Below, piece by piece: positions 1 to 60,088 of a DNA stretch of 60,088 nt. The notes beneath the pieces are model-generated. The model did no database searches, was not told the DNA's origin, and saw only the letters and a list, made by a program, of their open reading frames with translations. Numbering within the stretch: position 1 is the stretch's first letter; every line of letters begins with the position of its first letter. Position numbers and translations under genes: made by a program. Source of the DNA: an uncultured virus (IMG/VR IMGVR_UViG_3300027861_004722) (Duplodnaviria > Heunggongvirae > Uroviricota > Caudoviricetes); IMG/VR virus record IMGVR_UViG_3300027861_004722. The stretch is one strand, 5' to 3'.

Positions 1-5
1 AAGAG

Positions 6-1076
6 ATGATTCAAAAACTCCTAGATATAGGAGTTCTCCAGTTTAATCTAAAAACTAATTCCCTCAGAATCTCCCCTAATGCAGAGACTCTAGCCTGGGA
101 AGAATCTCTAGGTTTTGAACATGTTGCCATCAGACAAAAGAAAAATCTCAACAAATCACGCCTAGATGTTAATACCACTTCTGAGATTATAAAAGGTGTT
201 CATAGACCTATCCCAATGATCGCTGCTAACATGAGCACAGTAACTAATGCAGAATTCTGCATACAACTCTATAAATTAGGGGCCTTCGGTATTTTGCATC
301 GCGCAGCACCCGAGGATTACTTATGTAATGAGATGAGAAAGATAGCGGAAGAATGCAAATGGGCAGCGGGCTCCATAGGGGTTGGTGAGGCTAGCCTGCC
401 TATGGCTAGGAAGTTAATAGATAATGGATGTAATATTCTCGTAATAGATATTGCTCATGGTTACAGTGATTCTGTTATTAATATAGCTAGAAAGCTCAAA
501 GATTTAGCCCCAGATATCAAATTAGTTGTAGGTAATACCACAAATATAGGACTTCTCTTAGAGGCTAAAGATGTAATTGACGCGTTAAAGGTGGGAATTG
601 CTCAAGGCGCAGCTTGCGAAACCAAGAATACTGCAGGTTGCACGGAGAAGCAATTCAGTGCTACTCTGAAATTCAAACATCTATCTAAAGAACTGGGTAT
701 ACCTATTATCAGTGATGGTGGCATACGCGAACCAGCAGATTTCACCAAAGCCGTAGCAGCTGGGGCCAACTCTGTTATGGCAGGCAGTGTGTTTGCTCGT
801 TGCCCAGAAAGCGCTGCCGAAGTCTTGCATAAAGACGGGAATCCTAAGAAAATTTATGCAGGAATGGCGAGTCGATACGTACAGGAGAAGTGGAGAGGGG
901 GCCTTAAAGATGGCACCTGTCCTGAGGGAGGAGTAAGGCTCCTAGATCTAGGAGAGCCACTAGAATCCCTACTTAAAAGATGGTCCGGTGCTCTTAAATC
1001 AGGGATAACCTATGCAGGTGGCAACGATATCCCATCCTTCCAAAACACAGTGGAGTTTCTTAAACTTAAATCATGA
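6..1076 (+). CDS. IMP dehydrogenase / GMP reductase family protein (no CBS domains)
   Basis: Motifs PMIAANM, VIDIAHG, KVGIAQGAAC (catalytic Cys loop), ISDGG, YAGMAS, CPEG; IMPDH vs GMPR cannot be decided by eye. Confidence 0.9.
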   Translation: MIQKLLDIGVLQFNLKTNSLRISPNAETLAWEESLGFEHVAIRQKKNLNKSRLDVNTTSEIIKGVHRPIPMIAANMSTVTNAEFCIQLYKLGAFGILHRAAPEDYLCNEMRKIAEECKWAAGSIGVGEASLPMARKLIDNGCNILVIDIAHGYSDSVINIARKLKDLAPDIKLVVGNTTNIGLLLEAKDVIDALKVGIAQGAACETKNTAGCTEKQFSATLKFKHLSKELGIPIISDGGIREPADFTKAVAAGANSVMAGSVFARCPESAAEVLHKDGNPKKIYAGMASRYVQEKWRGGLKDGTCPEGGVRLLDLGEPLESLLKRWSGALKSGITYAGGNDIPSFQNTVEFLKLKS

Positions 1077-1345
1077 TTGATCCAGAATGCGCTATATGTA
1101 GTGAGCTAATAACCGCCATCGAGAGCCTAGAAAAAATAGTTGGGCACATCGAGTGGGGTTGCCAAGGCTCTTCAAAGAAGTCAGATTTCGGACTAACTAA
1201 AAAATATATTATTGAGAGAGTTGGCGAAATTAAAAAAATGCAAAAGTGGCACGAATACTTCCATTCAACGGGCGAGAGCTTGATGGATACGAATCGTGAT
1301 GTAAACTCAGGGGGGAAGCAGCCCCGACGATGGCGAAAGCCTTAG
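1073..1345 (+). CDS. hypothetical protein
   Basis: ATGA overlap with upstream stop; N-terminal CxxC. Confidence 0.6.
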   Translation: MIDPECAICSELITAIESLEKIVGHIEWGCQGSSKKSDFGLTKKYIIERVGEIKKMQKWHEYFHSTGESLMDTNRDVNSGGKQPRRWRKP

Positions 1346-1354
1346 AGGAAATGA

Positions 1355-2461
1355 ATGGCAAGTTTTACAATTAATAGCGGAGAATTCTTGGATGCAATAT
1401 CCGCAATTTTCCCTCTGGTTCCAAATAAACCGCCTAGAGATATTTTAAAGTGCTTCAAAATAGAAGCTAAGCTAGACCACTCTCTACATATCCACACCAC
1501 AGATCTTGAGACCTTTGCAAGCGTAAAACTTGATACAGGTGTAATGGTGCATGTTGAGGGCTCTTTCACTGTTCCAGCCGCAATCTTATTGGAGTATGCC
1601 AAGTCTCTTGATGGGGGCAATGCAGAATTTCTGGTAACCCCAGAAGAAGCACTCAGGATTTCAGAAGGGGAAGCTATTTTCCAGGTAGGGCTACAAGATA
1701 TAGATGAGTATCCTACCTTCCCAGATATCCCAGAAAACTTAACGCAGGTAGGGCTACCGCTACCTGCGCTAGGAAAAGCACTAACACAAGTTACCTTTGC
1801 GGTGGCGGATAAGGGCAGCCCCAGATGGGGAACACTTAATGCTGTTTGTCTGGAGACTAGCGATAGGGAGGTAGCTCTTATTGGGACGGACACCCACAGA
1901 GTTAGTCTAGTAAAGGTAGAAGTAGACGCTGCCTTGCCCGAGGCAAGCTACCTAGTGCCATCCAAAACACTAGCGCTGATTCCCAAAATCTTCACAGAAG
2001 AAGAAGTTCAGGTTTCCTTTGGAAATACTCACAATTTAGTTTTCTCCGATGAAAAAACCACGATTCTAGTTAGATTATTGCATGGAAATTTTCCACCAGT
2101 AAGAAACTTCATTCCAAATCATCCAAAGGAAGTCGAATTAGACGCGGCTTCTTTCTTAAAACAAGTTAGAAAGTCCTCGTTGGCAACAGATAAGCACAGC
2201 ACCCTGAGGTTAGAGCTATCAAATAATAAAATGAAGCTACTTACTAAAACCAGACAACAAAGAAAAGTAGCAAAGGTTGAGTTCTCTATGGAATACGATG
2301 GAGACGATTTTGAGTTTGCCTTGAACTGTAAGTATCTCATGGATGCACTAAAGGCCTCATCTAATGACCAGCCTATTACGATGCACTTTAACCAAAATAA
2401 CCAACCTATCTTGTTTACGCAAGATAGTTACACGCACTTGATTGTTCCTCAAGTCATTTAG
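1355..2461 (+). CDS. dnaN: DNA polymerase III beta sliding clamp
   Basis: 368 aa; TTDLE, GTDTHR, GNFP, LNCKYLMDAL, C-terminal LIVP; SD GAGG. Confidence 0.93.
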   Translation: MASFTINSGEFLDAISAIFPLVPNKPPRDILKCFKIEAKLDHSLHIHTTDLETFASVKLDTGVMVHVEGSFTVPAAILLEYAKSLDGGNAEFLVTPEEALRISEGEAIFQVGLQDIDEYPTFPDIPENLTQVGLPLPALGKALTQVTFAVADKGSPRWGTLNAVCLETSDREVALIGTDTHRVSLVKVEVDAALPEASYLVPSKTLALIPKIFTEEEVQVSFGNTHNLVFSDEKTTILVRLLHGNFPPVRNFIPNHPKEVELDAASFLKQVRKSSLATDKHSTLRLELSNNKMKLLTKTRQQRKVAKVEFSMEYDGDDFEFALNCKYLMDALKASSNDQPITMHFNQNNQPILFTQDSYTHLIVPQVI

Positions 2462-2469
2462 GAGAAATA

Positions 2470-2787
2470 ATGAAAACGAAAACATATAAAGTATTAGGCG
2501 ATAGAATTCTAGTCCAACGAGACCCACTGCTAGAGCAGGTAGAGGGCCTTCTATTAATGCCGGAGAATATAGAGAAGAAACCTAGTTCTGGAACCGTAAT
2601 TACCTGCGGTAGTAAAGTAGAGGATGTTCAAGAAGGAGACAAAGTCTTTTTTAATGAATACGCCGGATATTTTCTAGACACTGATCAAACCTTAGAGGAA
2701 TCTGATTTGATCGTTATGAGAGAAGATGAGATTCTAGCAATTGAGCAAGAGGCAGAATCTGCCGAAGTTGCCGAAGTCGCTGAATAA
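2470..2787 (+). CDS. groES: co-chaperonin GroES
   Basis: LGDRILV, GTVITCG, VQEGDKVFF, MREDEILA; SD AGGAG. Confidence 0.92.
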   Translation: MKTKTYKVLGDRILVQRDPLLEQVEGLLLMPENIEKKPSSGTVITCGSKVEDVQEGDKVFFNEYAGYFLDTDQTLEESDLIVMREDEILAIEQEAESAEVAEVAE

Positions 2788-2802
2788 TGAAAGTAGTTAT
2801 AT

Positions 2803-3438
2803 ATGCGTAAACCTAAAATAGCCCTTGATTTAGATGGGGTAGTAGTTAATTTTCACCAGAAGTTGATTGATATATACAATGATCGGTATCCTGATAAACC
2901 TCTCACAACTAGTGATATAGATTGTGATATAGAGAGCCTGGGCCCAGAACTAGCTAGGCAGCTAATTACCATCTTCAACGAAGATGGTTTCTTGCTTAAT
3001 CTAGAACCCTTCCCTGGCGCAATAAATACAATTTCCCAATTCCAAGATTTAGGATTTAAGGTTACTGTTTGCACAGCCCCCGCTAGAAATTTAGATGGCT
3101 ATGTAAACCCCAATAGTGCGGCAGAGAAATTTGCTTGGCTGCGCAAGCAGCTGCCTTTCTGGGCGGTTAATGCAATTATAACTAAAAACAAAAAAGTAGT
3201 TGGTGCCGATATGTTAATCGATGATACCGCTGAAAACATTATCAGTTGGTGCGATGAACATACAGATGGCATTGGCTATTTAATAAACCAACCCTGGAAT
3301 CAGAAATTTAGACACTACCCAAGCAACTCAATTAGGGGCTCCCTCCCCGGAGTAGCCTCTTTTATAGAAAAATTTTGGTGCCCAGAAAGAGGCAAGTTTT
3401 TTTATAGGTTAGAAGAATTTCACCAAGGTTGGAAATAA
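2803..3438 (+). CDS. 5'(3')-deoxyribonucleotidase, HAD family
   Basis: IALDLDGVV motif I, EK..WL, LIDD, PWN. Confidence 0.85.
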   Translation: MRKPKIALDLDGVVVNFHQKLIDIYNDRYPDKPLTTSDIDCDIESLGPELARQLITIFNEDGFLLNLEPFPGAINTISQFQDLGFKVTVCTAPARNLDGYVNPNSAAEKFAWLRKQLPFWAVNAIITKNKKVVGADMLIDDTAENIISWCDEHTDGIGYLINQPWNQKFRHYPSNSIRGSLPGVASFIEKFWCPERGKFFYRLEEFHQGWK

Positions 3439-3462
3439 TCTAGCTTAGCTAGAGGAGACCCC

Positions 3463-3750
3463 TTGACATCTTTAATAAAAAGAGAGACACAAAAAGCATT
3501 AGATTCTTTAAAAATTTCAAAAAGTTCATTGGCATCAAAAGATTTGATCAGCCATATGACCGCAGAAATACAAAGACTGATGGACCAAGGAGATTGGAAT
3601 TTCGCTGTTCGGCTAAGTTTTTATAGGCACGAGTTTGCAAAAATATCTAAAAACTTAGACTGGTATGCGCCATATCTTGAAATTCGAAAGATACGAGATA
3701 AGATACAAACAATGCTAGGCGACCATGCCCCCTATAAAAATAGGAAATAG
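3463..3750 (+). CDS. hypothetical protein
   Basis: GAGGAG SD before TTG start; in operon. Confidence 0.6.
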   Translation: MTSLIKRETQKALDSLKISKSSLASKDLISHMTAEIQRLMDQGDWNFAVRLSFYRHEFAKISKNLDWYAPYLEIRKIRDKIQTMLGDHAPYKNRK

Positions 3751-4009
3751 GTATAAGGTATTTATACCCAGCGACGTCCAAAGGATCTTAAACAAGGTAG
3801 CTTGCAGTTACCACGAAAAAGTAATAACTGTCTTAGACGTAAATAAAGCTGCTGGTATTGTTTTAATAGCTAAAGAACTAACCAAAGAGCTAAACCCAAA
3901 AGGACTATGGGTAGAAGATTTCTGGCTGTTTACCCTTGACCCAGACGGGAAATGCATTTGTGGCATGGAAAGATTAATAGCACAAGGATGTAACTGTGGC
4001 GGAAGATAA
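3725..4009 (+). CDS. hypothetical protein with C-terminal CxC...CxC
   Basis: Overlaps both neighbours; KCICG..QGCNCG. Confidence 0.6.
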   Translation: MPPIKIGNRYKVFIPSDVQRILNKVACSYHEKVITVLDVNKAAGIVLIAKELTKELNPKGLWVEDFWLFTLDPDGKCICGMERLIAQGCNCGGR

Positions 4010-6086
4010 AGATAAAGATAAGAAGCAGGAAAGTAGAAAATTACCTGTAATAGTTGGTAATTTCGATTTCAGGCCCTCGCACGTTCTGGGGTCTTCCGGC
4101 CCTCTGGCTAAGAGTTTGCCTGACTATGAAGTCAGAGGACCCCAGATAACATTAGCAGAGACTATCCAGAAAGCTTTCGAGGATAAGAAAAACTTAGCGG
4201 CAGAAGCAGCAACAGGAACCGGAAAGAGCTTCGCTAATATTTTAGCTGCTTTAGAGACCTCCGCTGGCACCGGCATGCCCGTTGTAATCAGCACTCATAC
4301 TATTGCACTACAAGAGCAGCTAGTCGAGAAGGATATACCTTTTCTGATTGACCAACTACAACTTAGTAATGTCCATGTAGCTTTAGCTAAAGGCAGGGGT
4401 AATTACGCCAGTATTAGACGAGCTAGGATAGCTATCGGAGAAAACCAAAAAGATAGCCAGAAGCTTAGTAGGTGGTTAAATAGCACAGATGATGGAACCT
4501 TATCCAGCATGAGTTCTAGAATAGACCACACAACTTGGAGCAGATCAAAAAGCGACCCAGATCAATGTTTGGGGGAAACCTGCCCAGATTTTGCTGACTG
4601 TTTCTATCAAAAATCAAGACGAGCTTTGGGAGAAGCCCATCTTATTGTCACTAATCACAATCTAGTACTGCTAGATCTTAAGATGAAATCCTCTGGATTA
4701 GGAGCAGTGTTACCCCCATACAAGCATTTAATTTTCGATGAAGGCCATGAGGTAGAAACCGTCGCCAGAAAAGTATTTACTTTCGAACTAAAACAAAAGG
4801 ATATCCCCCTACTTTTTCACGAGGTTTATAATGATAACGGAACAGGTTTCTTAAATCAGATGCTTCTCACAGCTGAGATGACGCTGAGAGAAAACGCGGC
4901 TATCTCCGCTGAACAAGACCCCAAAGCATTAGCTATCAAAGGAGCCGGGGATTCTATAGAGGCTCTATTCGAACAAAACGATGAGTTTTTCCGTAAAGTA
5001 AGTTCTTACGTTGGTTCCTTACCAATGAAAAGATTTATGGAAAAAAACACCATTAAAACCGATATCATGACCTCCTTAGAAGTAGCTTTGTCTTGCCTCA
5101 AACACTTGGATTTTATTTCTAGTGACGACCACAAAGTCGCTTTAGAATTTGCGTCTAAGAAGTGCACAGAAATCGCCCTGGGGATTGATAAGATCTTAGA
5201 ACTCCCTAATGCAGAAGGGAAGGACTATCCGGATATTGTAGCTTGGGCTAGCGCCAGAGGAATGAATAGTTATAGGACATATACCGTCACCTGTGCCCCC
5301 ATATTCCTAGGCCCTACTATGAAAAAGCTAGTATATAGGCCTCTAGATTCTGTTATTTTTACGTCCGCTACGTTATCAACCGGGGGACGTAACCCATTTA
5401 GAATGTTTGAGAGCAGCCTAGGGCTAAAAGAGCCTATGAGACTCAAACTTCCAGCTGTCTTTGATTACAAGAGACAGGCGTCCATCGTAACTATTAAAGA
5501 TATGCCAGAGCAAAAAGATTCTAACTATGCAGAAGCCATGGCAGAGCAAGTTAAGAAATTTTGTAGACTTACTAGAGGAGGTGCCTTCGTTCTGTTCACT
5601 AGTTTTAAAGCAATGAACCAAGTCTATGAACTATCCAAGGTAGGGCTAGAGATGGCAAATTGCGAACTATTTTGCCAAGGAAAAGAGCTTAACAGGAAGC
5701 AAATGATAGAGGCTTTCAAACGGACAAATCGCGGAGTTCTGTTCGGAGTTAGTAGCTTCTGGACGGGCGTTGACGTTCCTGGAAGAGCCTTACGTAACCT
5801 AATCATTACCAAGCTGCCGTTCCCAGCACCTAATGATCCACTGATGCAGGCACAGAAAGAAATTTACGAAAAGTTCGGAAGGAATTTCTTTTATGAGCGT
5901 GCCATCCCTATGACAGCGATTCTGCTAAAACAAGGCTTCGGAAGGCTGATACGTAAATCTACGGACAAGGGCATTGTTGTGATTCTTGATAGCCGGGTAG
6001 TAACAAAAAAGTATGGCCCCATGTTATTAAATGTGCTACCAGCTGAGTGCCCAAAAAAATATGGCACAAGAGCAAGTAAGCTATAA
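3996..6086 (+). CDS. DinG/YoaA-family SF2 helicase
   Basis: Walker A AATGTGKS, DEGH, TSAT, FWTGVDVPG, QGFGRLIR; three Cys of the FeS site (C-x4-C-x5-C), first Cys position reads GNYASIRR. Confidence 0.93.
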   Translation: MAEDKDKDKKQESRKLPVIVGNFDFRPSHVLGSSGPLAKSLPDYEVRGPQITLAETIQKAFEDKKNLAAEAATGTGKSFANILAALETSAGTGMPVVISTHTIALQEQLVEKDIPFLIDQLQLSNVHVALAKGRGNYASIRRARIAIGENQKDSQKLSRWLNSTDDGTLSSMSSRIDHTTWSRSKSDPDQCLGETCPDFADCFYQKSRRALGEAHLIVTNHNLVLLDLKMKSSGLGAVLPPYKHLIFDEGHEVETVARKVFTFELKQKDIPLLFHEVYNDNGTGFLNQMLLTAEMTLRENAAISAEQDPKALAIKGAGDSIEALFEQNDEFFRKVSSYVGSLPMKRFMEKNTIKTDIMTSLEVALSCLKHLDFISSDDHKVALEFASKKCTEIALGIDKILELPNAEGKDYPDIVAWASARGMNSYRTYTVTCAPIFLGPTMKKLVYRPLDSVIFTSATLSTGGRNPFRMFESSLGLKEPMRLKLPAVFDYKRQASIVTIKDMPEQKDSNYAEAMAEQVKKFCRLTRGGAFVLFTSFKAMNQVYELSKVGLEMANCELFCQGKELNRKQMIEAFKRTNRGVLFGVSSFWTGVDVPGRALRNLIITKLPFPAPNDPLMQAQKEIYEKFGRNFFYERAIPMTAILLKQGFGRLIRKSTDKGIVVILDSRVVTKKYGPMLLNVLPAECPKKYGTRASKL

Positions 6087-6183
6087 CTAGCTAAGAAAAT
6101 TCCTACTTGGAACTAGGGCGATTTTTTCATTATACCAAAAAGCTTTTACTATACTAAATATTACATTTTATATCGTTGAACAC

Positions 6184-6212
6184 TTGACTCTATAATCTAT
6201 TTCTTCTACACT
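6184..6212 (+). promoter_or_regulatory. sigma70-type promoter
   Basis: TTGACT-17-TACACT upstream of HTH gene. Confidence 0.65.
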
Positions 6213-6265
6213 TGATGTAGAGAGTTTCCTTATAGGAAACGAAAAATAGAAACGGAGTTCGAATA

Positions 6266-6649
6266 GTGAAACTTTACGAGCCGGATTATCCTGGCGAAAG
6301 AAACCCCTGGAACAGGGCAAAACACCCTGAAAACTATAACTACATCCAGATGATTATCAACAGGGTTGATACAGAGTTAGTACGTCCACCAAAATACAGT
6401 GATGAGACTAAGCTGGAGGTATATAAATTAAGAGATGAGGGCTACACTCTCCGAGAAATAGCCAACAAAGTAGGCGTCTCAAAGAGCACCGCATGTCTAT
6501 ATATACAAAAGTATCGCAAGCAACAAGCACAGACCGCAGCAGTTGTTCAGCCTGGCACCAGCAAGGTTATACAAGCCCACTACTCAGTCAGTGAGATCAA
6601 TGTTGGCAAGATCACCCCCAAGACCTCTAACGCTAATAGCGAGGTCTAG
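6266..6649 (+). CDS. helix-turn-helix DNA-binding protein
   Basis: LRDEGYTLREIANKVGVSKSTA. Confidence 0.8.
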   Translation: MKLYEPDYPGERNPWNRAKHPENYNYIQMIINRVDTELVRPPKYSDETKLEVYKLRDEGYTLREIANKVGVSKSTACLYIQKYRKQQAQTAAVVQPGTSKVIQAHYSVSEINVGKITPKTSNANSEV

Positions 6650-7141
6650 ATGGCATTACCAATGCTAGCCCTAGATCTGGCCACCAAGACTGGCTGGGCT
6701 ATGAAAGATAGAACAGGCGCTATAGCGTCTGGGATGCAAGAATTTGCACTTAAGCGTGGAGAAAGCAAAGGAATGCGATTTCTACGTTTTCGTAAATGGC
6801 TCAGAGAAATGCTCGCCCTTGGGGAGATAGGAACAAGTTTTTCCGAAGATGAGCCCGGGGTTATAGCTTTTGAGCAAGCACATCATAGAGGTGGGGCTGC
6901 TACTGAGTTATGTGTAGGACTAATGACAGATACCCTAGCCGAGGCCGCCCGAATAAGCGCGGAACACATGCCCATCCATACGGGACAGCTTAAAAAGTGG
7001 GCTACTGGCAAGGGCAATACTGGAAAAGCGGGTATGATGGCTCGGGCCCAAGAACTTTATCCAGGTATTGAACTCATCGATGACAATCATGCAGATGCTC
7101 TTCTTCTATTAAGCTATGCTTTAGAAGAAATTGGTGTCTAG
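6650..7141 (+). CDS. RuvC-like Holliday junction resolvase
   Basis: LALDLA, IAFEQ, KKWATGKGN.GK, DDNHADAL acidic catalytic set. Confidence 0.85.
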   Translation: MALPMLALDLATKTGWAMKDRTGAIASGMQEFALKRGESKGMRFLRFRKWLREMLALGEIGTSFSEDEPGVIAFEQAHHRGGAATELCVGLMTDTLAEAARISAEHMPIHTGQLKKWATGKGNTGKAGMMARAQELYPGIELIDDNHADALLLLSYALEEIGV

Positions 7142-7189
7142 TGTTTGATTATTCCCCGCACTTGCTTTATTCTAGAAATTGAGGTAATT

Positions 7190-7576
7190 ATGTCATTAAG
7201 AGATATGGCCCGTAGGGCACTAAAAAACGTCCGTCGAACTGTTACAGGAGAGATAGATGTACAAGAACTTCTCAATAAAAACCAAGTTAAGATGGTAAAA
7301 ACACGAGAATATGAAGCCGATGATCATGGGAACAAGATTGCATGGTCCTATAGATTCATTTTTGATAACCAAGGCCGAAAACAATCTTTTCTGCAGGCTA
7401 TTGGAGCTTACCCAAAGCAACAATGGGATGACTTTGTTTCTTGGAAAAACGATATAAGTAATTTAAATGGTGAGATTTGTGTTGAAGCCGCATGCTTAGT
7501 TCCCCCACAGGAAACAGGTCGAATGAGACACCAATTTGAACATTTTGTAACCAGAGAACTGGTATTGAAAGGATAA
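7190..7576 (+). CDS. hypothetical protein
   Basis: GAGG SD before ATG 7190 (MSLRDM). Confidence 0.65.
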   Translation: MSLRDMARRALKNVRRTVTGEIDVQELLNKNQVKMVKTREYEADDHGNKIAWSYRFIFDNQGRKQSFLQAIGAYPKQQWDDFVSWKNDISNLNGEICVEAACLVPPQETGRMRHQFEHFVTRELVLKG

Positions 7577-7578
7577 TC

Positions 7579-7908
7579 ATGGGACAAAGAACTATAGAGG
7601 TAGCTGTAAGCTCAGAACTAGCCCCCACCATCGCAGACACCCTTAAAACCGATTGTCTACGTATTGAGACTGTTAAAAAAATACAACTAGCCCCTCATTC
7701 AGATACACGAATCAATCTCACTGTGCATAACACATCTCATGTAGGGCGCATGGGCCAAATAATTGCTAATTTTGATGCTAGGGAAGCCCATGTAAAGATT
7801 CCCAATTCCCACGTTTATGTGGCTCCGGATGGGCAGACTGTAGTTTATGCTATTGTTAGCCCACTACTTAAGCATGGAAATACTAAGATTACTTTTGACG
7901 TTTTCTAA
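7579..7908 (+). CDS. hypothetical beta-rich protein
   Basis: AAGGA SD; in operon. Confidence 0.65.
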   Translation: MGQRTIEVAVSSELAPTIADTLKTDCLRIETVKKIQLAPHSDTRINLTVHNTSHVGRMGQIIANFDAREAHVKIPNSHVYVAPDGQTVVYAIVSPLLKHGNTKITFDVF

Positions 7909-7928
7909 TAAGACTACTAACTAGACTA

Positions 7929-7970
7929 AAAAATAGACTCACGAATCCTTTCGATCATGAGTCTATTTTT
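7929..7970. terminator. intrinsic terminator-like hairpin
   Basis: AAAAATAGACTCA...TGAGTCTATTTTT inverted repeat after operon end. Confidence 0.6.
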
Positions 7971-8098
7971 ATGAAACCGCCTTAGCAAGGCACTGAACTA
8001 CTACAACAATTAATTCCTTCTACTTTAGGGCTATTTTTAACTATTTTTTCCAATATTTGTAATTAAACTTTCTTTATTCTACAATGATATAGGAGAGT

Positions 8099-8485
8099 TT
8101 GATGACCTTGAAAGAAACTTTAGATCAAGTAACTAAAGTTATTAGAGCACTACAATATAAGGATCACCCTAAGGATGAACTAGTATCTTTATTGCAGAAT
8201 TTAATAGTTTTAGTAGGGCAAGTATTAGTCCAGCGAGATGACGCAACAGAAAAGCTAAGTCGTTATGACATGCAACTTTGGTTATCCCATATTATGGGGC
8301 AAGTCGAGTGCCCAGACTGCACTTGCCAATTTCCTATTGATTTCTTTGTAGGATCTAAAGGCATTGATGGTAAGCCGCTAACAGCAGCCACGCAAGACGA
8401 ACTGATAGAGCTTCTAGAATTTCCACCGATAACTCAAGAAGATATTAAGAATTCTCCTATCCCAGATTTCATGCCTGAATTATAG
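8099..8485 (+). CDS. hypothetical protein (CPDC motif)
   Basis: AGGAG SD; TACAAT -10 upstream. Confidence 0.65.
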   Translation: MMTLKETLDQVTKVIRALQYKDHPKDELVSLLQNLIVLVGQVLVQRDDATEKLSRYDMQLWLSHIMGQVECPDCTCQFPIDFFVGSKGIDGKPLTAATQDELIELLEFPPITQEDIKNSPIPDFMPEL

Positions 8486-8509
8486 GCAATCTTTAGGTAT
8501 AATCATTGC

Positions 8510-9061
8510 ATGGAGCCAGATTTCGTTACACGCCAACACCTAGACTCGCTAACCCCCTCTTCCGATCCTGATATGGCTGAGGTGCTGGGTAAGTATAAAT
8601 TTCCACCAGCAACGCGGCCCCCGAGACCCCCTAGGCCGATGGGCGGATATGGACAGCCCGCGCAGTTTAGTGCCCCTTCAAGCAATAATGATATGCTGCT
8701 GGGGAGTATGCTAGGGCAGCTACAGGCTAATCAAAACCAAAATCAGACCAAGAACAGCCCCTCTTCGGATGGGTTTCAGCTTTCAATCAATACAGAAATA
8801 CTCAGATGGCTACTTCTTATTGTTCTATTGGTTGTTTTAATTTGGCTAGTTTTACAGGTCCGACAAAATAAGAAGAATTCAGCTAAGTCCGAGTTACGTA
8901 ACAATCTTTCCAGAAAACCAGAATTTAGGAGATTTCGTTCCAGAAGCCGCTCTAAGAGAAAAAATCCCAAAGAACTACCTTTTGATGAGATATCCTGGCC
9001 GAGTTGGGGGCAGGAAGATGAAACAGAAGATGCTTGGGACGAGCCAGATGATGATTTTTAG
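8510..9061 (+). CDS. single-pass membrane protein; Pro/Gln-rich N-terminus, basic then acidic C-terminus
   Basis: TM WLLLIVLLVVLIWLVL; RSRSRSKRKNP; TATAAT 6 nt before ATG. Confidence 0.75.
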   Translation: MEPDFVTRQHLDSLTPSSDPDMAEVLGKYKFPPATRPPRPPRPMGGYGQPAQFSAPSSNNDMLLGSMLGQLQANQNQNQTKNSPSSDGFQLSINTEILRWLLLIVLLVVLIWLVLQVRQNKKNSAKSELRNNLSRKPEFRRFRSRSRSKRKNPKELPFDEISWPSWGQEDETEDAWDEPDDDF

Positions 9062-9471
9062 CGAAGTTTCTTTTTAACCAAAGCTACATCAAGCAGATTT
9101 ACAACCAATTTCCAGCCAAGACGTTGCAGCAACTTAACTACCCTAGGCTTAAAGACGTGAGCATAGAGCGCAGTTACCCTGTATTTTTCCCGCAACTCAT
9201 CTTCTAAGTAGGCTAAAAGTTTAGCCCCTATTTTTTTACTGCGATGCTCTTTAGCAACAGCTGTCTGGACACTAAAAGCTGTTCGGGTACCTGGTATTAT
9301 TAGGTAGCAGGTATATGCAATGACTTCCTTTTTCTCATCTTGAACTATGTATAGCCAACCCAGGGCCATTAACAAGCTGTAAAATGGGAGGGTATAGTTT
9401 AAAATATCTCCTTCTTTAGCTAATTCTACTACCCTTTGACAGTGTTTTGGGGTGGCCCGAGATACAAACAT
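9058..9471 (-). CDS. GNAT family acetyltransferase
   Basis: AVAKEHRSKKIGAKLL motif A, LGW; start reassigned to MFVSRA (TGnTATACT 6 nt upstream). Confidence 0.8.
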   Translation of the reverse strand: MFVSRATPKHCQRVVELAKEGDILNYTLPFYSLLMALGWLYIVQDEKKEVIAYTCYLIIPGTRTAFSVQTAVAKEHRSKKIGAKLLAYLEDELREKYRVTALYAHVFKPRVVKLLQRLGWKLVVNLLDVALVKKKLR

Positions 9472-9569
9472 AGTATAAGTATAGCAGAAATCCAAATAAA
9501 ATTTAAACTCTATTAAGGTCAATAGTAGCAACCTCACCAAGAGGTGTTAAAATTTCTTAGAGGGTTAAT

Positions 9570-12500
9570 ATGCTAAGCTTAGCGATCATTGTCAAAGACG
9601 AAGAAAAAAATATAACTAGACTTTTAGATTCAGTGCAAGGGCTTTACGATGAGCTAATCATTGTAGACACAGGGTCTACTGATCGAACTGTAGAGCTTGC
9701 ACATAGATACACCCCCCATGTACATCATTTTACCTGGGTTAACGATTTCTCTAAGGCGAGAAACTTCTCCTTTAGCAAATGCACCAATCCTTGGATTATG
9801 TGGCTCGATGCGGACGATGTGCTAAAAGCAGAAGACGTTCAAATTATTCGCAGCGAATTTCTAAAAAACCATATTAGATTAGATCTGGATTACATGCTAA
9901 TTAACTACCACTATTTGGTAGAGCCATCAACAATTCACGGAACGGCCAAGGCCACACAGCTCAGAGAGAGGATTATTCGCAGAGAAAAAGCTCGCTGGGT
10001 TGGTCGTTGCCATGAGCATATAGCTGTTGTTTGGGGTCGCACTCATGCTATTTCGGGGGCTGCTGTTTGGCACCTAAGAGACGAGGAAGACAGAGCAGCA
10101 GATGCCAATAGAAATATAGAACTAATGATTCTTGAGGCCCAGGATCGTCCAACCGATAGAAGTTTTTTCTACCTAGGAAACGAGTACGCTAACGTAGGGC
10201 GAACCGAAGAGGCTATTGTGTCCTACAAACGGGCTCTGGATATATCTACTCACATTAATACCAAATTTCAGGCCTGCTATAAAATCGCGCAAAGCCTTCA
10301 AGGACAGCTAAAAACCGATGAAGCCATAAAATGGTATATGAAAGCGCTATCACACCAAGTCGATTACCGCGAGCCCATTCTAGGGTTAGCCTCCATTTAC
10401 ATGGAAAGAAAAGACTTCACTAAAGCCGCTTTTTGGCTAGAAGCTGCATCTCAGGTAGATGAACCCAAACATCCAGAAATGGTCGTATTTAAGCCCAATT
10501 ACTCATCCGTGACGTATGATATGCTAGCCAAAGCTCGATTCGGGCTGAGCCAGTTTGATAAAGCAATTGAAGCCTCTGAAGAGCTTTACAGAATAACCCG
10601 CCAACCCAATATTCTTTCAGATATAGCCTCAAGCCGAGAATCTCTCCGCAATGCCTATAAGAGACCAGAGGGTGTGACAAAGCTAAATCTAGGCTGCGGG
10701 GATAAACCTATAGAAGGATTTATTAATGTTGATCTATTCGAGCAACCCGGAGTTGATGAAGTATTCAGCTTAGACGTAATACCTTATGCCGACTATAGCG
10801 TAGATGAGATTGTAAGTGTGCATTCTCTAGAGCATATACCACGCCCACGGGCCGAGGCCGCAATAAGAGAATGGGCCCGCGTTCTGAAGAAGGGTGGAAA
10901 GCTGTCTCTTAAGGTGCCAGACCTTGAAGAGTGTTGCAGGCTATTCGTTGAGAGGCCGGAGGAGCAGGAACCTTGGTATCAGCACACCATTTACGGGGTT
11001 CAAGATTTTCGAGATGCCCATGATGCACCTTTTAAAGATAAGATAAATTTTGGGCAGATACACTATACAGGATTTACAGAAAGGCGGCTGCGAAGACTAC
11101 TAACAGAAGCTGGTTTTATTATTGATGATATGCACAAATACGATGGGTTTCGCACACCCAGCCTATCAGTTGAAGCGCATTTACCTGCTATTCCAGAAAA
11201 CCAAAAGAAGAGAATTGCCTTCATAAATAACACACTCAATCCCAAGTATCTCAGTTATGGTGATCACTGGGAAGATGCCTTTCGAGCTACTGGACACGAT
11301 TTAGATGTATTCAAGTATGAGCAAGTCGGATCTTTACCAAGCGGTTATGATCTTTACTTTTTTATTGAAGCAAATGGTAGATACGATGTAGCTTCTATAC
11401 CTAATATCTCTCCCAAAGTTCTTTACGTCCAAGATGATCTACGACCAGGAGAGCTGGACTGCTTTGATGTTATAGCTACTCCAGATACAGAAAAATTGCA
11501 TAAATGGGAAGTTGAAGGAAGAACATGTATTTTTCTCACCAATGATTCCCATATAGATAAAGTTAATACACTGCTTTCTCTAAATCTAGCCTCGGCGCTA
11601 GTCCCAGAGCTAGTTCCAGAAGTAGACCATCTAGGTTTTAGTGATCTAATCCCTGTAATAGCGGGATCCAAGGTAGTAGAAATAAGATCACCAAAACCAG
11701 CAGTAAGTTCTATAGTAGACATTATAATTCCTAGCTATAAAAATGTAGAGTACCTCAAACTTACTATTTCATCTGTAAAAAGAAATAGCCCGGAAGCAAA
11801 TATAATTGTAGTCAATAGTGGGGACGATCCTGCTACACGAGCTTATCTGCGAAGCATTCACACCGAAATAGTTCTAATAGATTCTTTTGAGCGCTTAAGT
11901 TTTAGCCAAGCGGTGAACAAAGGACTTAGGTCTTCCACTAGAGATGTAGTAATACTAAACAATGACACTATTGTGGGTAAGAATTGGCTAGCCCCTCTAC
12001 AGAACAGCCCTTTCGATATAACAAATCCATTCAGTAATTGCGACAAAGGTTGGATACACAACCGTTCAATCCAATCCAACGGGGTTGAGCTAGAACCTAA
12101 TATGTTCTTAGGAAGCGTTGACCCAGACCAGATCATGGATCTTAGTAGCCCTTACGATGACAATGTCAGTCGTCACCAACCCAAACAAGCGTGGGTGGCT
12201 TTTTATGCTACTTATATCAAGCGCGAAGTCATTGACCAAACAGGTTACTTAGATGAAGAATTTATCAATGGGGGAGAAGACTATGATTTTTGTCGTCGTG
12301 CCGGGAAGCACGGGTTTACCTGCGGGCACACCTTCTCTAGCTTTGTATTCCATTATGGTGGAAAAACTAGAAAGCTTAGTGAGGATGAAAACTACCAGCA
12401 GCACCATGCAGAAGATAAGCTAAACAATGAATTTATGAAGCTGAAAGATAGAACCACAGTTGCTATCTATGCGGGCCAAGCATGGGAGCCCTGGACTATA

Positions 12501-13517
12501 GATTCTATCAACACTACAGGTATTGGTGGATCAGAGACTTGCGCTGCAATGCTAGCCAAAGGTTTTGCTGAGCGCGGCTATCGCTCTATTCTCTTTGGGG
12601 ATTGCGAAGGACAAGAAGGTTTAAAAGATGGTGTGGAGTATGTCCATCATACTAGATACAATGCCTGGAAAGACGTAAATCATATTGATTATATGATTAG
12701 TTCCAGAAAAATGTCCCCTCTGGGGCATAAAGTTTCTAACACCAAGAACTATGTTTGGTCCCATGATATTTTCATACCAGAATGCATGTATAACTACCCA
12801 CCACACGCAGATAAAGTAACCAAATTTATATGTCTATCTCCCTGGCATGTAGGATTTTTTCACGATCACCATAAAGTAAACACTTCTCAAATTCATATCC
12901 AAGGAAATGGCTTAGATGTTTCCAGGTACGATGCGCGAAAGACCGTTCAAAAAGATCCCCACAGGCTCATATACAGCTCTAGCCCGGACAGAGGGCTACT
13001 AACCCTTCTACAGATGTTTCCTGGATGGAAGAAAGAGTTTCCACAACTCAGTTTGCATATTTTCTACGGGTTTGATAACTGGAAAAAGGCTATACAACAG
13101 CGCAATAATCCAGAAGAAGTAAAACATCTACAAGGCATTGAACAGTTAATAGAACAACCGGGCGTTTACTATCACGGCAGGATCTCCCAAGAGAGGCTAG
13201 CCAAGGAACAGATGAAATCCAGTATCTGGGCTTATCCCACTACTTTTACCGAAACCTTTTGTATAACCTCAACGGAGTGTATGTTGGCTGGCGCTGTTCC
13301 CGTATGCACCACAGTCGCAGCACTTAAGACCACAGTACCCGATGGCTGCGGTGTAAAGGTAGATACACCTTGGGGCGTGTCCGATGCTGTTCTAGATCTA
13401 CTAAGACACCCAGAAAAACAACAACAGTACAGAATCAGGGGGGAGAAACATGTCTTGGAAAATTGTAATTGGAATAAAATTGTCCAAAACTGGGTTGATA
13501 TGTTTGAAACAACTTAA
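9570..13517 (+). CDS. multidomain glycosyltransferase: GT2 + TPR + SAM methyltransferase + GT2 + GT-B/GT4-like
   Basis: DTGSTD, WLDADD, HEH; TPR helices; LNLGCG, HSLEH; LNNDT, GGEDYD; YSSSPDRGL, ETFCI. Confidence 0.9.
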   Translation: MLSLAIIVKDEEKNITRLLDSVQGLYDELIIVDTGSTDRTVELAHRYTPHVHHFTWVNDFSKARNFSFSKCTNPWIMWLDADDVLKAEDVQIIRSEFLKNHIRLDLDYMLINYHYLVEPSTIHGTAKATQLRERIIRREKARWVGRCHEHIAVVWGRTHAISGAAVWHLRDEEDRAADANRNIELMILEAQDRPTDRSFFYLGNEYANVGRTEEAIVSYKRALDISTHINTKFQACYKIAQSLQGQLKTDEAIKWYMKALSHQVDYREPILGLASIYMERKDFTKAAFWLEAASQVDEPKHPEMVVFKPNYSSVTYDMLAKARFGLSQFDKAIEASEELYRITRQPNILSDIASSRESLRNAYKRPEGVTKLNLGCGDKPIEGFINVDLFEQPGVDEVFSLDVIPYADYSVDEIVSVHSLEHIPRPRAEAAIREWARVLKKGGKLSLKVPDLEECCRLFVERPEEQEPWYQHTIYGVQDFRDAHDAPFKDKINFGQIHYTGFTERRLRRLLTEAGFIIDDMHKYDGFRTPSLSVEAHLPAIPENQKKRIAFINNTLNPKYLSYGDHWEDAFRATGHDLDVFKYEQVGSLPSGYDLYFFIEANGRYDVASIPNISPKVLYVQDDLRPGELDCFDVIATPDTEKLHKWEVEGRTCIFLTNDSHIDKVNTLLSLNLASALVPELVPEVDHLGFSDLIPVIAGSKVVEIRSPKPAVSSIVDIIIPSYKNVEYLKLTISSVKRNSPEANIIVVNSGDDPATRAYLRSIHTEIVLIDSFERLSFSQAVNKGLRSSTRDVVILNNDTIVGKNWLAPLQNSPFDITNPFSNCDKGWIHNRSIQSNGVELEPNMFLGSVDPDQIMDLSSPYDDNVSRHQPKQAWVAFYATYIKREVIDQTGYLDEEFINGGEDYDFCRRAGKHGFTCGHTFSSFVFHYGGKTRKLSEDENYQQHHAEDKLNNEFMKLKDRTTVAIYAGQAWEPWTIDSINTTGIGGSETCAAMLAKGFAERGYRSILFGDCEGQEGLKDGVEYVHHTRYNAWKDVNHIDYMISSRKMSPLGHKVSNTKNYVWSHDIFIPECMYNYPPHADKVTKFICLSPWHVGFFHDHHKVNTSQIHIQGNGLDVSRYDARKTVQKDPHRLIYSSSPDRGLLTLLQMFPGWKKEFPQLSLHIFYGFDNWKKAIQQRNNPEEVKHLQGIEQLIEQPGVYYHGRISQERLAKEQMKSSIWAYPTTFTETFCITSTECMLAGAVPVCTTVAALKTTVPDGCGVKVDTPWGVSDAVLDLLRHPEKQQQYRIRGEKHVLENCNWNKIVQNWVDMFETT

Positions 13518-13547
13518 TATGATATGTATAATAAATAAGAGGACCAT

Positions 13548-14042
13548 ATGAATAACAGACAACCGCAATCCTATAAAGATTGGATGAATGAACTTAATAT
13601 CGTAACTTCCGCAGAAGATATGGTAGCAGCCGCCCATATGATGGGCCGTCTAAATCCCAAAACCGCTAAGCATGATATCGCACTGGTTCTTGCTTCAAAA
13701 TATAAAACAGAGCTATCTCGTACAAGCGGCAGATCAATGCTCATTAGAACCATTAGAGAAAAATATGATTTAGTCGCCAAATCATTATTCAACAGCAGGA
13801 TGCAATCCTTAGTAGGCTACGTATTAAAGCATGAGCCCGGGTTCAATGCATCTCATGGGAAAACAACTCTTGGCTTTGTTGACAGTAAGATAGCCTATGA
13901 TGATAAGGGCCGCATCTCCAGAACTCCTCTTGGGTTTTTAAAAAGACCGGATAGCGTGGATAAAGATGGCAATATAGAGCCTGGCCTGGGATTTCTAGAC
14001 GATGGATCTAGTAGCATAGGTGGCGGTTTAGGATTTTTGTAA
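13548..14042 (+). CDS. hypothetical protein with four LGF motifs in the C-terminal tail
   Basis: TLGFV, PLGFL, GLGFL, GLGFL-stop; TATAAT and AGAGGA upstream. Confidence 0.75.
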   Translation: MNNRQPQSYKDWMNELNIVTSAEDMVAAAHMMGRLNPKTAKHDIALVLASKYKTELSRTSGRSMLIRTIREKYDLVAKSLFNSRMQSLVGYVLKHEPGFNASHGKTTLGFVDSKIAYDDKGRISRTPLGFLKRPDSVDKDGNIEPGLGFLDDGSSSIGGGLGFL

Positions 14043-14073
14043 GCTCGCGCTTCAGATAAGCTATAATCAATAA

Positions 14074-14439
14074 ATGGGTATTCCGCTTAATCAATGGATC
14101 ACTATAACTAGAGGTCCCTATAAAATAATAGTAGCAGACTCTCTAGATAAACGATCACAAGGCTTGCAAGGAGTTACCTCCTTGCCAGAAAATACTCTCA
14201 TGCTCTTCCCAAACATTAATCCAGGATCTTATTTTCATACAATTAACTGCTTTTTAAGCTTGGATATAGTGCCTATCAGTAATTCCGGAGAGGTTTTAAA
14301 CATATACACAGTAAAGCCCAATACTAAAAAAGTAGGCCCTACGCCTTATTTAACTTCAAAAATTTTAGAAGCACCAGCAGGGTGGTTTCATAATAAAGGA
14401 ATAAGAATAGGGGATTACGTCCCTTTACTAAACATTTAA
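14074..14439 (+). CDS. DUF192 family protein
   Basis: VADS...RSQGLQ, MLF, LDI, ILEAPAGWF...I.IGD. Confidence 0.8.
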   Translation: MGIPLNQWITITRGPYKIIVADSLDKRSQGLQGVTSLPENTLMLFPNINPGSYFHTINCFLSLDIVPISNSGEVLNIYTVKPNTKKVGPTPYLTSKILEAPAGWFHNKGIRIGDYVPLLNI

Positions 14440-14478
14440 CTATGGTAATCTACCTATAGAACGTAGATAGGAAGATAG

Positions 14479-15291
14479 ATGAGCAGATTCCCATCACTTG
14501 GGTTTAATATAGATTACAAATATCTCTGCGGCAGAGATAATTACACTTGCCAAAACACAAAATGTAATGCTGATCTAGCAGATTTTCAAGTATACTTTCG
14601 AAAACTTGATGAAACAAAATCAGATATAGAGTCCAATATCGTTCTTTCATGCCGCGACTGCGCCACAGCCGCTATTGATTTTAAGCACCCCTTGAGAGAG
14701 TTTTCTGGTCGTTTAATTGTAGTTACAGGACCAATGTTCAGCCAAAAGTCTACTATAACCCGGGCTTTTTATAATAAGTATCGAGTTTTATACAAAGACC
14801 AGGAGCCAGCACCTTTCATCTGGGTTAAGCCAGAGATAGACGATAGAAAACAAGGGTTCACCAAAACCCATGACGAAGATCTAATAGAGGCATACACTAT
14901 CGACGCCAAGAGGCCGGATCTCTTTCTATCAGAATTGGAGAAATACAATATAGTCGCATTTGATGAAGCTCAATTTTATAGTGAGCGAATTCTATTCGTT
15001 ATACAGCACCTACTAAAGAAAGGTTGCTTAGTAATAGCTAATGGCTTAAAATTAACAGCTAAGAGAGATTTGTTTGGGGTTATGCACTACATAATGGCAG
15101 AGGCAGATGAGATTTATTCTTTAAAATCCGTATGCAACACCTGCCAATTAGTAGACTATGCCACTAGAACAAAATCTTTTAATTTAAATTCACCTTCTGT
15201 AAGTATAGGAGGACTAGAGCAGTATTATGCTGTTTGCCCAACATGTGATGGAGGGGAAAATGAAAAAGAGTTTCTTAAAAAATCTTTTTAA
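14479..15291 (+). CDS. tdk: thymidine kinase with N-terminal degenerate HNH-like Zn module
   Basis: TGPMFSQKST, KPEIDDR, FDEAQF, C-terminal CxxC pairs; N-terminal RDNYTCQ..C...NIVLSCRDC. Confidence 0.85.
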   Translation: MSRFPSLGFNIDYKYLCGRDNYTCQNTKCNADLADFQVYFRKLDETKSDIESNIVLSCRDCATAAIDFKHPLREFSGRLIVVTGPMFSQKSTITRAFYNKYRVLYKDQEPAPFIWVKPEIDDRKQGFTKTHDEDLIEAYTIDAKRPDLFLSELEKYNIVAFDEAQFYSERILFVIQHLLKKGCLVIANGLKLTAKRDLFGVMHYIMAEADEIYSLKSVCNTCQLVDYATRTKSFNLNSPSVSIGGLEQYYAVCPTCDGGENEKEFLKKSF

Positions 15292-15439
15292 AAAAAGAAG
15301 ATTCGATTGGTCTTCTGCTAGTTATAGAAAAAAGTCGCTAGACTTGCTGAAAGATACTGATAAATTCAATATTTATCAAGACCCTACACAGAACAAAGTG
15401 GTGTTTCAGGAAAGATTTAAAAAGCTGCACGACAAGTAA
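15260..15439 (+). CDS. small basic hypothetical protein
   Basis: GGAGGGG SD before ATG 15260. Confidence 0.5.
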   Translation: MKKSFLKNLFKKRRFDWSSASYRKKSLDLLKDTDKFNIYQDPTQNKVVFQERFKKLHDK

Positions 15440-15459
15440 TTTGGTATACTTTATCTTGT

Positions 15460-16413
15460 ATGGTAGACATTAAGTTTTATAAGCCTGTTTCAGCTACTTT
15501 CTCTGGCGTTGCCGGAGCACCGGGGAGTTTCCCTACCCCCGTAGCCCCAGGGGCTCCAGCGCCTTTAACCCTAACTACGATTGGGACAGGGTATTCTACT
15601 ATCATCAATAGCGATGGTTCCCTAGAAGTAGAGCTTGTTACTGATGACTCAGCCGCAACGGCAACGCCCACCGGAGTATTTGTTGCTGCTATACACAGAA
15701 CCACTCTGCCCACCTATACAGATGGAGACGGAGCCCTTTTTCATCTTGACAACCGTGGACGACTACTAGTTTCAACTGGTGAAGGATCAATTACAGCAGA
15801 CGTTGAGGTAGACCAGGATCCTGCGCCTGCCACACCAGCTGGCAGCTTCATTTCAATGAAATACGAGGCTGCCTTGCCAACTTATGCAGCGGGTGACGCG
15901 GCAACTTTACACGCCGACGCCCGAGGTAGGCTGCTTGTAGCCGCAATAGATCTAGCTACAGGATCTACTCAAGACATGTCAACCGAAGATAGCGCTGGAC
16001 CCACGAACCCTGTTGGTGCCTTCTCTCTTGGGTTATACAGAACAACACTTCCTACATACACAGATGGGGATGCAGCTAATTTTCATTTTTCTGGTAATGG
16101 GCGTCTCCTCGTTTCCTCCGGTGGCTTGCCCGCGATTAGTGCTACCTCCACAGTAGCTGGTGCCGCTAGTAGCACCTCACTGCTAGCTTCCAATGCTTCT
16201 CGCTCAGGTGCAACCCTCTTCAATGAACAACCTACTGACGGCACGGGGGAGATATTATTCCTATTGCTTGATGCTGCCGCAGCTTCCACTAGCAACTATA
16301 CCGTTCAAGTGCCAATAAACTCATATTATGAAGTTCCCTTCGGCTACACCGGGGAGATTCGCGGAATATGGGGCGCTGCAGTCGGTGACGTAAGAGTAAC
16401 GGAGCTAACATAA
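15460..16413 (+). CDS. putative virion structural protein: 3 internal repeats plus C-terminal beta-sandwich
   Basis: LPTY..GD....H....GRLLV x3; A/T/G/S-rich, almost Lys-free. Confidence 0.6.
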   Translation: MVDIKFYKPVSATFSGVAGAPGSFPTPVAPGAPAPLTLTTIGTGYSTIINSDGSLEVELVTDDSAATATPTGVFVAAIHRTTLPTYTDGDGALFHLDNRGRLLVSTGEGSITADVEVDQDPAPATPAGSFISMKYEAALPTYAAGDAATLHADARGRLLVAAIDLATGSTQDMSTEDSAGPTNPVGAFSLGLYRTTLPTYTDGDAANFHFSGNGRLLVSSGGLPAISATSTVAGAASSTSLLASNASRSGATLFNEQPTDGTGEILFLLLDAAAASTSNYTVQVPINSYYEVPFGYTGEIRGIWGAAVGDVRVTELT

Positions 16414-16414
16414 T

Positions 16415-16834
16415 ATGCCATTAGATAGAGCACAAGAGAACGTAACTACACAAGCCACACGCATAGCAAGCACCACGGCGCTCCGAGCGTCGTCTGTTTT
16501 AACTAACTCCTATGTAAATAGCTCAAGCATTGCTGCTTCAGATAATGGAGAAAATCAGCTTATTCTCCTTGTTGATGTAACTTTAGGATCTCTTACCTCA
16601 ATAGAAATCAAAGTCGAATTTTCAGATGATAATGCTACCTTCTTCCAAGAAAGTTTTGGGGCGATTTCAGGCGGCGCTGATACTCTAACTTTAGGTGAAC
16701 ATACCTTTACAGTAGACGGTAACTATAGACTCCCTATTCCAGTTATGGATAGGTTTTTGAGAATTGCAGCCAAAGGGACCGGAACTGTAACAAGCTCTCT
16801 CTTGGCAATAGATGGCGTTCTGGGAGTTGCATAG
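16415..16834 (+). CDS. putative structural beta-sandwich protein
   Basis: Alternating beta pattern IEIKVEFSDDN..F, RFLRI; coupled to previous gene. Confidence 0.55.
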   Translation: MPLDRAQENVTTQATRIASTTALRASSVLTNSYVNSSSIAASDNGENQLILLVDVTLGSLTSIEIKVEFSDDNATFFQESFGAISGGADTLTLGEHTFTVDGNYRLPIPVMDRFLRIAAKGTGTVTSSLLAIDGVLGVA

Positions 16835-16836
16835 AT

Positions 16837-17208
16837 ATGAGTTTTGCTTTGAGCCACTCATTCCCAAGAGGCGTGTCCGTTGCATTCACAAACGTAACTA
16901 ACGCGACTTCTATGACGATAAACTCCCTAGGGTTCACACCACGAGCCGTAATTGCCTATGGTAGCGTGGGAGGAACACCATCAACTAACACTACAGGATT
17001 TGGAGTAGCAACGGGAACAGGATCCAACCAGGTTGGTCTTGGGTTTGATTCCGTTTTGACTAGCTATATTCTTTTTGATACAGGCGCTGGTGGCGATACG
17101 AGATTCGCAGTGACTTCTTTCACTGAAAGCTCAGTATCAATTACTCGTTCTCAAGGCTCCTCAAATCTATGGGGCTTAATGCTTGTCATTGGCGATATTA
17201 GCGCTTAA
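16837..17208 (+). CDS. putative structural beta-rich protein
   Basis: SLGFTPRAVI motif; S/T/G-rich. Confidence 0.55.
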   Translation: MSFALSHSFPRGVSVAFTNVTNATSMTINSLGFTPRAVIAYGSVGGTPSTNTTGFGVATGTGSNQVGLGFDSVLTSYILFDTGAGGDTRFAVTSFTESSVSITRSQGSSNLWGLMLVIGDISA

Positions 17209-17286
17209 GCATCTCATTCCGCAAACTATAAACGCTAACATGTCCGCCCCTTCGCAACCTAGGCGGTTCTGGAGTATAATTCAAAC

Positions 17287-18378
17287 ATGCCTGCTGATTA
17301 TTATGAAATTTTAGGTGCTTCTCCCGACGCCACCGCTGAAGATATTAAGCGAGCCTATAAAAACCGTGCCAAAGAGTGGCACCCAGACAAGAACGATGGC
17401 TCCGAAGAAAAGTTCAAAAGTCTTGTACAAGCCAATAAGATTCTTAGCAATCCAGAGACTAGAGAAAGTTATGACAGGAAGCGTAATACCTCCCCGGAGT
17501 CCTTCATAAGTAGGTTCTCGGGTTTTAAAGGCGTAGCAAAAGTAGCGGCTGAGACCGCCAGAAAAGTCATGAATGACTTCGTAGGCGAGAACATAGTCGA
17601 AACTATAGATGAAATTCTTGGAAGGAAAAAAGATCCAAAAAACATTGAACTTAAGATAAGTATTACCCTAGAAGAATTGTACTCGGGAGCAGATAAGAGG
17701 GTTCTCTTCAAAAGAAAAGAGCCTTGTGACTCCTGTAAAGGTAGGGGAGCAGAATCAAGTGCGGATATTAAAGTTTGCGCATCCTGCTATGGCATTGGGT
17801 CGTCCTACGATGATTTATCGGATTTATTTAAGAGTAATTCGGAATGTAAAAAGTGCCGAGGAAGCGGGAAAATCATATCTAAGAAGTGTGTAAAATGCAA
17901 AGGAAAGGGAGAGAGTAAATACTCCAGAGATTTTACTTTCCCCATACCCAAAGATTTAAACTTCGGAGAAGCAAAAGACAGACTAATTCTCCCTAAAGAA
18001 GGGGAGTATGGGGGAGATCTAATCATAGAAGTAGACCTTAAACCACATAAATTTTACGAAGTTTCCTGGCCCGACCTTAAACTAGAACTGCCTATCAAAT
18101 TCTACCAAGCGATTTTAGGGGATTTTATAGAAGTAGAGACCTTGCTAGGCCCTGCAATATTTAAGATACCCCCAGGAACAACCCATAAAAACGCAGTAAC
18201 CCTCAAGGGCTATGGTCTTAGAATGCCAGATGAAAAAGGTGAGCCCATGAAGGGCGACTTGAATATCACTCTCGCTGTTGATATACCTACTAAGATAAAT
18301 AAGAAGCAGAGAGAACTACTAGAATCCTATAAAGCAGCAGATAGAACAAAGAAAAAATTACAACCCAAGAAAAAATAA
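17287..18378 (+). CDS. dnaJ: DnaJ chaperone (J domain, Zn finger, C-terminal domain; no G/F region)
   Basis: DYYEILG, WHPDK, four CxxCxGxG. Confidence 0.92.
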   Translation: MPADYYEILGASPDATAEDIKRAYKNRAKEWHPDKNDGSEEKFKSLVQANKILSNPETRESYDRKRNTSPESFISRFSGFKGVAKVAAETARKVMNDFVGENIVETIDEILGRKKDPKNIELKISITLEELYSGADKRVLFKRKEPCDSCKGRGAESSADIKVCASCYGIGSSYDDLSDLFKSNSECKKCRGSGKIISKKCVKCKGKGESKYSRDFTFPIPKDLNFGEAKDRLILPKEGEYGGDLIIEVDLKPHKFYEVSWPDLKLELPIKFYQAILGDFIEVETLLGPAIFKIPPGTTHKNAVTLKGYGLRMPDEKGEPMKGDLNITLAVDIPTKINKKQRELLESYKAADRTKKKLQPKKK

Positions 18379-18418
18379 TACGATATTGACATATCTCTAT
18401 ACTATGTACTAATAGGGC

Positions 18419-18925
18419 ATGATCAAATTGCTTAGCTATCAAGGAAACAGGAAATCTCTCAGGGAACCCGGCAGAAGAGTCACCCGTGACTACGCGACTT
18501 CTTCCGAATTTTTAGAAAATATAGAGAAAATGAAAGAGATTTTGGCCCGAGATGGGGTAGGACTGGCTGCTACACAAGTAGGATGGCCTATTCAGCTTTT
18601 TATGCTCTGCATAGACGAAGACGAAGATAGCTCAGACACCATCGAGCCTCAGATATTTCTAAATCCAGAAATACTTAAATACTCAAAAACAAAAACAAAA
18701 ATGGAAGAAGGGTGCTTAAGCTTCAAAGGGCTATACATCTCAATCTCAAGACCGGCCTCTATCACATGGAAATACGAATCACTAGATGGGGAGGCAGTAA
18801 CCAAGAGTTCTGCAGGCTTTTACGCAAGAGCAGTTCAGCACGAGATCGACCATTGTCACGGCAAGGTATTCATTGATAGGGCCTCTGCTGTACAAAAACT
18901 AAAAATTAAAAAATGGAATGCTTAG
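18419..18925 (+). CDS. def: peptide deformylase
   Basis: GVGLAATQVG, EGCLS, QHEIDH all intact. Confidence 0.95.
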   Translation: MIKLLSYQGNRKSLREPGRRVTRDYATSSEFLENIEKMKEILARDGVGLAATQVGWPIQLFMLCIDEDEDSSDTIEPQIFLNPEILKYSKTKTKMEEGCLSFKGLYISISRPASITWKYESLDGEAVTKSSAGFYARAVQHEIDHCHGKVFIDRASAVQKLKIKKWNA

Positions 18926-18984
18926 CACATCAAAAAGATGTTTATAACTTTAGGCCATAGTTGATATAATGAAAGTAGGTAGGT

Positions 18985-19362
18985 ATGGGTTCATTGGACG
19001 CTTATAAAGACGAAATAATCTCACAACTCCTGGAAGGGGACTGGAAAAGACTTTTCCCCCGAAGGATATATGCAAATTTGACTTCTTGGATGAAGCGGCA
19101 CTCTAAAAAAGAATCTGTAGTCGTAAGATTTACATTCTTTAATCCGTCCAAGGATGGTTCTTCAGACAAAGATATCAGATATGCTGTTTATCTGCTATGC
19201 GACCCAGAAGCTAAAAGAGGGAAGATGACGGTTCATGATATTAAGTTTTCGGAAGAGGATATCCCTCTAGCTATTCCCCCGGTATTATACGAAAAGCCCT
19301 TATATAATATGCCTAACGATCTTTTAGGAAAGATATTAAACAAAAAGAAAAAGTCTGAGTAA
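18985..19362 (+). CDS. hypothetical protein
   Basis: TATAAT and TAGG upstream. Confidence 0.65.
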   Translation: MGSLDAYKDEIISQLLEGDWKRLFPRRIYANLTSWMKRHSKKESVVVRFTFFNPSKDGSSDKDIRYAVYLLCDPEAKRGKMTVHDIKFSEEDIPLAIPPVLYEKPLYNMPNDLLGKILNKKKKSE

Positions 19363-19365
19363 AAT

Positions 19366-19587
19366 ATGCCGAACAACCTAGAAAAAAAATTAGATAGACT
19401 TATTCGGCTTCTAGAAGACCAAGAGCTAAATGCGTATACGAAACAATGTGCTGTTAATAAAAATATGGTCAAAGAGTTAGTGCTTAATACCGTTTTAGCT
19501 AGTGCAGTAGGATATTTTATGTTTAGAATTTTCGATCATCACTTTAGACCAGCCCCCAAACCTAAGACAAGACGTAGAAAAGCCTAA
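19366..19587 (+). CDS. small membrane protein with basic tail
   Basis: LVLNTVLASAVGYFMF then KPKTRRRKA. Confidence 0.6.
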   Translation: MPNNLEKKLDRLIRLLEDQELNAYTKQCAVNKNMVKELVLNTVLASAVGYFMFRIFDHHFRPAPKPKTRRRKA

Positions 19588-20717
19588 TCCTCGAACCCGC
19601 CGAAGGAGTTAAAGTCCTCCATTTCATCAAGATCAGCATAGTGGGTTTGGTGTGATTCATATGCCCAGCCAGGTATACATAAATCCTTACTAGGATCAAT
19701 TTTTATGTCAGCTTCCTCAATAACTTTGACAAGATTAAGATGTTCTTCTGTTACTATAATAACACCCAAAAGATCCTCTGCTTCCTCGTTCCATCCAACT
19801 ACGGAAAACGTGTGATATATAGTAAGCTGATCAGTCTCAAAGCCAGGATCATAGTCCGCTACAGCATAAAAACTACTATTATACCAGCTAGGTATATTTA
19901 GGCATATATTTATTACCTCATAACTGTCAGACGTGACTCCTTGCCACCCCCAGCTGCCACTATAAGCTTCTAGCAGGCTATCTCTGAGCATCTTGCGCAG
20001 AGGTGTTCCCTTAACTAGTATATTTAGACTAGGAGCAACGGGGTGCGATAGAATAAAATTCATAGTTCCTATAGAGTATTGAGCATCTACTACTTGTTTC
20101 AGTTGGTTGGATATATCTCTTGGAAGAGGGTCATGTATATCGCTGCCAGGATACTCCCAAATAGGATCATCAGCATTCTCGAAAAACCCAAGTAAACTAT
20201 TTGGGTATGGGTAATTTTCCATCTTACCTATAAGGGATAGCATCTCAGGGCTCCCTGTAGCCATGCGCTGCAGCCCCTCAGCAGCACCTGGATGCCCTAA
20301 ATTATTAATAGAATCAACAATATGGGCTACTTCCGCTCTAGTAGTTTTTGGTTCAAAATAGATAAAGAAGAACTCCTCACCAAAAATATCTATGTCTGTT
20401 GCTCTAGATGGTGGGTAAGCAAGTCCTGCATCCCCAAATATTTCCTTCATTAAAGGGTGCATAACATCGGGGTTGCCAAAATCTTCCTCTTCCAGCCCCC
20501 AAGGACCCCATATATTTTCAGAGCCTGTGGATAAAAGAGTAATACATAGGTAGGGAGTTTCAAAAGGAACTGAACGGTGGGATACCACTGGCAGAGATTC
20601 CAGCAAATCTATAGGATATCCGACCCTAGCAGACCCGTGAAGAAACCTATCTAAATTTTCTTCTGTGGGGCTAGCTCTATACTCCCTCTCCAATTGTCTG
20701 ATTCTTTGGTCTGCCAC
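19584..20717 (-). CDS. acidic hypothetical protein with N-terminal DxRIRxLER motif
   Basis: 377 aa ORF; AAGGGG SD before GTG. Confidence 0.7.
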   Translation of the reverse strand: MADQRIRQLEREYRASPTEENLDRFLHGSARVGYPIDLLESLPVVSHRSVPFETPYLCITLLSTGSENIWGPWGLEEEDFGNPDVMHPLMKEIFGDAGLAYPPSRATDIDIFGEEFFFIYFEPKTTRAEVAHIVDSINNLGHPGAAEGLQRMATGSPEMLSLIGKMENYPYPNSLLGFFENADDPIWEYPGSDIHDPLPRDISNQLKQVVDAQYSIGTMNFILSHPVAPSLNILVKGTPLRKMLRDSLLEAYSGSWGWQGVTSDSYEVINICLNIPSWYNSSFYAVADYDPGFETDQLTIYHTFSVVGWNEEAEDLLGVIIVTEEHLNLVKVIEEADIKIDPSKDLCIPGWAYESHQTHYADLDEMEDFNSFGGFED

Positions 20718-20804
20718 AGAAACCCCTTAAGATATTATCGCAAATAGCTTTAAAATTCTTGTTTTATTTATCGCAATTTATTACTATTAATGCAGGAGAT
20801 TAAT

Positions 20805-21272
20805 ATGTTAGGTCAGTATATGAGCAGTATAGGTTTTGGGGTTTACCAGAATGAATTAAACGGGCTAGGAGACTTAGGCGCACTTCCATCACTTGTAGCT
20901 AATTTCCTGTTTACCCCCGAAGAGATAAAAGAAGGCGAGTATAAAGGAGCAAAGCTCTCTAAAGGTTTCCGTATAGAAAAGCGCGGAGAAAATCACTTTA
21001 TAGTCCCTAAGGGCGGGTCTGAGCTTACCGCTATAGTGGGAAGCGCCTCAGATAATCCTCTTCTTAGCGTTGCTTTGACCGCACTCGGCAGCGTAGCAGG
21101 CAAGTTGACCGGCGTCGAAGTTATGATTCCGGACATCAAGAAGCCTTTTACTGCACAAACAGAAGTCGGCGGAACCCTTGTTTACGAGCCTAAAGGGATG
21201 AACATGCTTCTAATCGCTGGTGCAGCAGGCGTTGGCCTTCTAGTTCTGCTTGTTCTTATGAGGAAAAAATAA
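20805..21272 (+). CDS. LG-motif membrane protein
   Basis: MLGQ..ELNGLGDLG; C-terminal TM followed by RKK; CAGGAG SD. Confidence 0.75.
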   Translation: MLGQYMSSIGFGVYQNELNGLGDLGALPSLVANFLFTPEEIKEGEYKGAKLSKGFRIEKRGENHFIVPKGGSELTAIVGSASDNPLLSVALTALGSVAGKLTGVEVMIPDIKKPFTAQTEVGGTLVYEPKGMNMLLIAGAAGVGLLVLLVLMRKK

Positions 21273-22046
21273 CTAAATCAAGGTTCTAAGGAAAGCCTTA
21301 GTCACCTTTAGACTCTTGTGACCGCAAAATTTCTGAACAGCCTCCTCAGAATTTGTCTGCTCATATATCTGCTTAGCTCTGAGTCTTTTCATCGCTTGAA
21401 AATCTAGAAATTTATCCGGGTAACCGGCTCGCTTAACATATTTAGCAAGCACTTTTCTACAGGAAGACAGAGAAAGTGGCTTAGCATTAACACATTTATC
21501 AAGATTAAAGAACAAGTAGCCAAGCTGTAAGCTGTTTACATTTGTTTTTTTAGATAGTTTCTGGGCATAGGTATCCTTCAAAGGCTGCAATCTAGATGGA
21601 AGATCCACATTAAAGGGCGTCCGCAAAATCTTTATAGGATCACCCAAGCTAAATATTAAACGTATTAGCATGTAATCTCTAACTCCAACAAGAGTGCTAA
21701 GGTCTACTTTAGCTAGTATTTTTTTAAAATCCACAAAACTTATATTTTTAGCGCTGCTATACTTCTCCACAGGATTATTTTTTATTGAAAGAGATGGATC
21801 AGTATCGGTCCACCCCTGCGTCCAAGAATAATCACAAAAACTACGGATAGCTGCCAGCCTGGCAGCAATTGTTTGCGGGGCTTTACCCACAAGAGTACCT
21901 TTGTAAGAAAGAATACTTTCGCTGGTAATGTCCCCTAAGCTTAATATATCTTCTAGAAAGTCGTCGAGGACAATTTTATAGTTAGTTCTTGTTGTGCTGT
22001 TGGTTAGACTATTTAAGTAATGAGATAGTGCTGAATTGATGTTCAT
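21273..22046 (-). CDS. XerC/D-like tyrosine recombinase homolog, catalytic residues degenerate
   Basis: SAM-like N-domain (TRTNY, TIAARLAAIRSF, DP), RDYML, CGHKSLKVTKAF. Confidence 0.8.
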   Translation of the reverse strand: MNINSALSHYLNSLTNSTTRTNYKIVLDDFLEDILSLGDITSESILSYKGTLVGKAPQTIAARLAAIRSFCDYSWTQGWTDTDPSLSIKNNPVEKYSSAKNISFVDFKKILAKVDLSTLVGVRDYMLIRLIFSLGDPIKILRTPFNVDLPSRLQPLKDTYAQKLSKKTNVNSLQLGYLFFNLDKCVNAKPLSLSSCRKVLAKYVKRAGYPDKFLDFQAMKRLRAKQIYEQTNSEEAVQKFCGHKSLKVTKAFLRTLI

Positions 22047-22074
22047 TTCTGCTATAATAACAGAAGGAGCTGAG

Positions 22075-22809
22075 ATGTCAAAAAACTATAGACGAAATCC
22101 GAAACCCTCTTCTAAGCAAATGGAAGATATGTTTTATGAAATCATTGCTTACGCAAAAGAAGAAGGATGCCCAGTAACTGTTTACAAAGATAAAACCAAG
22201 GTCAGCGGCTCAAATGGCTACTTTAGCTCAGAACCAAAACCTCATATTAAGGTAGCCCTAAAAGGCAGGTCTTGGCCAAAATCTATACAACTAATTATTC
22301 ATGAATTCTGCCATTACTGGCAGTGGCGGGATAAATTTCTTGGGCATAAAGATGATGCCGGGAACATTGCTTACGCAAGGTTACTTGAAGGTGAGGATCT
22401 CGACCCCAAGCAGAGAAAGAAAGCAAGTACCTTGGTAAGAATTTCTGAGTATGATTGCGAGATTAGAACTGATTACTTGTTCGAAAAATGGAATTTACAG
22501 GCTATTTTTCCAAAGCACAAACACATCAAATCTTCTAACACCTACAATAGGCACATAGTCTGGTCTATCGGAGATGATACCTACCCAGGGAGCGGGGTTT
22601 TTTATCCCGAATATGATAAGCTAGAAACCAAGCTCTGGGGCAGCCAAGTTTTCAACTACTTTTGGGATCCGGAAACATCAGCAGGAAAAGCAAGACTCTT
22701 ATCCCCAATTTCCGATAAACATAGAGCAATCTTCGATAAAGCAGCGGGAATTACTAGGGATGAGACGGGTATGCCTATTAAAAAATCTAAGAAAAGAAGA
22801 AGAAAATAG
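22075..22809 (+). CDS. zincin-like metallopeptidase
   Basis: IIHEFCHYWQ plus downstream EYDCE; GAAGGAG SD; N-terminal RRNP. Confidence 0.7.
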   Translation: MSKNYRRNPKPSSKQMEDMFYEIIAYAKEEGCPVTVYKDKTKVSGSNGYFSSEPKPHIKVALKGRSWPKSIQLIIHEFCHYWQWRDKFLGHKDDAGNIAYARLLEGEDLDPKQRKKASTLVRISEYDCEIRTDYLFEKWNLQAIFPKHKHIKSSNTYNRHIVWSIGDDTYPGSGVFYPEYDKLETKLWGSQVFNYFWDPETSAGKARLLSPISDKHRAIFDKAAGITRDETGMPIKKSKKRRRK

Positions 22810-22854
22810 GCGTCTAACCTTTGCATTATCGCAAGAATATATTATTTATTATAT

Positions 22855-23067
22855 ATGGGAAGAACAAAACTTACTAATCCAGAAAAAATAGCCTTACTTG
22901 TGGTTATTAGAAAAGAACTTAAACTACTCTTCGAAGAGATTGAGACTACACTACCTGACTATAAAGAAAAATCTAAATCAGTAATAGATACCCTCTCACA
23001 TATTCTAGAGGTAGGGCTAGAAACTGATCCAGAGGACGATGATATTTATAAAATCTTTGATAATTAG
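22855..23067 (+). CDS. hypothetical protein
   Basis: 70 aa ORF filling gap. Confidence 0.55.
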   Translation: MGRTKLTNPEKIALLVVIRKELKLLFEEIETTLPDYKEKSKSVIDTLSHILEVGLETDPEDDDIYKIFDN

Positions 23068-23112
23068 CTCCAGAAGACTTGTTTTTCAAAAGCTTTCAGG
23101 TAATATATGTAT

Positions 23113-23592
23113 ATGACTATATGGATTTTACTTGGCATCGCCTCTATTATGTACTTAGAGGGACTTTTATTAGCCACAGCTGTTGGAAAGCTCATAAAGC
23201 CTTCAAAATGGGTTTGGCCTATCTTACTCTTACTGTGGCCAGTAGCCCTGCCTATGCTAGGATATAAAACATTGATGAAATATCGGCCCCTACTTATGGA
23301 GATACAGCAAAACCCGTTTTTGAAATCTATGATGGGCGGTATGGGATCTACGGAATCCACGCCCCAAGATACAAACCCCTTTGCTGCGCTTATGGGCCAA
23401 ATGCCGAGCCCACAAGCAGAAATGCAAAACCCCTTTGCTGCCCTTCTCGGGCAAGGACCTCAAAGTCCTGTAGCTGCAATTTTAGGCAGCACCCCACAAA
23501 CACAACCCCAGAAAACTGAGGAATTAGAACTAACAGAAGTTTCTGAGAATAAAGAGGCTTCTGATGAAAATCAAGGAGATAGACTACAATAA
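23113..23592 (+). CDS. two-TM membrane protein with NPF repeats
   Basis: Two hydrophobic segments; NPFLKSMMG, NPFAALMG, NPFAALLG; start 23107 or 23113. Confidence 0.7.
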   Translation: MTIWILLGIASIMYLEGLLLATAVGKLIKPSKWVWPILLLLWPVALPMLGYKTLMKYRPLLMEIQQNPFLKSMMGGMGSTESTPQDTNPFAALMGQMPSPQAEMQNPFAALLGQGPQSPVAAILGSTPQTQPQKTEELELTEVSENKEASDENQGDRLQ

Positions 23593-23597
23593 TACCT

Positions 23598-24140
23598 ATG
23601 GCTAAGACAGGCAATTTTAAAGGAAAACAAAAACCCAAAAGAATCCGCACAAACGAGCAGATCCGAGCTAGAGATGTCCGAGTAATCGGACCAGATGGCG
23701 AACAAATAGGTATTCTACATATACGGGAAGCCCAGACCAAAGCGCAAGAGTATGGTCTAGATTTGATTGAGATAGCACCCCAATCACAACCCCCAGTATG
23801 CCGTATAGGTGATTTTGGGAAGATGCGCTACGATCAGACCAAAAAAGAGAAGCAGCTTAAGAAGAAAAGCAGCCAGCAAATAACTAAGACAGTTAAGATG
23901 AAGCCTAATATAGGTGAAAGTGACTTGCTCCGTAAAATCGCAGATATGGAGAAATTCTTAAATAAGGGCAGCAGGGTTCTCGTACAGATCAAATTCAAAG
24001 GCAGGGAAAAGAAATTCGTCCAGCTAACCCAGGACGCCCTAATAGGTCGAATAAAGGATGCCTTACCAGATGTTGTAATGGAGAAACCATCTTTCCAAGG
24101 ACATCAAATCACAGCTGCCTTTACTAAAAAACAGACGTAG
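23598..24140 (+). CDS. infC: translation initiation factor IF-3
   Basis: NEQIRARDVRVI, LDLIEIAP, PPVCRIGDFGK, KFKGRE. Confidence 0.95.
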   Translation: MAKTGNFKGKQKPKRIRTNEQIRARDVRVIGPDGEQIGILHIREAQTKAQEYGLDLIEIAPQSQPPVCRIGDFGKMRYDQTKKEKQLKKKSSQQITKTVKMKPNIGESDLLRKIADMEKFLNKGSRVLVQIKFKGREKKFVQLTQDALIGRIKDALPDVVMEKPSFQGHQITAAFTKKQT

Positions 24141-24154
24141 ACAAGTAGACATGA

Positions 24155-24178
24155 AAAAAGCCCCTTTCGGGGCTTTTT
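24155..24178. terminator. bidirectional intrinsic terminator
   Basis: AAAAAGCCCC-TTTC-GGGGCTTTTT between convergent genes. Confidence 0.85.
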
Positions 24179-24180
24179 CC

Positions 24181-24765
24181 TTAGGTCCAGGTCTTCTTAA
24201 GAAGTGGAGACCAGCTATCTGGCCTCAAGTCTGCTTTAATGTGGAACACGGGGTTCCATCTAGGCTTCTTGGGCTGAGCAAGAAGCTTTAGCCCTGCCTC
24301 TGCTGGGGTCTTAGCAGCTTTTTTGTTATTACACTTGAAGCACGACGCAACACAGTTCTCCCAGGAAGTAGGTCCGCGTCTGGACCTGGGCAGCACATGA
24401 TCAATCGATAGATCCTCTCCCCTGAACTTTTTGTAACAATACTGACAAGTAAAGCTATCTCTGCGATAAAGTGCTCTAGTGGAAAACTTTATGCTAGTCT
24501 TAGCAACGTCATTATAGTTAGTTAGTATAACAACCTGCGGGGCAGGTATACTGAGAGACGGAGTCTTGATATAGAAATCTACCTTAGGCAGATTAGCCTC
24601 GGCAGAAACCCAGTCCTCCCAAGAATACATAACAAAACTTTCTGTACATACACCTCTAGCACTATCGCGACTCATTAAAACCACAGCGTCTTTTACCGTG
24701 GTAGTCCCAATAACCACCCAAGATCTATTAAGAACTAATACGTGATGATTTAGCGTTTCTTTCAT
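24181..24765 (-). CDS. HNH endonuclease (McrA-like, VLVLN family)
   Basis: VLVLN, RDSFTCQYC, SIDHVLPRSR, WENCVASCFKCNNKK. Confidence 0.92.
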   Translation of the reverse strand: MKETLNHHVLVLNRSWVVIGTTTVKDAVVLMSRDSARGVCTESFVMYSWEDWVSAEANLPKVDFYIKTPSLSIPAPQVVILTNYNDVAKTSIKFSTRALYRRDSFTCQYCYKKFRGEDLSIDHVLPRSRRGPTSWENCVASCFKCNNKKAAKTPAEAGLKLLAQPKKPRWNPVFHIKADLRPDSWSPLLKKTWT

Positions 24766-24767
24766 GA

Positions 24768-24920
24768 TTAATTACACCTGTTAAGTAGGACCGTGGCTAC
24801 GGCGAGAACTGTCACGATAACCATAATCTTTTTGTTTGTCCGCATTTCTGACTCAAGAAGACAGAGGCGGCTTTGGCTTTTAGCTAATTTATCTAGGATT
24901 TTTTGGTCGCGCCCGTGCAT
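24768..24920 (-). CDS. 50-aa coiled-coil + C-terminal TM protein (XhlA-like layout), absent from ORF track
   Basis: MHGRDQKILDKLAKSQSRLCLLESEMRTNKKIMVIVTVLAVATVLLNRCN; TGnTAAAAT 6 nt upstream. Confidence 0.6.
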   Translation of the reverse strand: MHGRDQKILDKLAKSQSRLCLLESEMRTNKKIMVIVTVLAVATVLLNRCN

Positions 24921-24955
24921 ATTGCTATTTTACCAAAATTAGATAATATATAAAC

Positions 24956-25297
24956 ATGATCAATTTAACCACAGAAGCAGCGGAAAAGTTTTTAACTCTC
25001 TTTACTGAAAAAGGCCTAGCTTCGAATTCAGCTATTAGATTCTCCATCAAAGGGGGCGGCTGTTCTGGGTTTACCCTTGAAGTGAACATAGAACCTCCGA
25101 AGAGATATGATATGGCGCGAAGATCTGACAGCAAATTCATTTCGAATAATATTCGTGTTTTAGTGGATAAAAAATCATTACTATTTCTTGACGGAATGAC
25201 TGTTAGATATGAAGAACAGCCCTTTGGGCACAAATTTGTCTACGATAATCCAAACTCAACAGGAGTTTGTGGCTGCGGAGAAAGTTTCAGTGTTTAA
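24956..25297 (+). CDS. A-type Fe-S carrier (HesB/IscA/SufA family)
   Basis: GGGCSG, VLVDKKS, NPN...CGCGESF. Confidence 0.93.
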   Translation: MINLTTEAAEKFLTLFTEKGLASNSAIRFSIKGGGCSGFTLEVNIEPPKRYDMARRSDSKFISNNIRVLVDKKSLLFLDGMTVRYEEQPFGHKFVYDNPNSTGVCGCGESFSV

Positions 25298-26481
25298 CTA
25301 TCTGGCTGCTGTTTAGAAAGATCAGGCCAAGTAGTTTTATCTATCATTATTTTAGGATTAAGAAACGCTATATGCGCCCCAGGACCATCCTGAGTTTCAA
25401 TATTCAAAAAGCCATTAAGTGGAACTACAATCTCCTCATTTAACCGGAAGCGCTGCCCATTAACCATGACAGGAGCTACATTCTTCGGTATTCCTGTATC
25501 CATACAAACTAGGGTCGCATGAAATTCAGAACACCTAGGAGGCATCTTCCACCTAACCCTTGACCCCCCATGCATATACATGGCGTTATTGGCATAGTTA
25601 CCATCCACTGAAGATGGTATTTTTTGTAAATGTCCAGCAAAACTATAGTGGTCAAATTCTAGAAGGCCAAAGCTTATGAATTTCTCTATAGGAGTAAATT
25701 GCTTGATATGCAGGCTATCAGGAAGTTGTGATAAGCTATACTCAACGCAAGAACATAACCCACCAGCCCGAGTCCGCATACCCATTAAATGAACCGCATT
25801 TTGTCGTTTGAAGAAAGGCCATAGCTGCGGATGGCCCTCCGCTCCATTAATTACACATTTTATGCCATTAGCATAATCCAGTATCCCATGAAACGCTGCT
25901 ACCATAGCGCCCTGATCTTCCATCATCATAAACGTGTTAGATAGGTGCTTATTAACAGTTTCCTCAACTCGATGCCAGTCTTCTTTATCGAAGGAGATGA
26001 CTCCAGTATTGCCATTTGGGGTTGATTCGTCTTCGGTGACACCAAAGAGGGCTTTATACTCTTCCCTGTTGGGACCAATGCTGCTACCCCAGTCCCTAAG
26101 AACCACAGCTCTTTCAGTTAATATCTTCCTAAGATCTGACTCCCAATTGCGAAAGAAAAATATGTCACAGTCAAATAAGACAGCCCTATCTGCTCCATGG
26201 TTCTCAAAGCATCTTTGTAGGCATTGTAATTTTCCTAGCAAAGGAGCTTTAGGAACTTGCTTCCCATCCGACCCAATGTGAAGAACTATAGGATGCTCTT
26301 CTACTAGCACATTAGGCAGAGATTCTAGTTCTTGCCGGTCTTCATCGGTAAGTGACCCATCACTGAGAATGATGTGTGGGATATCAAAGCCACAATCTAG
26401 ATGAATCCTCTGACAAAACCAGTTAAATTTGAAAATCTTAACATCTCTGTGGCACAGTAGACTGGTAAATACATATTTCAT
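25294..26481 (-). CDS. GT-A glycosyltransferase (GT8-like) with C-terminal NPCBM-like domain
   Basis: FDCD (DxD), NTGVI, EDQG, VHLMG; C-terminal MYMHGGSRVRW..SEFHATL. Confidence 0.7.
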   Translation of the reverse strand: MKYVFTSLLCHRDVKIFKFNWFCQRIHLDCGFDIPHIILSDGSLTDEDRQELESLPNVLVEEHPIVLHIGSDGKQVPKAPLLGKLQCLQRCFENHGADRAVLFDCDIFFFRNWESDLRKILTERAVVLRDWGSSIGPNREEYKALFGVTEDESTPNGNTGVISFDKEDWHRVEETVNKHLSNTFMMMEDQGAMVAAFHGILDYANGIKCVINGAEGHPQLWPFFKRQNAVHLMGMRTRAGGLCSCVEYSLSQLPDSLHIKQFTPIEKFISFGLLEFDHYSFAGHLQKIPSSVDGNYANNAMYMHGGSRVRWKMPPRCSEFHATLVCMDTGIPKNVAPVMVNGQRFRLNEEIVVPLNGFLNIETQDGPGAHIAFLNPKIMIDKTTWPDLSKQQPDS

Positions 26482-26548
26482 AGTGTATTCTACCTCGTCC
26501 TATATAGATGTCTAGTAAAGTAGACTAGATATTTCTTAATTCTAACTA

Positions 26549-26576
26549 TTGACATATATAAAATTTCTGCTATACT
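26549..26576 (+). promoter_or_regulatory. tmRNA promoter
   Basis: TTGACA-16-TATACT with extended TG. Confidence 0.75.
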
Positions 26577-26631
26577 CAGATCTATCACTTAGGGAGAACC
26601 AATCAAACTAAGCGACGTTCTTTAACAATAC

Positions 26632-27054
26632 GGGGTTGATTTAGACTCGACTGGCTGTGAAAGCTAGGATCGCGTGTCGTGGTGCCGTAGGCCACGTAAA
26701 TAAACGGCAAAAACTTTAATTGTCAACGATCTACTCGTAGGCGTCCCAAGCGGTCTCTCCATGGAAGATGCTCAGGCTCTTTCCGTTGAGACCCTTGCTG
26801 TTGCTTAATCCCTAGGGATTAAGACTCCAGATGCTCATGAAATCTCTCTCCCCTGAGAGGAAGTGAGTATAGGATATAAAAATAGGGGATAGGATAGCTA
26901 TGGAGCCTTGCCATAGTGATCCGAAATAAACATAGGATATAACAAACAATGCTTGTCAGTAAGCTGTGTTTGCCGAACAATAATGAACTGACTACACACG
27001 TAGACGTTTTACCGGAAGCAGATCAACACTTGGGTGCAAATCCCAACAGCTCCA
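26632..27054 (+). ncRNA. ssrA: tmRNA
   Basis: 5' GGGGTTGAT..GACTCGAC; 3' T-arm TTGGG-TGCAAAT-CCCAA then CAGCTCCA (G3-U Ala determinant); pk1 CGTGG/CCACG + TGCCGT/ACGGCA; tag ORF 26722-26808; CCA not encoded. Confidence 0.93.
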
Positions 27055-27062
27055 ACCCACTT

Positions 27063-27093
27063 AAGCCATCTCTTCGGAGATGGCTTTTTCTTT
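27063..27093 (+). terminator. intrinsic terminator of tmRNA
   Basis: AAGCCATCTC-TTCG-GAGATGGCTT followed by T-run. Confidence 0.88.
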
Positions 27094-27138
27094 GTACAAA
27101 ATAAAATCTATCACTTGATAGATTTGCTACCATACAGT

Positions 27139-27960
27139 ATGAAGAAATTACTCATTATCCTAGTCTTATGCTTACCAACTTTCGCCTTTGGCAAAGGACT
27201 AGAGAAGAAAAAGGCACTGGAACTTATCGACTCTACTGTAATGATACACTCCGGTGGGTCACAAGGTACGGGGGTAACCTTGTTTAGCCATGTATCAAAA
27301 GATAAAAGAGTAAAAAAAACGTATATTATTACTAACAAGCACGTTGCGGGAACAGTAGGCGCGTCATGTAAAATAACAAAATACGTCTTACTAAAGCAGC
27401 GCAATACTGTAGGAAAAAAGGAATACGATGCTAAAGTTGTCTTTGTATCAAAAAAACATGACATATCTCTGCTAGAAGTAGACACCCCGGTTTCAGAACA
27501 GTTCAGAACAGTGGAATTCTCTACTGAAAAAGACTGGGACAAAACCACTCTTTATTCTAAGATATATTTGGTATCTTGCGGACTAGGGACCATACCCACA
27601 GTTACCACAGGAAATCTCTCCTACGTCAATAAAGACGAAACAAAGATGGGATTCACCGCACACATAATTTACGGAAGCAGTGGCGGTGGCCTCTATAATA
27701 AAAAAGGACAGCTAGTCGGCCTATGCAATGCTATTCGCCTAACAAGAGGGCACCCCATAACCCATAAAGCACTGGGTATACCACTACCCACAATACTATC
27801 AGAACTTAAAAAATCAAAATTCAAGTTTATTGTAGAACAAGAACCAGAACCAGAAGAGGACAATCCTTGGGATGAAGAAGAGGAAGAGGAGGATTGGAAT
27901 GACTGGGAGGATAATGGCCGGGAAGATCCAAAACCTAAAATGAAGAAACGTTATTTTTAG
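27139..27960 (+). CDS. exported trypsin-like serine protease
   Basis: Signal peptide MKKLLIILVLCLPTFAFG; triad TNKHV / HDISLL / GSSGGG; acidic tail. Confidence 0.88.
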   Translation: MKKLLIILVLCLPTFAFGKGLEKKKALELIDSTVMIHSGGSQGTGVTLFSHVSKDKRVKKTYIITNKHVAGTVGASCKITKYVLLKQRNTVGKKEYDAKVVFVSKKHDISLLEVDTPVSEQFRTVEFSTEKDWDKTTLYSKIYLVSCGLGTIPTVTTGNLSYVNKDETKMGFTAHIIYGSSGGGLYNKKGQLVGLCNAIRLTRGHPITHKALGIPLPTILSELKKSKFKFIVEQEPEPEEDNPWDEEEEEEDWNDWEDNGREDPKPKMKKRYF

Positions 27961-28931
27961 TAGTCTTCATCTTCGAACTCTTCGCGAAGCTCATCTTCAT
28001 CTAAAGCAGATCCAGCTTCCCTAGCTTGCTGCTGTAGTTCGGCGGTAAGAAGATTAGGTAAAGCAGCAGACATTTCTTCTAAACCGCTGCCGTGCCAGGC
28101 AACCTTGCTCGGATCGTGCGGCTTCTTGTATATAGTAGTACCATCACGAAGAGTTAGATAATTAAGTCTATCTATATTAATTTCATCCTCACTGGCCTCA
28201 ACATACTCTTCTATCCCATAAAAATAAGGTGTTGTATCATAGCTTGGGTTTTCTGCTGACAGTTTGTAAGGTGCAGGAATTACTATATGAACAATTTCAG
28301 TATCGTAAATATCCCTCATGATTCTTGTTTGCGGAACAGCTCGCATAGCAAGTCGCATGGCTGTTTTTCGCAAGTCCGCCCCCTCTATCACTGCAAGTAT
28401 GGCTTTGGGCAGCAACTCCCTAACGATCTCCGGATTAGCCCTATTACCTATATCTCCCCCACCATAACCAATACCAAAGTATTCTAATTCCCCGAGATTC
28501 GAGGAACCCAGTAGATCTACTATTTCATCCTCATAATTTTCGAGAACCTCTAAGATATCTGCTACTGATTCAAGTAGGAGGCCTTGGCGAACATTATCAA
28601 CAATAATAGCCTGCATTAACTCTGCAAATTCTTGTGCTGTGGAATAGGCATCAGCGTCTAGTTCCCCATAGTTACCATCCTTTGGGACAATACCAACTAT
28701 TACTCCCGGAGATACAATATCCAGCATATCATAATCATTAAAACCTAGAACTTGCCTATCAATAGCATAAGTGAGTGCTACAAATGCGTGCGGGGTGACA
28801 TGGACTCCAGTATACAGGTCGTCTAACTCAAAATAGTCCAATACTCTGCGAGAGGCTAGCTCTCCCATTCTATGTAATTTTGTTTTAGGTTTAGGTGGCT
28901 CTATATCAATAGGGTTTTCTTCCCAATACAT
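27957..28931 (-). CDS. acidic protein, possible circularly permuted ADP-ribosyltransferase fold
   Basis: AGGAG SD before MYWEENP; GVHVT....ALTYA near N-terminus and AWHGS near C-terminus. Confidence 0.55.
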   Translation of the reverse strand: MYWEENPIDIEPPKPKTKLHRMGELASRRVLDYFELDDLYTGVHVTPHAFVALTYAIDRQVLGFNDYDMLDIVSPGVIVGIVPKDGNYGELDADAYSTAQEFAELMQAIIVDNVRQGLLLESVADILEVLENYEDEIVDLLGSSNLGELEYFGIGYGGGDIGNRANPEIVRELLPKAILAVIEGADLRKTAMRLAMRAVPQTRIMRDIYDTEIVHIVIPAPYKLSAENPSYDTTPYFYGIEEYVEASEDEINIDRLNYLTLRDGTTIYKKPHDPSKVAWHGSGLEEMSAALPNLLTAELQQQAREAGSALDEDELREEFEDEDY

Positions 28932-28932
28932 A

Positions 28933-29649
28933 CTAGGCTCCTGTGTCGGCGTCTGCTGGCCTCTTGGCTGCTGGCTTTTTCTTTCTTCGCTTACGTCTTT
29001 TGGGAGGAGCTTGCTCTTTAATAACAGCCTTCTGAACACGAGTAACAATAACAAGAGCTATAACCATAAAGATACCCGTTGCTGCACGAAGGAGCAGGTT
29101 CATTGACCCGAGATCTTCTTTATGGGTTTTAAAGAAGCTGTGCTTCTTCTCACCTTTAAAACGTTGAATGTAAGCCATTCTGCCAGCATCATGGGCATTT
29201 TTGCAACCCGTTGCCCAGATAGGACCAATATCCCGAGGAACAGGGGTGCCAGGCTTAACAAAGCCGCTACGACTAATACTAGCCCATACTTTTCTAGGCT
29301 TGCCAATAGCATCTTTAGTAGTCATTGGGTAGTAGATATCTGCATTACAGTTACCTCTGTAGGTCATATCGCTACTTAAAACCTTGGTAAGGGCTTCCTC
29401 ATATTCCGGAGTCCCAGCACGAAATCTCCCATTCTTTCCAAGCCGTGTAGCTACACTATTAATTCTTTGGGCGATATACTTTATATATTGCTTCTTCTCT
29501 TCATCATTCTCTAGCTTAGATGAAAATTTTCTTTGAAGTTGGCCAACTTTGACAGCATGATGAGCCTGAACACCAACATTGACTATTGCCGTGCCTACCA
29601 TAGCAGCACCCTGCCCTAATCCCTGCCCTAAACCCGTGTAGATGTACAT
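28933..29649 (-). CDS. membrane protein, paralog 3 of tandem triplet
   Basis: GLGQGLGQG; YRGNC..WATGCK core; C-terminal TM + basic tail. Confidence 0.8.
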   Translation of the reverse strand: MYIYTGLGQGLGQGAAMVGTAIVNVGVQAHHAVKVGQLQRKFSSKLENDEEKKQYIKYIAQRINSVATRLGKNGRFRAGTPEYEEALTKVLSSDMTYRGNCNADIYYPMTTKDAIGKPRKVWASISRSGFVKPGTPVPRDIGPIWATGCKNAHDAGRMAYIQRFKGEKKHSFFKTHKEDLGSMNLLLRAATGIFMVIALVIVTRVQKAVIKEQAPPKRRKRRKKKPAAKRPADADTGA

Positions 29650-29686
29650 AACAGTATTCTAACAAATTGGAAGTAGAAATCTGCTG

Positions 29687-30460
29687 CTATTCGCCGGAAT
29701 CCGCTTGCAGTTTAGGTTTGGATGCTCTTCTTTGGGCTTTTAGCTGACGCATATATTTTAATTTCTTCTTTTGTCTAATAGAATACCCAGCTAATCCTAG
29801 AATAATTCCAGCATTTATAAGCAAGCGTGTCACCATAGCACGTTTAGCTTCTTGCTTTTCTTTATCAATATCTCTCTGAAAAAGGATGTTTTCTTTTTGC
29901 TCCATTGCCCAAGCCTTAAGGGCTGCTTTGTGGAACTCCTTGCATGCCTCTAGCCATTTAGGACCAAGAGCATTATCTATATGCGGGTTAAAAGCTTGCA
30001 TTTTTCCACGACTATCAATAGAAGCAATTACTGGTCGTTTTTTACCGGCAGCGGCAGGGCCTAAAATATCTATACTGCAGCGACCCTTGTATCCTATTTC
30101 ACTACGTAATTTTTTAGTCAGCGCTACATCAAATCCCGGAGTGCCCGGTTTGAGACCTAATGTTTGCAGATAAACCATTGCTGGCCCCATGCGCTCAAGA
30201 GCCGAGATGAAGAGTTGCGTGTTATACCGTTTTAGTAGCTGAGCATAGAAGGCTTTTTGTAGGGCCTTTCTCTCTTTTTTCTTTGATCGTGCACTTATTG
30301 CTAAGTCTACAATTCCCCCGATAACAGCCCCAGCTATTGTGCCTACGCCCGGAAATATAGTACCAATTCCCGCACCTAAAGAAGCATAGGATACGTAACC
30401 ACCAGGACCTATGGCTGGCACTCCATCAAATTCTCCTAAACTAGTAGATTTTTCTTCCAT
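29687..30460 (-). CDS. membrane protein, paralog 2 of tandem triplet
   Basis: Gly-zipper GAGIGTIFPGVGTIAGAVIGG; YKGRC..WLEACK; C-terminal TM. Confidence 0.8.
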   Translation of the reverse strand: MEEKSTSLGEFDGVPAIGPGGYVSYASLGAGIGTIFPGVGTIAGAVIGGIVDLAISARSKKKERKALQKAFYAQLLKRYNTQLFISALERMGPAMVYLQTLGLKPGTPGFDVALTKKLRSEIGYKGRCSIDILGPAAAGKKRPVIASIDSRGKMQAFNPHIDNALGPKWLEACKEFHKAALKAWAMEQKENILFQRDIDKEKQEAKRAMVTRLLINAGIILGLAGYSIRQKKKLKYMRQLKAQRRASKPKLQADSGE

Positions 30461-31209
30461 TATTTAATTGTAAGCCCATATTTGATTACGAAGAATAGCA
30501 AAATGGCAAAAGAAATACCAAACACTGCTCTAAGTATTTTAACGCCCTTTTCGCGAGTCTGTTGAAAAGCCTCTAACTCTTGGACACGCCCTTGCTGTAT
30601 TAAAAGATCTTGATAGGTATTAGCCCAGCCATCTTTAAGCCCTTTACAGTTGGTGTACCAGTGAGCTGAGATATTAGCTGGTACAGCATCCATATTTACG
30701 GGCTCTAGAACCCTACCATTTTGCTTAACATAGAACCAGATTGGTCTAGGCTTTTTACTGCCCGGGATCCAAGCAGTCATGTTACAGTTGCCTCGATAGC
30801 CTATTGTTTCAAACAGATTGTCATATAAAACTTTTTCGAACTCTGGAGTAGTGGGGTCTATGCCGTGCTCTTGCACCACAACACTGCCTACTTCATTTAT
30901 TTCTGTCAGGAGATCATCAATGCCTGTGACTTGTGCTTTTTGTTTTCTAGTGAGTCGTGTTTTTAGCTTTAGACGTTTTTTGCTACTGAAATATTGCCAG
31001 GCTCCGATACCCAAAGCCCCCACCAAGTTAATAGTAGTTGCCCAAAGACCCGCAGTTGCAGTTGCCGAAGTTCCTGTTCTGGCTATTTCTTGAGAAATTG
31101 CATACCTGGCTGCTCCTTGAGCTAGGGTTCCTGTTACCCCCCTAACCAAGGCCTTTTCCTTAGCCTGTTTCGCAAATTCTTTCTGTCGTAGTTCCCATGC
31201 GGTAGCCAA
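30460..31209 (-). CDS. membrane protein, paralog 1 of tandem triplet
   Basis: GAGGTG SD + TTG; YRGNC..WYTNCK; two hydrophobic segments. Confidence 0.8.
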   Translation of the reverse strand: MATAWELRQKEFAKQAKEKALVRGVTGTLAQGAARYAISQEIARTGTSATATAGLWATTINLVGALGIGAWQYFSSKKRLKLKTRLTRKQKAQVTGIDDLLTEINEVGSVVVQEHGIDPTTPEFEKVLYDNLFETIGYRGNCNMTAWIPGSKKPRPIWFYVKQNGRVLEPVNMDAVPANISAHWYTNCKGLKDGWANTYQDLLIQQGRVQELEAFQQTREKGVKILRAVFGISFAILLFFVIKYGLTIK

Positions 31210-31290
31210 AGTATCTCACCTCTTAAATTATTTTAACAAAATCCTTGAATGTACCCCAGAACATTTGATAATCTATCTATAGGAGTTATT

Positions 31291-31650
31291 ATGAAACATA
31301 GATTATCAGACAACGTTAAGATTTGCGGCGGCGCTGCAGACCGACCAGGAATTATTAAACCATTTATGGTCCCAACCCAACTTAGACACCAGGTAACCCC
31401 CGGAGCTAAGAAAACGCCACTAACATTCACACCCACAGGAAAGACCCTAGTAGGGGGAACCCAATGGCGGTTCTCTACCCAACGCCCAGGAATCGCGGAG
31501 TCTTTGATTGTCGCTAAGAAGTCTACAGAAGCCACAGTAGCCAAAGTTAGAGCGGGAGCAAAAGGCCACCCTAAGATGGCAGCTAAAGCTGTAGCTAAAG
31601 CCGCAGTAGCTAAAGCGAAAGCTTCCGGTATTTCCGGTTACACCTGGTAA
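31291..31650 (+). CDS. small basic Ala/Lys-rich protein (candidate DNA-binding core protein)
   Basis: AGGAG SD; AAKAVAKAAVAKAKA; own terminator. Confidence 0.65.
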   Translation: MKHRLSDNVKICGGAADRPGIIKPFMVPTQLRHQVTPGAKKTPLTFTPTGKTLVGGTQWRFSTQRPGIAESLIVAKKSTEATVAKVRAGAKGHPKMAAKAVAKAAVAKAKASGISGYTW

Positions 31651-31715
31651 ACCCACCCTTAACTAATGATAACTCCTTGCTTGTGAGGGCAGGCACGGGT
31701 GTAGGCTTTAGAATT

Positions 31716-31750
31716 TAAAAAAACACCACCCTCAGGGTGGTGTTTTTTTA
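31716..31750. terminator. intrinsic terminator
   Basis: TAAAAAAACACCACCC-TCA-GGGTGGTGTTTTTTTA, perfect 16-bp arms. Confidence 0.88.
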
Positions 31751-31759
31751 TTCCACTAT

Positions 31760-31787
31760 TTGACTAAAAGAAAGCGGCGTATATACT
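31760..31787 (+). promoter_or_regulatory. sigma70-type promoter, leaderless geometry
   Basis: TTGACT-16-TATACT, ATG 6 nt downstream. Confidence 0.7.
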
Positions 31788-31793
31788 TCAAGT

Positions 31794-32651
31794 ATGACTG
31801 ATTACAACATTTTAAATCGTGCCTCATTCGATGATATGCGGAAAACCTTTAAACTATCCATACAGCCTTTTATCGTCCAAGGCGGCGGGGTTTTGGATCT
31901 TGGGGGACCAGACAATGTGTTTTGGATTAAATCCGTTTCTTGGAAATATAATTATACTGATGTAAATATTCCAACTGCTACTAGAACTAAAATTAATAAA
32001 ATTAAGATCGCAATAGAAAATCTTTTTCCACAAGCTATTGATACAGCATTGCCACCTTTCGTGGAACCACGACCTATGGTAGGTCGTATTCATTTTAATG
32101 TGGAAAACACAAATGTATCCAATAATCATAGATTAGATATAGAGTTTTATCTTGATGGAGTATTAGTAGTACCAAGACCAGGAGTAGAGCCCCCATCTCT
32201 CAAGGAGATGAAAGGCTACATAATGCTCGATAGCACTGCCAGAGGCCAGGAAGCTCTGAAAGAGGCCCAAGGCGATAAATTAGATGAGTTACTTGTCCAA
32301 AGCGGGCTTGGATCCTTGCGTGATGCTATACCCGGTGGGGGGATGTCAGCTTTGCTATCCCTGCCCCCAGCCCTGCAAGGAGCAGTATTGCAGGGACTAG
32401 CAGCCAAAGGTGACATCCCTGAGTTTATGATTCCCAGCATAATGGGAGCAGGAGCACCTCTGGCCCTCGGAGGCTCTGGCTTCCAACAACAACCATTAGC
32501 TCTTCCTGACTTGGATAGAGAAAAAGAAACTAGTTCTTTTTTGGGAGACTTGTTCGCAACATGCCCAGAAGAGTGCCAGGACACCTTAAAACCACGCCAT
32601 CTAAAGCAGATAGCAGTGGATATGATTGAGAAAGGCTGGAGAAGGGTCTAG
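31794..32651 (+). CDS. hypothetical protein, paralog of 56716-57450
   Basis: DYNILNRASF, KEMKGY..LD, KGWRR shared with paralog. Confidence 0.75.
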   Translation: MTDYNILNRASFDDMRKTFKLSIQPFIVQGGGVLDLGGPDNVFWIKSVSWKYNYTDVNIPTATRTKINKIKIAIENLFPQAIDTALPPFVEPRPMVGRIHFNVENTNVSNNHRLDIEFYLDGVLVVPRPGVEPPSLKEMKGYIMLDSTARGQEALKEAQGDKLDELLVQSGLGSLRDAIPGGGMSALLSLPPALQGAVLQGLAAKGDIPEFMIPSIMGAGAPLALGGSGFQQQPLALPDLDREKETSSFLGDLFATCPEECQDTLKPRHLKQIAVDMIEKGWRRV

Positions 32652-33431
32652 ATGCCCAGAAATTCAAAACGCTCAGAGCGAGGAGAAAGAAAACGAAAAG
32701 TAAGGGCGGTGGATACTCCTCAAAATAAAACACCAGCCGCCTCTGTATTACACCCAATTGAGCCCAAGACTGCTGGCCAAGAAATATACTTAGATGCTAT
32801 TAAGAATAAACCAGTCGTAGTATGCAATGGTCCAGCAGGAACAGGCAAAACCTTTATCTCCTTTGGGTGCGCCTTACGAGAATATATAACTAATAAAGAT
32901 ATTCTCAGAATTGTTATAGTTCGACCAACAATTACTGCTGGCGATGAGCCAGGTCTGGGATTTTTGCCAGGAAGTCTTCACGATAAGATGGCACCCTTTA
33001 TGGCACCTATTTTACGAGATTCCGCACCATTGCTTATCAAGAAAGCTAAGAGAAGTTCTTCTGATAATCGTTTTATAGAGCGATTCGGGAATAGCAACAG
33101 TGACTACGTTAGTAACATATTAAGCAGATTTGATATAGAGATCGTGCCCCTACATTTGATGCGAGGGCGCTCTTTTCACAACTCTTTCGTAATCTTGGAT
33201 GAGGCCCAGAACTGTAAAATGGAGGATTTCAAACTCTTTTTGACACGTATTGGTCGAAAAAGCCGAGTTGTAATTGAAGGAGATGCTACCCAAAAAGACA
33301 GGCCTGGCGGTGCTTTGCCTGAATTAATGGAAAGACTAGATGGATTATCTATGGTCGAAACTGTAAAACTGGAAAGAGTAGATATTATCAGAAATCCCAT
33401 GATTAGTGATATCCTCGAACGTCTTAAATGA
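32652..33431 (+). CDS. phoH: PhoH-like ATPase
   Basis: GPAGTGKT, LGFLPG, MRGRSF, LDEAQN, LTRIG, GDxxQxD. Confidence 0.93.
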   Translation: MPRNSKRSERGERKRKVRAVDTPQNKTPAASVLHPIEPKTAGQEIYLDAIKNKPVVVCNGPAGTGKTFISFGCALREYITNKDILRIVIVRPTITAGDEPGLGFLPGSLHDKMAPFMAPILRDSAPLLIKKAKRSSSDNRFIERFGNSNSDYVSNILSRFDIEIVPLHLMRGRSFHNSFVILDEAQNCKMEDFKLFLTRIGRKSRVVIEGDATQKDRPGGALPELMERLDGLSMVETVKLERVDIIRNPMISDILERLK

Positions 33432-33488
33432 TCGTCCCAACCTAGATTTATCCTCTCTGCCTCTTACAATAGGTAGAGAGGATAAATT

Positions 33489-34076
33489 ATGCCCTGGATT
33501 TTTACTTACTCAGACTTAGGACCACAAGTTGTCGAGAAGCTGCTAGGAAGAGCACCTTTCTGCTCACTACCTGCATCACTCCCTAATTACAAAGTTGTTT
33601 TCAAGGGCAGGAGCCGAAAATGGGGTGGGGCTCTCGCAACGTTAGAAAAAACACGTAAATCCTGGGTTTATGGGTCCGCACTACTACTAACCCCCGGTGA
33701 GATGAAGACTATAACCAAGTATTACTCCGCATTTGAGCCCAAGGATCTTACAGTCCGACTAGATGCAACAGAAGATAAAATTAAGGCTAGAACCTTTTTT
33801 CTCAAAACTACTCTGCCCTACGCAGACCCCAGCGAAGACTATACTAAGGCAATCTTAAAGCACCTTAAATTTTTCTGGGGCCAGACTGGTTCTGGAAAGA
33901 TGGGCTTAAGTAATTTCAATATCAATGAAGCCCCTCCGGAGAAAAAAGCACGCGCTGAGAAGCCTAAGCCACAAAAAGCCGAAACTCAAAAAGATGAGCA
34001 GGAGCAGGAGCAGGAACAAGAACAAAAAACTACACCTAAAAAAACAAGACGCCGTAGAACTATGAAGAAGAAATAA
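33489..34076 (+). CDS. gamma-glutamylcyclotransferase-like fold (degenerate) with EQ repeat and basic tail
   Basis: WIFTY, LPNYKVVF, WGGALATL, VYG, PSEDY. Confidence 0.6.
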   Translation: MPWIFTYSDLGPQVVEKLLGRAPFCSLPASLPNYKVVFKGRSRKWGGALATLEKTRKSWVYGSALLLTPGEMKTITKYYSAFEPKDLTVRLDATEDKIKARTFFLKTTLPYADPSEDYTKAILKHLKFFWGQTGSGKMGLSNFNINEAPPEKKARAEKPKPQKAETQKDEQEQEQEQEQKTTPKKTRRRRTMKKK

Positions 34077-34079
34077 TTT

Positions 34080-34748
34080 ATGAATGACGGAAATTTAGTA
34101 ATCAAAACTTTTGACCATTTCAGAGATCGCGGTTGGATGCCAGGATCTTCCGGTGCCTTGGCCTTAATGTGCAGTATCACAGATAGCAGCAATAAAATAT
34201 ATGTTACCCCTGACCAAGCTGATAAGAGATTAACTACAAATGATCTGTTTATCTTAAGAAGTTTATATGGAAAGCCGGATCTGCAGGAACCTCTCAATAA
34301 GATAGATGAACATATGGATCTATCAAAATGGGCCCCCGCTTTCCTGCACGTATTAGAGCAATACCCACAAACTAGAGCCTTGGCCCAGGTAACCACCAAA
34401 TGGAGCGTCTTAGCAGCTAGAATGGCATTAGATGCATGGAAAAAGAGATCTGATAACCACCCAAACGTACTCAGGCTTTCTTACTGGGAGCTTTTAAAGG
34501 ATCTGGGCAGTGACAAAGAACTCCTCATTCCTATTATTAACCTTTCTGACCCAGATTCTATGCTAACCGAAATTAAATCTCTATTATCCTCTTACCCTGG
34601 GACTTGCGCAATTCTAGTTAGGGATTATGGTATGGTAGTTTGGGGCAACTCATTCGATCAAATCGAAAGACGCGTTGAAGTTTTGGAGTATGTGTGCGAA
34701 ATGCAGATTTACAGTTATACATTGCTATCTCCCCCCTCTTATGTATAA
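34080..34748 (+). CDS. class II aldolase / MtnB(APIP)-like protein, metal ligands lost
   Basis: GWMPGSSG, IYVTP, IPII, AILVRDYGMVVWG. Confidence 0.75.
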   Translation: MNDGNLVIKTFDHFRDRGWMPGSSGALALMCSITDSSNKIYVTPDQADKRLTTNDLFILRSLYGKPDLQEPLNKIDEHMDLSKWAPAFLHVLEQYPQTRALAQVTTKWSVLAARMALDAWKKRSDNHPNVLRLSYWELLKDLGSDKELLIPIINLSDPDSMLTEIKSLLSSYPGTCAILVRDYGMVVWGNSFDQIERRVEVLEYVCEMQIYSYTLLSPPSYV

Positions 34749-34757
34749 TTAAGGCAT

Positions 34758-34988
34758 ATGAGAGATTATTTCGCAGAATTTATACTTGGACCAAAAACCC
34801 AAGCAGCGCCCCTAGGCAGTACCCCAAATTTAGGTATACTAGGACATACACTGGAACACTCCTCGATGTCAAAGAAACATCACATATTGTGGGCTCTTAC
34901 TGCCACTGCCGTGGCAGTGGCTTCTTGGAAGGTGAGCCAATGGCGCACCAGCCACAAATTTCTTAAAAACAATCAAGCTGAAGGCTAG
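34758..34988 (+). CDS. small LG-motif membrane protein
   Basis: PLGSTPNLGILG; TM ILWALTATAVAVASW; TATAAT upstream. Confidence 0.6.
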   Translation: MRDYFAEFILGPKTQAAPLGSTPNLGILGHTLEHSSMSKKHHILWALTATAVAVASWKVSQWRTSHKFLKNNQAEG

Positions 34989-34993
34989 AACCA

Positions 34994-36055
34994 ATGACAA
35001 TGCACGGTATTGATAGGGACGTAGAACGTTTTCGACAAATTATTCGCGGTCAGATCAAGCAAGACCTTAAAAAATATATGTCCCAAGATGGCATTAAGGT
35101 TTACGGAAAGGAAGGTCGCCATAAGATCACAGTACCTCTCCCCCAGATTCAGCTCCCAAGATTTATTTATGGAGAAAAAGGGGGTGGTGTTGGGCAGGGC
35201 TCTGGGCAAGGTAATGAAGCAGGGGACCAAGAAGCAGATAACCCTCTAGAGGTCAATGTCACTCTTGAGGAGATGGCAGAACTTCTTGGTGAAGAACTAG
35301 AGCTTCCTCGGATTGAACCTAAGGGAAAAAGTGAGATCACAGTTGACTCCAAAAAGTATCGCTCCATACGAACAACAGGACCAGAGTCCCTAAGGCACTT
35401 CAAGAAGACTTTCCGCGCAGCCCTTAAGAGGCAGATGGCAGAGGGTACCTACGATCCGGATGATCCTTCAATCATGCCTATGAAAGAGGATAAGAGATAT
35501 AGAGCCTCGAAGCCTATCACTATCCCGCATAATCAAGCTGTGATTATCTATATGATGGATGTCTCTGGTTCCATGGGTATGCACGAGAAGGAAATGTCTC
35601 GACTAACAAGTTTCTGGATTGATCTGTGGCTACGCAGTCAATATAAGAACATTAGATCTCGATACATCATTCACAACACATCTGCCAAAGAAGTAGATCA
35701 GCATACTTTCTATCATACTATGGAAGGCGGGGGCACTCGTATTGCGTCTGCTTACGAACTAGCAAGAGATATGATTAAATCTGACTACCCACCGGCTGAT
35801 TGGAATACCTACATCTTCCAATATTCTGATGGAGATGACTGGGGCGGCGGGTCTTCTAAAGAAGCTTGCGATATTATCCAAGAGTTGCTGCCCGGGCTAA
35901 ACCAAGTCAGCTACTGCCAGGTAAGAGAAGAAGGTGACTTTATGCATACGATCAAAGAGCGTTTCCAGAAAGAGTCTAAGGTAATCACCACCACAGCATT
36001 CCAGAAGGATCAAATTTTGGATGCTATTAAGAGTTTCTTCGCAGCAGGCCATTAA
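34994..36055 (+). CDS. DUF444 / YeaH-YhbH family vWA protein
   Basis: IDRDVERFRQIIRG, ELELPRIEPKG, MMDVSGSM (MIDAS), GGTRI, SDGD. Confidence 0.92.
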   Translation: MTMHGIDRDVERFRQIIRGQIKQDLKKYMSQDGIKVYGKEGRHKITVPLPQIQLPRFIYGEKGGGVGQGSGQGNEAGDQEADNPLEVNVTLEEMAELLGEELELPRIEPKGKSEITVDSKKYRSIRTTGPESLRHFKKTFRAALKRQMAEGTYDPDDPSIMPMKEDKRYRASKPITIPHNQAVIIYMMDVSGSMGMHEKEMSRLTSFWIDLWLRSQYKNIRSRYIIHNTSAKEVDQHTFYHTMEGGGTRIASAYELARDMIKSDYPPADWNTYIFQYSDGDDWGGGSSKEACDIIQELLPGLNQVSYCQVREEGDFMHTIKERFQKESKVITTTAFQKDQILDAIKSFFAAGH

Positions 36056-36183
36056 TGCTCGATCATGATCCAAACACTAAGTGTGATTGCGGGCATACAT
36101 TACGTCAACACCAAACTGAACATGGAGAGTGTGGTGTTGGCGAGTGCTCTTGTGATCTCATGTCCACCGGCCAGTGCGGATAA
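36055..36183 (+). CDS. 42-aa Cys/His Zn-finger microprotein, absent from ORF track
   Basis: TAATG overlap; MLDHDPNTKCDCGHTLRQHQTEHGECGVGECSCDLMSTGQCG. Confidence 0.6.
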   Translation: MLDHDPNTKCDCGHTLRQHQTEHGECGVGECSCDLMSTGQCG

Positions 36184-36267
36184 GACCGAACCAACACCTA
36201 AAATTTAATAGCGGTTGATATTTTAGTCCCACCGTGGACATTTACTTGCAACTTGCTAAGCTACATT

Positions 36268-38091
36268 ATGCTTAAATGTAGTCGATATATCTTCTCTTAC
36301 GAGACCCCCGCTGATGAAGTCAAAGATTTCATTCTTCGATCTGATGATTTAGCCGCCAAAACCTATGGGCGCGATAAGTCTTTTTCCAGACTAAACCAAG
36401 TGCTTGATCAAGCACGGTTTCTAGGATGGCCCCTCCCTAGATTTGGGTCAGATATCCCAGAGGATTTTACAGAAATCCCCCCACAAGGGATAGACCACAT
36501 ATTTGAAAATCAATCCAAGTTATTGGTTGATGTTGCACCCGTAACTAGAGTGATGCTAGAAGATGGGAAATACTGCCCAGTAAGGATGATTTGCGGATCT
36601 ACAGTAGCAGGGGATTTAGTTTGGAGATGCCACTTATTAGTAGATCGTGATGGAACTCCTTACATTCAAAGACATAATAGACAACTTAAGGTTAGAACTA
36701 AAGGCACAAGAATAGTTTGTCATACGGATTCTCTGCCCTTCGATGAAAAATATATGTTCGAATGTTTCGGGGGAGAAGAATCTGGAATTTGGCCCGTCCC
36801 TTTCCTTCCAGAATTCTTTGCAGAAAGAAATATCGCACAAAAATTTAGCCCAGAAGTCGGTGTAGTCGAAGTTGTTAAGCTTGAGGAAGCAGAGCCAGTT
36901 CACGTCTTCACCAATGATCTAGCTCCCTGGTATCGTCCTCTTCAAATAGACCGAACTCGTGCTCTTACTTTTGATCCAAGAGATGAGTATTATCCTGAAG
37001 AGGAGAACCAGCCCCAGAATACCCAGAATCAACCAAGATCCAAACAATTCGACCCCGGTGCTTTAGTAGAGGGCTGGGATGATTTTGATGAAGAAGAAGC
37101 CTTTGAGCTAGATGAGTTTGAGGAACAAGATCACCTAGATCATCCAGACTCAGACCACTATGGTGAGGAGCCTCTAGATGAGGATACCCCTCTAATAAAC
37201 CTAGCCACCCCTCTCACGCAGCCCGAAGAGATAAAGCTAGCAGAGTATGATTCAGTCATAGCCAATAGCCAGATAGCCTCAAAAGCAGAAGCAGAAGACC
37301 TCAGGAAGGATCCTGAGCATAAAGAGCGAGCCGAGGGTTGGCTAGTTGCTGCGGTCAACAGAATGCAGCTACTGGCTAATCACACTTCAAAGATCGGCGC
37401 TCTTCTTTCCATTCTAGAAAAACACGCAGGCCAACAATTTTTGATAATACAGCCTCGCCAAAAGTGGGCAGCAAAAGTAGTCGATGTCCTAAAAGGCCGG
37501 GGAATAGAGGCGTGCTTACATAACCCACAAAACAAGTCACAGACTAGTAGATTTTACGAAGGTGCCCTTAAGGTATTAATCACTAATCAACCAAAAGAAG
37601 AGTTGTTTATTGAAGATATAATAATTATCTCAGTATCTACCTTCAACCTAATACCTTGGCTCGATTGGCTAAATCCATCGCAGGTAGTATATACCCTGCC
37701 TACTAAACAACTAGGTTATGGGGACTTCAATTTTGTCCCAGAGCATCCAGCACTAACCATCGAAATAGAGACCTACAAAGGCCCGGGTCTGGATATATTA
37801 AAGCTACCTACAAGCGCCACAGCAAAAGCAAAACCAGCGCCTACTTCAGAAACAAAGACAACCGGAACAAAGACGACCAGAAAACCAAAAGAAAAAAAAC
37901 CACCCAAGCCTAAGTTTAGGATAAAAACGGGAAAGGGGCGTCCTAAGTCAGCAGCAACCTACGAAAAAGCAGTAGAGCTAGCAAAGAAGCTAGAGGCGAA
38001 GGGGCAAAAATGTGAAATTTATGCCCCCGAGGGTAAGGAAGCTTTATATATAACTGGAATGCCAGAGCAATTGCAAGGAGAACTAAACTAA
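36268..38091 (+). CDS. large protein with degenerate SF2 helicase C-terminal-like domain, acidic linker and basic tail
   Basis: SKIGALLSILEKH..QFLII...RFYEGALKVLIT resembles a RecA2 domain; no Walker A or DExx seen. Confidence 0.55.
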   Translation: MLKCSRYIFSYETPADEVKDFILRSDDLAAKTYGRDKSFSRLNQVLDQARFLGWPLPRFGSDIPEDFTEIPPQGIDHIFENQSKLLVDVAPVTRVMLEDGKYCPVRMICGSTVAGDLVWRCHLLVDRDGTPYIQRHNRQLKVRTKGTRIVCHTDSLPFDEKYMFECFGGEESGIWPVPFLPEFFAERNIAQKFSPEVGVVEVVKLEEAEPVHVFTNDLAPWYRPLQIDRTRALTFDPRDEYYPEEENQPQNTQNQPRSKQFDPGALVEGWDDFDEEEAFELDEFEEQDHLDHPDSDHYGEEPLDEDTPLINLATPLTQPEEIKLAEYDSVIANSQIASKAEAEDLRKDPEHKERAEGWLVAAVNRMQLLANHTSKIGALLSILEKHAGQQFLIIQPRQKWAAKVVDVLKGRGIEACLHNPQNKSQTSRFYEGALKVLITNQPKEELFIEDIIIISVSTFNLIPWLDWLNPSQVVYTLPTKQLGYGDFNFVPEHPALTIEIETYKGPGLDILKLPTSATAKAKPAPTSETKTTGTKTTRKPKEKKPPKPKFRIKTGKGRPKSAATYEKAVELAKKLEAKGQKCEIYAPEGKEALYITGMPEQLQGELN

Positions 38092-38645
38092 TGACACCTT
38101 TCCAAGAAGAGCTTTATAGATTACTGCAAAGCGCCAAACAAGAATCAAATGCCTTTACCTCCCCAACGGAAGACGCGGGAAACGAAACCCACAAAATAAT
38201 AAAATTTTCTCAAAAATGGGATTTCAAAGAGAAGCATGAGCAACTTACAGCAGAAAAAGATACGCTAGAGACCAAGTTTGAAAAAAGCAAACAACATACT
38301 GTCAACACAGTAACCAAATCAGTGGTCAAAGAGCTAGTTCCTATAATTGATGAGCTGTTCACTCTATCTAAACATACAACTGGAGCTACTCCTCTGGACC
38401 GGGGCCTAAATATAGCCCTAACAAACCTTGAGAAATTCTTACAGCGCAGGCAAGGAGGAGTTATACGTCCTAAAATAGGAGAGCAGCTTGATCCAGTTAA
38501 GCACCAAGCAGTAAGTGCTGAACAAGATCCCAGCCACCACGGTAATTCTGTTTCAGAAGTTTACCGATATGGTTACTATGTTATGGGCAAGGTTATTCGT
38601 GAAGCAGAAGTAAAAGTAAAATGTGGTGTAAAGAACCCAGTCTAA
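38091..38645 (+). CDS. grpE: nucleotide exchange factor GrpE
   Basis: KELVPIIDEL, GEQLDPVKHQAV, GY....VIREAEVKV. Confidence 0.85.
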   Translation: MTPFQEELYRLLQSAKQESNAFTSPTEDAGNETHKIIKFSQKWDFKEKHEQLTAEKDTLETKFEKSKQHTVNTVTKSVVKELVPIIDELFTLSKHTTGATPLDRGLNIALTNLEKFLQRRQGGVIRPKIGEQLDPVKHQAVSAEQDPSHHGNSVSEVYRYGYYVMGKVIREAEVKVKCGVKNPV

Positions 38646-38663
38646 ATTTGCTATCATATGTTC

Positions 38664-38933
38664 ATGAATAGATATGCAACAAACCCCAGCCAACTCGCCA
38701 ACTGTGGCAGCTGTGCAGGTAACCCAATCCCTAGCTTTTTCAGTAATTACGGAGAGCTAGGTAGTTTTTGGACAACAACCAAAGGAACCGTATTAGGTCT
38801 GGGCGCTGGTATCTTAGTAGGCATAGTTGCTAATAATTTTAAAGACGATATGCCAAACCCAATACTACAAATGGTAGTATCCCCCGTCTCGGCTAGCATC
38901 ACTACACTAGTAATTTATGGGCTAGTCAGCTAA
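38664..38933 (+). CDS. small two-TM LG/NP-motif membrane protein
   Basis: MNRYATNP, CGSC, YGELGSFW; TGnTATCAT 6 nt upstream. Confidence 0.65.
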   Translation: MNRYATNPSQLANCGSCAGNPIPSFFSNYGELGSFWTTTKGTVLGLGAGILVGIVANNFKDDMPNPILQMVVSPVSASITTLVIYGLVS

Positions 38934-39055
38934 ACCCTAATAGGCTTAGCAGGCCATCGACACTTACAGTCCAGTGCGACATAGGTAGCACCATGAGCAT
39001 CATAATAGCAAGGCTTCTTGCAGTCGCTACATACGTAGTCAACAGGTCCACTCAT
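38930..39055 (-). CDS. 41-aa Zn-ribbon microprotein, absent from ORF track
   Basis: ATGA overlap with DHH stop; MSGPVDYVCSDCKKPCYYDAHGATYVALDCKCRWPAKPIRV. Confidence 0.55.
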   Translation of the reverse strand: MSGPVDYVCSDCKKPCYYDAHGATYVALDCKCRWPAKPIRV

Positions 39056-40164
39056 TTTTTATCTCCAGCGATTTGAAGAGCTTTATGGCGAACAATCTTA
39101 AAGCAGCTTTCGAACAGCATATCACTTAATTCTTCGGGGATATTCTCGAACAAGGGTAGGGGAATCTTAACTCGCCCAGCACCCGTCTTTCCACCACCCC
39201 CGCCGAAAGCAGTCTGTACGAACTCACTGACATTGATAGCGGTATTCTTTGAGCGCATACTGATATCAATAGACCCTCCCACAAGCCCGAAAACAATAGC
39301 AGTAGTAATGCCTTCAGTTTTTGTATACATATCCGCTAGATAAGAGAGAGCAGCTCCCCGAGACTCCGGAATATGCCCAATACCTGTTACCAGTACTGAG
39401 TTTTCTATGGTTTTATTATGCCAGCCCATAACAAACAAGTCATGGTAGTATGTAGGATTTGAGTAGTTAAGAATTTCTTTATATAGTTTATTGTCTTTGT
39501 GGGTTAGACAGAAGGACAAAGCCGCAAAGTCTAGATCAGTGGCACTATCTGCAGTCCCATCCACTGTATCTGTTTTAATACCAAGAGCTAGCGCTGTAGC
39601 CAGCTTCTGGCCCGCCTCGCTGGTAAAATCAATATCTGCGTCCTGGGCATACTGCCACATAATAGAAGAGCATGCACCAATCATACGAACATCACTAGCC
39701 ACTTTGGCTGGCTCTCCTTGCTCGTGATGATCAATAATAAAGTCAGGTGTAGCGGGGCAGACTCCAGAAGGGCCATCAAGGGATATTATACAAGTAAAGT
39801 CTTCAGCTTTAAACTCTGTATCTGACTTCGGGGTTACGCCTAAAACTTGCCGCATTATCTTATTTTGGGGTCTAGAAAAAGTCCCTCGATAGAAACACGT
39901 TGGCGTATGTCCCCAAGACTCTAGTATAGCTGCCATCGTGTACATAGATGCTATACCATCTGGATCCACCTGGGCACCAGAAAAAAGAGCCACTCTTTCA
40001 AGGTCAGCTTTCTTTATCTGATCTAAGATCGGCTTTCTGAGTTTGGCCGTTGCCCTGTCTTGACTGGAATTCTGCGGATCCATCGATAAACCTTGCTGCG
40101 TGTCTTGTGATTCCGAATCACCAAGATTATCCAATAAAGACAGAGATTCTACTTTGTTGTCCAT
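39052..40164 (-). CDS. DHH/DHHA1 phosphoesterase (NrnA-like)
   Basis: DPDGIAS, IDHH, GIKTDT, SMRS, GGGG; start codon uncertain. Confidence 0.88.
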   Translation of the reverse strand: MDNKVESLSLLDNLGDSESQDTQQGLSMDPQNSSQDRATAKLRKPILDQIKKADLERVALFSGAQVDPDGIASMYTMAAILESWGHTPTCFYRGTFSRPQNKIMRQVLGVTPKSDTEFKAEDFTCIISLDGPSGVCPATPDFIIDHHEQGEPAKVASDVRMIGACSSIMWQYAQDADIDFTSEAGQKLATALALGIKTDTVDGTADSATDLDFAALSFCLTHKDNKLYKEILNYSNPTYYHDLFVMGWHNKTIENSVLVTGIGHIPESRGAALSYLADMYTKTEGITTAIVFGLVGGSIDISMRSKNTAINVSEFVQTAFGGGGGKTGAGRVKIPLPLFENIPEELSDMLFESCFKIVRHKALQIAGDKK

Positions 40165-40279
40165 AGTATCTCTACTTGCTTCTTCACCAGAGTATACCAC
40201 AGAATTAATATCTGTAAAGACTTAGTGATCTTGACATTAAGATTTACTGAGGTAAATTAAGACAAGGCTAAAGGACTTA

Positions 40280-41188
40280 ATGACTACACAAGTAATAATT
40301 GATGGATCAAATCAGTGGTATAGAGCCTACGCAGTAGGAAGCGCTCATATGGGAGAGGGCCCTGGAGGGCCTGTGTCGATCATGACTTATATGCTGCGTA
40401 GGGAGTGCCGGGAATATGGAAGCAACAATGTTATAGTCTGCTGGGACGCGGGAGACGGCGGAAGAAAAACGTTAGACCCAACGTATAAAGCAAATCGCAG
40501 CCCTATTCCAGGAGTATGGGAAAACATAGTTTATATGAAAGCTATGGTAGATGCGCTAGGCATACGAAATGCTCACAAAAAAGGATATGAAGCAGATGAT
40601 GTTTGTGGGTCACTAGCTGCCAGAGCTTCTAAAACAGAAGATGACAAGGCATACATATTATCTTTTGATAAGGACTTCTACCAACTCGTTAATGATAGCG
40701 TATGTATACTGAGACCTGGAAGAACAGTCCATGGTAAAAAGATACCAAGAAAAGTCATTGATCGAGGCGTTGTAATAGAAGAGTTCGGCTGTGCACCAGA
40801 AAAGCTAACACTATTCAAAGCGTTTGATGGTGATAAATCTGACAATATCCCAAGATTGCCCGTTAGGTTCATGCCGAAGTTTAAAGAATCACTATTTAAA
40901 GTCCTCTCACTTTCTAATAATTTGAACGACTTCTATAATCATTTAGATATATTTGATGATAAGTATCATGCTGAGCTATTAAAATTTAGGGATAGGGCTG
41001 AGTTAAATAAAAAATTAGTTGATATACAAATCCACATAGATGTTAGTGTAGAGAAACCGCCTCTAGATGGGCAGCAGTTCGAAAATCTATGCAAAGAGAT
41101 GGAAATTTCTAGATTAAAATTTGATGATTGGATCAATATGCCCAAGGAGCCCGCCCCTCCCCCGCCAACCCAAAACAGTTTGTTTTAA
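40280..41188 (+). CDS. 5'-3' exonuclease / flap endonuclease (PolA N-terminal type)
   Basis: IIDGS, YKANR, GYEADD, DKDFYQL, GDKSDNIP. Confidence 0.92.
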   Translation: MTTQVIIDGSNQWYRAYAVGSAHMGEGPGGPVSIMTYMLRRECREYGSNNVIVCWDAGDGGRKTLDPTYKANRSPIPGVWENIVYMKAMVDALGIRNAHKKGYEADDVCGSLAARASKTEDDKAYILSFDKDFYQLVNDSVCILRPGRTVHGKKIPRKVIDRGVVIEEFGCAPEKLTLFKAFDGDKSDNIPRLPVRFMPKFKESLFKVLSLSNNLNDFYNHLDIFDDKYHAELLKFRDRAELNKKLVDIQIHIDVSVEKPPLDGQQFENLCKEMEISRLKFDDWINMPKEPAPPPPTQNSLF

Positions 41189-41232
41189 TCTTGATACATT
41201 AGGGCCACATGCTAGAATTTAGTGGGAGTAAC

Positions 41233-41667
41233 ATGGCAAAATCAGTAAATCCGCAGGATAAGCATCCTGAGCAAAAACCACAGCAAGAGGAACAAGCAGA
41301 GGAACAAGCAGAGGAACAGGCTGCCCCTCTCCCCCCGAACAATAATATTTCAATGTTGGCGTATTTGTATGATAATACAGCATATGATCTACAGAAAGCC
41401 CTTGCCTCACAAGCGATCCTACTAACAGACGAGAAGATTAAGAACAAAGTTCGTTGGCTTGGTGAAATAGCTAAGACTTTGTCTGTGGTCTACCAACTAG
41501 AGTCCATGAGAATGAGCCCCAAACTAAACAGTTTAAATATCCCTGACGTAAATGTGGCCAAGGTAGATCCCGCTCTCAAAAAGAGCCAAAGCAGGCAAGA
41601 GTTTAACCCAAGCAGAGGACAAAATTTAGGTCAATTTAATAGCCCTGGCGGATGGAAACCTTTTTAA
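41233..41667 (+). CDS. hypothetical protein
   Basis: GGGAG SD before MAKSVNP; EEQA repeats. Confidence 0.65.
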   Translation: MAKSVNPQDKHPEQKPQQEEQAEEQAEEQAAPLPPNNNISMLAYLYDNTAYDLQKALASQAILLTDEKIKNKVRWLGEIAKTLSVVYQLESMRMSPKLNSLNIPDVNVAKVDPALKKSQSRQEFNPSRGQNLGQFNSPGGWKPF

Positions 41668-42350
41668 TGAATTTACCCAAAATTATAGTTTATCAATACA
41701 TAGTTAAGGCAACTAGAGATGAGAAAGACATAGACTGGGGCATTGAAGATGAAACTATGTCTAAGCTTTTCCTAGGCTTTCCCTGGAAAGAAGCTTTAAA
41801 CTCTTACAACATTAGAACCAAATTCTATTACGGTTTTAGCATATCTGGGCATGGAGACGAACAATTTCCTATTATAGATGCTAAAGTCGAAGTCCATAAG
41901 CCCTCTTTGGCAAACCCTGAATTTATGATAGAGGTAGCTTCAATGCCTACTAAGCTTTTACCTGAGCATCGGGAACACCTAAACAGTGTTTTAAATGACG
42001 CAAGTCTAATCGAAAAGCAAGAATTCAAAATTTGGTGGGATGACGACCCCAGAGGGCCAAGAAAAAGAAAACTAAAAGATAAGAATCGGCTAATAGCCAA
42101 GGTTAAAGAATTGGATTCGTATACTGGCTCAGATGATTTAAAAATGGAAGATGCCGAAGTATCAATACCCGAGGCACTAATCTTTTTTGGTTTTGACACT
42201 AATTTTACACAAAGGGAGGCTCGCAAAGACTTTAAAGTAAGATATAGGCAATTACAGTTAGAGCACCACCCTGATTCAGAAACTGGCAACGAGGAATCAT
42301 TTTTATTTTTGCAGAAGTGTTATAACATTTTAAAGAAGTGGATCCGTTAG
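41667..42350 (+). CDS. protein with C-terminal J domain
   Basis: YRQLQLEHHPDS..G...F..LQKCYNIL; TAATG overlap. Confidence 0.75.
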   Translation: MNLPKIIVYQYIVKATRDEKDIDWGIEDETMSKLFLGFPWKEALNSYNIRTKFYYGFSISGHGDEQFPIIDAKVEVHKPSLANPEFMIEVASMPTKLLPEHREHLNSVLNDASLIEKQEFKIWWDDDPRGPRKRKLKDKNRLIAKVKELDSYTGSDDLKMEDAEVSIPEALIFFGFDTNFTQREARKDFKVRYRQLQLEHHPDSETGNEESFLFLQKCYNILKKWIR

Positions 42351-42372
42351 AAAATTTTGATAGACTGGCACT

Positions 42373-43410
42373 ATGAGTCACTATGAAACTCTTGGCGTAA
42401 CTGACTCATCTTCCGAAGATGAGATCAAAAAAGCCTACAAGAAACTTGCTAAAAAGCATCACCCAGATGCTAATCCAAATAACCCCTCCTCCGAGGATAG
42501 GTTTAAGAAAATCTCGGCTGCCTATAGCGTAATCGGTGATTCGCAGAAGCGTGCTCAGTATGATAATGAGCAACAAATGCGAGCAAGCGGCTTTTCTGGG
42601 TTCGAAGGCTTCAGCGGCGGCTTCGACCCCTTCTCTGCCTTCAGGGGCGGCAGCCCTTTCCCCTGGCAACAAAGCTCTTCTCTACACTTACAGACATCTA
42701 TCCAAGTGTCTTTCTTGGACGCAAAACAAGACCAGGTAAAGCCAGTTAAATTTAACCGCAGAAGCCCTTGCTCTAGATGCAAGGGGACTGGGGCTAAAGA
42801 ATACCACGCCTCAGGATGTTTGACCTGCAAAGGTCAGGGGAGGGTCACACAGATGCTTGGTGGCCTTATACAGGCCACGCAAACATGCCATGCTTGTCGT
42901 GGCACCGGGAAATTGATCAAAAAGAAATGCGCAACGTGCAAAGATGGATCAATATCACAAACCTCCGAGGTTAGTGTCCATATTCCAGCAGGAATACTCG
43001 ATGGCCAAACTCTTAGGCTGCGCGGAGAGGGTCATCGCTCTGCCGAAGGCAAGGGCGACCTATTAATACAAGTTGCTATAACACCAGATAAACGATGGGA
43101 GCGACAGGGGGCTCACATTATCACAAAACTCAAAGTTAACTACCCAACCCTGGTGCTGGGTGGCAACATAGAAGTAGAAACTATTTGGGGCAAGGAATTA
43201 GTAAAAATTCCTGAAAATACAAAAAGTGGATCAAAACTAGCACTTTCTAGAAAAGGCTTCCCAAGGCTAGGAAGAATTCTAGAGAGCGAGCGGGGATCCC
43301 ATTACCTTATTATCGAACTAGAGTTGCCAAAAACCTTACCAAAAAACACTTCAAAGAAGCACAAAACATTACTACAAGAACTTAAAAAATTGTATGATGC
43401 GACTAAATAA
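42373..43410 (+). CDS. dnaJ: DnaJ chaperone
   Basis: HYETLG, HHPD, G/F region, CxxCxGxG repeats. Confidence 0.93.
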   Translation: MSHYETLGVTDSSSEDEIKKAYKKLAKKHHPDANPNNPSSEDRFKKISAAYSVIGDSQKRAQYDNEQQMRASGFSGFEGFSGGFDPFSAFRGGSPFPWQQSSSLHLQTSIQVSFLDAKQDQVKPVKFNRRSPCSRCKGTGAKEYHASGCLTCKGQGRVTQMLGGLIQATQTCHACRGTGKLIKKKCATCKDGSISQTSEVSVHIPAGILDGQTLRLRGEGHRSAEGKGDLLIQVAITPDKRWERQGAHIITKLKVNYPTLVLGGNIEVETIWGKELVKIPENTKSGSKLALSRKGFPRLGRILESERGSHYLIIELELPKTLPKNTSKKHKTLLQELKKLYDATK

Positions 43411-43660
43411 GGACAAGGTTAAGGAGATAGCCAGCAATACGGGTGAAGTCAATTGCTTGCTGTGGAAAAACATTAAGTTTTCTTGGGAATCTACCCTAAA
43501 TAATGTTGACCAGTATGTTTCCGAAGGTTATTTTTTAGGTATACATCCAAAATATGTATATGAAAGATTAACTATATCTGCTGACTTTACCAATAATGTT
43601 TTTTATTTAAAGACAGGACGCGGTAAAATAATTACCTGGATCAATATACTTGATCTTTAG
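43394..43660 (+). CDS. hypothetical protein
   Basis: Overlaps dnaJ end. Confidence 0.55.
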   Translation: MMRLNKDKVKEIASNTGEVNCLLWKNIKFSWESTLNNVDQYVSEGYFLGIHPKYVYERLTISADFTNNVFYLKTGRGKIITWINILDL

Positions 43661-43704
43661 TTCAAATCTTGATATCACCGTCCACTAGTATATACTCACA
43701 ATAG

Positions 43705-46239
<2,535 letters not shown>

Positions 46240-46355
46240 TACTATAGTATAGCGTATTTAACTGTATTATTGAAATATGTTGACTAAATTTTTGAGGGTT
46301 TAGTTTTACTGAAATTTTACCAGTTTACATAGATTTTTGATATAATAATCATAAG

Positions 46356-46958
46356 ATGCATAGACCAGGTTATTTAAATGGCTTTGAAGGTATTACAGCA
46401 CGTAATGCCTCAACAAACAGAACACTGGGCCATTATTCTAGCGGCTTAACTTTAGGTAGTTTTGGTAAAGGGTCTATGGCACCACCGCCCGAACCGCCAG
46501 GCATAGCGCCTGGTGCTGCCCCTCCCCAATTCGTTGGTGGAAAATGGCAGTGCTCTGGAACCCAACCAACATCAGCCGCAGATGGGTTTTACCAGTGCTG
46601 TCCCATAACCGGATGGACTAAGGTAGGCTTCGAAGATAGAGTACCTTGCGGAAAAAATAACGGGATGCTCACCTGTGGCCCCCTACCAGAAGGCGCTGCT
46701 GTTGAAGATGCAATATGCTGCGAAAATATCACGGAATGGGCTCCCCGTGGAGAGCCAGGAAGTGACCCTTGCGAACAAGCAGGTATGGCACACTCTCAGG
46801 CTACAGGACGGGCAGTGCCCGGAATGACCTCAACCATGCTCACAGAAGATATAGTTATTGATCAAGGCCCTCTGCTAAGCCCTGTGCTGTTAGTGGGCGG
46901 TGGGCTGGTCGTTGCTATAATTTTTGGTGTTACTATCTTCTTAAAACTTAAGAGTTAG
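46356..46958 (+). CDS. Cys/Pro-rich LG-motif membrane protein
   Basis: RPGYLNGFEG; CC repeats; C-terminal TM. Confidence 0.75.
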   Translation: MHRPGYLNGFEGITARNASTNRTLGHYSSGLTLGSFGKGSMAPPPEPPGIAPGAAPPQFVGGKWQCSGTQPTSAADGFYQCCPITGWTKVGFEDRVPCGKNNGMLTCGPLPEGAAVEDAICCENITEWAPRGEPGSDPCEQAGMAHSQATGRAVPGMTSTMLTEDIVIDQGPLLSPVLLVGGGLVVAIIFGVTIFLKLKS

Positions 46959-47406
46959 CAACTACTCTAGCAAATAGAGGATTAGAAAGAGCACTTTTAC
47001 TACGATTTTTCCTGATGTGATTTACTATTTTCTTACCAGGCTCATTAGATAGTTTTCTAATGGCTAATCCAGAAATAAGCCCTGATCGATTCCAGCCAGC
47101 CCAACACGTACTAAGAACATTATCTCCGCGAAGTATATGTTCTATAGCAAGTTCCGCAGCCTGCTTAGCCTTTTTGATAGTTTTTTTATACTCTCTAGGA
47201 GTAAATAAGATAGTATCTCTCAAAGGGACATACAGAACATCCGCAGCTTCAAATCCGCCACCGGTATCCTCTATATAATTAGGTTGGTAGTTTTTTGCAG
47301 CAAGTATAAGCAACGAAATGTTATTCTCTCGAAGAATTTCCGGTATCTCTCTAGCCCCCGCCTGATACAGTTCCCCACCATTGGTATGTCTATATATGAG
47401 ACTCAT
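46948..47406 (-). CDS. dual-specificity / tyrosine phosphatase family protein
   Basis: CWAGWNRSG (CX5R), PLRD, LSNPLF. Confidence 0.88.
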   Translation of the reverse strand: MSLIYRHTNGGELYQAGAREIPEILRENNISLLILAAKNYQPNYIEDTGGGFEAADVLYVPLRDTILFTPREYKKTIKKAKQAAELAIEHILRGDNVLSTCWAGWNRSGLISGLAIRKLSNEPGKKIVNHIRKNRSKSALSNPLFARVVANS

Positions 47407-48428
47407 TACCTACCTCTAGCAGATGTAGCGGGCTTCTTTGCTGTAAAATAATAAAGTAGGCCAATCGTTACCAAGATAGGTATCCACATGTTTGCTTTCT
47501 TGGTTTCTCCAAACCCCCAGCCGTCCAAATTAGAAGGGCCAAAAAAAGCACCTCTTAGCCAGGAAAATAGACCACCAGTTTCTGCTGGAGGCGTAGGCCT
47601 AGCTGGAGCCGCTGCCGCTGGGGCAGACCTGCGGATAATTGCAGGAGGAGCCGCAGAGCTAGATCTCTGCATAGCTTTTCTAGTTTCGTGCGCCGACACC
47701 ATAGACTCAATTTTTGATTGTGCTGTAGGAGCAGATCTTCTTGCCCTGCGGGGCATACCACCACCCCCACCACCGCCGGTATAAGCGCCAGGTGGGGCCA
47801 TAACAGGTGCTTGGGTGACCATAGAGTCAACATGTGATTGGGCCATCTCTAATTGCTGTAGCTCCCCTTCAAGTTTTGCTTTTTCAGCATCTTCCAAAGC
47901 TTGTTCTTCTGGAGATTTAGAGGCCTGGGGAGCAGCTTGCGAAGCCCGGGCCTGAGCTTGGGCCGGAGCTTTTTGAAAACAACTCGGGCATGATAGATTA
48001 GAGCAGGGCCCTGGATATCCAGCCGCTGTTCTGGCCTGGCAACTAGTAAAGCCCTGGGCAGGCTCCTCAGGAAGCTCCCTATAGTTAGGATCATCAAAAC
48101 AATCTTTTTCCTGATATACAGTCCCCTCCGGATCACAATCACCACCATCACAACAATCCTTGCCTTTGCAAGGCATGCCTTTGGTAGAGGTAGCTTCTCC
48201 TTCAGGACATTTCGGATCTTGCATATAAAATTTTCCGGTTCTTTTATCTACCGCGTTGTCTATTGCTTTAGATCCCGGAGGCGCTCCACCTGGAGGAGCA
48301 GAAGGTGGTGGGGTGAAAGCCCCTTTACCATTAAAATTTCCTAAAGAGCTATAGGAAGACCCAAAGCTGCTTTTATTTCTAGGAGACATTCCTTGAAAGC
48401 CTGATAAATTTCCTGGACGTGTAACCAT
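47406..48428 (-). CDS. Cys/Pro-rich LG-motif membrane protein, N-terminal paralog of 46356
   Basis: RPGNLSGFQG; Cys-rich region, coiled coil, C-terminal TM. Confidence 0.75.
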   Translation of the reverse strand: MVTRPGNLSGFQGMSPRNKSSFGSSYSSLGNFNGKGAFTPPPSAPPGGAPPGSKAIDNAVDKRTGKFYMQDPKCPEGEATSTKGMPCKGKDCCDGGDCDPEGTVYQEKDCFDDPNYRELPEEPAQGFTSCQARTAAGYPGPCSNLSCPSCFQKAPAQAQARASQAAPQASKSPEEQALEDAEKAKLEGELQQLEMAQSHVDSMVTQAPVMAPPGAYTGGGGGGGMPRRARRSAPTAQSKIESMVSAHETRKAMQRSSSAAPPAIIRRSAPAAAAPARPTPPAETGGLFSWLRGAFFGPSNLDGWGFGETKKANMWIPILVTIGLLYYFTAKKPATSARGR

Positions 48429-48517
48429 ATAGCTAATCCTTAGTATTTATTATATCAGTTAAGAAAACTTTTCGCAATTACTTCTATTTTTGTATAATGA
48501 TTACTGAGGTAACTACG

Positions 48518-49144
48518 ATGGCACAGTATTCAGAACTAGGCGACTTATACGGAGAACAACGATTAGGTTCTTTCGAAGGTTATGGTGTATCCAATCTTGG
48601 CCAAGGCTTCGGGAATTTAGGAGATTTAAGTGGCGCAGCTTCCGATAGACTCGATAATGAAATAGATCAACTCCAAAACGACCTGTATACTGCCCAAAAT
48701 CAGGTAGGGCGCGGTCAAGGCCATATGCCCGGTACCTTTAGGCACCCATCAAATCGTGGAAGAACAGGAGAGTTTGCGCTCGGTAATACCAACAGGCTGC
48801 TACCCCAAACAATACAGCAACGCCAAAGCCTTGGGGCGCAACCAGCTCAAGGATCTCAGGACAACGGCGCTTCAGCCGGAGAAGTACTAACCGGAATCGG
48901 TGCCATTTTAGGACCTCTAGCCCAAGCCGGGGTTGGCATTTTCTCTGCTAGCCAGCAAGCCAAATTAGAAGAACAAAGATTAAAAAGTGGTGGAGGACAT
49001 CGTGGCGGCGGCGGTAACGCTGCACTCATCGCAGCCCTCAGTAACCAAGGTGGCGGCGGAAGCAGCACCGGAATAATTATAGCAGTAGTCGCTGTAATCA
49101 TGATCATGGGAATGATGATGTTTATGATGAGTAAAAAGGATTAG
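48518..49144 (+). CDS. LG-repeat membrane protein with Met-rich TM
   Basis: YSELGDLYG..LGSFEG..NLGQGFGNLGDLSG; GIGAILGPLAQAGVGIF; IMIMGMMMFMM. Confidence 0.8.
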   Translation: MAQYSELGDLYGEQRLGSFEGYGVSNLGQGFGNLGDLSGAASDRLDNEIDQLQNDLYTAQNQVGRGQGHMPGTFRHPSNRGRTGEFALGNTNRLLPQTIQQRQSLGAQPAQGSQDNGASAGEVLTGIGAILGPLAQAGVGIFSASQQAKLEEQRLKSGGGHRGGGGNAALIAALSNQGGGGSSTGIIIAVVAVIMIMGMMMFMMSKKD

Positions 49145-49152
49145 GAGCCTAA

Positions 49153-49839
49153 ATGTCTAATAACATACCAATTTTAGTAATCGGTGGCGGTGCCCTAGCT
49201 GCTGGTGTTTACTTTTTAACCAAGAGCAAGGACCCTGTTGCACAGGCTAAAGCGCGAAGAGACACTGCTATTGCTCGCGGTGGCCCTAAGATGGAAGCCC
49301 TCAATATGGAAGATCCGCCCCTAAAGGGCGCTCAAGTAGCTGAAGGCTTTAATATCGAACGCCGAGGAGACTGGTCAAAAGATAATCCCAAGTTCGTTCT
49401 ATCTGGGGATGGCGCGGTATTCACTTCCTTCAACCACCGTCGCCAATTTAAGGCCCCAGCTAATCACCCTCTATGGGGCAATGAAGTTTGCCGGGGCGGA
49501 TGCGTTCTTTATACAACAGGATCAAACCCTAACGCAAAATACCCTTCCGAATTCGTAGAAACCTCCAAAGGCATTGCAGCCATACTAGGAACCGCTGGAA
49601 CAGCTGCAACCGGAATCTTCAAAGCCAAAAGCCAATTTGATCTCGACTCAATGCGCCTCAAAGGTGGCGGCGGGGGAGGCGGCGGTGGCGGCGACCAAGC
49701 TGCCCTACTAGCTGCGATAGCCGGAAGAAAACCTAAGTCCAATACCGGAGTTATAGCTGCAGTCGCTATAGGTGGAATCGCTATGATGGGCATGATGTTC
49801 TTCATGATGAACCAAGGTAAAGACGAAGACGGCAAATAA
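49153..49839 (+). CDS. membrane protein with N- and C-terminal TM (Met-rich)
   Basis: GIAAILGTAGTAATGIF, poly-Gly, AMMGMMFFMM; AGGAG SD. Confidence 0.8.
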   Translation: MSNNIPILVIGGGALAAGVYFLTKSKDPVAQAKARRDTAIARGGPKMEALNMEDPPLKGAQVAEGFNIERRGDWSKDNPKFVLSGDGAVFTSFNHRRQFKAPANHPLWGNEVCRGGCVLYTTGSNPNAKYPSEFVETSKGIAAILGTAGTAATGIFKAKSQFDLDSMRLKGGGGGGGGGGDQAALLAAIAGRKPKSNTGVIAAVAIGGIAMMGMMFFMMNQGKDEDGK

Positions 49840-49847
49840 GGATTAGT

Positions 49848-50519
49848 ATGCCAAACACCCACGTAGGTAAATTAGGATCATTCGAGTCTTTCCAAGGATG
49901 GTCTGCCTTCGGAGATCTAGGTGTTTTTGCCCCAAATGTGCCTTGCGAGTCTATATGCGCCCAAGCCATGCCCACGGCGATGGGCGCTTGCATTCCTCAG
50001 TGTGGCCAAGAAAAGGCGCAATATGAACGCTCACAAGCACAGGCAGCAGCTTACACAGCTGGCCAGAAATCACGACCCGCACCCGCACCAGCCCCTTCCG
50101 GAGTAAATGCAGGCCAAGTAATGCAAGGTATTGGTGCTATCTTAGCTCCTCTAGCTAAAGCTGGCGTTGGTATCTACGCAGCCCACCAGCAAGCAAAATT
50201 AGCCGAAATGCAATTTAAGCAGGGAGGGGGCCAGCAGTCTTTTGGGCCACCCCCACCAATGTTTTTCCCACCACCACCCCCTAAAAAATCACCAGTAATG
50301 ATGATCGTCTTAGCAGTAGTCGGCCTAGCAATGATGGGTGGAATGTTTATGATGATGAGCGGCGGAGACGAAGGCGGTCAAGCCCAAGGCGGTCAAGGTG
50401 GCGGTCAAATGCCAATGCTCACTCCCAATTCTGCTGGTGGGGTAACGTATGCAGCCCCTCCTAGAGTAACCAAGGTGAAGAGGGTTCGCAAGCGCCGCAA
50501 GCGCCGTCGCCGCCCATAA
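49848..50519 (+). CDS. LG-motif membrane protein with Met-rich TM and poly-Arg tail
   Basis: KLGSFESFQG..FGDLG; 4 Cys; GIGAILAPLAKAGVGIY; RKRRKRRRRP. Confidence 0.8.
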   Translation: MPNTHVGKLGSFESFQGWSAFGDLGVFAPNVPCESICAQAMPTAMGACIPQCGQEKAQYERSQAQAAAYTAGQKSRPAPAPAPSGVNAGQVMQGIGAILAPLAKAGVGIYAAHQQAKLAEMQFKQGGGQQSFGPPPPMFFPPPPPKKSPVMMIVLAVVGLAMMGGMFMMMSGGDEGGQAQGGQGGGQMPMLTPNSAGGVTYAAPPRVTKVKRVRKRRKRRRRP

Positions 50520-50588
50520 CTAACCTACTAATCTAATCATCAGAAAAGATTAGTTAATATCTCCAAAAATAGGTATACTATTAATAGC

Positions 50589-50885
50589 ATGTATATATCA
50601 ACATTAGGCCAAGAAGACCAAGAATTTATCGAACCCCCTAGAGATTCTTCTGCTGAAACTATTCATGCAGTAGCAGACCTAACTCGCGCCATAGCAGAGC
50701 CCGCTGCGCAGGCTTTTGCCATACACGCAAGGACAGAACTCAATAAAGAGAGGCTCAAAGCTGGGCTTCCTATACTGAGGCCAGGAAGACCCCTCCCTCC
50801 ACCCCCACCCGCCCCAAAAGATAATTTTGTATTAGGGGGCATAGCTTTACTTGTCATCGTCTATTTGTTATTCTTTAAGTCTTAG
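50589..50885 (+). CDS. small LG-motif membrane protein
   Basis: MYISTLGQ; ELNKERLKAGLP; poly-Pro; C-terminal TM. Confidence 0.75.
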   Translation: MYISTLGQEDQEFIEPPRDSSAETIHAVADLTRAIAEPAAQAFAIHARTELNKERLKAGLPILRPGRPLPPPPPAPKDNFVLGGIALLVIVYLLFFKS

Positions 50886-50897
50886 CTTAGGAATTAT

Positions 50898-51296
50898 ATG
50901 CAAAAAAAACTCTCATACCCTGAAGTTCTGCAAAAAATCGATGAACTTAGGTCTGCAGGTTTATCCGATACAGACCCACAAATAAGAAAGCTCAAAGTTC
51001 AGCTTTGGGGCTATTTGGAAAAGAAAAATAAGAAAAAATCTAACAAAGTAGTTCCTACTGTAATGGCAATAAAAACCATAAAGTTGAATCCCAGAACACT
51101 GGGAAACACTAAGCTACCGGCCCCTGCAAACACACCGACCCCCGCAAACACAGGCACTGAACTTGAAAAAGCTAAAAGTGGTTCCCAGATAGAAAAACAA
51201 GCAGATAAACCCTTGAAGCCTAATATCAAATATGTGCTGCTAGGAATTATTATTGCTATTGCAATGGTTTGCTATAAGTTCTATAAAAAAGATTAG
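50898..51296 (+). CDS. basic membrane protein, C-terminal TM
   Basis: KLNPRTLGN; YVLLGIIIAIAMVCY-KK. Confidence 0.7.
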   Translation: MQKKLSYPEVLQKIDELRSAGLSDTDPQIRKLKVQLWGYLEKKNKKKSNKVVPTVMAIKTIKLNPRTLGNTKLPAPANTPTPANTGTELEKAKSGSQIEKQADKPLKPNIKYVLLGIIIAIAMVCYKFYKKD

Positions 51297-51619
51297 ATAT
51301 ACTTTTTACATACCGCCCAGGAAAGCAGAGCACCAAATACGCCAGCGGCTACAACACTTACGCCAACAATAGCGTACATACCCGCTCTTGGTTTTCCAAA
51401 GGGCGCAAAAGATTGTTCAATTCCAATAGTTTGCACAGCTATCTCTGGCCTTATCAGCTTCATCATCAGCGGATGATCGGACTGTATAGCAGTATTTGAA
51501 GGCGTTCCCGGAACAAGTATGTCAGCTAAATTTACCACTATTTTGGGCGTCACGTTGCTATCAATAACAAGTTCCGCTTGGCCAGCAACAGCAGTTAGTA
51601 GAGATCTCATGTCGGGCAT
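51293..51619 (-). CDS. small membrane protein, C-terminal TM
   Basis: DHPLMMKLIRPE..APFG; TATAAT 6 nt upstream. Confidence 0.7.
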   Translation of the reverse strand: MPDMRSLLTAVAGQAELVIDSNVTPKIVVNLADILVPGTPSNTAIQSDHPLMMKLIRPEIAVQTIGIEQSFAPFGKPRAGMYAIVGVSVVAAGVFGALLSWAVCKKYI

Positions 51620-51730
51620 AAATCAATTATACCTTATTAGCGTAGAAATACATACCTCCCTTAATAGGTTAATTTAGCAGAAACTCTTGTTTACACTGAC
51701 TAGCATGCTACTCTCCCTCTAGGAGATTCT

Positions 51731-52225
51731 ATGCTAGAAATTCAGGGTGATTTGTTCACCTACAACCCACGCGCCATACCACTAGAAGCCACCCCAAATA
51801 CAGTAGAAGAGCTGTTAGCTTTTAGTCCTTCTCATGGAAACATACTCAGGTGCATAACGACCAACGGAGTAGTTAATAAATTAGGATATTTAGTTATGGG
51901 GGCCGGAGTTGCGAAACTAGCAAAGCGCAGATTCAGAGAACTACCCTATTTACTTGGACAAAAAATAGATGAAAGAGGAAATCATGTTTATATCATTGAT
52001 GAATATGGAATGGCTAGTTTCCCCACAAAGCATCACTGGAAAGATGATTCCGATATTAATTTGATTGTGCAAAGCTGCAGAGAACTCTTACATTTTTCTA
52101 AAAAATGGGATTATGTAATCCTCCCCAGGCCCGGGTGTGGTTTAGGGGGTTTAGCCTGGAATGAAGTCAAACCTATAATTAGCGAAATTTTACATCAAGA
52201 TAAATTCATAGTTGTCCATCTGTAG
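51731..52225 (+). CDS. macro domain (ADP-ribose binding/hydrolase) protein
   Basis: GDLF, TTNG, VMGAGVA, FPTKHHWK, PRPGCGLGGL. Confidence 0.9.
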   Translation: MLEIQGDLFTYNPRAIPLEATPNTVEELLAFSPSHGNILRCITTNGVVNKLGYLVMGAGVAKLAKRRFRELPYLLGQKIDERGNHVYIIDEYGMASFPTKHHWKDDSDINLIVQSCRELLHFSKKWDYVILPRPGCGLGGLAWNEVKPIISEILHQDKFIVVHL

Positions 52226-52257
52226 GACTATTACAGAAGAACAGGTAACATAGGTAT

Positions 52258-52971
52258 ATGAACTTTTCACTAAACGCGACCGAAAAAACAGTAAAAAAAG
52301 CTATATCAAAAGCCGCTGAGGAATTAACTATTGACGATGTAGTTGATTGGAAATCCCCAGCATGGTCCCATTTAATGGCAATAACAGCGGGCCTGAAGCC
52401 TTTCTCTGACCCAGCTATTTTGATCATACCGGAGGTCTTTCGGGCCTTTTTGCCGAGAGTAGATTTCTCGCCAACAACACAGGACCGCCAGCTTGCTGCC
52501 CAAGCTCTGAAAAATGCCCTATTTCATGTGAATTATGCAATCATAGAAACCACTAAAATGGCCTATAGCTCAGTTCTCCAGTCTCCTGTAGGAGGATTGC
52601 TGGGATCATTGCAGCAAAGCATTCCAGGAGGAATAGACCAGTTTCTTGGGGAGTTACAAAACGAGCTTAATAACTATGATATGAGAAAGCTATACTTCCA
52701 AACAGGTCTTGCTATGATGTCAGATGAGCAAGCTTGGCTAGGAAAGCACCACACCTTTGCTGTTGGGGTACTAAATATTTACGATGCAGACCCCTCAAGA
52801 ATTCTGACTGATAGTGAATACTTTAGTTTTGCTTATGATCTTGGTATGCTAAGTGACGGTGTTATTACTTTCGATCCTCTAAACCAGAAGAAGGAAAGTT
52901 TATCACCAGATCAAATGATGTCAGCACTGACCCAGACCCTCAGCCAAGCATCAGGACAAGATATAGCCTAA
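52258..52971 (+). CDS. hypothetical alpha-helical protein
   Basis: 237 aa ORF between macro and ART-like genes. Confidence 0.7.
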   Translation: MNFSLNATEKTVKKAISKAAEELTIDDVVDWKSPAWSHLMAITAGLKPFSDPAILIIPEVFRAFLPRVDFSPTTQDRQLAAQALKNALFHVNYAIIETTKMAYSSVLQSPVGGLLGSLQQSIPGGIDQFLGELQNELNNYDMRKLYFQTGLAMMSDEQAWLGKHHTFAVGVLNIYDADPSRILTDSEYFSFAYDLGMLSDGVITFDPLNQKKESLSPDQMMSALTQTLSQASGQDIA

Positions 52972-52997
52972 ACGTTTCCAGTTTGCTAGAATAAAGC

Positions 52998-53474
52998 ATG
53001 GAAACCGAACTCTGGTATCATGGAACACCTAATCCTGACTCAATTCTGGATAAGGGGTTCAATATAAACCATCAACGAACCAGTGACCCCGGAGATTTCG
53101 GCTGGGGAACTTACGCCAGCAGATCCCTCTCTAGATCCCGGTGCTATGGAACTGTATTGGGTGTTTTAGTGGATACAAGCTCTTGCGCTTATATATCTAA
53201 CCCCTACTTCCTTAAAGGCATAAATCAGGTCCTTCCCTCAACATTTGAAGAGCACTTATTTTATGATATAGTTTTTGATACTAGCGATCCCGCCCTCTAT
53301 CCAACAATGCTAACTATAAAGGGACCTCGCGTATCACGAGAAGCCATATGCAAAGAAATCAGGGACAAGTTTTTAGAAAATGGCTATACTGGTATAGCTA
53401 CAGATTATAATATCGGGGAACTAGTGATCTTTGATCACGAAATAATTAAAGACGTATTCCTGCTAGACCGATAG
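52998..53474 (+). CDS. ADP-ribosyltransferase-like protein
   Basis: WYHGT, FGWGTYAS, GYTGI, ELVIFD. Confidence 0.72.
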   Translation: METELWYHGTPNPDSILDKGFNINHQRTSDPGDFGWGTYASRSLSRSRCYGTVLGVLVDTSSCAYISNPYFLKGINQVLPSTFEEHLFYDIVFDTSDPALYPTMLTIKGPRVSREAICKEIRDKFLENGYTGIATDYNIGELVIFDHEIIKDVFLLDR

Positions 53475-53486
53475 AGGCCCTAACAA

Positions 53487-54089
53487 CTACTCTTTCTTTT
53501 TACGCTTCTTTTTCTTCTCTTCTTCTTCGTGCGCTTTCTTACTAACACGCTTCAGAGCCTTGGTTTTTGGGGCATCTTCAGGATTCTTCCTAGGACGACC
53601 GCGAGGACGCTTGGGCTTATCTATCTTAGGATGCTTTCTAGGACGACCGCGAGGACGCTTGGGCTTATCTATCTTAGGATGCTTTCTAGGACGACCGCGA
53701 GGACGCTTGGGCTTATCTATCTTAGGATGCTTTCTAGGACGACCGCGAGGACGCTTGGCTTTTTCCACTCTTACCTTTTTGGGCCTGCCCCTTGTTGCCT
53801 TTTTCTTAGGAAGGCGCTTAAGGGGTTCCTTTGCAGCAAGGAGAACCTTCTTGGCTTCCGCCAGCCTCTCGGCCATATCTTTAGATGGACGACCACGCCC
53901 CCTAGGAGCGAACCATAATCTTTTAGCAGAACGAACTGTTAGCTCTTTAGTGCGTCGTTTTGGCAGCTTTTTTGTGGTTTTCCTAGTCTTTGGAGACTTC
54001 TTAGCATTTGCTACCTTCTTAGTTTTTGGGTTTTTTGCAGCGGCAGCAGGGTTTCGCCTTAAGTTCTTTTTAGGGTTTTTGTTTTTCAT
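53487..54089 (-). CDS. AT-hook histone-like protein
   Basis: Six GRP AT-hooks (PRGRPRK x4); extremely Lys/Arg-rich; CAGGA SD. Confidence 0.85.
   Translation of the reverse strand: MKNKNPKKNLRRNPAAAAKNPKTKKVANAKKSPKTRKTTKKLPKRRTKELTVRSAKRLWFAPRGRGRPSKDMAERLAEAKKVLLAAKEPLKRLPKKKATRGRPKKVRVEKAKRPRGRPRKHPKIDKPKRPRGRPRKHPKIDKPKRPRGRPRKHPKIDKPKRPRGRPRKNPEDAPKTKALKRVSKKAHEEEEKKKKRKKKE
53590..53758. repeat. perfect 48-nt tandem repeat, about 3.5 copies (codes KRPRGRPRKHPKIDKP on minus strand)
   Basis: CTAGGACGACCGCGAGGACGCTTGGGCTTATCTATCTTAGGATGCTTT at 53590, 53638, 53686; partial at 53734. Confidence 0.95.
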
Positions 54090-54173
54090 AGTAGTTCCTG
54101 ATGAAGCTAGTAAAACTAGTTAGTTTACAATACTATCATCTCTTAATCAGACTAGGTTTTCAATAGCTGGATC

Positions 54174-54201
54174 TTGACAAATCTCTAGGCATTACTATAC
54201 T
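54174..54201 (+). promoter_or_regulatory. sigma70-type promoter, leaderless geometry
   Basis: TTGACA-16-TATACT, ATG 6 nt downstream. Confidence 0.75.
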
Positions 54202-54207
54202 TTATTT

Positions 54208-54588
54208 ATGAGTGAATTAGATCCCAAACAAAACCCCCCAGGTAGCTCTAAAAGGTTTACCTTCAATTCCTTGCATACCCTTGCTGTTGAGAGCGCAAAT
54301 CAAATTAATAAAACTACCCAAAAGTACAATGAATCCTTGTCCAAAAGAATAATTGACCTATCTAATAAGGCAGCTGATTTTAAGAAACAAGTAGAAGCAA
54401 TAGAGCTAGAGATTACAAAGTTAAACAAAGAAATCAACTCCTCAGAAAAAAGCGCTCTTGACAAATACAATGAAACACTACAGGTTGTAGTTGGTTCCTT
54501 TGACACGCCTCCCCCACCCTGGAAAGCTTCAATAGTAATGCAAGATGGAAAGCCAGTCGGAGTAGATATCTCCCAGGAAACTCAATAG
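54208..54588 (+). CDS. coiled-coil hypothetical protein
   Basis: Heptad pattern; own promoter. Confidence 0.7.
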   Translation: MSELDPKQNPPGSSKRFTFNSLHTLAVESANQINKTTQKYNESLSKRIIDLSNKAADFKKQVEAIELEITKLNKEINSSEKSALDKYNETLQVVVGSFDTPPPPWKASIVMQDGKPVGVDISQETQ

Positions 54589-54597
54589 CGGCCACTA

Positions 54598-54625
54598 TTG
54601 ACTCTACTAAAAACATTGATATAAT
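54598..54625 (+). promoter_or_regulatory. sigma70-type promoter
   Basis: TTGACT-16-TATAAT with extended TG. Confidence 0.75.
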
Positions 54626-54651
54626 GCTAAAAACCCAAGGCAGAGCAGATT

Positions 54652-55326
54652 ATGCAAGTTGAAAGAGTAATTCAGACCTTTAAAGATGGGGTCCTGACCT
54701 CCAAAAAAGTAGTGAAGGTACCTCCTTCTACCAATCCCGAAACTGGGTGGGATGCAAGCCCGCCTAAACATCACAAAGCCTTAGATTTGGGAGACTTTAG
54801 CGCTGTTGCTATACAACAAGCGGCTAATGCCCAAGAACTCTTGATGGCTGAGGTCAGGAAACTTAGGAGGAATTTAATTAAGTCTGAGCGAGAAGCAGGA
54901 GCTAGGCTAAAAGAGCGGGATGCTCTAAAAAAGGCTCTGCAAAGACGACTAGACCAAGTAGAAGGCTTACAGATGAGAAACGATGACCTGTCCTGCCAGG
55001 TAGCTGCTCATGAAGATGACAATCTTCATCTAGAAGAGGAGCTAACTAAATACAAGAATCGAGTCACCTTTCTAAGCACACAACGAGCCACGCCACCTGA
55101 TTCTGACCGGCAACGTGCTCGCACAGGTCCTAGGCAACCAACGCAGCCCGCTTCCGATCAGCAACGTGCTCGCACAGGTCCCAGGCAACCAGCCCAGCCT
55201 GAAAAAACACAAGCAGCAATAACAAAAAGCAGTGCCGAAAAAGCTGCTGAACTTTTGGGCGAGCCCGCACAAGAACAGGTATCCAAAGAAGTTCGCTCCA
55301 TCGCAGCTAGCCCAGTAAAGAAGTAG
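54652..55326 (+). CDS. coiled-coil protein with duplicated QRARTGPRQP
   Basis: Long heptads; 30-nt direct repeat at 55111 and 55162. Confidence 0.72.
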   Translation: MQVERVIQTFKDGVLTSKKVVKVPPSTNPETGWDASPPKHHKALDLGDFSAVAIQQAANAQELLMAEVRKLRRNLIKSEREAGARLKERDALKKALQRRLDQVEGLQMRNDDLSCQVAAHEDDNLHLEEELTKYKNRVTFLSTQRATPPDSDRQRARTGPRQPTQPASDQQRARTGPRQPAQPEKTQAAITKSSAEKAAELLGEPAQEQVSKEVRSIAASPVKK

Positions 55327-55330
55327 GATA

Positions 55331-56692
55331 ATGTCAACACTTAGAGTAAGAAGATGCGGTATTTGCAAAGAGTCTGGCCATAATGCAAGAACTTGTTCTC
55401 AGGCATCTACTCTAGGATCTATACCGCCCCTAGGATCTACTGCCACTCCCCCAGAACTAGAATATGAAGTTGTGGATGGCAAAGCCTTGCTGGGGGCCTT
55501 CAGGTTGGGCTCTAGGCACGTATATGTCAGTATGCTGCCGTCTCACGCCGAATCCGTAATGGTTAAGTACAACCCTAATATCCAGGTATCTTGTGTTATA
55601 CCTCCACAAAAATTTAATGTAAGCTATGCTACTAGACGACAAACCAAATCGCATCTGGATATAACGACGCCCACACTAATTATGAGTTGCGGTTACGGAG
55701 AGGTTCCTACATCCCGAAGTCATAAAAGTGTAAACCTGGGATATACTTTATGGGCGTATGATACGGAAAGAAAAAATAAAATCTGGGCTAAACCTTACGT
55801 TTTCGCCAATGTCTATACGGGTTCCGGGCAGGTGTGCTTCGGAGGTTTAAGGCCCAGCAGCCTGAGACAAGCATACAATCAGTATTGGTCTAGTAGCTTT
55901 AATAATGACCTTTTCCGGGAACCGCATAATTGCGGGGAAAAATCACACAGCTTTAATTATTACCACAATGGCTGCAGATGCGACCCAAACCATAAACAAC
56001 ACACCTGCGAATGCTCCAGAGTGACTTTTCACAAGCATCGAGGATGCGGGTGCAGGACCGTGGCTGCTTCTAAGAAATGTCGTGGTGGGTGCGAAAGACG
56101 CGGTGCCGATGGCTGTCTTTGCTGCCAGGCCATTCGCAGAGTTACTGCCGCAGCACTAGAGCTAGACCCTAATATGAAGATTAGAAAGAAAAATAAGCTA
56201 GCAGTTGTTGAAGGAACTCCTTATCCGGATTGTGGGTGTGGCTTTAGACATAAACAGGCATGTGGGTGTTCCACAAATAGATGCACCTGCCTTTGCTTAT
56301 GCGCTTGCTGCCAGAAAACCTGCGTACATGAACCATGCGTATGTCAATGCTGCAAAGATACTTGTAGGTGCAGATGCGCGTGCACTGTTGAGAAACAGTT
56401 TTCTCATCATATTAAAAACTATCATGAAAGCAGGCTACTTAAACAAAAGTGGACCGACCAAACTCCGCTTTTCTGCGGAACTAAATTTTGGGCCTCTTCA
56501 AAAAGCACAACAGGAATCCTCATCTCCAATGAGAAAACCCTGCTATCCCAGATTCCAAGAAAATTCTGGAGAAAAGATACTCACGGAAGCCCTATGGTAA
56601 TTGCCACAGCGCTGTTAAAAGACGACACCTGGTACTTCGAATCAGGCGGCTTCACTTTCTCCTTGCCACAAAGTAGCGTAATTGCAAACTAG
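55331..56692 (+). CDS. Zn-knuckle + prokaryotic E2(D)-like domain + metallothionein-like Cys-rich insert
   Basis: CGICKESGHNARTC; PYVFANVYTGSGQVCFG..YWSSSFNNDL; 31 Cys in about 155 aa. Confidence 0.7.
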   Translation: MSTLRVRRCGICKESGHNARTCSQASTLGSIPPLGSTATPPELEYEVVDGKALLGAFRLGSRHVYVSMLPSHAESVMVKYNPNIQVSCVIPPQKFNVSYATRRQTKSHLDITTPTLIMSCGYGEVPTSRSHKSVNLGYTLWAYDTERKNKIWAKPYVFANVYTGSGQVCFGGLRPSSLRQAYNQYWSSSFNNDLFREPHNCGEKSHSFNYYHNGCRCDPNHKQHTCECSRVTFHKHRGCGCRTVAASKKCRGGCERRGADGCLCCQAIRRVTAAALELDPNMKIRKKNKLAVVEGTPYPDCGCGFRHKQACGCSTNRCTCLCLCACCQKTCVHEPCVCQCCKDTCRCRCACTVEKQFSHHIKNYHESRLLKQKWTDQTPLFCGTKFWASSKSTTGILISNEKTLLSQIPRKFWRKDTHGSPMVIATALLKDDTWYFESGGFTFSLPQSSVIAN

Positions 56693-56715
56693 CCTGGTTA
56701 TGGTATGATCAAATC

Positions 56716-57450
56716 ATGGATTTCAATATTTTAAGTAGAGCCCATTTTCAGGATTCTGTTTTGACCTTTCCTATCAACACAGGCTCCGGGGCATCCACGG
56801 CGTATTCCCATGATCTTAACGGTGGATCCTTTTGCTTGAAAAGAGCAGAGTGGAGATATAGCGTTCCGGGAGGCCAACTAGATGATTACGGGTGGCCCAA
56901 GGTCCCAATGCAGATATCCATTAACGGGGCGATGCAAGACCAGACCGCTAGCCCAGTAGTCATATCTCCACCGGCTCTTCTTAAAAATAAAGTAGAAGTA
57001 TCCATTAGTAACCCTTCTTCTCTGCAGGTTACCATCCATTTAACTATTACTGGAACCTTGGTTACCCCCATAGGAGATAGTGCATTGACCAGTAAAGAGA
57101 TGTTAGGCTATTCTCTTCTTGATGATTCACAGAAAGGAATGCTTGCTCTGGAGGAAGCCGCAACAGATAGGATGAGAGAGCATCTCAAGCAACTAGGGTT
57201 TGACTCACAGACGCAAGAGCAGATAATGCTAGGGCAATCTAACACTAGCAACATCAACCCTTCGGCACTACCCTCCGCAGTAATAAAGGCATTAGACACA
57301 GAATCTAATAACACCAAAAAACCAGAGGAGCTTAAATCTCTTCTAGTCGGAGATCTCGTTCAGTTTAAATTAACGAACAGTAGCGAGATTACTCTTGATG
57401 AAATACAAGCATTATCAGACTATCTCTTGAGCAAAGAGTGGAAAAAATAA
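56716..57450 (+). CDS. hypothetical protein, paralog of 31794-32651
   Basis: DFNILSRAHF, KEMLGY..LD, KEWKK. Confidence 0.75.
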   Translation: MDFNILSRAHFQDSVLTFPINTGSGASTAYSHDLNGGSFCLKRAEWRYSVPGGQLDDYGWPKVPMQISINGAMQDQTASPVVISPPALLKNKVEVSISNPSSLQVTIHLTITGTLVTPIGDSALTSKEMLGYSLLDDSQKGMLALEEAATDRMREHLKQLGFDSQTQEQIMLGQSNTSNINPSALPSAVIKALDTESNNTKKPEELKSLLVGDLVQFKLTNSSEITLDEIQALSDYLLSKEWKK

Positions 57451-57836
57451 TGAAAAGAAAGACCAGAGGAAGACGGGCTGCTATTAAAGCAGCCCGTCTT
57501 TCGAAATTTTATGCGCATCGCGTCGGGGCAGTGTTATTCAATGGGCCCCGGCTAATATCTCTTGGATACAATGTTCATAAATCTCATCCCGAGAATACGT
57601 GTTTCACGCGTCATGCAGAATTCAATTCATTAAAACGAACAAAGACCAGAACAAACAATCTAGTAATGTATGTAGCTAGATTAACAAGAACCGATAAGAT
57701 CAGCCTAGCCCGTCCCTGCCCAGCTTGCCAAATAAAGATAAGAGAAGCCGGTATCCGGGAAGTATACTACACCACACACTCAGGCGAGCTAGAAAAACTT
57801 ACTTTTGATGCTGAATTGGTAGGTTCTAATGTCTGA
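57450..57836 (+). CDS. cytidine/dCMP deaminase-family Zn protein
   Basis: RVGAVL, GYN, HAE, RPCPAC; TAATG overlap. Confidence 0.88.
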   Translation: MKRKTRGRRAAIKAARLSKFYAHRVGAVLFNGPRLISLGYNVHKSHPENTCFTRHAEFNSLKRTKTRTNNLVMYVARLTRTDKISLARPCPACQIKIREAGIREVYYTTHSGELEKLTFDAELVGSNV

Positions 57837-57993
57837 AAACTACAATGACACTAAGCAAGTTTTAAAAGAGTGGATAAAGACATCCTGGAGCTACTTAATG
57901 GCTACTAAAGACGCATTCACTAAAGAAACTAGAAAGTTCATAGTTGAGGCTCGTAGTGACTATGAGAAAGCCAAGAAAACTAAAGACGACTAG
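57829..57993 (+). CDS. 54-aa hypothetical protein, absent from ORF track
   Basis: MSENYNDTKQVLKEWIKTSWSYLM...KTKDD; overlaps both neighbours. Confidence 0.5.
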   Translation: MSENYNDTKQVLKEWIKTSWSYLMATKDAFTKETRKFIVEARSDYEKAKKTKDD

Positions 57994-58754
57994 CGAAACT
58001 TGTCTGCTGTTTCTTTGACAGCGTCCGCTGCTCCAGTAACACTATCTACGGTTCCAGTTACCCTATCTTGGACTGATTTAACTGCAGCTTTAGCTTGCGA
58101 TATCTGTCGTTGTTTGGTTAGCCAGACTAGCACAGCTATTATGACAATAGCTAGAAGCTTTCTCTCCATAAAAACAAGCAGGCCAAGGCTAACAGCACCT
58201 AAAAGAGGATTAGTCACTCCATGGTGGTCTAGACGATCAACAACCCCTTGTCCTACAGGAGCGGTTTTATCCACAATTTTACTACCAACGTCCCTTACTT
58301 GCCCCCCACGACGAACCGCCTCATCAACGAAGGGGCCTGGAGTTTCTCTAGCGATTTCAAAAGCTGATCCTCCAGGTTGTGATAATCTTTGGGTTTGTTG
58401 CAAGTAGATTTCGGAGGCTTCTGGACTCAGAGATCTTCGGAAACCAGACACACCCTCAGAGCTTGCCTGTTCTGGGGTTAGCTTTGTGGCTGCATTAGCC
58501 ATCAAACCAGTAGCCCTTGCAGAAATATCGGTATACTTAAAATATGGGCAAGTTGCGGAGTCCCTGAATAGGGTCTGTACACTTGCAGAAATACTAGACC
58601 GAGAATCATCCCAACGCCTAGTATTTCTCAATTTCGCAAGCAGAGCTTTAGCCCCTCTTACAGTAGCTACAGGGGATCCCGCGCTCTGCTCTAGACCAAT
58701 AAGCTCCGCTGTCAGCTGACATTTAACATCTTCTGTTTGTCCGAATGTGTGCAT
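57990..58754 (-). CDS. FGQ/LG-motif membrane protein with C-terminal TM hairpin
   Basis: Start MHTFGQ (TGnTATTAT 6 nt upstream); LLGAVSLGLLVFM / LLAIVIIAVLVWL. Confidence 0.72.
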   Translation of the reverse strand: MHTFGQTEDVKCQLTAELIGLEQSAGSPVATVRGAKALLAKLRNTRRWDDSRSSISASVQTLFRDSATCPYFKYTDISARATGLMANAATKLTPEQASSEGVSGFRRSLSPEASEIYLQQTQRLSQPGGSAFEIARETPGPFVDEAVRRGGQVRDVGSKIVDKTAPVGQGVVDRLDHHGVTNPLLGAVSLGLLVFMERKLLAIVIIAVLVWLTKQRQISQAKAAVKSVQDRVTGTVDSVTGAADAVKETADKFR

Positions 58755-58782
58755 ACACAAATAATAACATATTGTGCTTTAA

Positions 58783-59616
58783 TTAGAAACCTTTCTTAGC
58801 ACACTGATCTGCGACCGGGCACGAGGGACAATCGGGATCTTTCACAACACATATTACTTTAGCTAGTTGAATAAGATGCTTATGCTTGCTTACCGGTTTA
58901 GTAGAGGTAGTAAAGTCTTCAAATTTCCGGAGCTTGTCAGTAGGGGCATCATTTAAATTAATAACCCCTAGCCTAGACAGGACACGATCTGAATGCTCCT
59001 CAAAAGGTGCCTTTGCAGTTTTCTTCCAGCAATACTCCAGAAAGTCGGTTACACAAGCAGGAAAAACAGGCTCCTTGCGCTTTCTATATTTGAGAAATCT
59101 CTTATAGAAATTACTGTGTTTCGGGCAAGCCCGCACAGGACTTTCCGCTACAACCATTTTATTCCTCTCATTCATAATATCCCATGAATCGGGGATACCT
59201 TTGAGTTGGGCCAGATAGTTATCTATCAGATCCGGCTGTAGTTGGGGCATATTTGTCAAGTCAATTGTATCTAGGGTGCTCCAGGCGTTTTGTAGAAAAT
59301 CCTTGATAGTGAGGGCTAATTCCCAAGTATCGCCTACTGCCCCGGCCTGTTTTAGAGATTCATCTATTTCTCGTAGGGTGCTAACTCGAACCTCATTCCA
59401 GCCCGAGAACTGCTTATTGCCGAACTCCCCTAGTTGAACCCCCCTAAAGATACGAACAGCGTCTCTGGCCACATCAGGGCTTTCAAAGTAGGAGATCAAG
59501 TAGTGGAGAACTCTGTCCGTAGTACCGGGCCTTTCCGGCAACTCCTGAGTAGCCCAAAATACTTTTTGATTACCAAAAGCCTGTTTTAAGCGCGGCCAAA
59601 AAAGTTCACTGTTCAT
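58783..59616 (-). CDS. endonuclease III-like HhH/[4Fe-4S] protein, divergent
   Basis: C-x6-C-x2-C-x5-C FCL motif; RVLSRLG; WNEVRVS; AAGGTG SD. Confidence 0.8.
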   Translation of the reverse strand: MNSELFWPRLKQAFGNQKVFWATQELPERPGTTDRVLHYLISYFESPDVARDAVRIFRGVQLGEFGNKQFSGWNEVRVSTLREIDESLKQAGAVGDTWELALTIKDFLQNAWSTLDTIDLTNMPQLQPDLIDNYLAQLKGIPDSWDIMNERNKMVVAESPVRACPKHSNFYKRFLKYRKRKEPVFPACVTDFLEYCWKKTAKAPFEEHSDRVLSRLGVINLNDAPTDKLRKFEDFTTSTKPVSKHKHLIQLAKVICVVKDPDCPSCPVADQCAKKGF

Positions 59617-59696
59617 ATTTCACCTTATTTGCTATAGCTCGACGGATCTCACTATAGCAAATACTGGGCTCTTGACAAGACTTGCGGTCAAAGAGT

Positions 59697-59725
59697 TTGA
59701 CAATCGCTTAGTATAGAGTTACACT
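59697..59725 (+). promoter_or_regulatory. sigma70-type promoter, leaderless geometry
   Basis: TTGACA-17-TACACT, ATG 6 nt downstream. Confidence 0.75.
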
Positions 59726-59731
59726 GGATTT

Positions 59732-60088
59732 ATGATCAAAGAACGTATTTTTCGTAAAAAAATAATCGTAGACAATTTTCTACTGCTCACTAAAGAAGAA
59801 ATAGCAGAAGACTCCTTAGATAAAGCCAAACCACTAAAAAAAGAAGCAGAGTTAGTAGCTCAAATTCATTATACCCCTCGGGGCTATTTCTGTGAAGTTG
59901 AGCAGTTTTCTCCAATGGATGTTTGGAATGAAGATTTATTCTGTAAAATCGAAGGAATAAACGATGGCTCCCCAGAAGGAGATCTTTCCGAAAAGTTCTT
60001 CGACACAAAATTAGCATCAATGCACTTCATCACACGTCGCTTAAAAAGATTAGGCTGGGATCCGCTAGACGGATGGCATAACTCTTGA
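59732..60088 (+). CDS. hypothetical protein
   Basis: 118 aa ORF with own promoter. Confidence 0.65.
   Translation: MIKERIFRKKIIVDNFLLLTKEEIAEDSLDKAKPLKKEAELVAQIHYTPRGYFCEVEQFSPMDVWNEDLFCKIEGINDGSPEGDLSEKFFDTKLASMHFITRRLKRLGWDPLDGWHNS

What the first reader, a model, noticed from the sequence alone, without database searches (positions are those of the whole stretch)
1..60088. Candidate giant bacterial virus with a membrane-rich (possibly lipid-containing, tailless) virion
Seen: host-like genes sit outside their usual operons (dnaN without dnaA/recF, infC without rpmI-rplT, groES about 41 kb from groEL, grpE without dnaK). Promoters are sigma70-type. About 18 small TM proteins with basic tails, a 6x AT-hook basic protein and beta-rich structural-looking genes are present, but no recognisable Caudoviricetes head/tail gene. 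Known: jumbo phages carry such host-like genes, whereas many small virion membrane proteins typify internal-membrane viruses (PRD1, PM2, P23-77 types), whose characterised bacterial members have small genomes. Inference: this could be a jumbo-sized membrane-containing bacterial virus.
Basis: partly seen in the sequence, partly recalled or inferred. Interest (0 to 1): 0.85.

Follow-up and report, generated by a model that had tools for sequence, protein, structure and literature searches.

The report
Accessory-gene region of marine megaphage-like genome
This 60-kb stretch, full of chaperone, translation-rescue, nucleotide and small membrane-protein genes, comes from a seawater genetic element of at least 600 kb that is most likely a very large tailed phage, and nothing within reach shows a lipid-containing, tailless virion.

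Summary
The gene observations are real. dnaN, infC, groES, groEL and grpE sit outside their usual operons. There are about 20 small hydrophobic-segment proteins and a six-AT-hook protein. No recognisable head or tail gene lies in the window or in the 10 kb beyond it.

SmpB, ClpS, methionine aminopeptidase and UMP kinase lie just past the window end.

The window is part of a 164,581-bp metagenome contig. Of 10 of its proteins looked up by exact sequence, 8 are in the collection, and all 8 also lie on a 599,739-bp contig. Relatives occur on contigs of 310-938 kb. "Giant" is therefore supported.

"Membrane-containing, tailless" is not supported. The rest of the genome could not be fetched. A bona fide tailed 442-kb IMG/VR phage with the same accessory repertoire has 60-kb windows with as many small membrane proteins. 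The one structural-looking protein has a jelly-roll domain shared with small Caudovirales proteins.

Most likely this is an early/middle accessory region of an uncultivated marine megaphage from a lineage absent from the phage collections searched. Rivals are a giant plasmid-like or cellular genome, and a non-tailed virus.

The parts
6..1076 (+). IMPDH/GMP reductase family enzyme (nucleotide metabolism)
   Evidence: Pfam PF00478 3.9e-59; phrog_9582
1355..2461 (+). DNA polymerase III beta sliding clamp (dnaN), without dnaA or recF
   Evidence: Three Pfam beta-clamp domains; phrog_947 1.8e-63
2470..2787 (+). GroES co-chaperonin
   Evidence: Pfam Cpn10 6e-15
2803..3438 (+). 5'-deoxynucleotidase (NT5C family)
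   Evidence: Pfam PF06941 1.1e-23
3996..6086 (+). DinG-like helicase, used as the lineage marker
   Evidence: Pfam Helicase_C_2 6.6e-43. 43 metagenomic relatives at 46-100% identity, then about 37% to Planctomycetota and other PVC bacteria
6650..7141 (+). RuvC-like Holliday junction resolvase
   Evidence: phrog_159 7.9e-15
9570..13517 (+). 1315-aa fusion of glycosyltransferase, TPR, methyltransferase and glycosyltransferase
   Evidence: Pfam GT2, TPR and Methyltransf_11; phrog_13126, phrog_2170 and phrog_6636; 33% identity to a glycosyltransferase region of podovirus MW202524.1
14479..15291 (+). Thymidine kinase
   Evidence: Pfam TK 6.4e-26
15460..16413 (+). Repeat protein (three copies of an LPTY..GD..H.D..GRLL unit) with a C-terminal jelly-roll domain; candidate virion fibre or decoration protein
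   Evidence: 48 homologues; BLASTP E 1e-18 to a 144-aa ORF in the structural region of podovirus MW202524.1; AF2 C-terminal domain pLDDT above 90; 89 BFVD matches at E<=1e-3, the listed top ones from tailed phages
17287..18925 (+). Full-length DnaJ (17287-18378) and peptide deformylase (18419-18925)
   Evidence: Pfam DnaJ, DnaJ_C, DnaJ_CXXCXGXG and Pep_deformylase 9.3e-39
21273..22046 (-). Xer-like tyrosine recombinase (weak match)
   Evidence: Pfam Phage_integrase 1.4e-4; NCBIfam XerD 1.1e-12, far below its cut-off
23598..24765 (.). Translation initiation factor IF3 (23598-24140, +) and HNH endonuclease (24181-24765, -)
   Evidence: Pfam IF3_N 2.1e-29, IF3_C and HNH 1.3e-14
26632..27057 (+). 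tmRNA gene; inferred 28-codon tag ORF at 26722-26805 ending LAVA
   Evidence: Rfam RF00023 at 104.1 bits (gathering score 47), full model 1-374; translation. ARAGORN did not call it
27034..27960 (+). Membrane-anchored trypsin/DegP-like serine protease. The listed start overlaps the tmRNA 3' end, so the true start is probably later
   Evidence: Pfam Trypsin_2 4.9e-15; hydrophobic segment at residues 28-46
29687..31209 (-). Tandem pair of paralogous basic membrane proteins (257 and 249 aa)
   Evidence: BLASTP E 8e-9 between them; hydrophobic segments
32652..33431 (+). PhoH-like ATPase
   Evidence: Pfam PhoH 1.3e-55; phrog_170
34994..36055 (+). DUF444/YeaH-like (vWA) protein
   Evidence: Pfam DUF444 8.7e-70; best phage match is the 595-kb uncultured phage LR756511.1 at 36.5%
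38091..38645 (+). GrpE nucleotide exchange factor, with no DnaK nearby
   Evidence: Pfam GrpE 1.2e-22; the upstream 612-aa ORF has no family
39052..41188 (.). DHH/DHHA1 phosphoesterase (39052-40200, -) and 5'-3' flap exonuclease (40280-41188, +)
   Evidence: Pfam DHH and DHHA1 (weak), 5_3_exonuc_N 1.4e-30
41652..43410 (+). J-domain protein (41652-42350) and second full-length DnaJ (42373-43410)
   Evidence: Pfam DnaJ families
43714..45321 (+). GroEL chaperonin, strongly diverged
   Evidence: Pfam Cpn60 2.9e-72; phrog_5725 1.3e-143; at most about 51% identity to any named cellular GroEL
45307..46239 (-). Possible secreted outer-membrane beta-barrel protein (a lead only)
   Evidence: N-terminal signal-like segment and C-terminal ...LLAF read from the sequence; the Atlas's nearest named clusters are outer-membrane barrel families at 0.85-0.86; the AF2 single-sequence model is uninformative
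46356..51619 (.). Cluster of eight ORFs with hydrophobic segments, mostly C-terminal anchors with charged tails, interrupted by a phosphatase gene (46948-47406, -). It includes a tandem paralogue trio at 48497-50519
   Evidence: Kyte-Doolittle scan; trio alignment at 35-36% identity with a conserved amphipathic segment, poly-Gly and a Met-rich anchor; the family has 84 representatives at E<=1e-3 among 1.84 billion; one member lies on the 599,739-bp contig
51731..53474 (+). Macrodomain (DarG-like ADP-ribosyl glycohydrolase, 51731-52225) and a weak PARP-like protein (52998-53474); possible counter-defence
   Evidence: NCBIfam DarG 2.4e-15, below its cut-off; phrog_335; Pfam PARP 7.8e-4, below its cut-off
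53487..54089 (-). Very basic (pI 12) protein with six AT hooks
   Evidence: Pfam AT_hook; sequence; 48-bp tandem repeat of 3.8 copies at 53574-53758
57438..57836 (+). dCMP/cytidine deaminase
   Evidence: Pfam PF00383 1.1e-10; phrog_174

Best explanation
The window is an accessory (early/middle, non-structural) region of the genome of an uncultivated marine megaphage, that is, a bacterial virus with a genome of at least about 600 kb. It is most likely a tailed Caudoviricetes phage whose head, packaging and tail module lies elsewhere in the genome.

How it most likely works:
- Genes are read from sigma70-like promoters by the host RNA polymerase (inferred).
- The region supplies the infected cell with the phage's own chaperonin (GroEL/GroES). 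It also supplies two DnaJ proteins, a J-domain protein and GrpE, which would drive the host's DnaK (inferred).
- It carries ribosome rescue and nascent-chain processing functions: tmRNA, SmpB, IF3, peptide deformylase, methionine aminopeptidase and ClpS.
- It carries nucleotide salvage: TK, dCMP deaminase, NT5C, UMP kinase, an IMPDH/GMP-reductase-family enzyme and MazG.
- It carries replication and repair parts: beta clamp, DinG-like helicase, flap nuclease and RuvC-like resolvase.
- It carries a macrodomain/PARP-like pair, possibly for counter-defence.
- It carries lineage-specific, tandemly duplicated tail-anchored membrane proteins. These most likely sit in the host cytoplasmic membrane, for exclusion, lysis timing or a membrane-bound replication site (inferred, not tested).

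Shown: the gene identities, the tmRNA, the genome size of at least 599,739 bp, the lineage, and recurrence in seawater. Inferred: the viral nature, the tailed virion and all functions.
For: Phage-typical genes sit among bacterial-type ones, with most ORFs unmatched. PhoH, HNH, TK, dCMP deaminase, NT5C, MazG, a RuvC-like resolvase and the flap nuclease are present. 50 of 82 window ORFs have no Pfam hit and 56 of 82 no PHROG hit.

There is no rRNA, tRNA or ribosomal protein in 70 kb. Coding density is 96% under code 11.

Passages of PMC7162821 list tmRNA, SmpB, IF3 and peptide deformylase for huge phages.

Of 10 proteins looked up by exact sequence, 8 are in the collection, and all 8 lie on a 599,739-bp contig.

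Helicase, repeat protein and GroEL relatives share contig-length fingerprints: 310,374, 116,592, 104,411 and 65,117 for all three, and seven further lengths for two of the three. This indicates a coherent lineage.

IMG/VR records G001 (340 kb) and G002 (442 kb) share 14 of 100 ORFs with this region. The shared genes are IMPDH (G002 only), NT5C, helicase, glycosyltransferase, both DnaJ, PDF, IF3, HNH and trypsin-like protease (both G002 only), PhoH, DUF444, GroEL and MAP. G002 has a major head protein (3.2e-75), portal, large terminase, tail sheath and baseplate wedge.

The jelly-roll repeat protein and the big glycosyltransferase both match the structural region of podovirus MW202524.1. The fold of its C-terminal domain matches 89 BFVD proteins at E<=1e-3, and the listed top matches are from tailed phages.

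The same sequence covers all 30 bins of 36001-56000 in 4 of 4 seawater or marine runs laid.
Against: No hallmark gene (major capsid protein, terminase, portal or tail) was seen, because only 70 kb of at least 600 kb could be read.

The contig and its close relatives are absent from the IMG/VR collection held here and from INPHARED. Virus-calling pipelines may therefore not have scored them as viral.

Relatives on contigs of 859,269 and 938,049 bp exceed the largest phage genome I found in print, 841,704 bp (preprint 10.1101/2025.01.14.633092).

The same huge-phage paper says some large putative plasmids carry analogous translation genes.

C-terminally anchored proteins (11 of 84 ORFs) exceed every control, including the tailed 442-kb phage, whose richest 60-kb window has 6.

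Sharing with G001 and G002 is limited to host-like genes at 25-53% identity.
Confidence: 0.68

Rival explanations
1. The element is a giant bacterial virus with an internal lipid membrane and no tail (double or single jelly-roll capsid, FtsK/A32-type packaging). The many tail-anchored small proteins are its virion membrane proteins.
For: No head or tail gene was found among 99 ORFs in 70 kb. C-terminally anchored proteins are 11 of 84 ORFs, against 35 of 1246 in IMG/VR loci and at most 6 per 60-kb window in a tailed 442-kb phage. Two tandemly expanded, lineage-restricted membrane-protein families are present. The lineage is absent from the phage collections searched.
Against: No jelly-roll capsid protein and no FtsK/HerA-type ATPase was found; the P-loop proteins present are PhoH, TK and a helicase. 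The membrane-protein clusters are flanked by GroEL, phosphatases and a macrodomain, not by capsid or packaging genes. The only jelly-roll found is a 90-residue domain whose fold matches are small proteins of tailed phages, with a sequence relative in a podovirus structural region. Total and small membrane-protein counts are matched by windows of a tailed huge phage. From general knowledge (recalled), all bacterial viruses above 200 kb described so far are tailed, and characterised internal-membrane phages have genomes of about 10-20 kb.
Confidence: 0.05
2. The element is not a virus. It is a giant plasmid-like extrachromosomal element, or the small genome of an unrecognised cell, that carries phage-like genes.
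For: Contigs of relatives reach 859,269 and 938,049 bp. No virion gene was seen. A passage of PMC7162821 notes that large putative plasmids carry analogous translation-related gene suites. The helicase is nearest to cellular PVC-group helicases at about 37%. The element is not in the IMG/VR collection held.
Against: There is no rRNA, tRNA, ribosomal protein or aminoacyl-tRNA synthetase in 70 kb. No plasmid replication, partition or conjugation family was hit. Nucleotide-salvage, PhoH, HNH and resolvase genes typical of phages are present. Chaperone genes are duplicated (two DnaJ, two IscA). The lineage-specific repeat protein was found in 1 of 401 genomes of one phylum sample (a weak match to one domain only) and 0 of 401 of another.
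Confidence: 0.15
3. It is a phage, but the very long contigs are host chromosome carrying an integrated copy, so the phage itself is much smaller than 600 kb.
For: A Xer-like tyrosine recombinase gene lies at 21273-22046. Contig lengths of relatives are very uneven, from 104 to 938 kb. I could not inspect any long contig.
Against: The 70 kb read shows no transition to core-metabolic host genes and an even G+C of 0.39-0.48. The 164,581-bp contig already exceeds most prophages. Proteins from both ends of the 70 kb all map to the same 599,739-bp contig. The lineage-specific protein was not found as a full-length match in 802 PVC-group genomes sampled.
Confidence: 0.1

Closest known systems
Huge phages and megaphages of Caudoviricetes (Al-Shayeb et al. 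2020, PMC7162821; e.g. LR756511.1 at 595 kb, LR756501.1 at 735 kb)
   Same: The genome is above 500 kb. It carries tmRNA, SmpB, IF3 and peptide deformylase, as the paper's passages list. The DUF444 protein's best phage match is LR756511.1 (36.5%), and GroEL matches LR756501.1 at 45.9%.
   Different: There is no DNA similarity and only 25-48% protein identity for the five proteins searched against INPHARED. Hallmark genes were not seen here. The lineage's helicase and repeat protein have no close relative in INPHARED or in the IMG/VR collection held.
IMG/VR records IMGVR_UViG_3300029288_005873 (G002, 441,904 bp) and IMGVR_UViG_3300012931_000759 (G001, 340,392 bp)
   Same: They share 14 of 100 ORFs: IMPDH (G002 only), NT5C, helicase, glycosyltransferase, both DnaJ, PDF, IF3, HNH and trypsin-like protease (both G002 only), PhoH, DUF444, GroEL and MAP. 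Helicase lies next to GroEL and IF3 next to PDF in them. G002 is tailed: head protein, portal, terminase, sheath and baseplate.
   Different: Identity is only 25-53%. None of the window's unmatched ORFs or membrane-protein families is shared. Their G+C is 0.56 and 0.44. Their tail-anchored protein density is lower.
Mar_Mega_1, a marine megaphage (PMC9723777; part 1 of 2 of the text read)
   Same: It is marine, 656,628 bp, and has one tmRNA. Most of its genes have no assigned function.
   Different: The record OU342829.1 is not in the collection held, so no sequence comparison was possible. Whether it belongs to the same lineage is unknown.
Internal-membrane icosahedral phages (PRD1, PM2 and P23-77 types)
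   Same: Many small membrane proteins.
   Different: Those genomes are about 10-20 kb (recalled). Their membrane-protein genes lie in the structural operons next to the jelly-roll capsid and packaging ATPase genes (recalled). Here no such capsid or ATPase gene was found and the genome is at least 600 kb.
Podovirus MW202524.1 (Caudoviricetes sp., 42,585 bp)
   Same: A 144-aa ORF in its structural region is homologous to the window's repeat protein (E 1e-18). It lies beside glycosyltransferase and methyltransferase genes, as in the window.
   Different: It is a small genome and nothing else is shared. The ORF is unannotated there and its role is untested.

Membership tests
Caudoviricetes huge phages / megaphages | HK97-fold major capsid protein | tested here: inconclusive
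   None among 82 window ORFs and 17 ORFs beyond, by Pfam and PHROGs. Only 70 kb of at least 600 kb could be read. PHROGs does find the head protein of the comparator G002 at 3.2e-75.
Caudoviricetes huge phages / megaphages | Large terminase and portal | tested here: inconclusive
   None in the 70 kb (same calls).
Caudoviricetes huge phages / megaphages | Tail genes (sheath, tube, baseplate, fibres) | tested here: inconclusive
   No tail family was hit. One protein (15460-16413) is homologous to an ORF beside a fibre-like gene in a podovirus.
Caudoviricetes huge phages / megaphages | Genome above 200 kb (jumbo) or above 500 kb (mega) | tested here: met
   8 of 10 exact proteins from across the 70 kb lie on a 599,739-bp contig. 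This is taken from a 'longest contig' field, and the contig itself was not inspected.
Caudoviricetes huge phages / megaphages | Bacterial-type translation and ribosome-rescue genes, as reported for the group | tested here: met
   tmRNA, SmpB, ClpS and MAP, IF3 and PDF. Compare the passages of PMC7162821.
Internal-membrane icosahedral viruses (PRD1 / PM2 / P23-77 types) | Double jelly-roll, or paired single jelly-roll, major capsid protein | tested here: inconclusive
   No capsid family was hit in 99 ORFs. The only jelly-roll found is a 90-residue C-terminal domain matching small Caudovirales proteins. Most of the genome is unread.
Internal-membrane icosahedral viruses (PRD1 / PM2 / P23-77 types) | FtsK/HerA (A32-type) packaging ATPase | tested here: inconclusive
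   None in 99 ORFs. The P-loop proteins found are PhoH, thymidine kinase and a DinG-like helicase.
Internal-membrane icosahedral viruses (PRD1 / PM2 / P23-77 types) | Small membrane-protein genes embedded in the structural operon beside the capsid and ATPase genes (feature recalled) | tested here: not met
   The clusters at 29687-31209 and 46356-51619 are flanked by a protease, GroEL, phosphatases and a macrodomain gene.
Cellular chromosome | rRNA, tRNA, ribosomal-protein and aminoacyl-tRNA synthetase genes | tested here: not met
   No rRNA and no tRNA in 70 kb. No ribosomal protein or synthetase family was hit.
tmRNA (Rfam RF00023) with SmpB | Score above the family's gathering score over the full model; a tag reading frame ending in a hydrophobic degron; the SmpB partner | tested here: met
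   104.1 bits against 47, model positions 1-374. A 28-codon frame ends ...TLAVA-stop (the position of the resume codon is inferred from the alignment). SmpB Pfam 7.7e-45 lies 5 kb beyond the window.

The most novel reading that the evidence does not exclude
This marine lineage (contigs from 0.6 to 0.94 Mb) is a giant bacterial virus that is not a tailed phage. It would be an internal-membrane, jelly-roll-capsid virus whose expanded families of tail-anchored proteins build the virion membrane. That would be a bacterial counterpart of the giant viruses of eukaryotes.
Probability: 0.05. Interest if true: 0.95.

Novelty: new member of a known kind. Interest (0 to 1): 0.5.

Why it matters
If it is a megaphage, it marks a diverse marine lineage that none of the phage collections searched here contains. 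About 40-50 distinct members were seen for each of three genes. Relatives sit on contigs longer than any phage genome I found in print. If those contigs are whole virus genomes, they would move the upper size limit for phages towards 0.9 Mb.

The region packs an unusually complete proteostasis and ribosome-rescue kit into 70 kb: GroEL/ES, three J-proteins, GrpE, tmRNA, SmpB, IF3, PDF, MAP and ClpS. It also carries an unexplained expansion of tail-anchored membrane proteins. Both are testable leads on how very large phages run an infected cell.

For the scan, it shows that a 60-kb window without head or tail genes says little about virion type in a genome this large.

Tried and rejected
- No whole genome is held for the window.
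- Exact end patterns were not found in viral contigs.
- The source record is not held for whole-record search, so the other 94 kb of the contig and the 599,739-bp contig could not be read.
- Single-protein searches of IMG/VR with the 612-aa ORF and with GroEL gave no locus.
- The Atlas search on the 612-aa ORF gave scores under 0.9, which are leads only.
- PHROGs at E<=0.05 on 30 unmatched ORFs gave only weak hits. For 29687-30460 these were E 3e-4 to 0.045 to endolysin, tail and tape-measure families over a Gly-rich hydrophobic segment, which I read as composition, not homology.
- The helicase alignment scan of GTDB species genomes returned only matches at 30-42% identity. The same alignment in IMG/VR gave 27-41%.
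- The repeat-protein alignment in IMG/VR gave one 6.4-kb contig at 33%.
- OU342829.1 (Mar_Mega_1) is not in the phage collection held.
- The Pfam tail-sheath and HK97-capsid models found nothing in G001 or G002, although PHROGs did in G002.
- The repeat-protein profile was searched in 5 genomes, 401 genomes of the phylum of a Planctomycetaceae MAG (1 weak one-domain match) and 401 of the phylum of an Akkermansiaceae MAG (none). It was not found in those searched.
- GroEL gave no host signal. The nearest named cellular proteins, at about 50-51%, come from several phyla.
- The AF2 model of the putative outer-membrane protein from a single sequence had mean pLDDT 38 and is uninformative.
- The N-terminal repeats of the jelly-roll protein were not modelled with confidence.
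- No RNA holder was listed among the sequencing runs.

Full report
**What is in the window.** A greedy set of non-overlapping ORFs (>=35 aa) gives 90 ORFs covering 96% of the 60,088 bases under code 11. G+C is even, at 0.39-0.48. Of 82 ORFs scanned, 32 hit a Pfam family at E<=1e-3 and 26 hit a PHROG at E<=1e-5. The identified genes fall into six groups.
- Chaperones: GroES 2470-2787, GroEL 43714-45321, full-length DnaJ 17287-18378 and 42373-43410, a J-domain protein 41652-42350, and GrpE 38091-38645.
- Translation and nascent-chain functions: IF3 23598-24140 and peptide deformylase 18419-18925.
- Nucleotide metabolism: an IMPDH/GMP-reductase-family enzyme, NT5C, thymidine kinase and dCMP deaminase.
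- DNA functions: beta clamp 1355-2461, DinG-like helicase 3996-6086, RuvC-like resolvase, flap exonuclease, a DHH phosphoesterase, an HNH endonuclease and a weak Xer-like recombinase.
- Others: PhoH, DUF444/YeaH, IscA, a GNAT, an MtnB-like aldolase, phosphatases, a macrodomain and a weak PARP-like protein, and a 1315-aa glycosyltransferase-TPR-methyltransferase fusion.
- Unmatched: about half of the ORFs match nothing.

Rfam finds a full-length tmRNA at 26632-27057 (104 bits against a gathering score of 47), which ARAGORN missed. Aligned to the family consensus, it carries a 28-codon tag frame that ends in ...LAVA (the resume codon is inferred). There is no tRNA and no rRNA.

**Beyond the window.** One scan of the metagenome collection found the window's end on contig Ga0233414_10000004 (164,581 bp). 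Locus L001 is identical to window 50029-60088 and adds 10 kb. From the coordinates, the window must be the reverse complement of about 45.9-106.0 kb of that contig (inferred). The added 10 kb encodes a second IscA, UMP kinase (above NCBIfam's cut-off), SmpB, ClpS, methionine aminopeptidase and MazG, plus unmatched ORFs. None is structural.

**Check of the observation.** The gene-order statements are correct: dnaN without dnaA or recF, infC without rpmI-rplT, groES 41 kb from groEL, and grpE without an Hsp70 gene in reach. The basic protein at 53487-54089 (-) has six AT hooks and a 48-bp tandem repeat. Sigma70-like sites are mildly enriched in 40001-60000 (45 against 34.8 +/- 5.8). Eight of the 13 best end 7-35 nt before an ORF start (one search read).

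For membrane proteins I had only a crude Kyte-Doolittle scan (19-residue window, mean >=1.6). The window has 20 of 84 ORFs (>=50 aa) with a hydrophobic segment, 19 of them small, and 11 with a C-terminal anchor. The controls were as follows.

| Source | ORFs | With hydrophobic segment | Small | C-terminal anchor |
|---|---|---|---|---|
| This window | 84 | 20 | 19 | 11 |
| 48 of 68 IMG/VR loci | 1246 | 178 | 118 | 35 |
| 43 of 80 bacterial loci | 877 | 266 | 62 | 14 |
| G002 (tailed 442-kb phage), richest 60-kb window | n/a | up to 24 | up to 19 | up to 6 |
| G001, richest 60-kb window | n/a | up to 23 | up to 14 | up to 3 |

Loci under 15 kb or with runs of N were dropped from the first two control sets. 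So "many small membrane proteins" is true but is not unusual for a tailed huge phage. Only the density of tail-anchored proteins stands out.

Two tandem paralogue families exist. One is a trio at 48497-50519 with a conserved amphipathic segment, a poly-Gly stretch and a Met-rich anchor. The other is a pair at 29687-31209. A profile of the trio finds only 84 representatives at E<=1e-3 among 1.84 billion.

**Size and lineage.** Of 10 proteins from across the 70 kb looked up by exact sequence, 8 are in the protein collection, and all 8 lie on a contig of 599,739 bp. The repeat protein and one trio member lie there too.

The helicase has 43 relatives at 46-100% identity before identity drops to about 37%. 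The repeat protein has 48 relatives in all. GroEL has about 40 at 59% or more, with a tail that merges into cellular GroELs near 50%.

The "longest contig" values recur across the three searches.
- 310,374, 116,592, 104,411 and 65,117 appear for all three genes.
- 114,024 and 154,770 appear for helicase and GroEL.
- 859,269 and 36,733 appear for repeat protein and GroEL.
- 47,759, 37,515 and 27,378 appear for helicase and repeat protein.

I read equal lengths as the same contigs, hence a lineage with conserved gene content. A helicase 75% identical is on a contig of 938,049 bp. The NCBI prefix given for it is a whole-metagenome set, not a genome bin (passage in PMC10434023).

The window's sequence is held, at half or more of the sampled words, by 10 of 18 listed seawater or marine runs; 3 runs are flagged as possible sources. 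In 4 of 4 runs laid, all 30 bins of 36001-56000 are covered. Of the 32 listed pieces, 31 have no differing letter and one has a single differing letter.

**Relatives and host.** INPHARED has no DNA match. Protein matches there are 25-48% identical. The best DUF444 match is the 595-kb uncultured phage LR756511.1, and GroEL also matches the 735-kb LR756501.1. The IMG/VR collection held here has no close relative. That is a one-gene hint of a PVC-group host, and GroEL gives no signal. A signal-peptide protein that ends in ...LLAF (45307-46239, -) may be an outer-membrane barrel. That would fit a diderm host, but it is only a lead.

**Test of virion type.** Four things can be said.
1. None of 99 ORFs hits a capsid, terminase, portal, tail or FtsK/A32-type ATPase family, even at loose thresholds.
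2. Two IMG/VR huge phages, G001 (340 kb) and G002 (442 kb), share 14 of the 100 ORFs, all host-like, at 25-53% identity. Both have a terminase. G002 has a major head protein (3.2e-75), portal, terminase, sheath and baseplate wedge. All lie within about 85 kb of its 442 kb (66 ORFs of at least 230 aa from 296 kb onward were scanned, and 7 that crossed locus borders were left out). If a 600-kb genome keeps a module of that size in one place, a random 70-kb stretch misses it about three times in four (my arithmetic).
3. The one structural-looking gene, 15460-16413, has three repeats and a confidently folded C-terminal eight-strand sandwich. BFVD gives 89 matches at E<=1e-3, and the listed top ones are small proteins of tailed phages. 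The best PDB matches are Ena pilus jellyrolls and small plant-virus coat proteins at E about 1e-3. It is homologous (E 1e-18) to an unannotated ORF in the structural region of podovirus MW202524.1. That ORF lies between glycosyltransferase genes and a fibre-like gene. The window's giant glycosyltransferase matches the same region. This fits a glycan-related fibre or decoration module of the kind tailed phages carry.
4. The membrane-protein clusters are not next to any capsid or packaging gene.

**Most likely mechanism.** The window is an early/middle accessory region read by the host polymerase. It re-equips the infected cell for folding, ribosome rescue, N-terminal processing, nucleotide supply and replication. 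It also inserts lineage-specific tail-anchored proteins into the host membrane. The gene identities are shown; all functions are inferred.

**Rivals.**
- A plasmid-like element or small cell (0.15). This is favoured by the extreme contig lengths, the absence of any virion gene seen, and the paper's remark that large putative plasmids carry similar translation genes. It is disfavoured by the lack of any cellular core or plasmid gene in 70 kb.
- An integrated phage within host contigs (0.10).

**Literature.** PMC7162821 (passages) reports IF3, PDF, tmRNA and SmpB in huge phages up to 735 kb. PMC9723777 (part 1 of 2) describes a 656,628-bp marine megaphage with one tmRNA. Preprint 10.1101/2025.01.14.633092 (part 1 of 2) reports 841,704 bp as the largest, classed as Caudoviricetes, and notes that virus-calling tools disagree on it. 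Searches for "megaphage" with "Planctomycetes", for "huge phages" with "marine" and "Planctomycetota", and for "largest phage genome" turned up nothing that describes this lineage. That holds only for the library searched.

Noticed in passing
window 26632-27057 (+): A full-length tmRNA found by Infernal (104 bits) but not called by ARAGORN. It has an unusually long inferred tag of 28 codons. The ORF listed as the trypsin-like protease (start 27034) overlaps its 3' end, so that start is probably wrong.
   Followed up: partly
L001 12923-14515 (-), 2.9-4.5 kb beyond the window end: A 530-aa Cys-rich protein studded with about twenty RRNP / FRRNP motifs. It matches no family in Pfam, PHROGs or NCBIfam.
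   Followed up: no
window 55331-56692 (+): A 453-aa protein with a very Cys-rich middle (CxC and CxxC runs) and a weak, below-cut-off match to prokaryotic E2 family D (3e-5). It sits near a macrodomain and a weak PARP-like gene, which suggests a possible modification or counter-defence island.
   Followed up: no
window 53574-53758: A 48-bp tandem repeat (3.8 copies, 97% matches) encodes the repeated AT-hook unit of the pI-12 protein. Copy number could vary between strains.
   Followed up: partly
window 43714-45321 (+): The GroEL is only about 50-51% identical to any named cellular GroEL, and the nearest ones come from several unrelated phyla. This points to an old or fast-evolving viral chaperonin clade.
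   Followed up: partly
window 16415-16834 (+): The C-terminal end of this 139-aa protein resembles the alternative C-terminal domain carried by some relatives of the neighbouring repeat protein (rows P0140, P0142, P0163 and P0165 of alignment A2). This suggests domain shuffling within a small gene cassette.
   Followed up: no
G002 (IMGVR_UViG_3300029288_005873), L192-L193: Three copies of a phrog_4645 endonuclease and a LAGLIDADG homing endonuclease are interspersed among the tail sheath and head genes of this 442-kb phage.
   Followed up: no
L198 (G246:C89:10540-10851): One of 401 genomes sampled from the phylum of a Planctomycetaceae MAG has a 155-aa ORF that matches only the jelly-roll domain of the repeat protein (E 8.2e-7). 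It may be a prophage gene.
   Followed up: no

Follow-up and report, generated by a model that had tools for sequence, protein, structure and literature searches.

The window analysed here, a stretch of 60,088 nucleotides, is recorded in IMG/VR as DNA of an uncultured virus (IMGVR_UViG_3300027861_004722). One of its open reading frames had been annotated, from the sequence, as coding for an E2-like protein that combines a zinc knuckle with a metallothionein-like block of 31 Cys residues, with none of the E1, JAB or ubiquitin-like (Ubl) genes beside it. The locus therefore raises the question of whether this protein is a relative of the ubiquitin-conjugating enzymes, what its Cys-rich block represents, and what role such a protein could play with no partner genes next to it.

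The E2-like gene and the parts of its product

The protein can be divided into the parts listed below, with positions given in the window and residues in the protein.

55331..56692, + strand: E2-like ORF, 453 aa plus stop, ATG start, comprising knuckle, E2-like core, Cys-rich insert and C-terminal domain
55355..55396, + strand: CCHC zinc knuckle, aa 9-22 (CGICKESGHNARTC), by pattern match
55397-55465, + strand: variable linker behind the knuckle, aa 23-45
55466..55924, + strand: N-terminal beta extension and first UBC-like part, aa 46-198, from Pfam, AF2 and the alignment of the relative P0045 to E2 structures
55790..55912, + strand: active-site motif, aa 154-194 (KPYVFANVYTGSGQVCFGG...LRQAYNQYWSSSFNNDL), from a column-for-column alignment with canonical Prok-E2_D
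55808-55810, + strand: Asn160
55835-55837, + strand: putative catalytic Cys169
55925..56386, + strand: Cys/His-rich insert, aa 199-352, 31 Cys and 9 His
55925-56125, + strand: cluster 1 of the insert, aa 199-265, 12 Cys and 7 His
56126-56230, + strand: Cys-free helical spacer of the insert, aa 266-300
56231-56383, + strand: cluster 2 of the insert, aa 301-351, 19 Cys and 2 His
56387..56689, + strand: resuming long E2-like helix (aa 353-371) and family-specific C-terminal alpha/beta domain (aa ~372-453), from pLDDT and conservation

The elements described in the initial annotation were all recovered: one copy of the CX2CX4HX4C knuckle at the N terminus, the core motif KPYVFANVYTGSGQVCFGG...YWSSSFNNDL, a Cys-rich block previously put at about 155 aa and found to span 154, CxCxCC runs at aa 322 and 336 within this block, and globular sequence behind it, the C-terminal 101 aa being modelled confidently (pLDDT 91-97 per 10-residue block, in the AF2 model from aa 371 on). 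Cys makes up 8.4 % of the E2-like ORF and 1.27 % of the other 79 ORFs of the window, a difference far beyond chance. There are 21 full-length homologues, with 45-56 % identity and no frame breaks, and in the resulting alignment of 22 sequences 30 of the 31 Cys of the insert, along with six His, are invariant; this conservation argues that the E2-like gene is real and under selection.

Kinship with Prok-E2_D and predicted fold

Prok-E2_D (PF14460) corresponds to 'PRTRC system protein B' (NCBIfam TIGR03737), the E2-like protein that mobile elements and phages encode in cassettes with ThiF, JAB and Ubl. The window protein aligns to this profile with 24.3 bits (E 3e-5; aa 89-198 to profile positions 36-134 of 171), 0.7 bits short of the cut-off of 25. 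Most of its family matches PF14460 too (21 of 22 members at E <= 0.01), as do 63 of 129 more distant relatives at E <= 1e-3, with 28 of these reaching 25 bits and a top score of 39.5 bits. Profile comparisons with hhalign against a canonical member located beside JAB and ThiF gave the insert-less group a probability of 97.7 % (E 1.6e-12) and the group of the window protein one of 96.1 % (E 3.2e-9), aligning the columns of the Asn, the Gly, the Cys and QAYNxFWxSxFNxDL. In addition, relatives match NCBIfam PRTRC_B, for instance P0099 at 4e-8. The window protein itself had no match in NCBIfam (E <= 1), including TIGR03737, in PADLOC (E <= 1) or in PHROGs, nor to UQ_con in Pfam (E <= 10), and a sequence search of the PDB with a profile of 109 superfamily members returned nothing at E <= 10. 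By sequence comparison, the core is a divergent relative of Prok-E2_D / PRTRC protein B. The proposed kinship with family D is thus upheld, but plain membership is not, given the lack of a His after the Cys and the presence of an extra C-terminal domain.

The motifs shared with Prok-E2_D have the form x-x-N-[IV]-x3-G-x-[IV]-C-x-G ... [IL][KR]xAYNx[FY]WxSxFNxDL, and the likeness extends to a beta-meander with the active-site loop behind it, an invariant Cys and a setting in phage DNA. Unlike Prok-E2_D, the window protein stays under the Pfam cut-off, does not match PRTRC_B and has Phe/Trp for the His after the Cys; it also has an additional C-terminal domain of ~80 aa, a resumed helix (aa 353-371), a beta-strand N-terminal extension, the 154-aa insert with 31 Cys and the CCHC knuckle, and it lacks JAB, ThiF and Ubl neighbours.

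Within the active-site motif, Cys169 of 'xCFG' is the sole invariant column across the 109 superfamily members, while the Asn, two Gly, Pro, Trp and Phe are conserved in at least 90 % of them. Eukaryotic E2s have the motif HPN...C, with the Asn eight residues before the Cys; the spacing is also eight in most relatives of the window protein, in which Asn160 and Cys169 are nine residues apart. The HPN position reads F-A-N, retaining the Asn but not the His, which is Phe or Leu in this family. We take row 6d of the table cited next to be PRTRC/Prok-E2_D. In that row, the His C-terminal to the Cys is given as 'absolutely conserved' (Iyer et al., 2006, table row 6d). His is the residue after the Cys (C-H-G) in the four close canonical sequences P0174-P0177, and is replaced by Phe or Trp (C-F/W-G) in the window protein, P0045, P0099 and P0130. 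No His is present between C169 and F190 of the window protein.

The AF2 model of the window protein has per-block pLDDT values of 65-95 over aa 41-160, below 50 in the active-site loop (aa 160-194), and poor in the insert too. Searches with this model gave only noise with Foldseek against the PDB (best E 6.5e-3, to rotavirus VP8*) and a best Z of 3.0 in a wide VIA search, where the E2 Pex4p appeared at Z 2.5, probably because the insert and the active-site loop are unmodelled. The insert-less relative P0045 was modelled with pLDDT 95.9 and pTM 0.92. When this model was compared with 48,161 chains by an aligner independent of Foldseek, the 14 chains at Z >= 5 were all E2s, E2 fusions or E2 variants and the top 26 rows were all E2-type, with 93-136 aligned residues, rmsd 3.2-5.3 A and Z 4.5-6.0, values that have their maximum at 6.0, never reach 8 and fall in the range where the tool warns of a mere common arrangement. 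A second fold search gave 27 chains at Z >= 5, and its top 45 rows were all E2/UEV. Sequence identity in the structural alignments of P0045 to E2s was 7-19 %. With the same model, Foldseek against the PDB found nothing at E <= 1e-3, and BFVD returned two uncharacterised tailed-phage proteins (E 1.9e-4, TM 0.34-0.48), from which no function was gained. On the question of whether the core could have another fold, the P0045 core is predicted as a UBC fold, and we conclude from this model that the scaffold is of the UBC (E2) type.

This predicted scaffold is shared with eukaryotic-type E2/UBC proteins (UbcH5, UbcH10, Ubc9, Ubc12, Pex4p and the viral ASFV I215L), which the family also resembles in the Asn-Cys spacing of most relatives; it differs from them in the missing UQ_con match, the replaced His of HPN and, in the model, extra beta strands instead of the N-terminal helix.

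The knuckle and the C-terminal domain

The knuckle has the C-x2-C-x4-H-x4-C spacing of zf-CCHC (PF00098), is the sole occurrence of this pattern among 80 non-overlapping ORFs of the window, and is carried by 13 of the 22 family members. When the profile region 5-38 was used, it pulled out P0114, P0164 and P0167, which are zf-CCHC arrays by Pfam. The Pfam zf-CCHC model reported no match for the E2-like protein itself, because the model is short.

The C-terminal domain is present in all subfamily members, including the insert-less ones, where it is the second matched stretch (~353-450), and is absent from canonical Prok-E2_D. A reading of this domain as a papain-like protease, based on FCGTKFW, was rejected because the superfamily as a whole conserves neither Cys382 nor a His. 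In ESM Atlas the domain scored 0.82-0.84 on features against Peptidase_C48/ElaD-like clusters, and its TM values to C39-like models were 0.39-0.49, both below the bars of the tool.

The Cys-rich insert

The insert is flanked by the helix that follows the active-site loop and by the final long helix of the E2-like domain, at a loop where other members have a short acidic linker; the 154-aa block is confined to the clade of the window protein. Relatives of ~260-330 aa match the window protein in two stretches (45-197 and 353-450), and the Pfam match, which for the window protein ends at profile position 134, extends to 167-169 in insert-less members. The insert is made of repeated CxCxCC-x3-CxC units with a fixed junction. 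Its size is graded across the wider family, with 0, ~9, ~17, 22 or ~31 Cys; the minimal form contains 9 Cys and 3 His in ~50 aa, and is reminiscent of a Zn3Cys9-type cluster. More than half of the relatives (59 of 109) are insert-less, having 0-2 Cys at this site. The state of the insert changes 14 times on the tree. A sister clade of 30 rows (SH-aLRT 98), almost entirely insert-less, retains all core motifs, for which reason we consider the insert accessory and not essential.

The one insert Cys that is not invariant, C215, swaps with His among the 22 homologues. Together with the ~31 Cys and 6-9 His at invariant positions and the CxCxCC-x3-CxC repeat, this swap suggests a rigid polynuclear metal-thiolate domain, with zinc as the probable metal. 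The earlier term 'metallothionein-like' needs refining: the block is not a loose tail but a position-conserved modular insertion in an E2-like loop. Very high Cys density and CxC/CC runs are shared with metallothioneins and with Zn-Cys clusters such as pre-SET Zn3Cys9 and CXC domains; unlike metallothioneins, which are small and stand alone, the insert is internal to an enzyme domain, rich in conserved His and built on its own repeat. Pfam at E <= 10 assigned no family to it, metallothionein included, and ESM Atlas gave no usable feature match and structure TM values of 0.37 at most. Searches of main texts found no literature on an E2 with a Cys-rich or zinc-binding insertion, and we found no earlier description of an E2 with a 31-Cys insert in its catalytic domain.

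Genomic context, distribution and partner genes

The sites and genes that flank the E2-like gene are the following.

54598-54625: promoter-like site, 11/12 matches
54652..55326, + strand: 224-aa coiled-coil ORF, upstream, ending 4 nt before the E2-like start
56716..57450, + strand: 244-aa ORF, downstream of the E2-like gene
57468..57502, + strand: 15-bp G+C-rich hairpin and T-rich tail, candidate terminator of the 224-aa / E2-like / 244-aa unit (the region has 5 such sites, not above shuffles, mean 6.4)

The 224-aa ORF, whose N-terminal part is conserved in the related loci L002 and L004, is probably co-transcribed with the E2-like gene. The 244-aa ORF adjoins the E2-like gene in four of four loci, with 33-44 % identity, and is its sole constant immediate neighbour; searches of Pfam, PHROG, NCBIfam and PADLOC gave no match for it. 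The E2-like gene lies among housekeeping-type genes in a collinear block, which is conserved between elements whose proteins are only 33-74 % identical. An AT-hook protein, coiled-coil proteins, a dCMP deaminase and a MutY/Nth-like protein are encoded nearby, and IscA-like Fe-S assembly genes are found in the window and in the flank.

Gene content is of phage type, two relatives carry a phage holin, and the contigs of relatives measure 0.6-0.9 Mb: ~600 kb for the one with P0025, a 453-aa member of the window protein's 90 % cluster, 712 kb for L002 and 859 kb for L004. The description of the sequence as viral agrees with these data, although the window contains no structural genes; the element is likely viral, and we describe it as a very large marine phage-like element. 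The clade of the window protein had no relatives in IMG/VR or in GTDB species genomes. For the insert-less group, GTDB genomes gave nothing and IMG/VR only the canonical locus L006. These were pattern-seeded scans, which may miss distant relatives. A tblastn search of 50,697 GenBank phages also gave no relatives of the window's clade.

Families of ThiF/E1, JAB and Ubl proteins were found in none of the 71 ORFs of at least 100 aa and none of the 17 ORFs of 45-99 aa in the 60-kb window, nor in any of the 108 ORFs of L002, L004, L005 and the right flank of L001. L006 served as positive control: on this contig, which also carries RecT and terminase, E2_D (81.5 bits) is followed by Prok-JAB/PRTRC_A and then by ThiF/PRTRC_ThiF (147.4 bits, cut-off 144.75). 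The lack of adjacent E1, JAB and Ubl genes noticed at the outset therefore extends to four related loci, so that the conjugation cascade is incomplete as far as seen. The protein can be called an orphan within about 67 kb, and only for that span, since the contigs of its relatives are 0.6-0.9 Mb long.

Possible functions of the protein

We would give an even chance to the reading in which the protein is catalytically active as a thioester-carrying E2, has a multi-metal accessory module built in and works with partners encoded elsewhere. From the E2-type active-site loop, with Asn160 and Cys169 kept, we infer that Cys169 would carry an acyl group as a thioester, most likely the C-terminus of a Ubl, and pass it to a target. 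The Cys/His block beside the active site may act as a built-in module for recognition or partner docking, the tethered N-terminal CCHC knuckle would add affinity for nucleic acids, and the activating E1 and the tag would be supplied from elsewhere in the very large genome or by the host.

The E2-like proteins of bacterial immunity, namely BilB (Bil/ISG15-like), the E2 domain of Cap2 (CBASS) and the Bub E2, belong to the same superfamily. They also share the general scheme in which E1, E2 and a tag take part in conflicts between phages and bacteria, and bacterial E1-E2-Ubl pathways are described as acting in antiphage immunity (PMC10557695, PMC11601596). These proteins are always operonic or fused with E1, while the window protein is phage-borne and outside a bacterial defence island; PADLOC models, including BilB and Cap2, gave no match at E <= 0.01 for P0045, P0130 and P0099. 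A counter-defence decoy, in which the phage protein serves no cascade of the phage's own but intercepts a host ubiquitin-like defence (Bil, CBASS Cap2 or PRTRC-like) by accepting or trapping the activated tag from the host E1 while the Cys-rich module docks onto the host enzyme, would fit the antiphage role of those pathways, the phage-like element, the absence of a cognate E1, JAB or Ubl within the span covered, and the evolutionary lability of the insert, which is what an interface involved in conflict should show. We nevertheless regard it as unlikely: a conserved collinear block among housekeeping-type genes looks like a core function rather than an arms-race accessory, and there is no likeness to the BilB or Cap2 models.

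It is similarly doubtful that the UBC-like domain is a non-conjugating, structural or binding scaffold and that the metal-thiolate block is what matters, in metal storage or buffering, in redox or Fe-S chemistry, or as part of a nucleoid- or nucleic-acid-associated protein. The composition of the insert (20 % Cys, with its metallothionein-like runs), the knuckle and the neighbouring genes, IscA-like ones included, are in line with such roles. However, a single residue, the E2-type Cys, is invariant throughout the superfamily and lies outside the insert, and the scaffold is kept in the insert-less members, so the metal block cannot be the core function of the family; conserved His ligands and fixed spacing also point to a structural cluster and not to a buffering peptide. 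Unconventional chemistry, with a Cys/Asn site working without a ThiF-type E1, appears very improbable. The protein would then be a self-contained transferase or ligase using another acyl donor, or employ an oxyester/thioester variant as in Bub pathways, with the C-terminal domain or the insert standing in for E1 or E3. C-F/W-G in place of canonical C-H-G, a C-terminal domain found in all members and missing from canonical Prok-E2_D, the absence of a nearby E1 and the existence of diverged bacterial pathways with altered chemistry (PMC11601596) are compatible with it, but Pfam (E <= 10) detected no nucleotide-binding or adenylation motif or family in the protein, no residue of a catalytic type is invariant in the C-terminal domain when the whole superfamily is compared, and the idea is speculation with no positive signal.

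A further reading, to which we assign a small probability, is that a marine megaphage-like lineage uses a self-sufficient 'E2 plus built-in E3', charged by an E1-type enzyme of the host and not by a cognate one, with a new, tandemly expandable metal-cluster fold. The CxCxCC-x3-CxC fold, grafted next to the active site, would select the targets, possibly nucleic-acid-bound proteins in view of the CCHC knuckle and the AT-hook neighbour. If this were true, it would represent protein tagging encoded by a phage, rewiring or hijacking the bacterial ubiquitin-like machinery.

Significance

That ubiquitin-like conjugation in bacteria and phages is real biochemistry was established only recently (Bil, CBASS Cap2, Bub). 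PRTRC/Prok-E2_D is the branch common in phages, and we found no mechanistic study of it: the PRTRC matches listed dealt with annotation or transcriptome contexts only, main texts yielded no literature with Prok-E2_D, PF14460 or prokaryotic E2 family D as topic, and none of the matches listed for huge phages and ubiquitin concerned a phage E2 by title. The locus described here exposes an E2-like scaffold that has left the E1/JAB/Ubl operon and joined the backbone conserved among marine phage-like elements of very large size. The same loop, occupied by 0, ~9, ~17, 22 or ~31 Cys, offers a natural set of variants for probing the effect of the module on an E2, and the insert itself is a candidate for a new polynuclear metal-binding repeat. 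If the protein is a decoy, it would define a new class of anti-defence proteins; if the enzyme is active, it would help to find out which targets large phages tag, and for what purpose.

An E2-related protein and its family

The features that the initial annotation had read from the sequence were all recovered: the open reading frame, the N-terminal knuckle, the core motif, the 31-Cys block and the globular C-terminus. Cysteine makes up 8.4 % of the protein but 1.27 % of the 79 remaining non-overlapping ORFs of the window, and outside this ORF the window has neither the knuckle motif nor CxCxCC.

Parts of the E2-like protein of the window
55331..56692, + strand: complete ORF, 453 aa
aa 9-22: CX2CX4HX4C knuckle, single occurrence
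aa 154-194: core motif, KPYVFANVYTGSGQVCFGG...LRQAYNQYWSSSFNNDL
aa 199-352: Cys/His-rich block of 154 residues, 31 Cys and 9 His
last 101 residues: globular C-terminus, pLDDT 91-97 per block from aa 371 (AF2)

A word-seeded search of 5.8 billion proteins gave 22 matches, one a 279-aa fragment identical to the query and the other 21 full-length, with 45-56 % identity. In the 22-row alignment of this family, no row departs from 30 of the 31 insert Cys or from six His, and the remaining Cys, C215, alternates with His in a ligand-for-ligand swap; 13 rows have the CCHC knuckle. When 1.84 billion representatives were searched exhaustively with the profile, 230 proteins came up at E <= 1e-3 (114 at E <= 1e-10). 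Many of them are 260-330 aa long, match over two stretches (about 45-197 and about 353-450) and share the scaffold but not the Cys-rich block. The alignments indicate that the family is real and conserved.

Relation to Prok-E2_D and predicted fold of the core

The Prok-E2_D profile of Pfam, PF14460, matched the protein with 24.3 bits (cut-off 25) and E 3e-5, over aa 89-198 (profile positions 36-134 of 171). The match breaks off exactly at the start of the insert, whereas in insert-less members it runs to profile position 167-169. PF14460 was also matched at E <= 0.01 by 21 of the 22 rows of the family alignment and, among the remote relatives scanned (129 of 150 listed, short fragments and the window's own cluster left out), at E <= 1e-3 by 63, 28 of them at the gathering score, the best being the insert-less relative P0045 (39.5 bits).

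When IMG/VR was scanned with an alignment of insert-less members, one locus was recovered, L006, encoding in this order Prok-E2_D (81.5 bits), Prok-JAB and ThiF, with RecT and terminase on the same contig. In NCBIfam its proteins correspond to PRTRC protein B, PRTRC protein A and PRTRC ThiF, the last exceeding its cut-off; we take PRTRC to be the same as operon type 6d. The E2 of this locus aligned by hhalign with the insert-less group at 97.7 % probability (E 1.6e-12) and with the window's group at 96.1 % (E 3.2e-9), and the motifs LPNIHPNGAICHG...IKQAYNLFWESAFNKDL and FANV(Y/W)xxGx(I/V)C(F/W)G...LRQAYNxYWxSxFNxDL could be aligned. The hhalign results, the PF14460 matches and the aligned motifs thus bear out the relation to Prok-E2_D first suggested by the core signature, and the window protein descends from Prok-E2_D / PRTRC protein B. 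It resembles the latter in putative mode of action but does not reach the curated Prok-E2_D score, lacks the His after the Cys, and matches neither its operon context nor its single-domain size. Model searches did not place it in Bil, Cap2 or UQ_con.

The canonical PRTRC-like cassette (E2_D, JAB, ThiF; L006:6777-9729) lies in a 29-kb phage contig of IMG/VR, adjoining RecT, a PD-(D/E)XK nuclease, VRR-NUC, a methylase and the large terminase. A 272-aa gene upstream of its E2 matched no family and could hold a Ubl, and an E2 identical to that of this locus (P0174) is also found on a 382,790-bp contig.

The AF2 model of the window protein had a mean pLDDT of 70.8, good at aa 46-155 and 352-453 and poor at the active-site loop and the insert. 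Since fold searches with it gave no match, P0045 was modelled instead, from a 109-row alignment of the wider superfamily (88 of the 150 listed relatives, and the window protein with another 20 close homologues), with pLDDT 95.9 and pTM 0.92. Foldseek found nothing in the PDB with this model. A Foldseek-independent aligner, run against 48,161 chains, gave 14 chains with Z >= 5, all of them E2 enzymes, E2 fusions or an E2-variant chain; the top 26 rows were all of E2/UEV fold (Z 4.5-6.0, rmsd 3.2-5.3 A, 93-136 aligned residues), covering model residues about 12-189. Among Foldseek's top 1000 chains, examined in a second round, 27 had Z >= 5, and the top 45 rows were all E2/UEV. Because no Z reaches 8, the fold match taken alone is suggestive; jointly with the independent sequence evidence, it leads us to predict a UBC fold for the core. 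A core of another fold, which the initial annotation had set against its own reading, is not what the E2-only top matches and the sequence evidence point to. The order of secondary structure elements is alike in both models on either side of the insert.

Active site

The only invariant column of the 109-row alignment is the Cys of xCFG, C169 in the window protein. An Asn, two Gly, a Pro, and the Trp and Phe of the next helix are conserved in at least 90 % of the rows, the Asn lying eight residues upstream of the Cys in most members and nine in the window protein. Classical E2s have a characteristic HPN...C arrangement and spacing, which the Asn/Cys layout of the family appears to mirror. Directly behind the Cys stands Phe or Trp where canonical Prok-E2_D has His; for operon type 6d, a His C-terminal to the Cys is called 'absolutely conserved' by Iyer et al. 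(2006; PMC1779556).

Anatomy and evolution of the insert

All 109 proteins share one insert site, directly after FNxxL, and fall into five size classes.

Insert classes among the 109 proteins
0-2 Cys: 59 proteins, 6-48 aa, often acidic
8-10 Cys: 11 proteins, 48-69 aa
12-19 Cys: 5 proteins
22 Cys: 5 proteins, 104-112 aa
29-32 Cys: 29 proteins, 141-194 aa

Every Cys-bearing form ends in the unit C-x-C-x-CC-x3-C-x-C-x-C-x-C, followed after 7-13 residues (usually 10) by the resuming helix. The commonest minimal insert has H-x3-C-x4/5-H-x4-H upstream of this unit, making 9 Cys and 3 His, and larger inserts gain tandem CxC(xC)C-x3-CxC units; the window protein has two of these in cluster 2, besides cluster 1, a distinct group of Cys and His, and a spacer of 35 aa free of Cys. 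A quick maximum-likelihood tree was built from 246 columns of the core, leaving out the insert columns, with SH-aLRT supports and a midpoint root that serves display alone. On it, the window's clade of 25 rows is sister, with support 98, to a clade of 30 rows of which all but one lack the insert, and both clades fall among lineages whose inserts are intermediate. Five classes need at least 4 changes and this tree requires 14, which argues that the insert module expanded repeatedly and was probably also lost repeatedly. The insert is accessory to the scaffold, not its core. Two relatives of 405-409 aa, P0060 and P0062, carry a 22-Cys insert at the main site and a second Cys-rich insertion (CxCxxC ... 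CxCxxC) within the beta-sheet part of the E2-like domain.

Genomic neighbourhood and carrying element

As the initial annotation had remarked, no E1, JAB or Ubl gene is adjacent: ThiF, JAB and Ubl families were found in none of the 71 large and 17 small ORFs of the window, nor among 108 ORFs of four related loci. The 15 kb around the E2-like gene are collinear in three relatives, with 33-74 % protein identity. A downstream gene of 227-244 aa and no known family adjoins it in four of four loci, and another conserved gene, directly upstream in three relatives, is absent from the window; its L005 copy has a sub-threshold Tudor_5 match (E 4e-4).

Features near the E2-like gene
53487-54089, - strand: very basic 200-aa protein, four tandem PKRPRGRPRKHPKIDK-type AT-hook repeats
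57438-57836, + strand: dCMP-deaminase ORF, GTG start at 57438
57468-57502: 15-bp G+C-rich hairpin with T-tail
L002:9216-9983, L004:9112-10005, L005:9169-9978: upstream gene of 256-298 aa, no clear family

The hairpin follows the ORF downstream of the E2-like gene and falls within codons 1-22 of the dCMP-deaminase ORF, whose true start may lie downstream of the GTG; the L002 homologue is 13 aa shorter. Promoter-like sites (11/12 matches) precede two coiled-coil ORFs upstream of the E2-like gene, and neither such sites nor hairpins near this gene were commoner than in shuffled sequence. The AT-hook protein, two genes upstream, is conserved in L002, L004 and L005 (58-74 % identity) and is possibly a nucleoid or DNA-coating protein.

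The window encodes phage-type replication and nucleotide functions (DnaN, helicase, RuvC-like, thymidine kinase, PhoH, HNH, FEN, dCMP deaminase) and chaperone and translation functions (GroEL/ES, two full DnaJ and a J-domain protein, GrpE, IF3, peptide deformylase). Its 60 kb hold no tRNA and no structural hallmark gene (capsid, portal, terminase). The right flank beyond it, seen in the related locus L001, carries SmpB, ClpS and a UMP-kinase-like gene, and a phage holin is present in two relatives' loci. In the 90 % cluster of the query, the 453-aa member comes from contigs as long as 599,739 bp, and relatives sit on contigs of 711,776, 859,269 and 938,049 bp. Near-identical DNA occurs in at least 10 marine or seawater metagenome runs (word share >= 0.5), among them three that are possibly the source itself; searches with the E2-like gene found no relatives of the element in IMG/VR, GenBank phages or GTDB genomes. 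To all appearance the element is phage-like and of exceptional size; should it be a phage, some of its relatives would equal or surpass the largest known phage genomes.

Elsewhere in the window, a 1315-aa multidomain protein (9570-13517, +) combines a GT2 glycosyltransferase, TPR repeats, a methyltransferase domain and a second glycosyltransferase. Two weak matches have a eukaryotic flavour: a PARP catalytic-domain fragment (52998-53471, +; E 7.8e-4) and a dual-specificity phosphatase (46948-47406, -), conserved in L002, L004 and L005.

Putative function and significance

The window protein is best read as an active E2-type thioester carrier, given its invariant Cys, its conserved Asn, the UBC fold predicted for it and its homology with the E2 encoded in an E1/JAB cassette; the chemistry is deduced from sequence and model. 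It seems unlikely that the protein is a decoy against a host ubiquitin-like defence, and we regard a non-conjugating metal or nucleoid protein as equally improbable; chemistry independent of E1 is more doubtful still.

As a thioester carrier, the protein would act in the E2 manner, and its E1 and Ubl would come from elsewhere in the large genome or from the host. The loop beside the active site would have become a polynuclear metal-thiolate module, which probably binds zinc and may serve as a built-in recognition or docking element for putative targets, and the optional CCHC knuckle may lend nucleic-acid affinity.

Our literature searches retrieved no article that names Prok-E2_D, no mechanistic work on PRTRC among the titles listed, and none on an E2 bearing a Cys-rich or zinc-binding insertion. 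The interest of this family lies in what would be a graded natural series of predicted metal modules adjoining an active site, in an E2 that appears to have escaped from its operon, and in very large elements as carriers of the E2-like gene.
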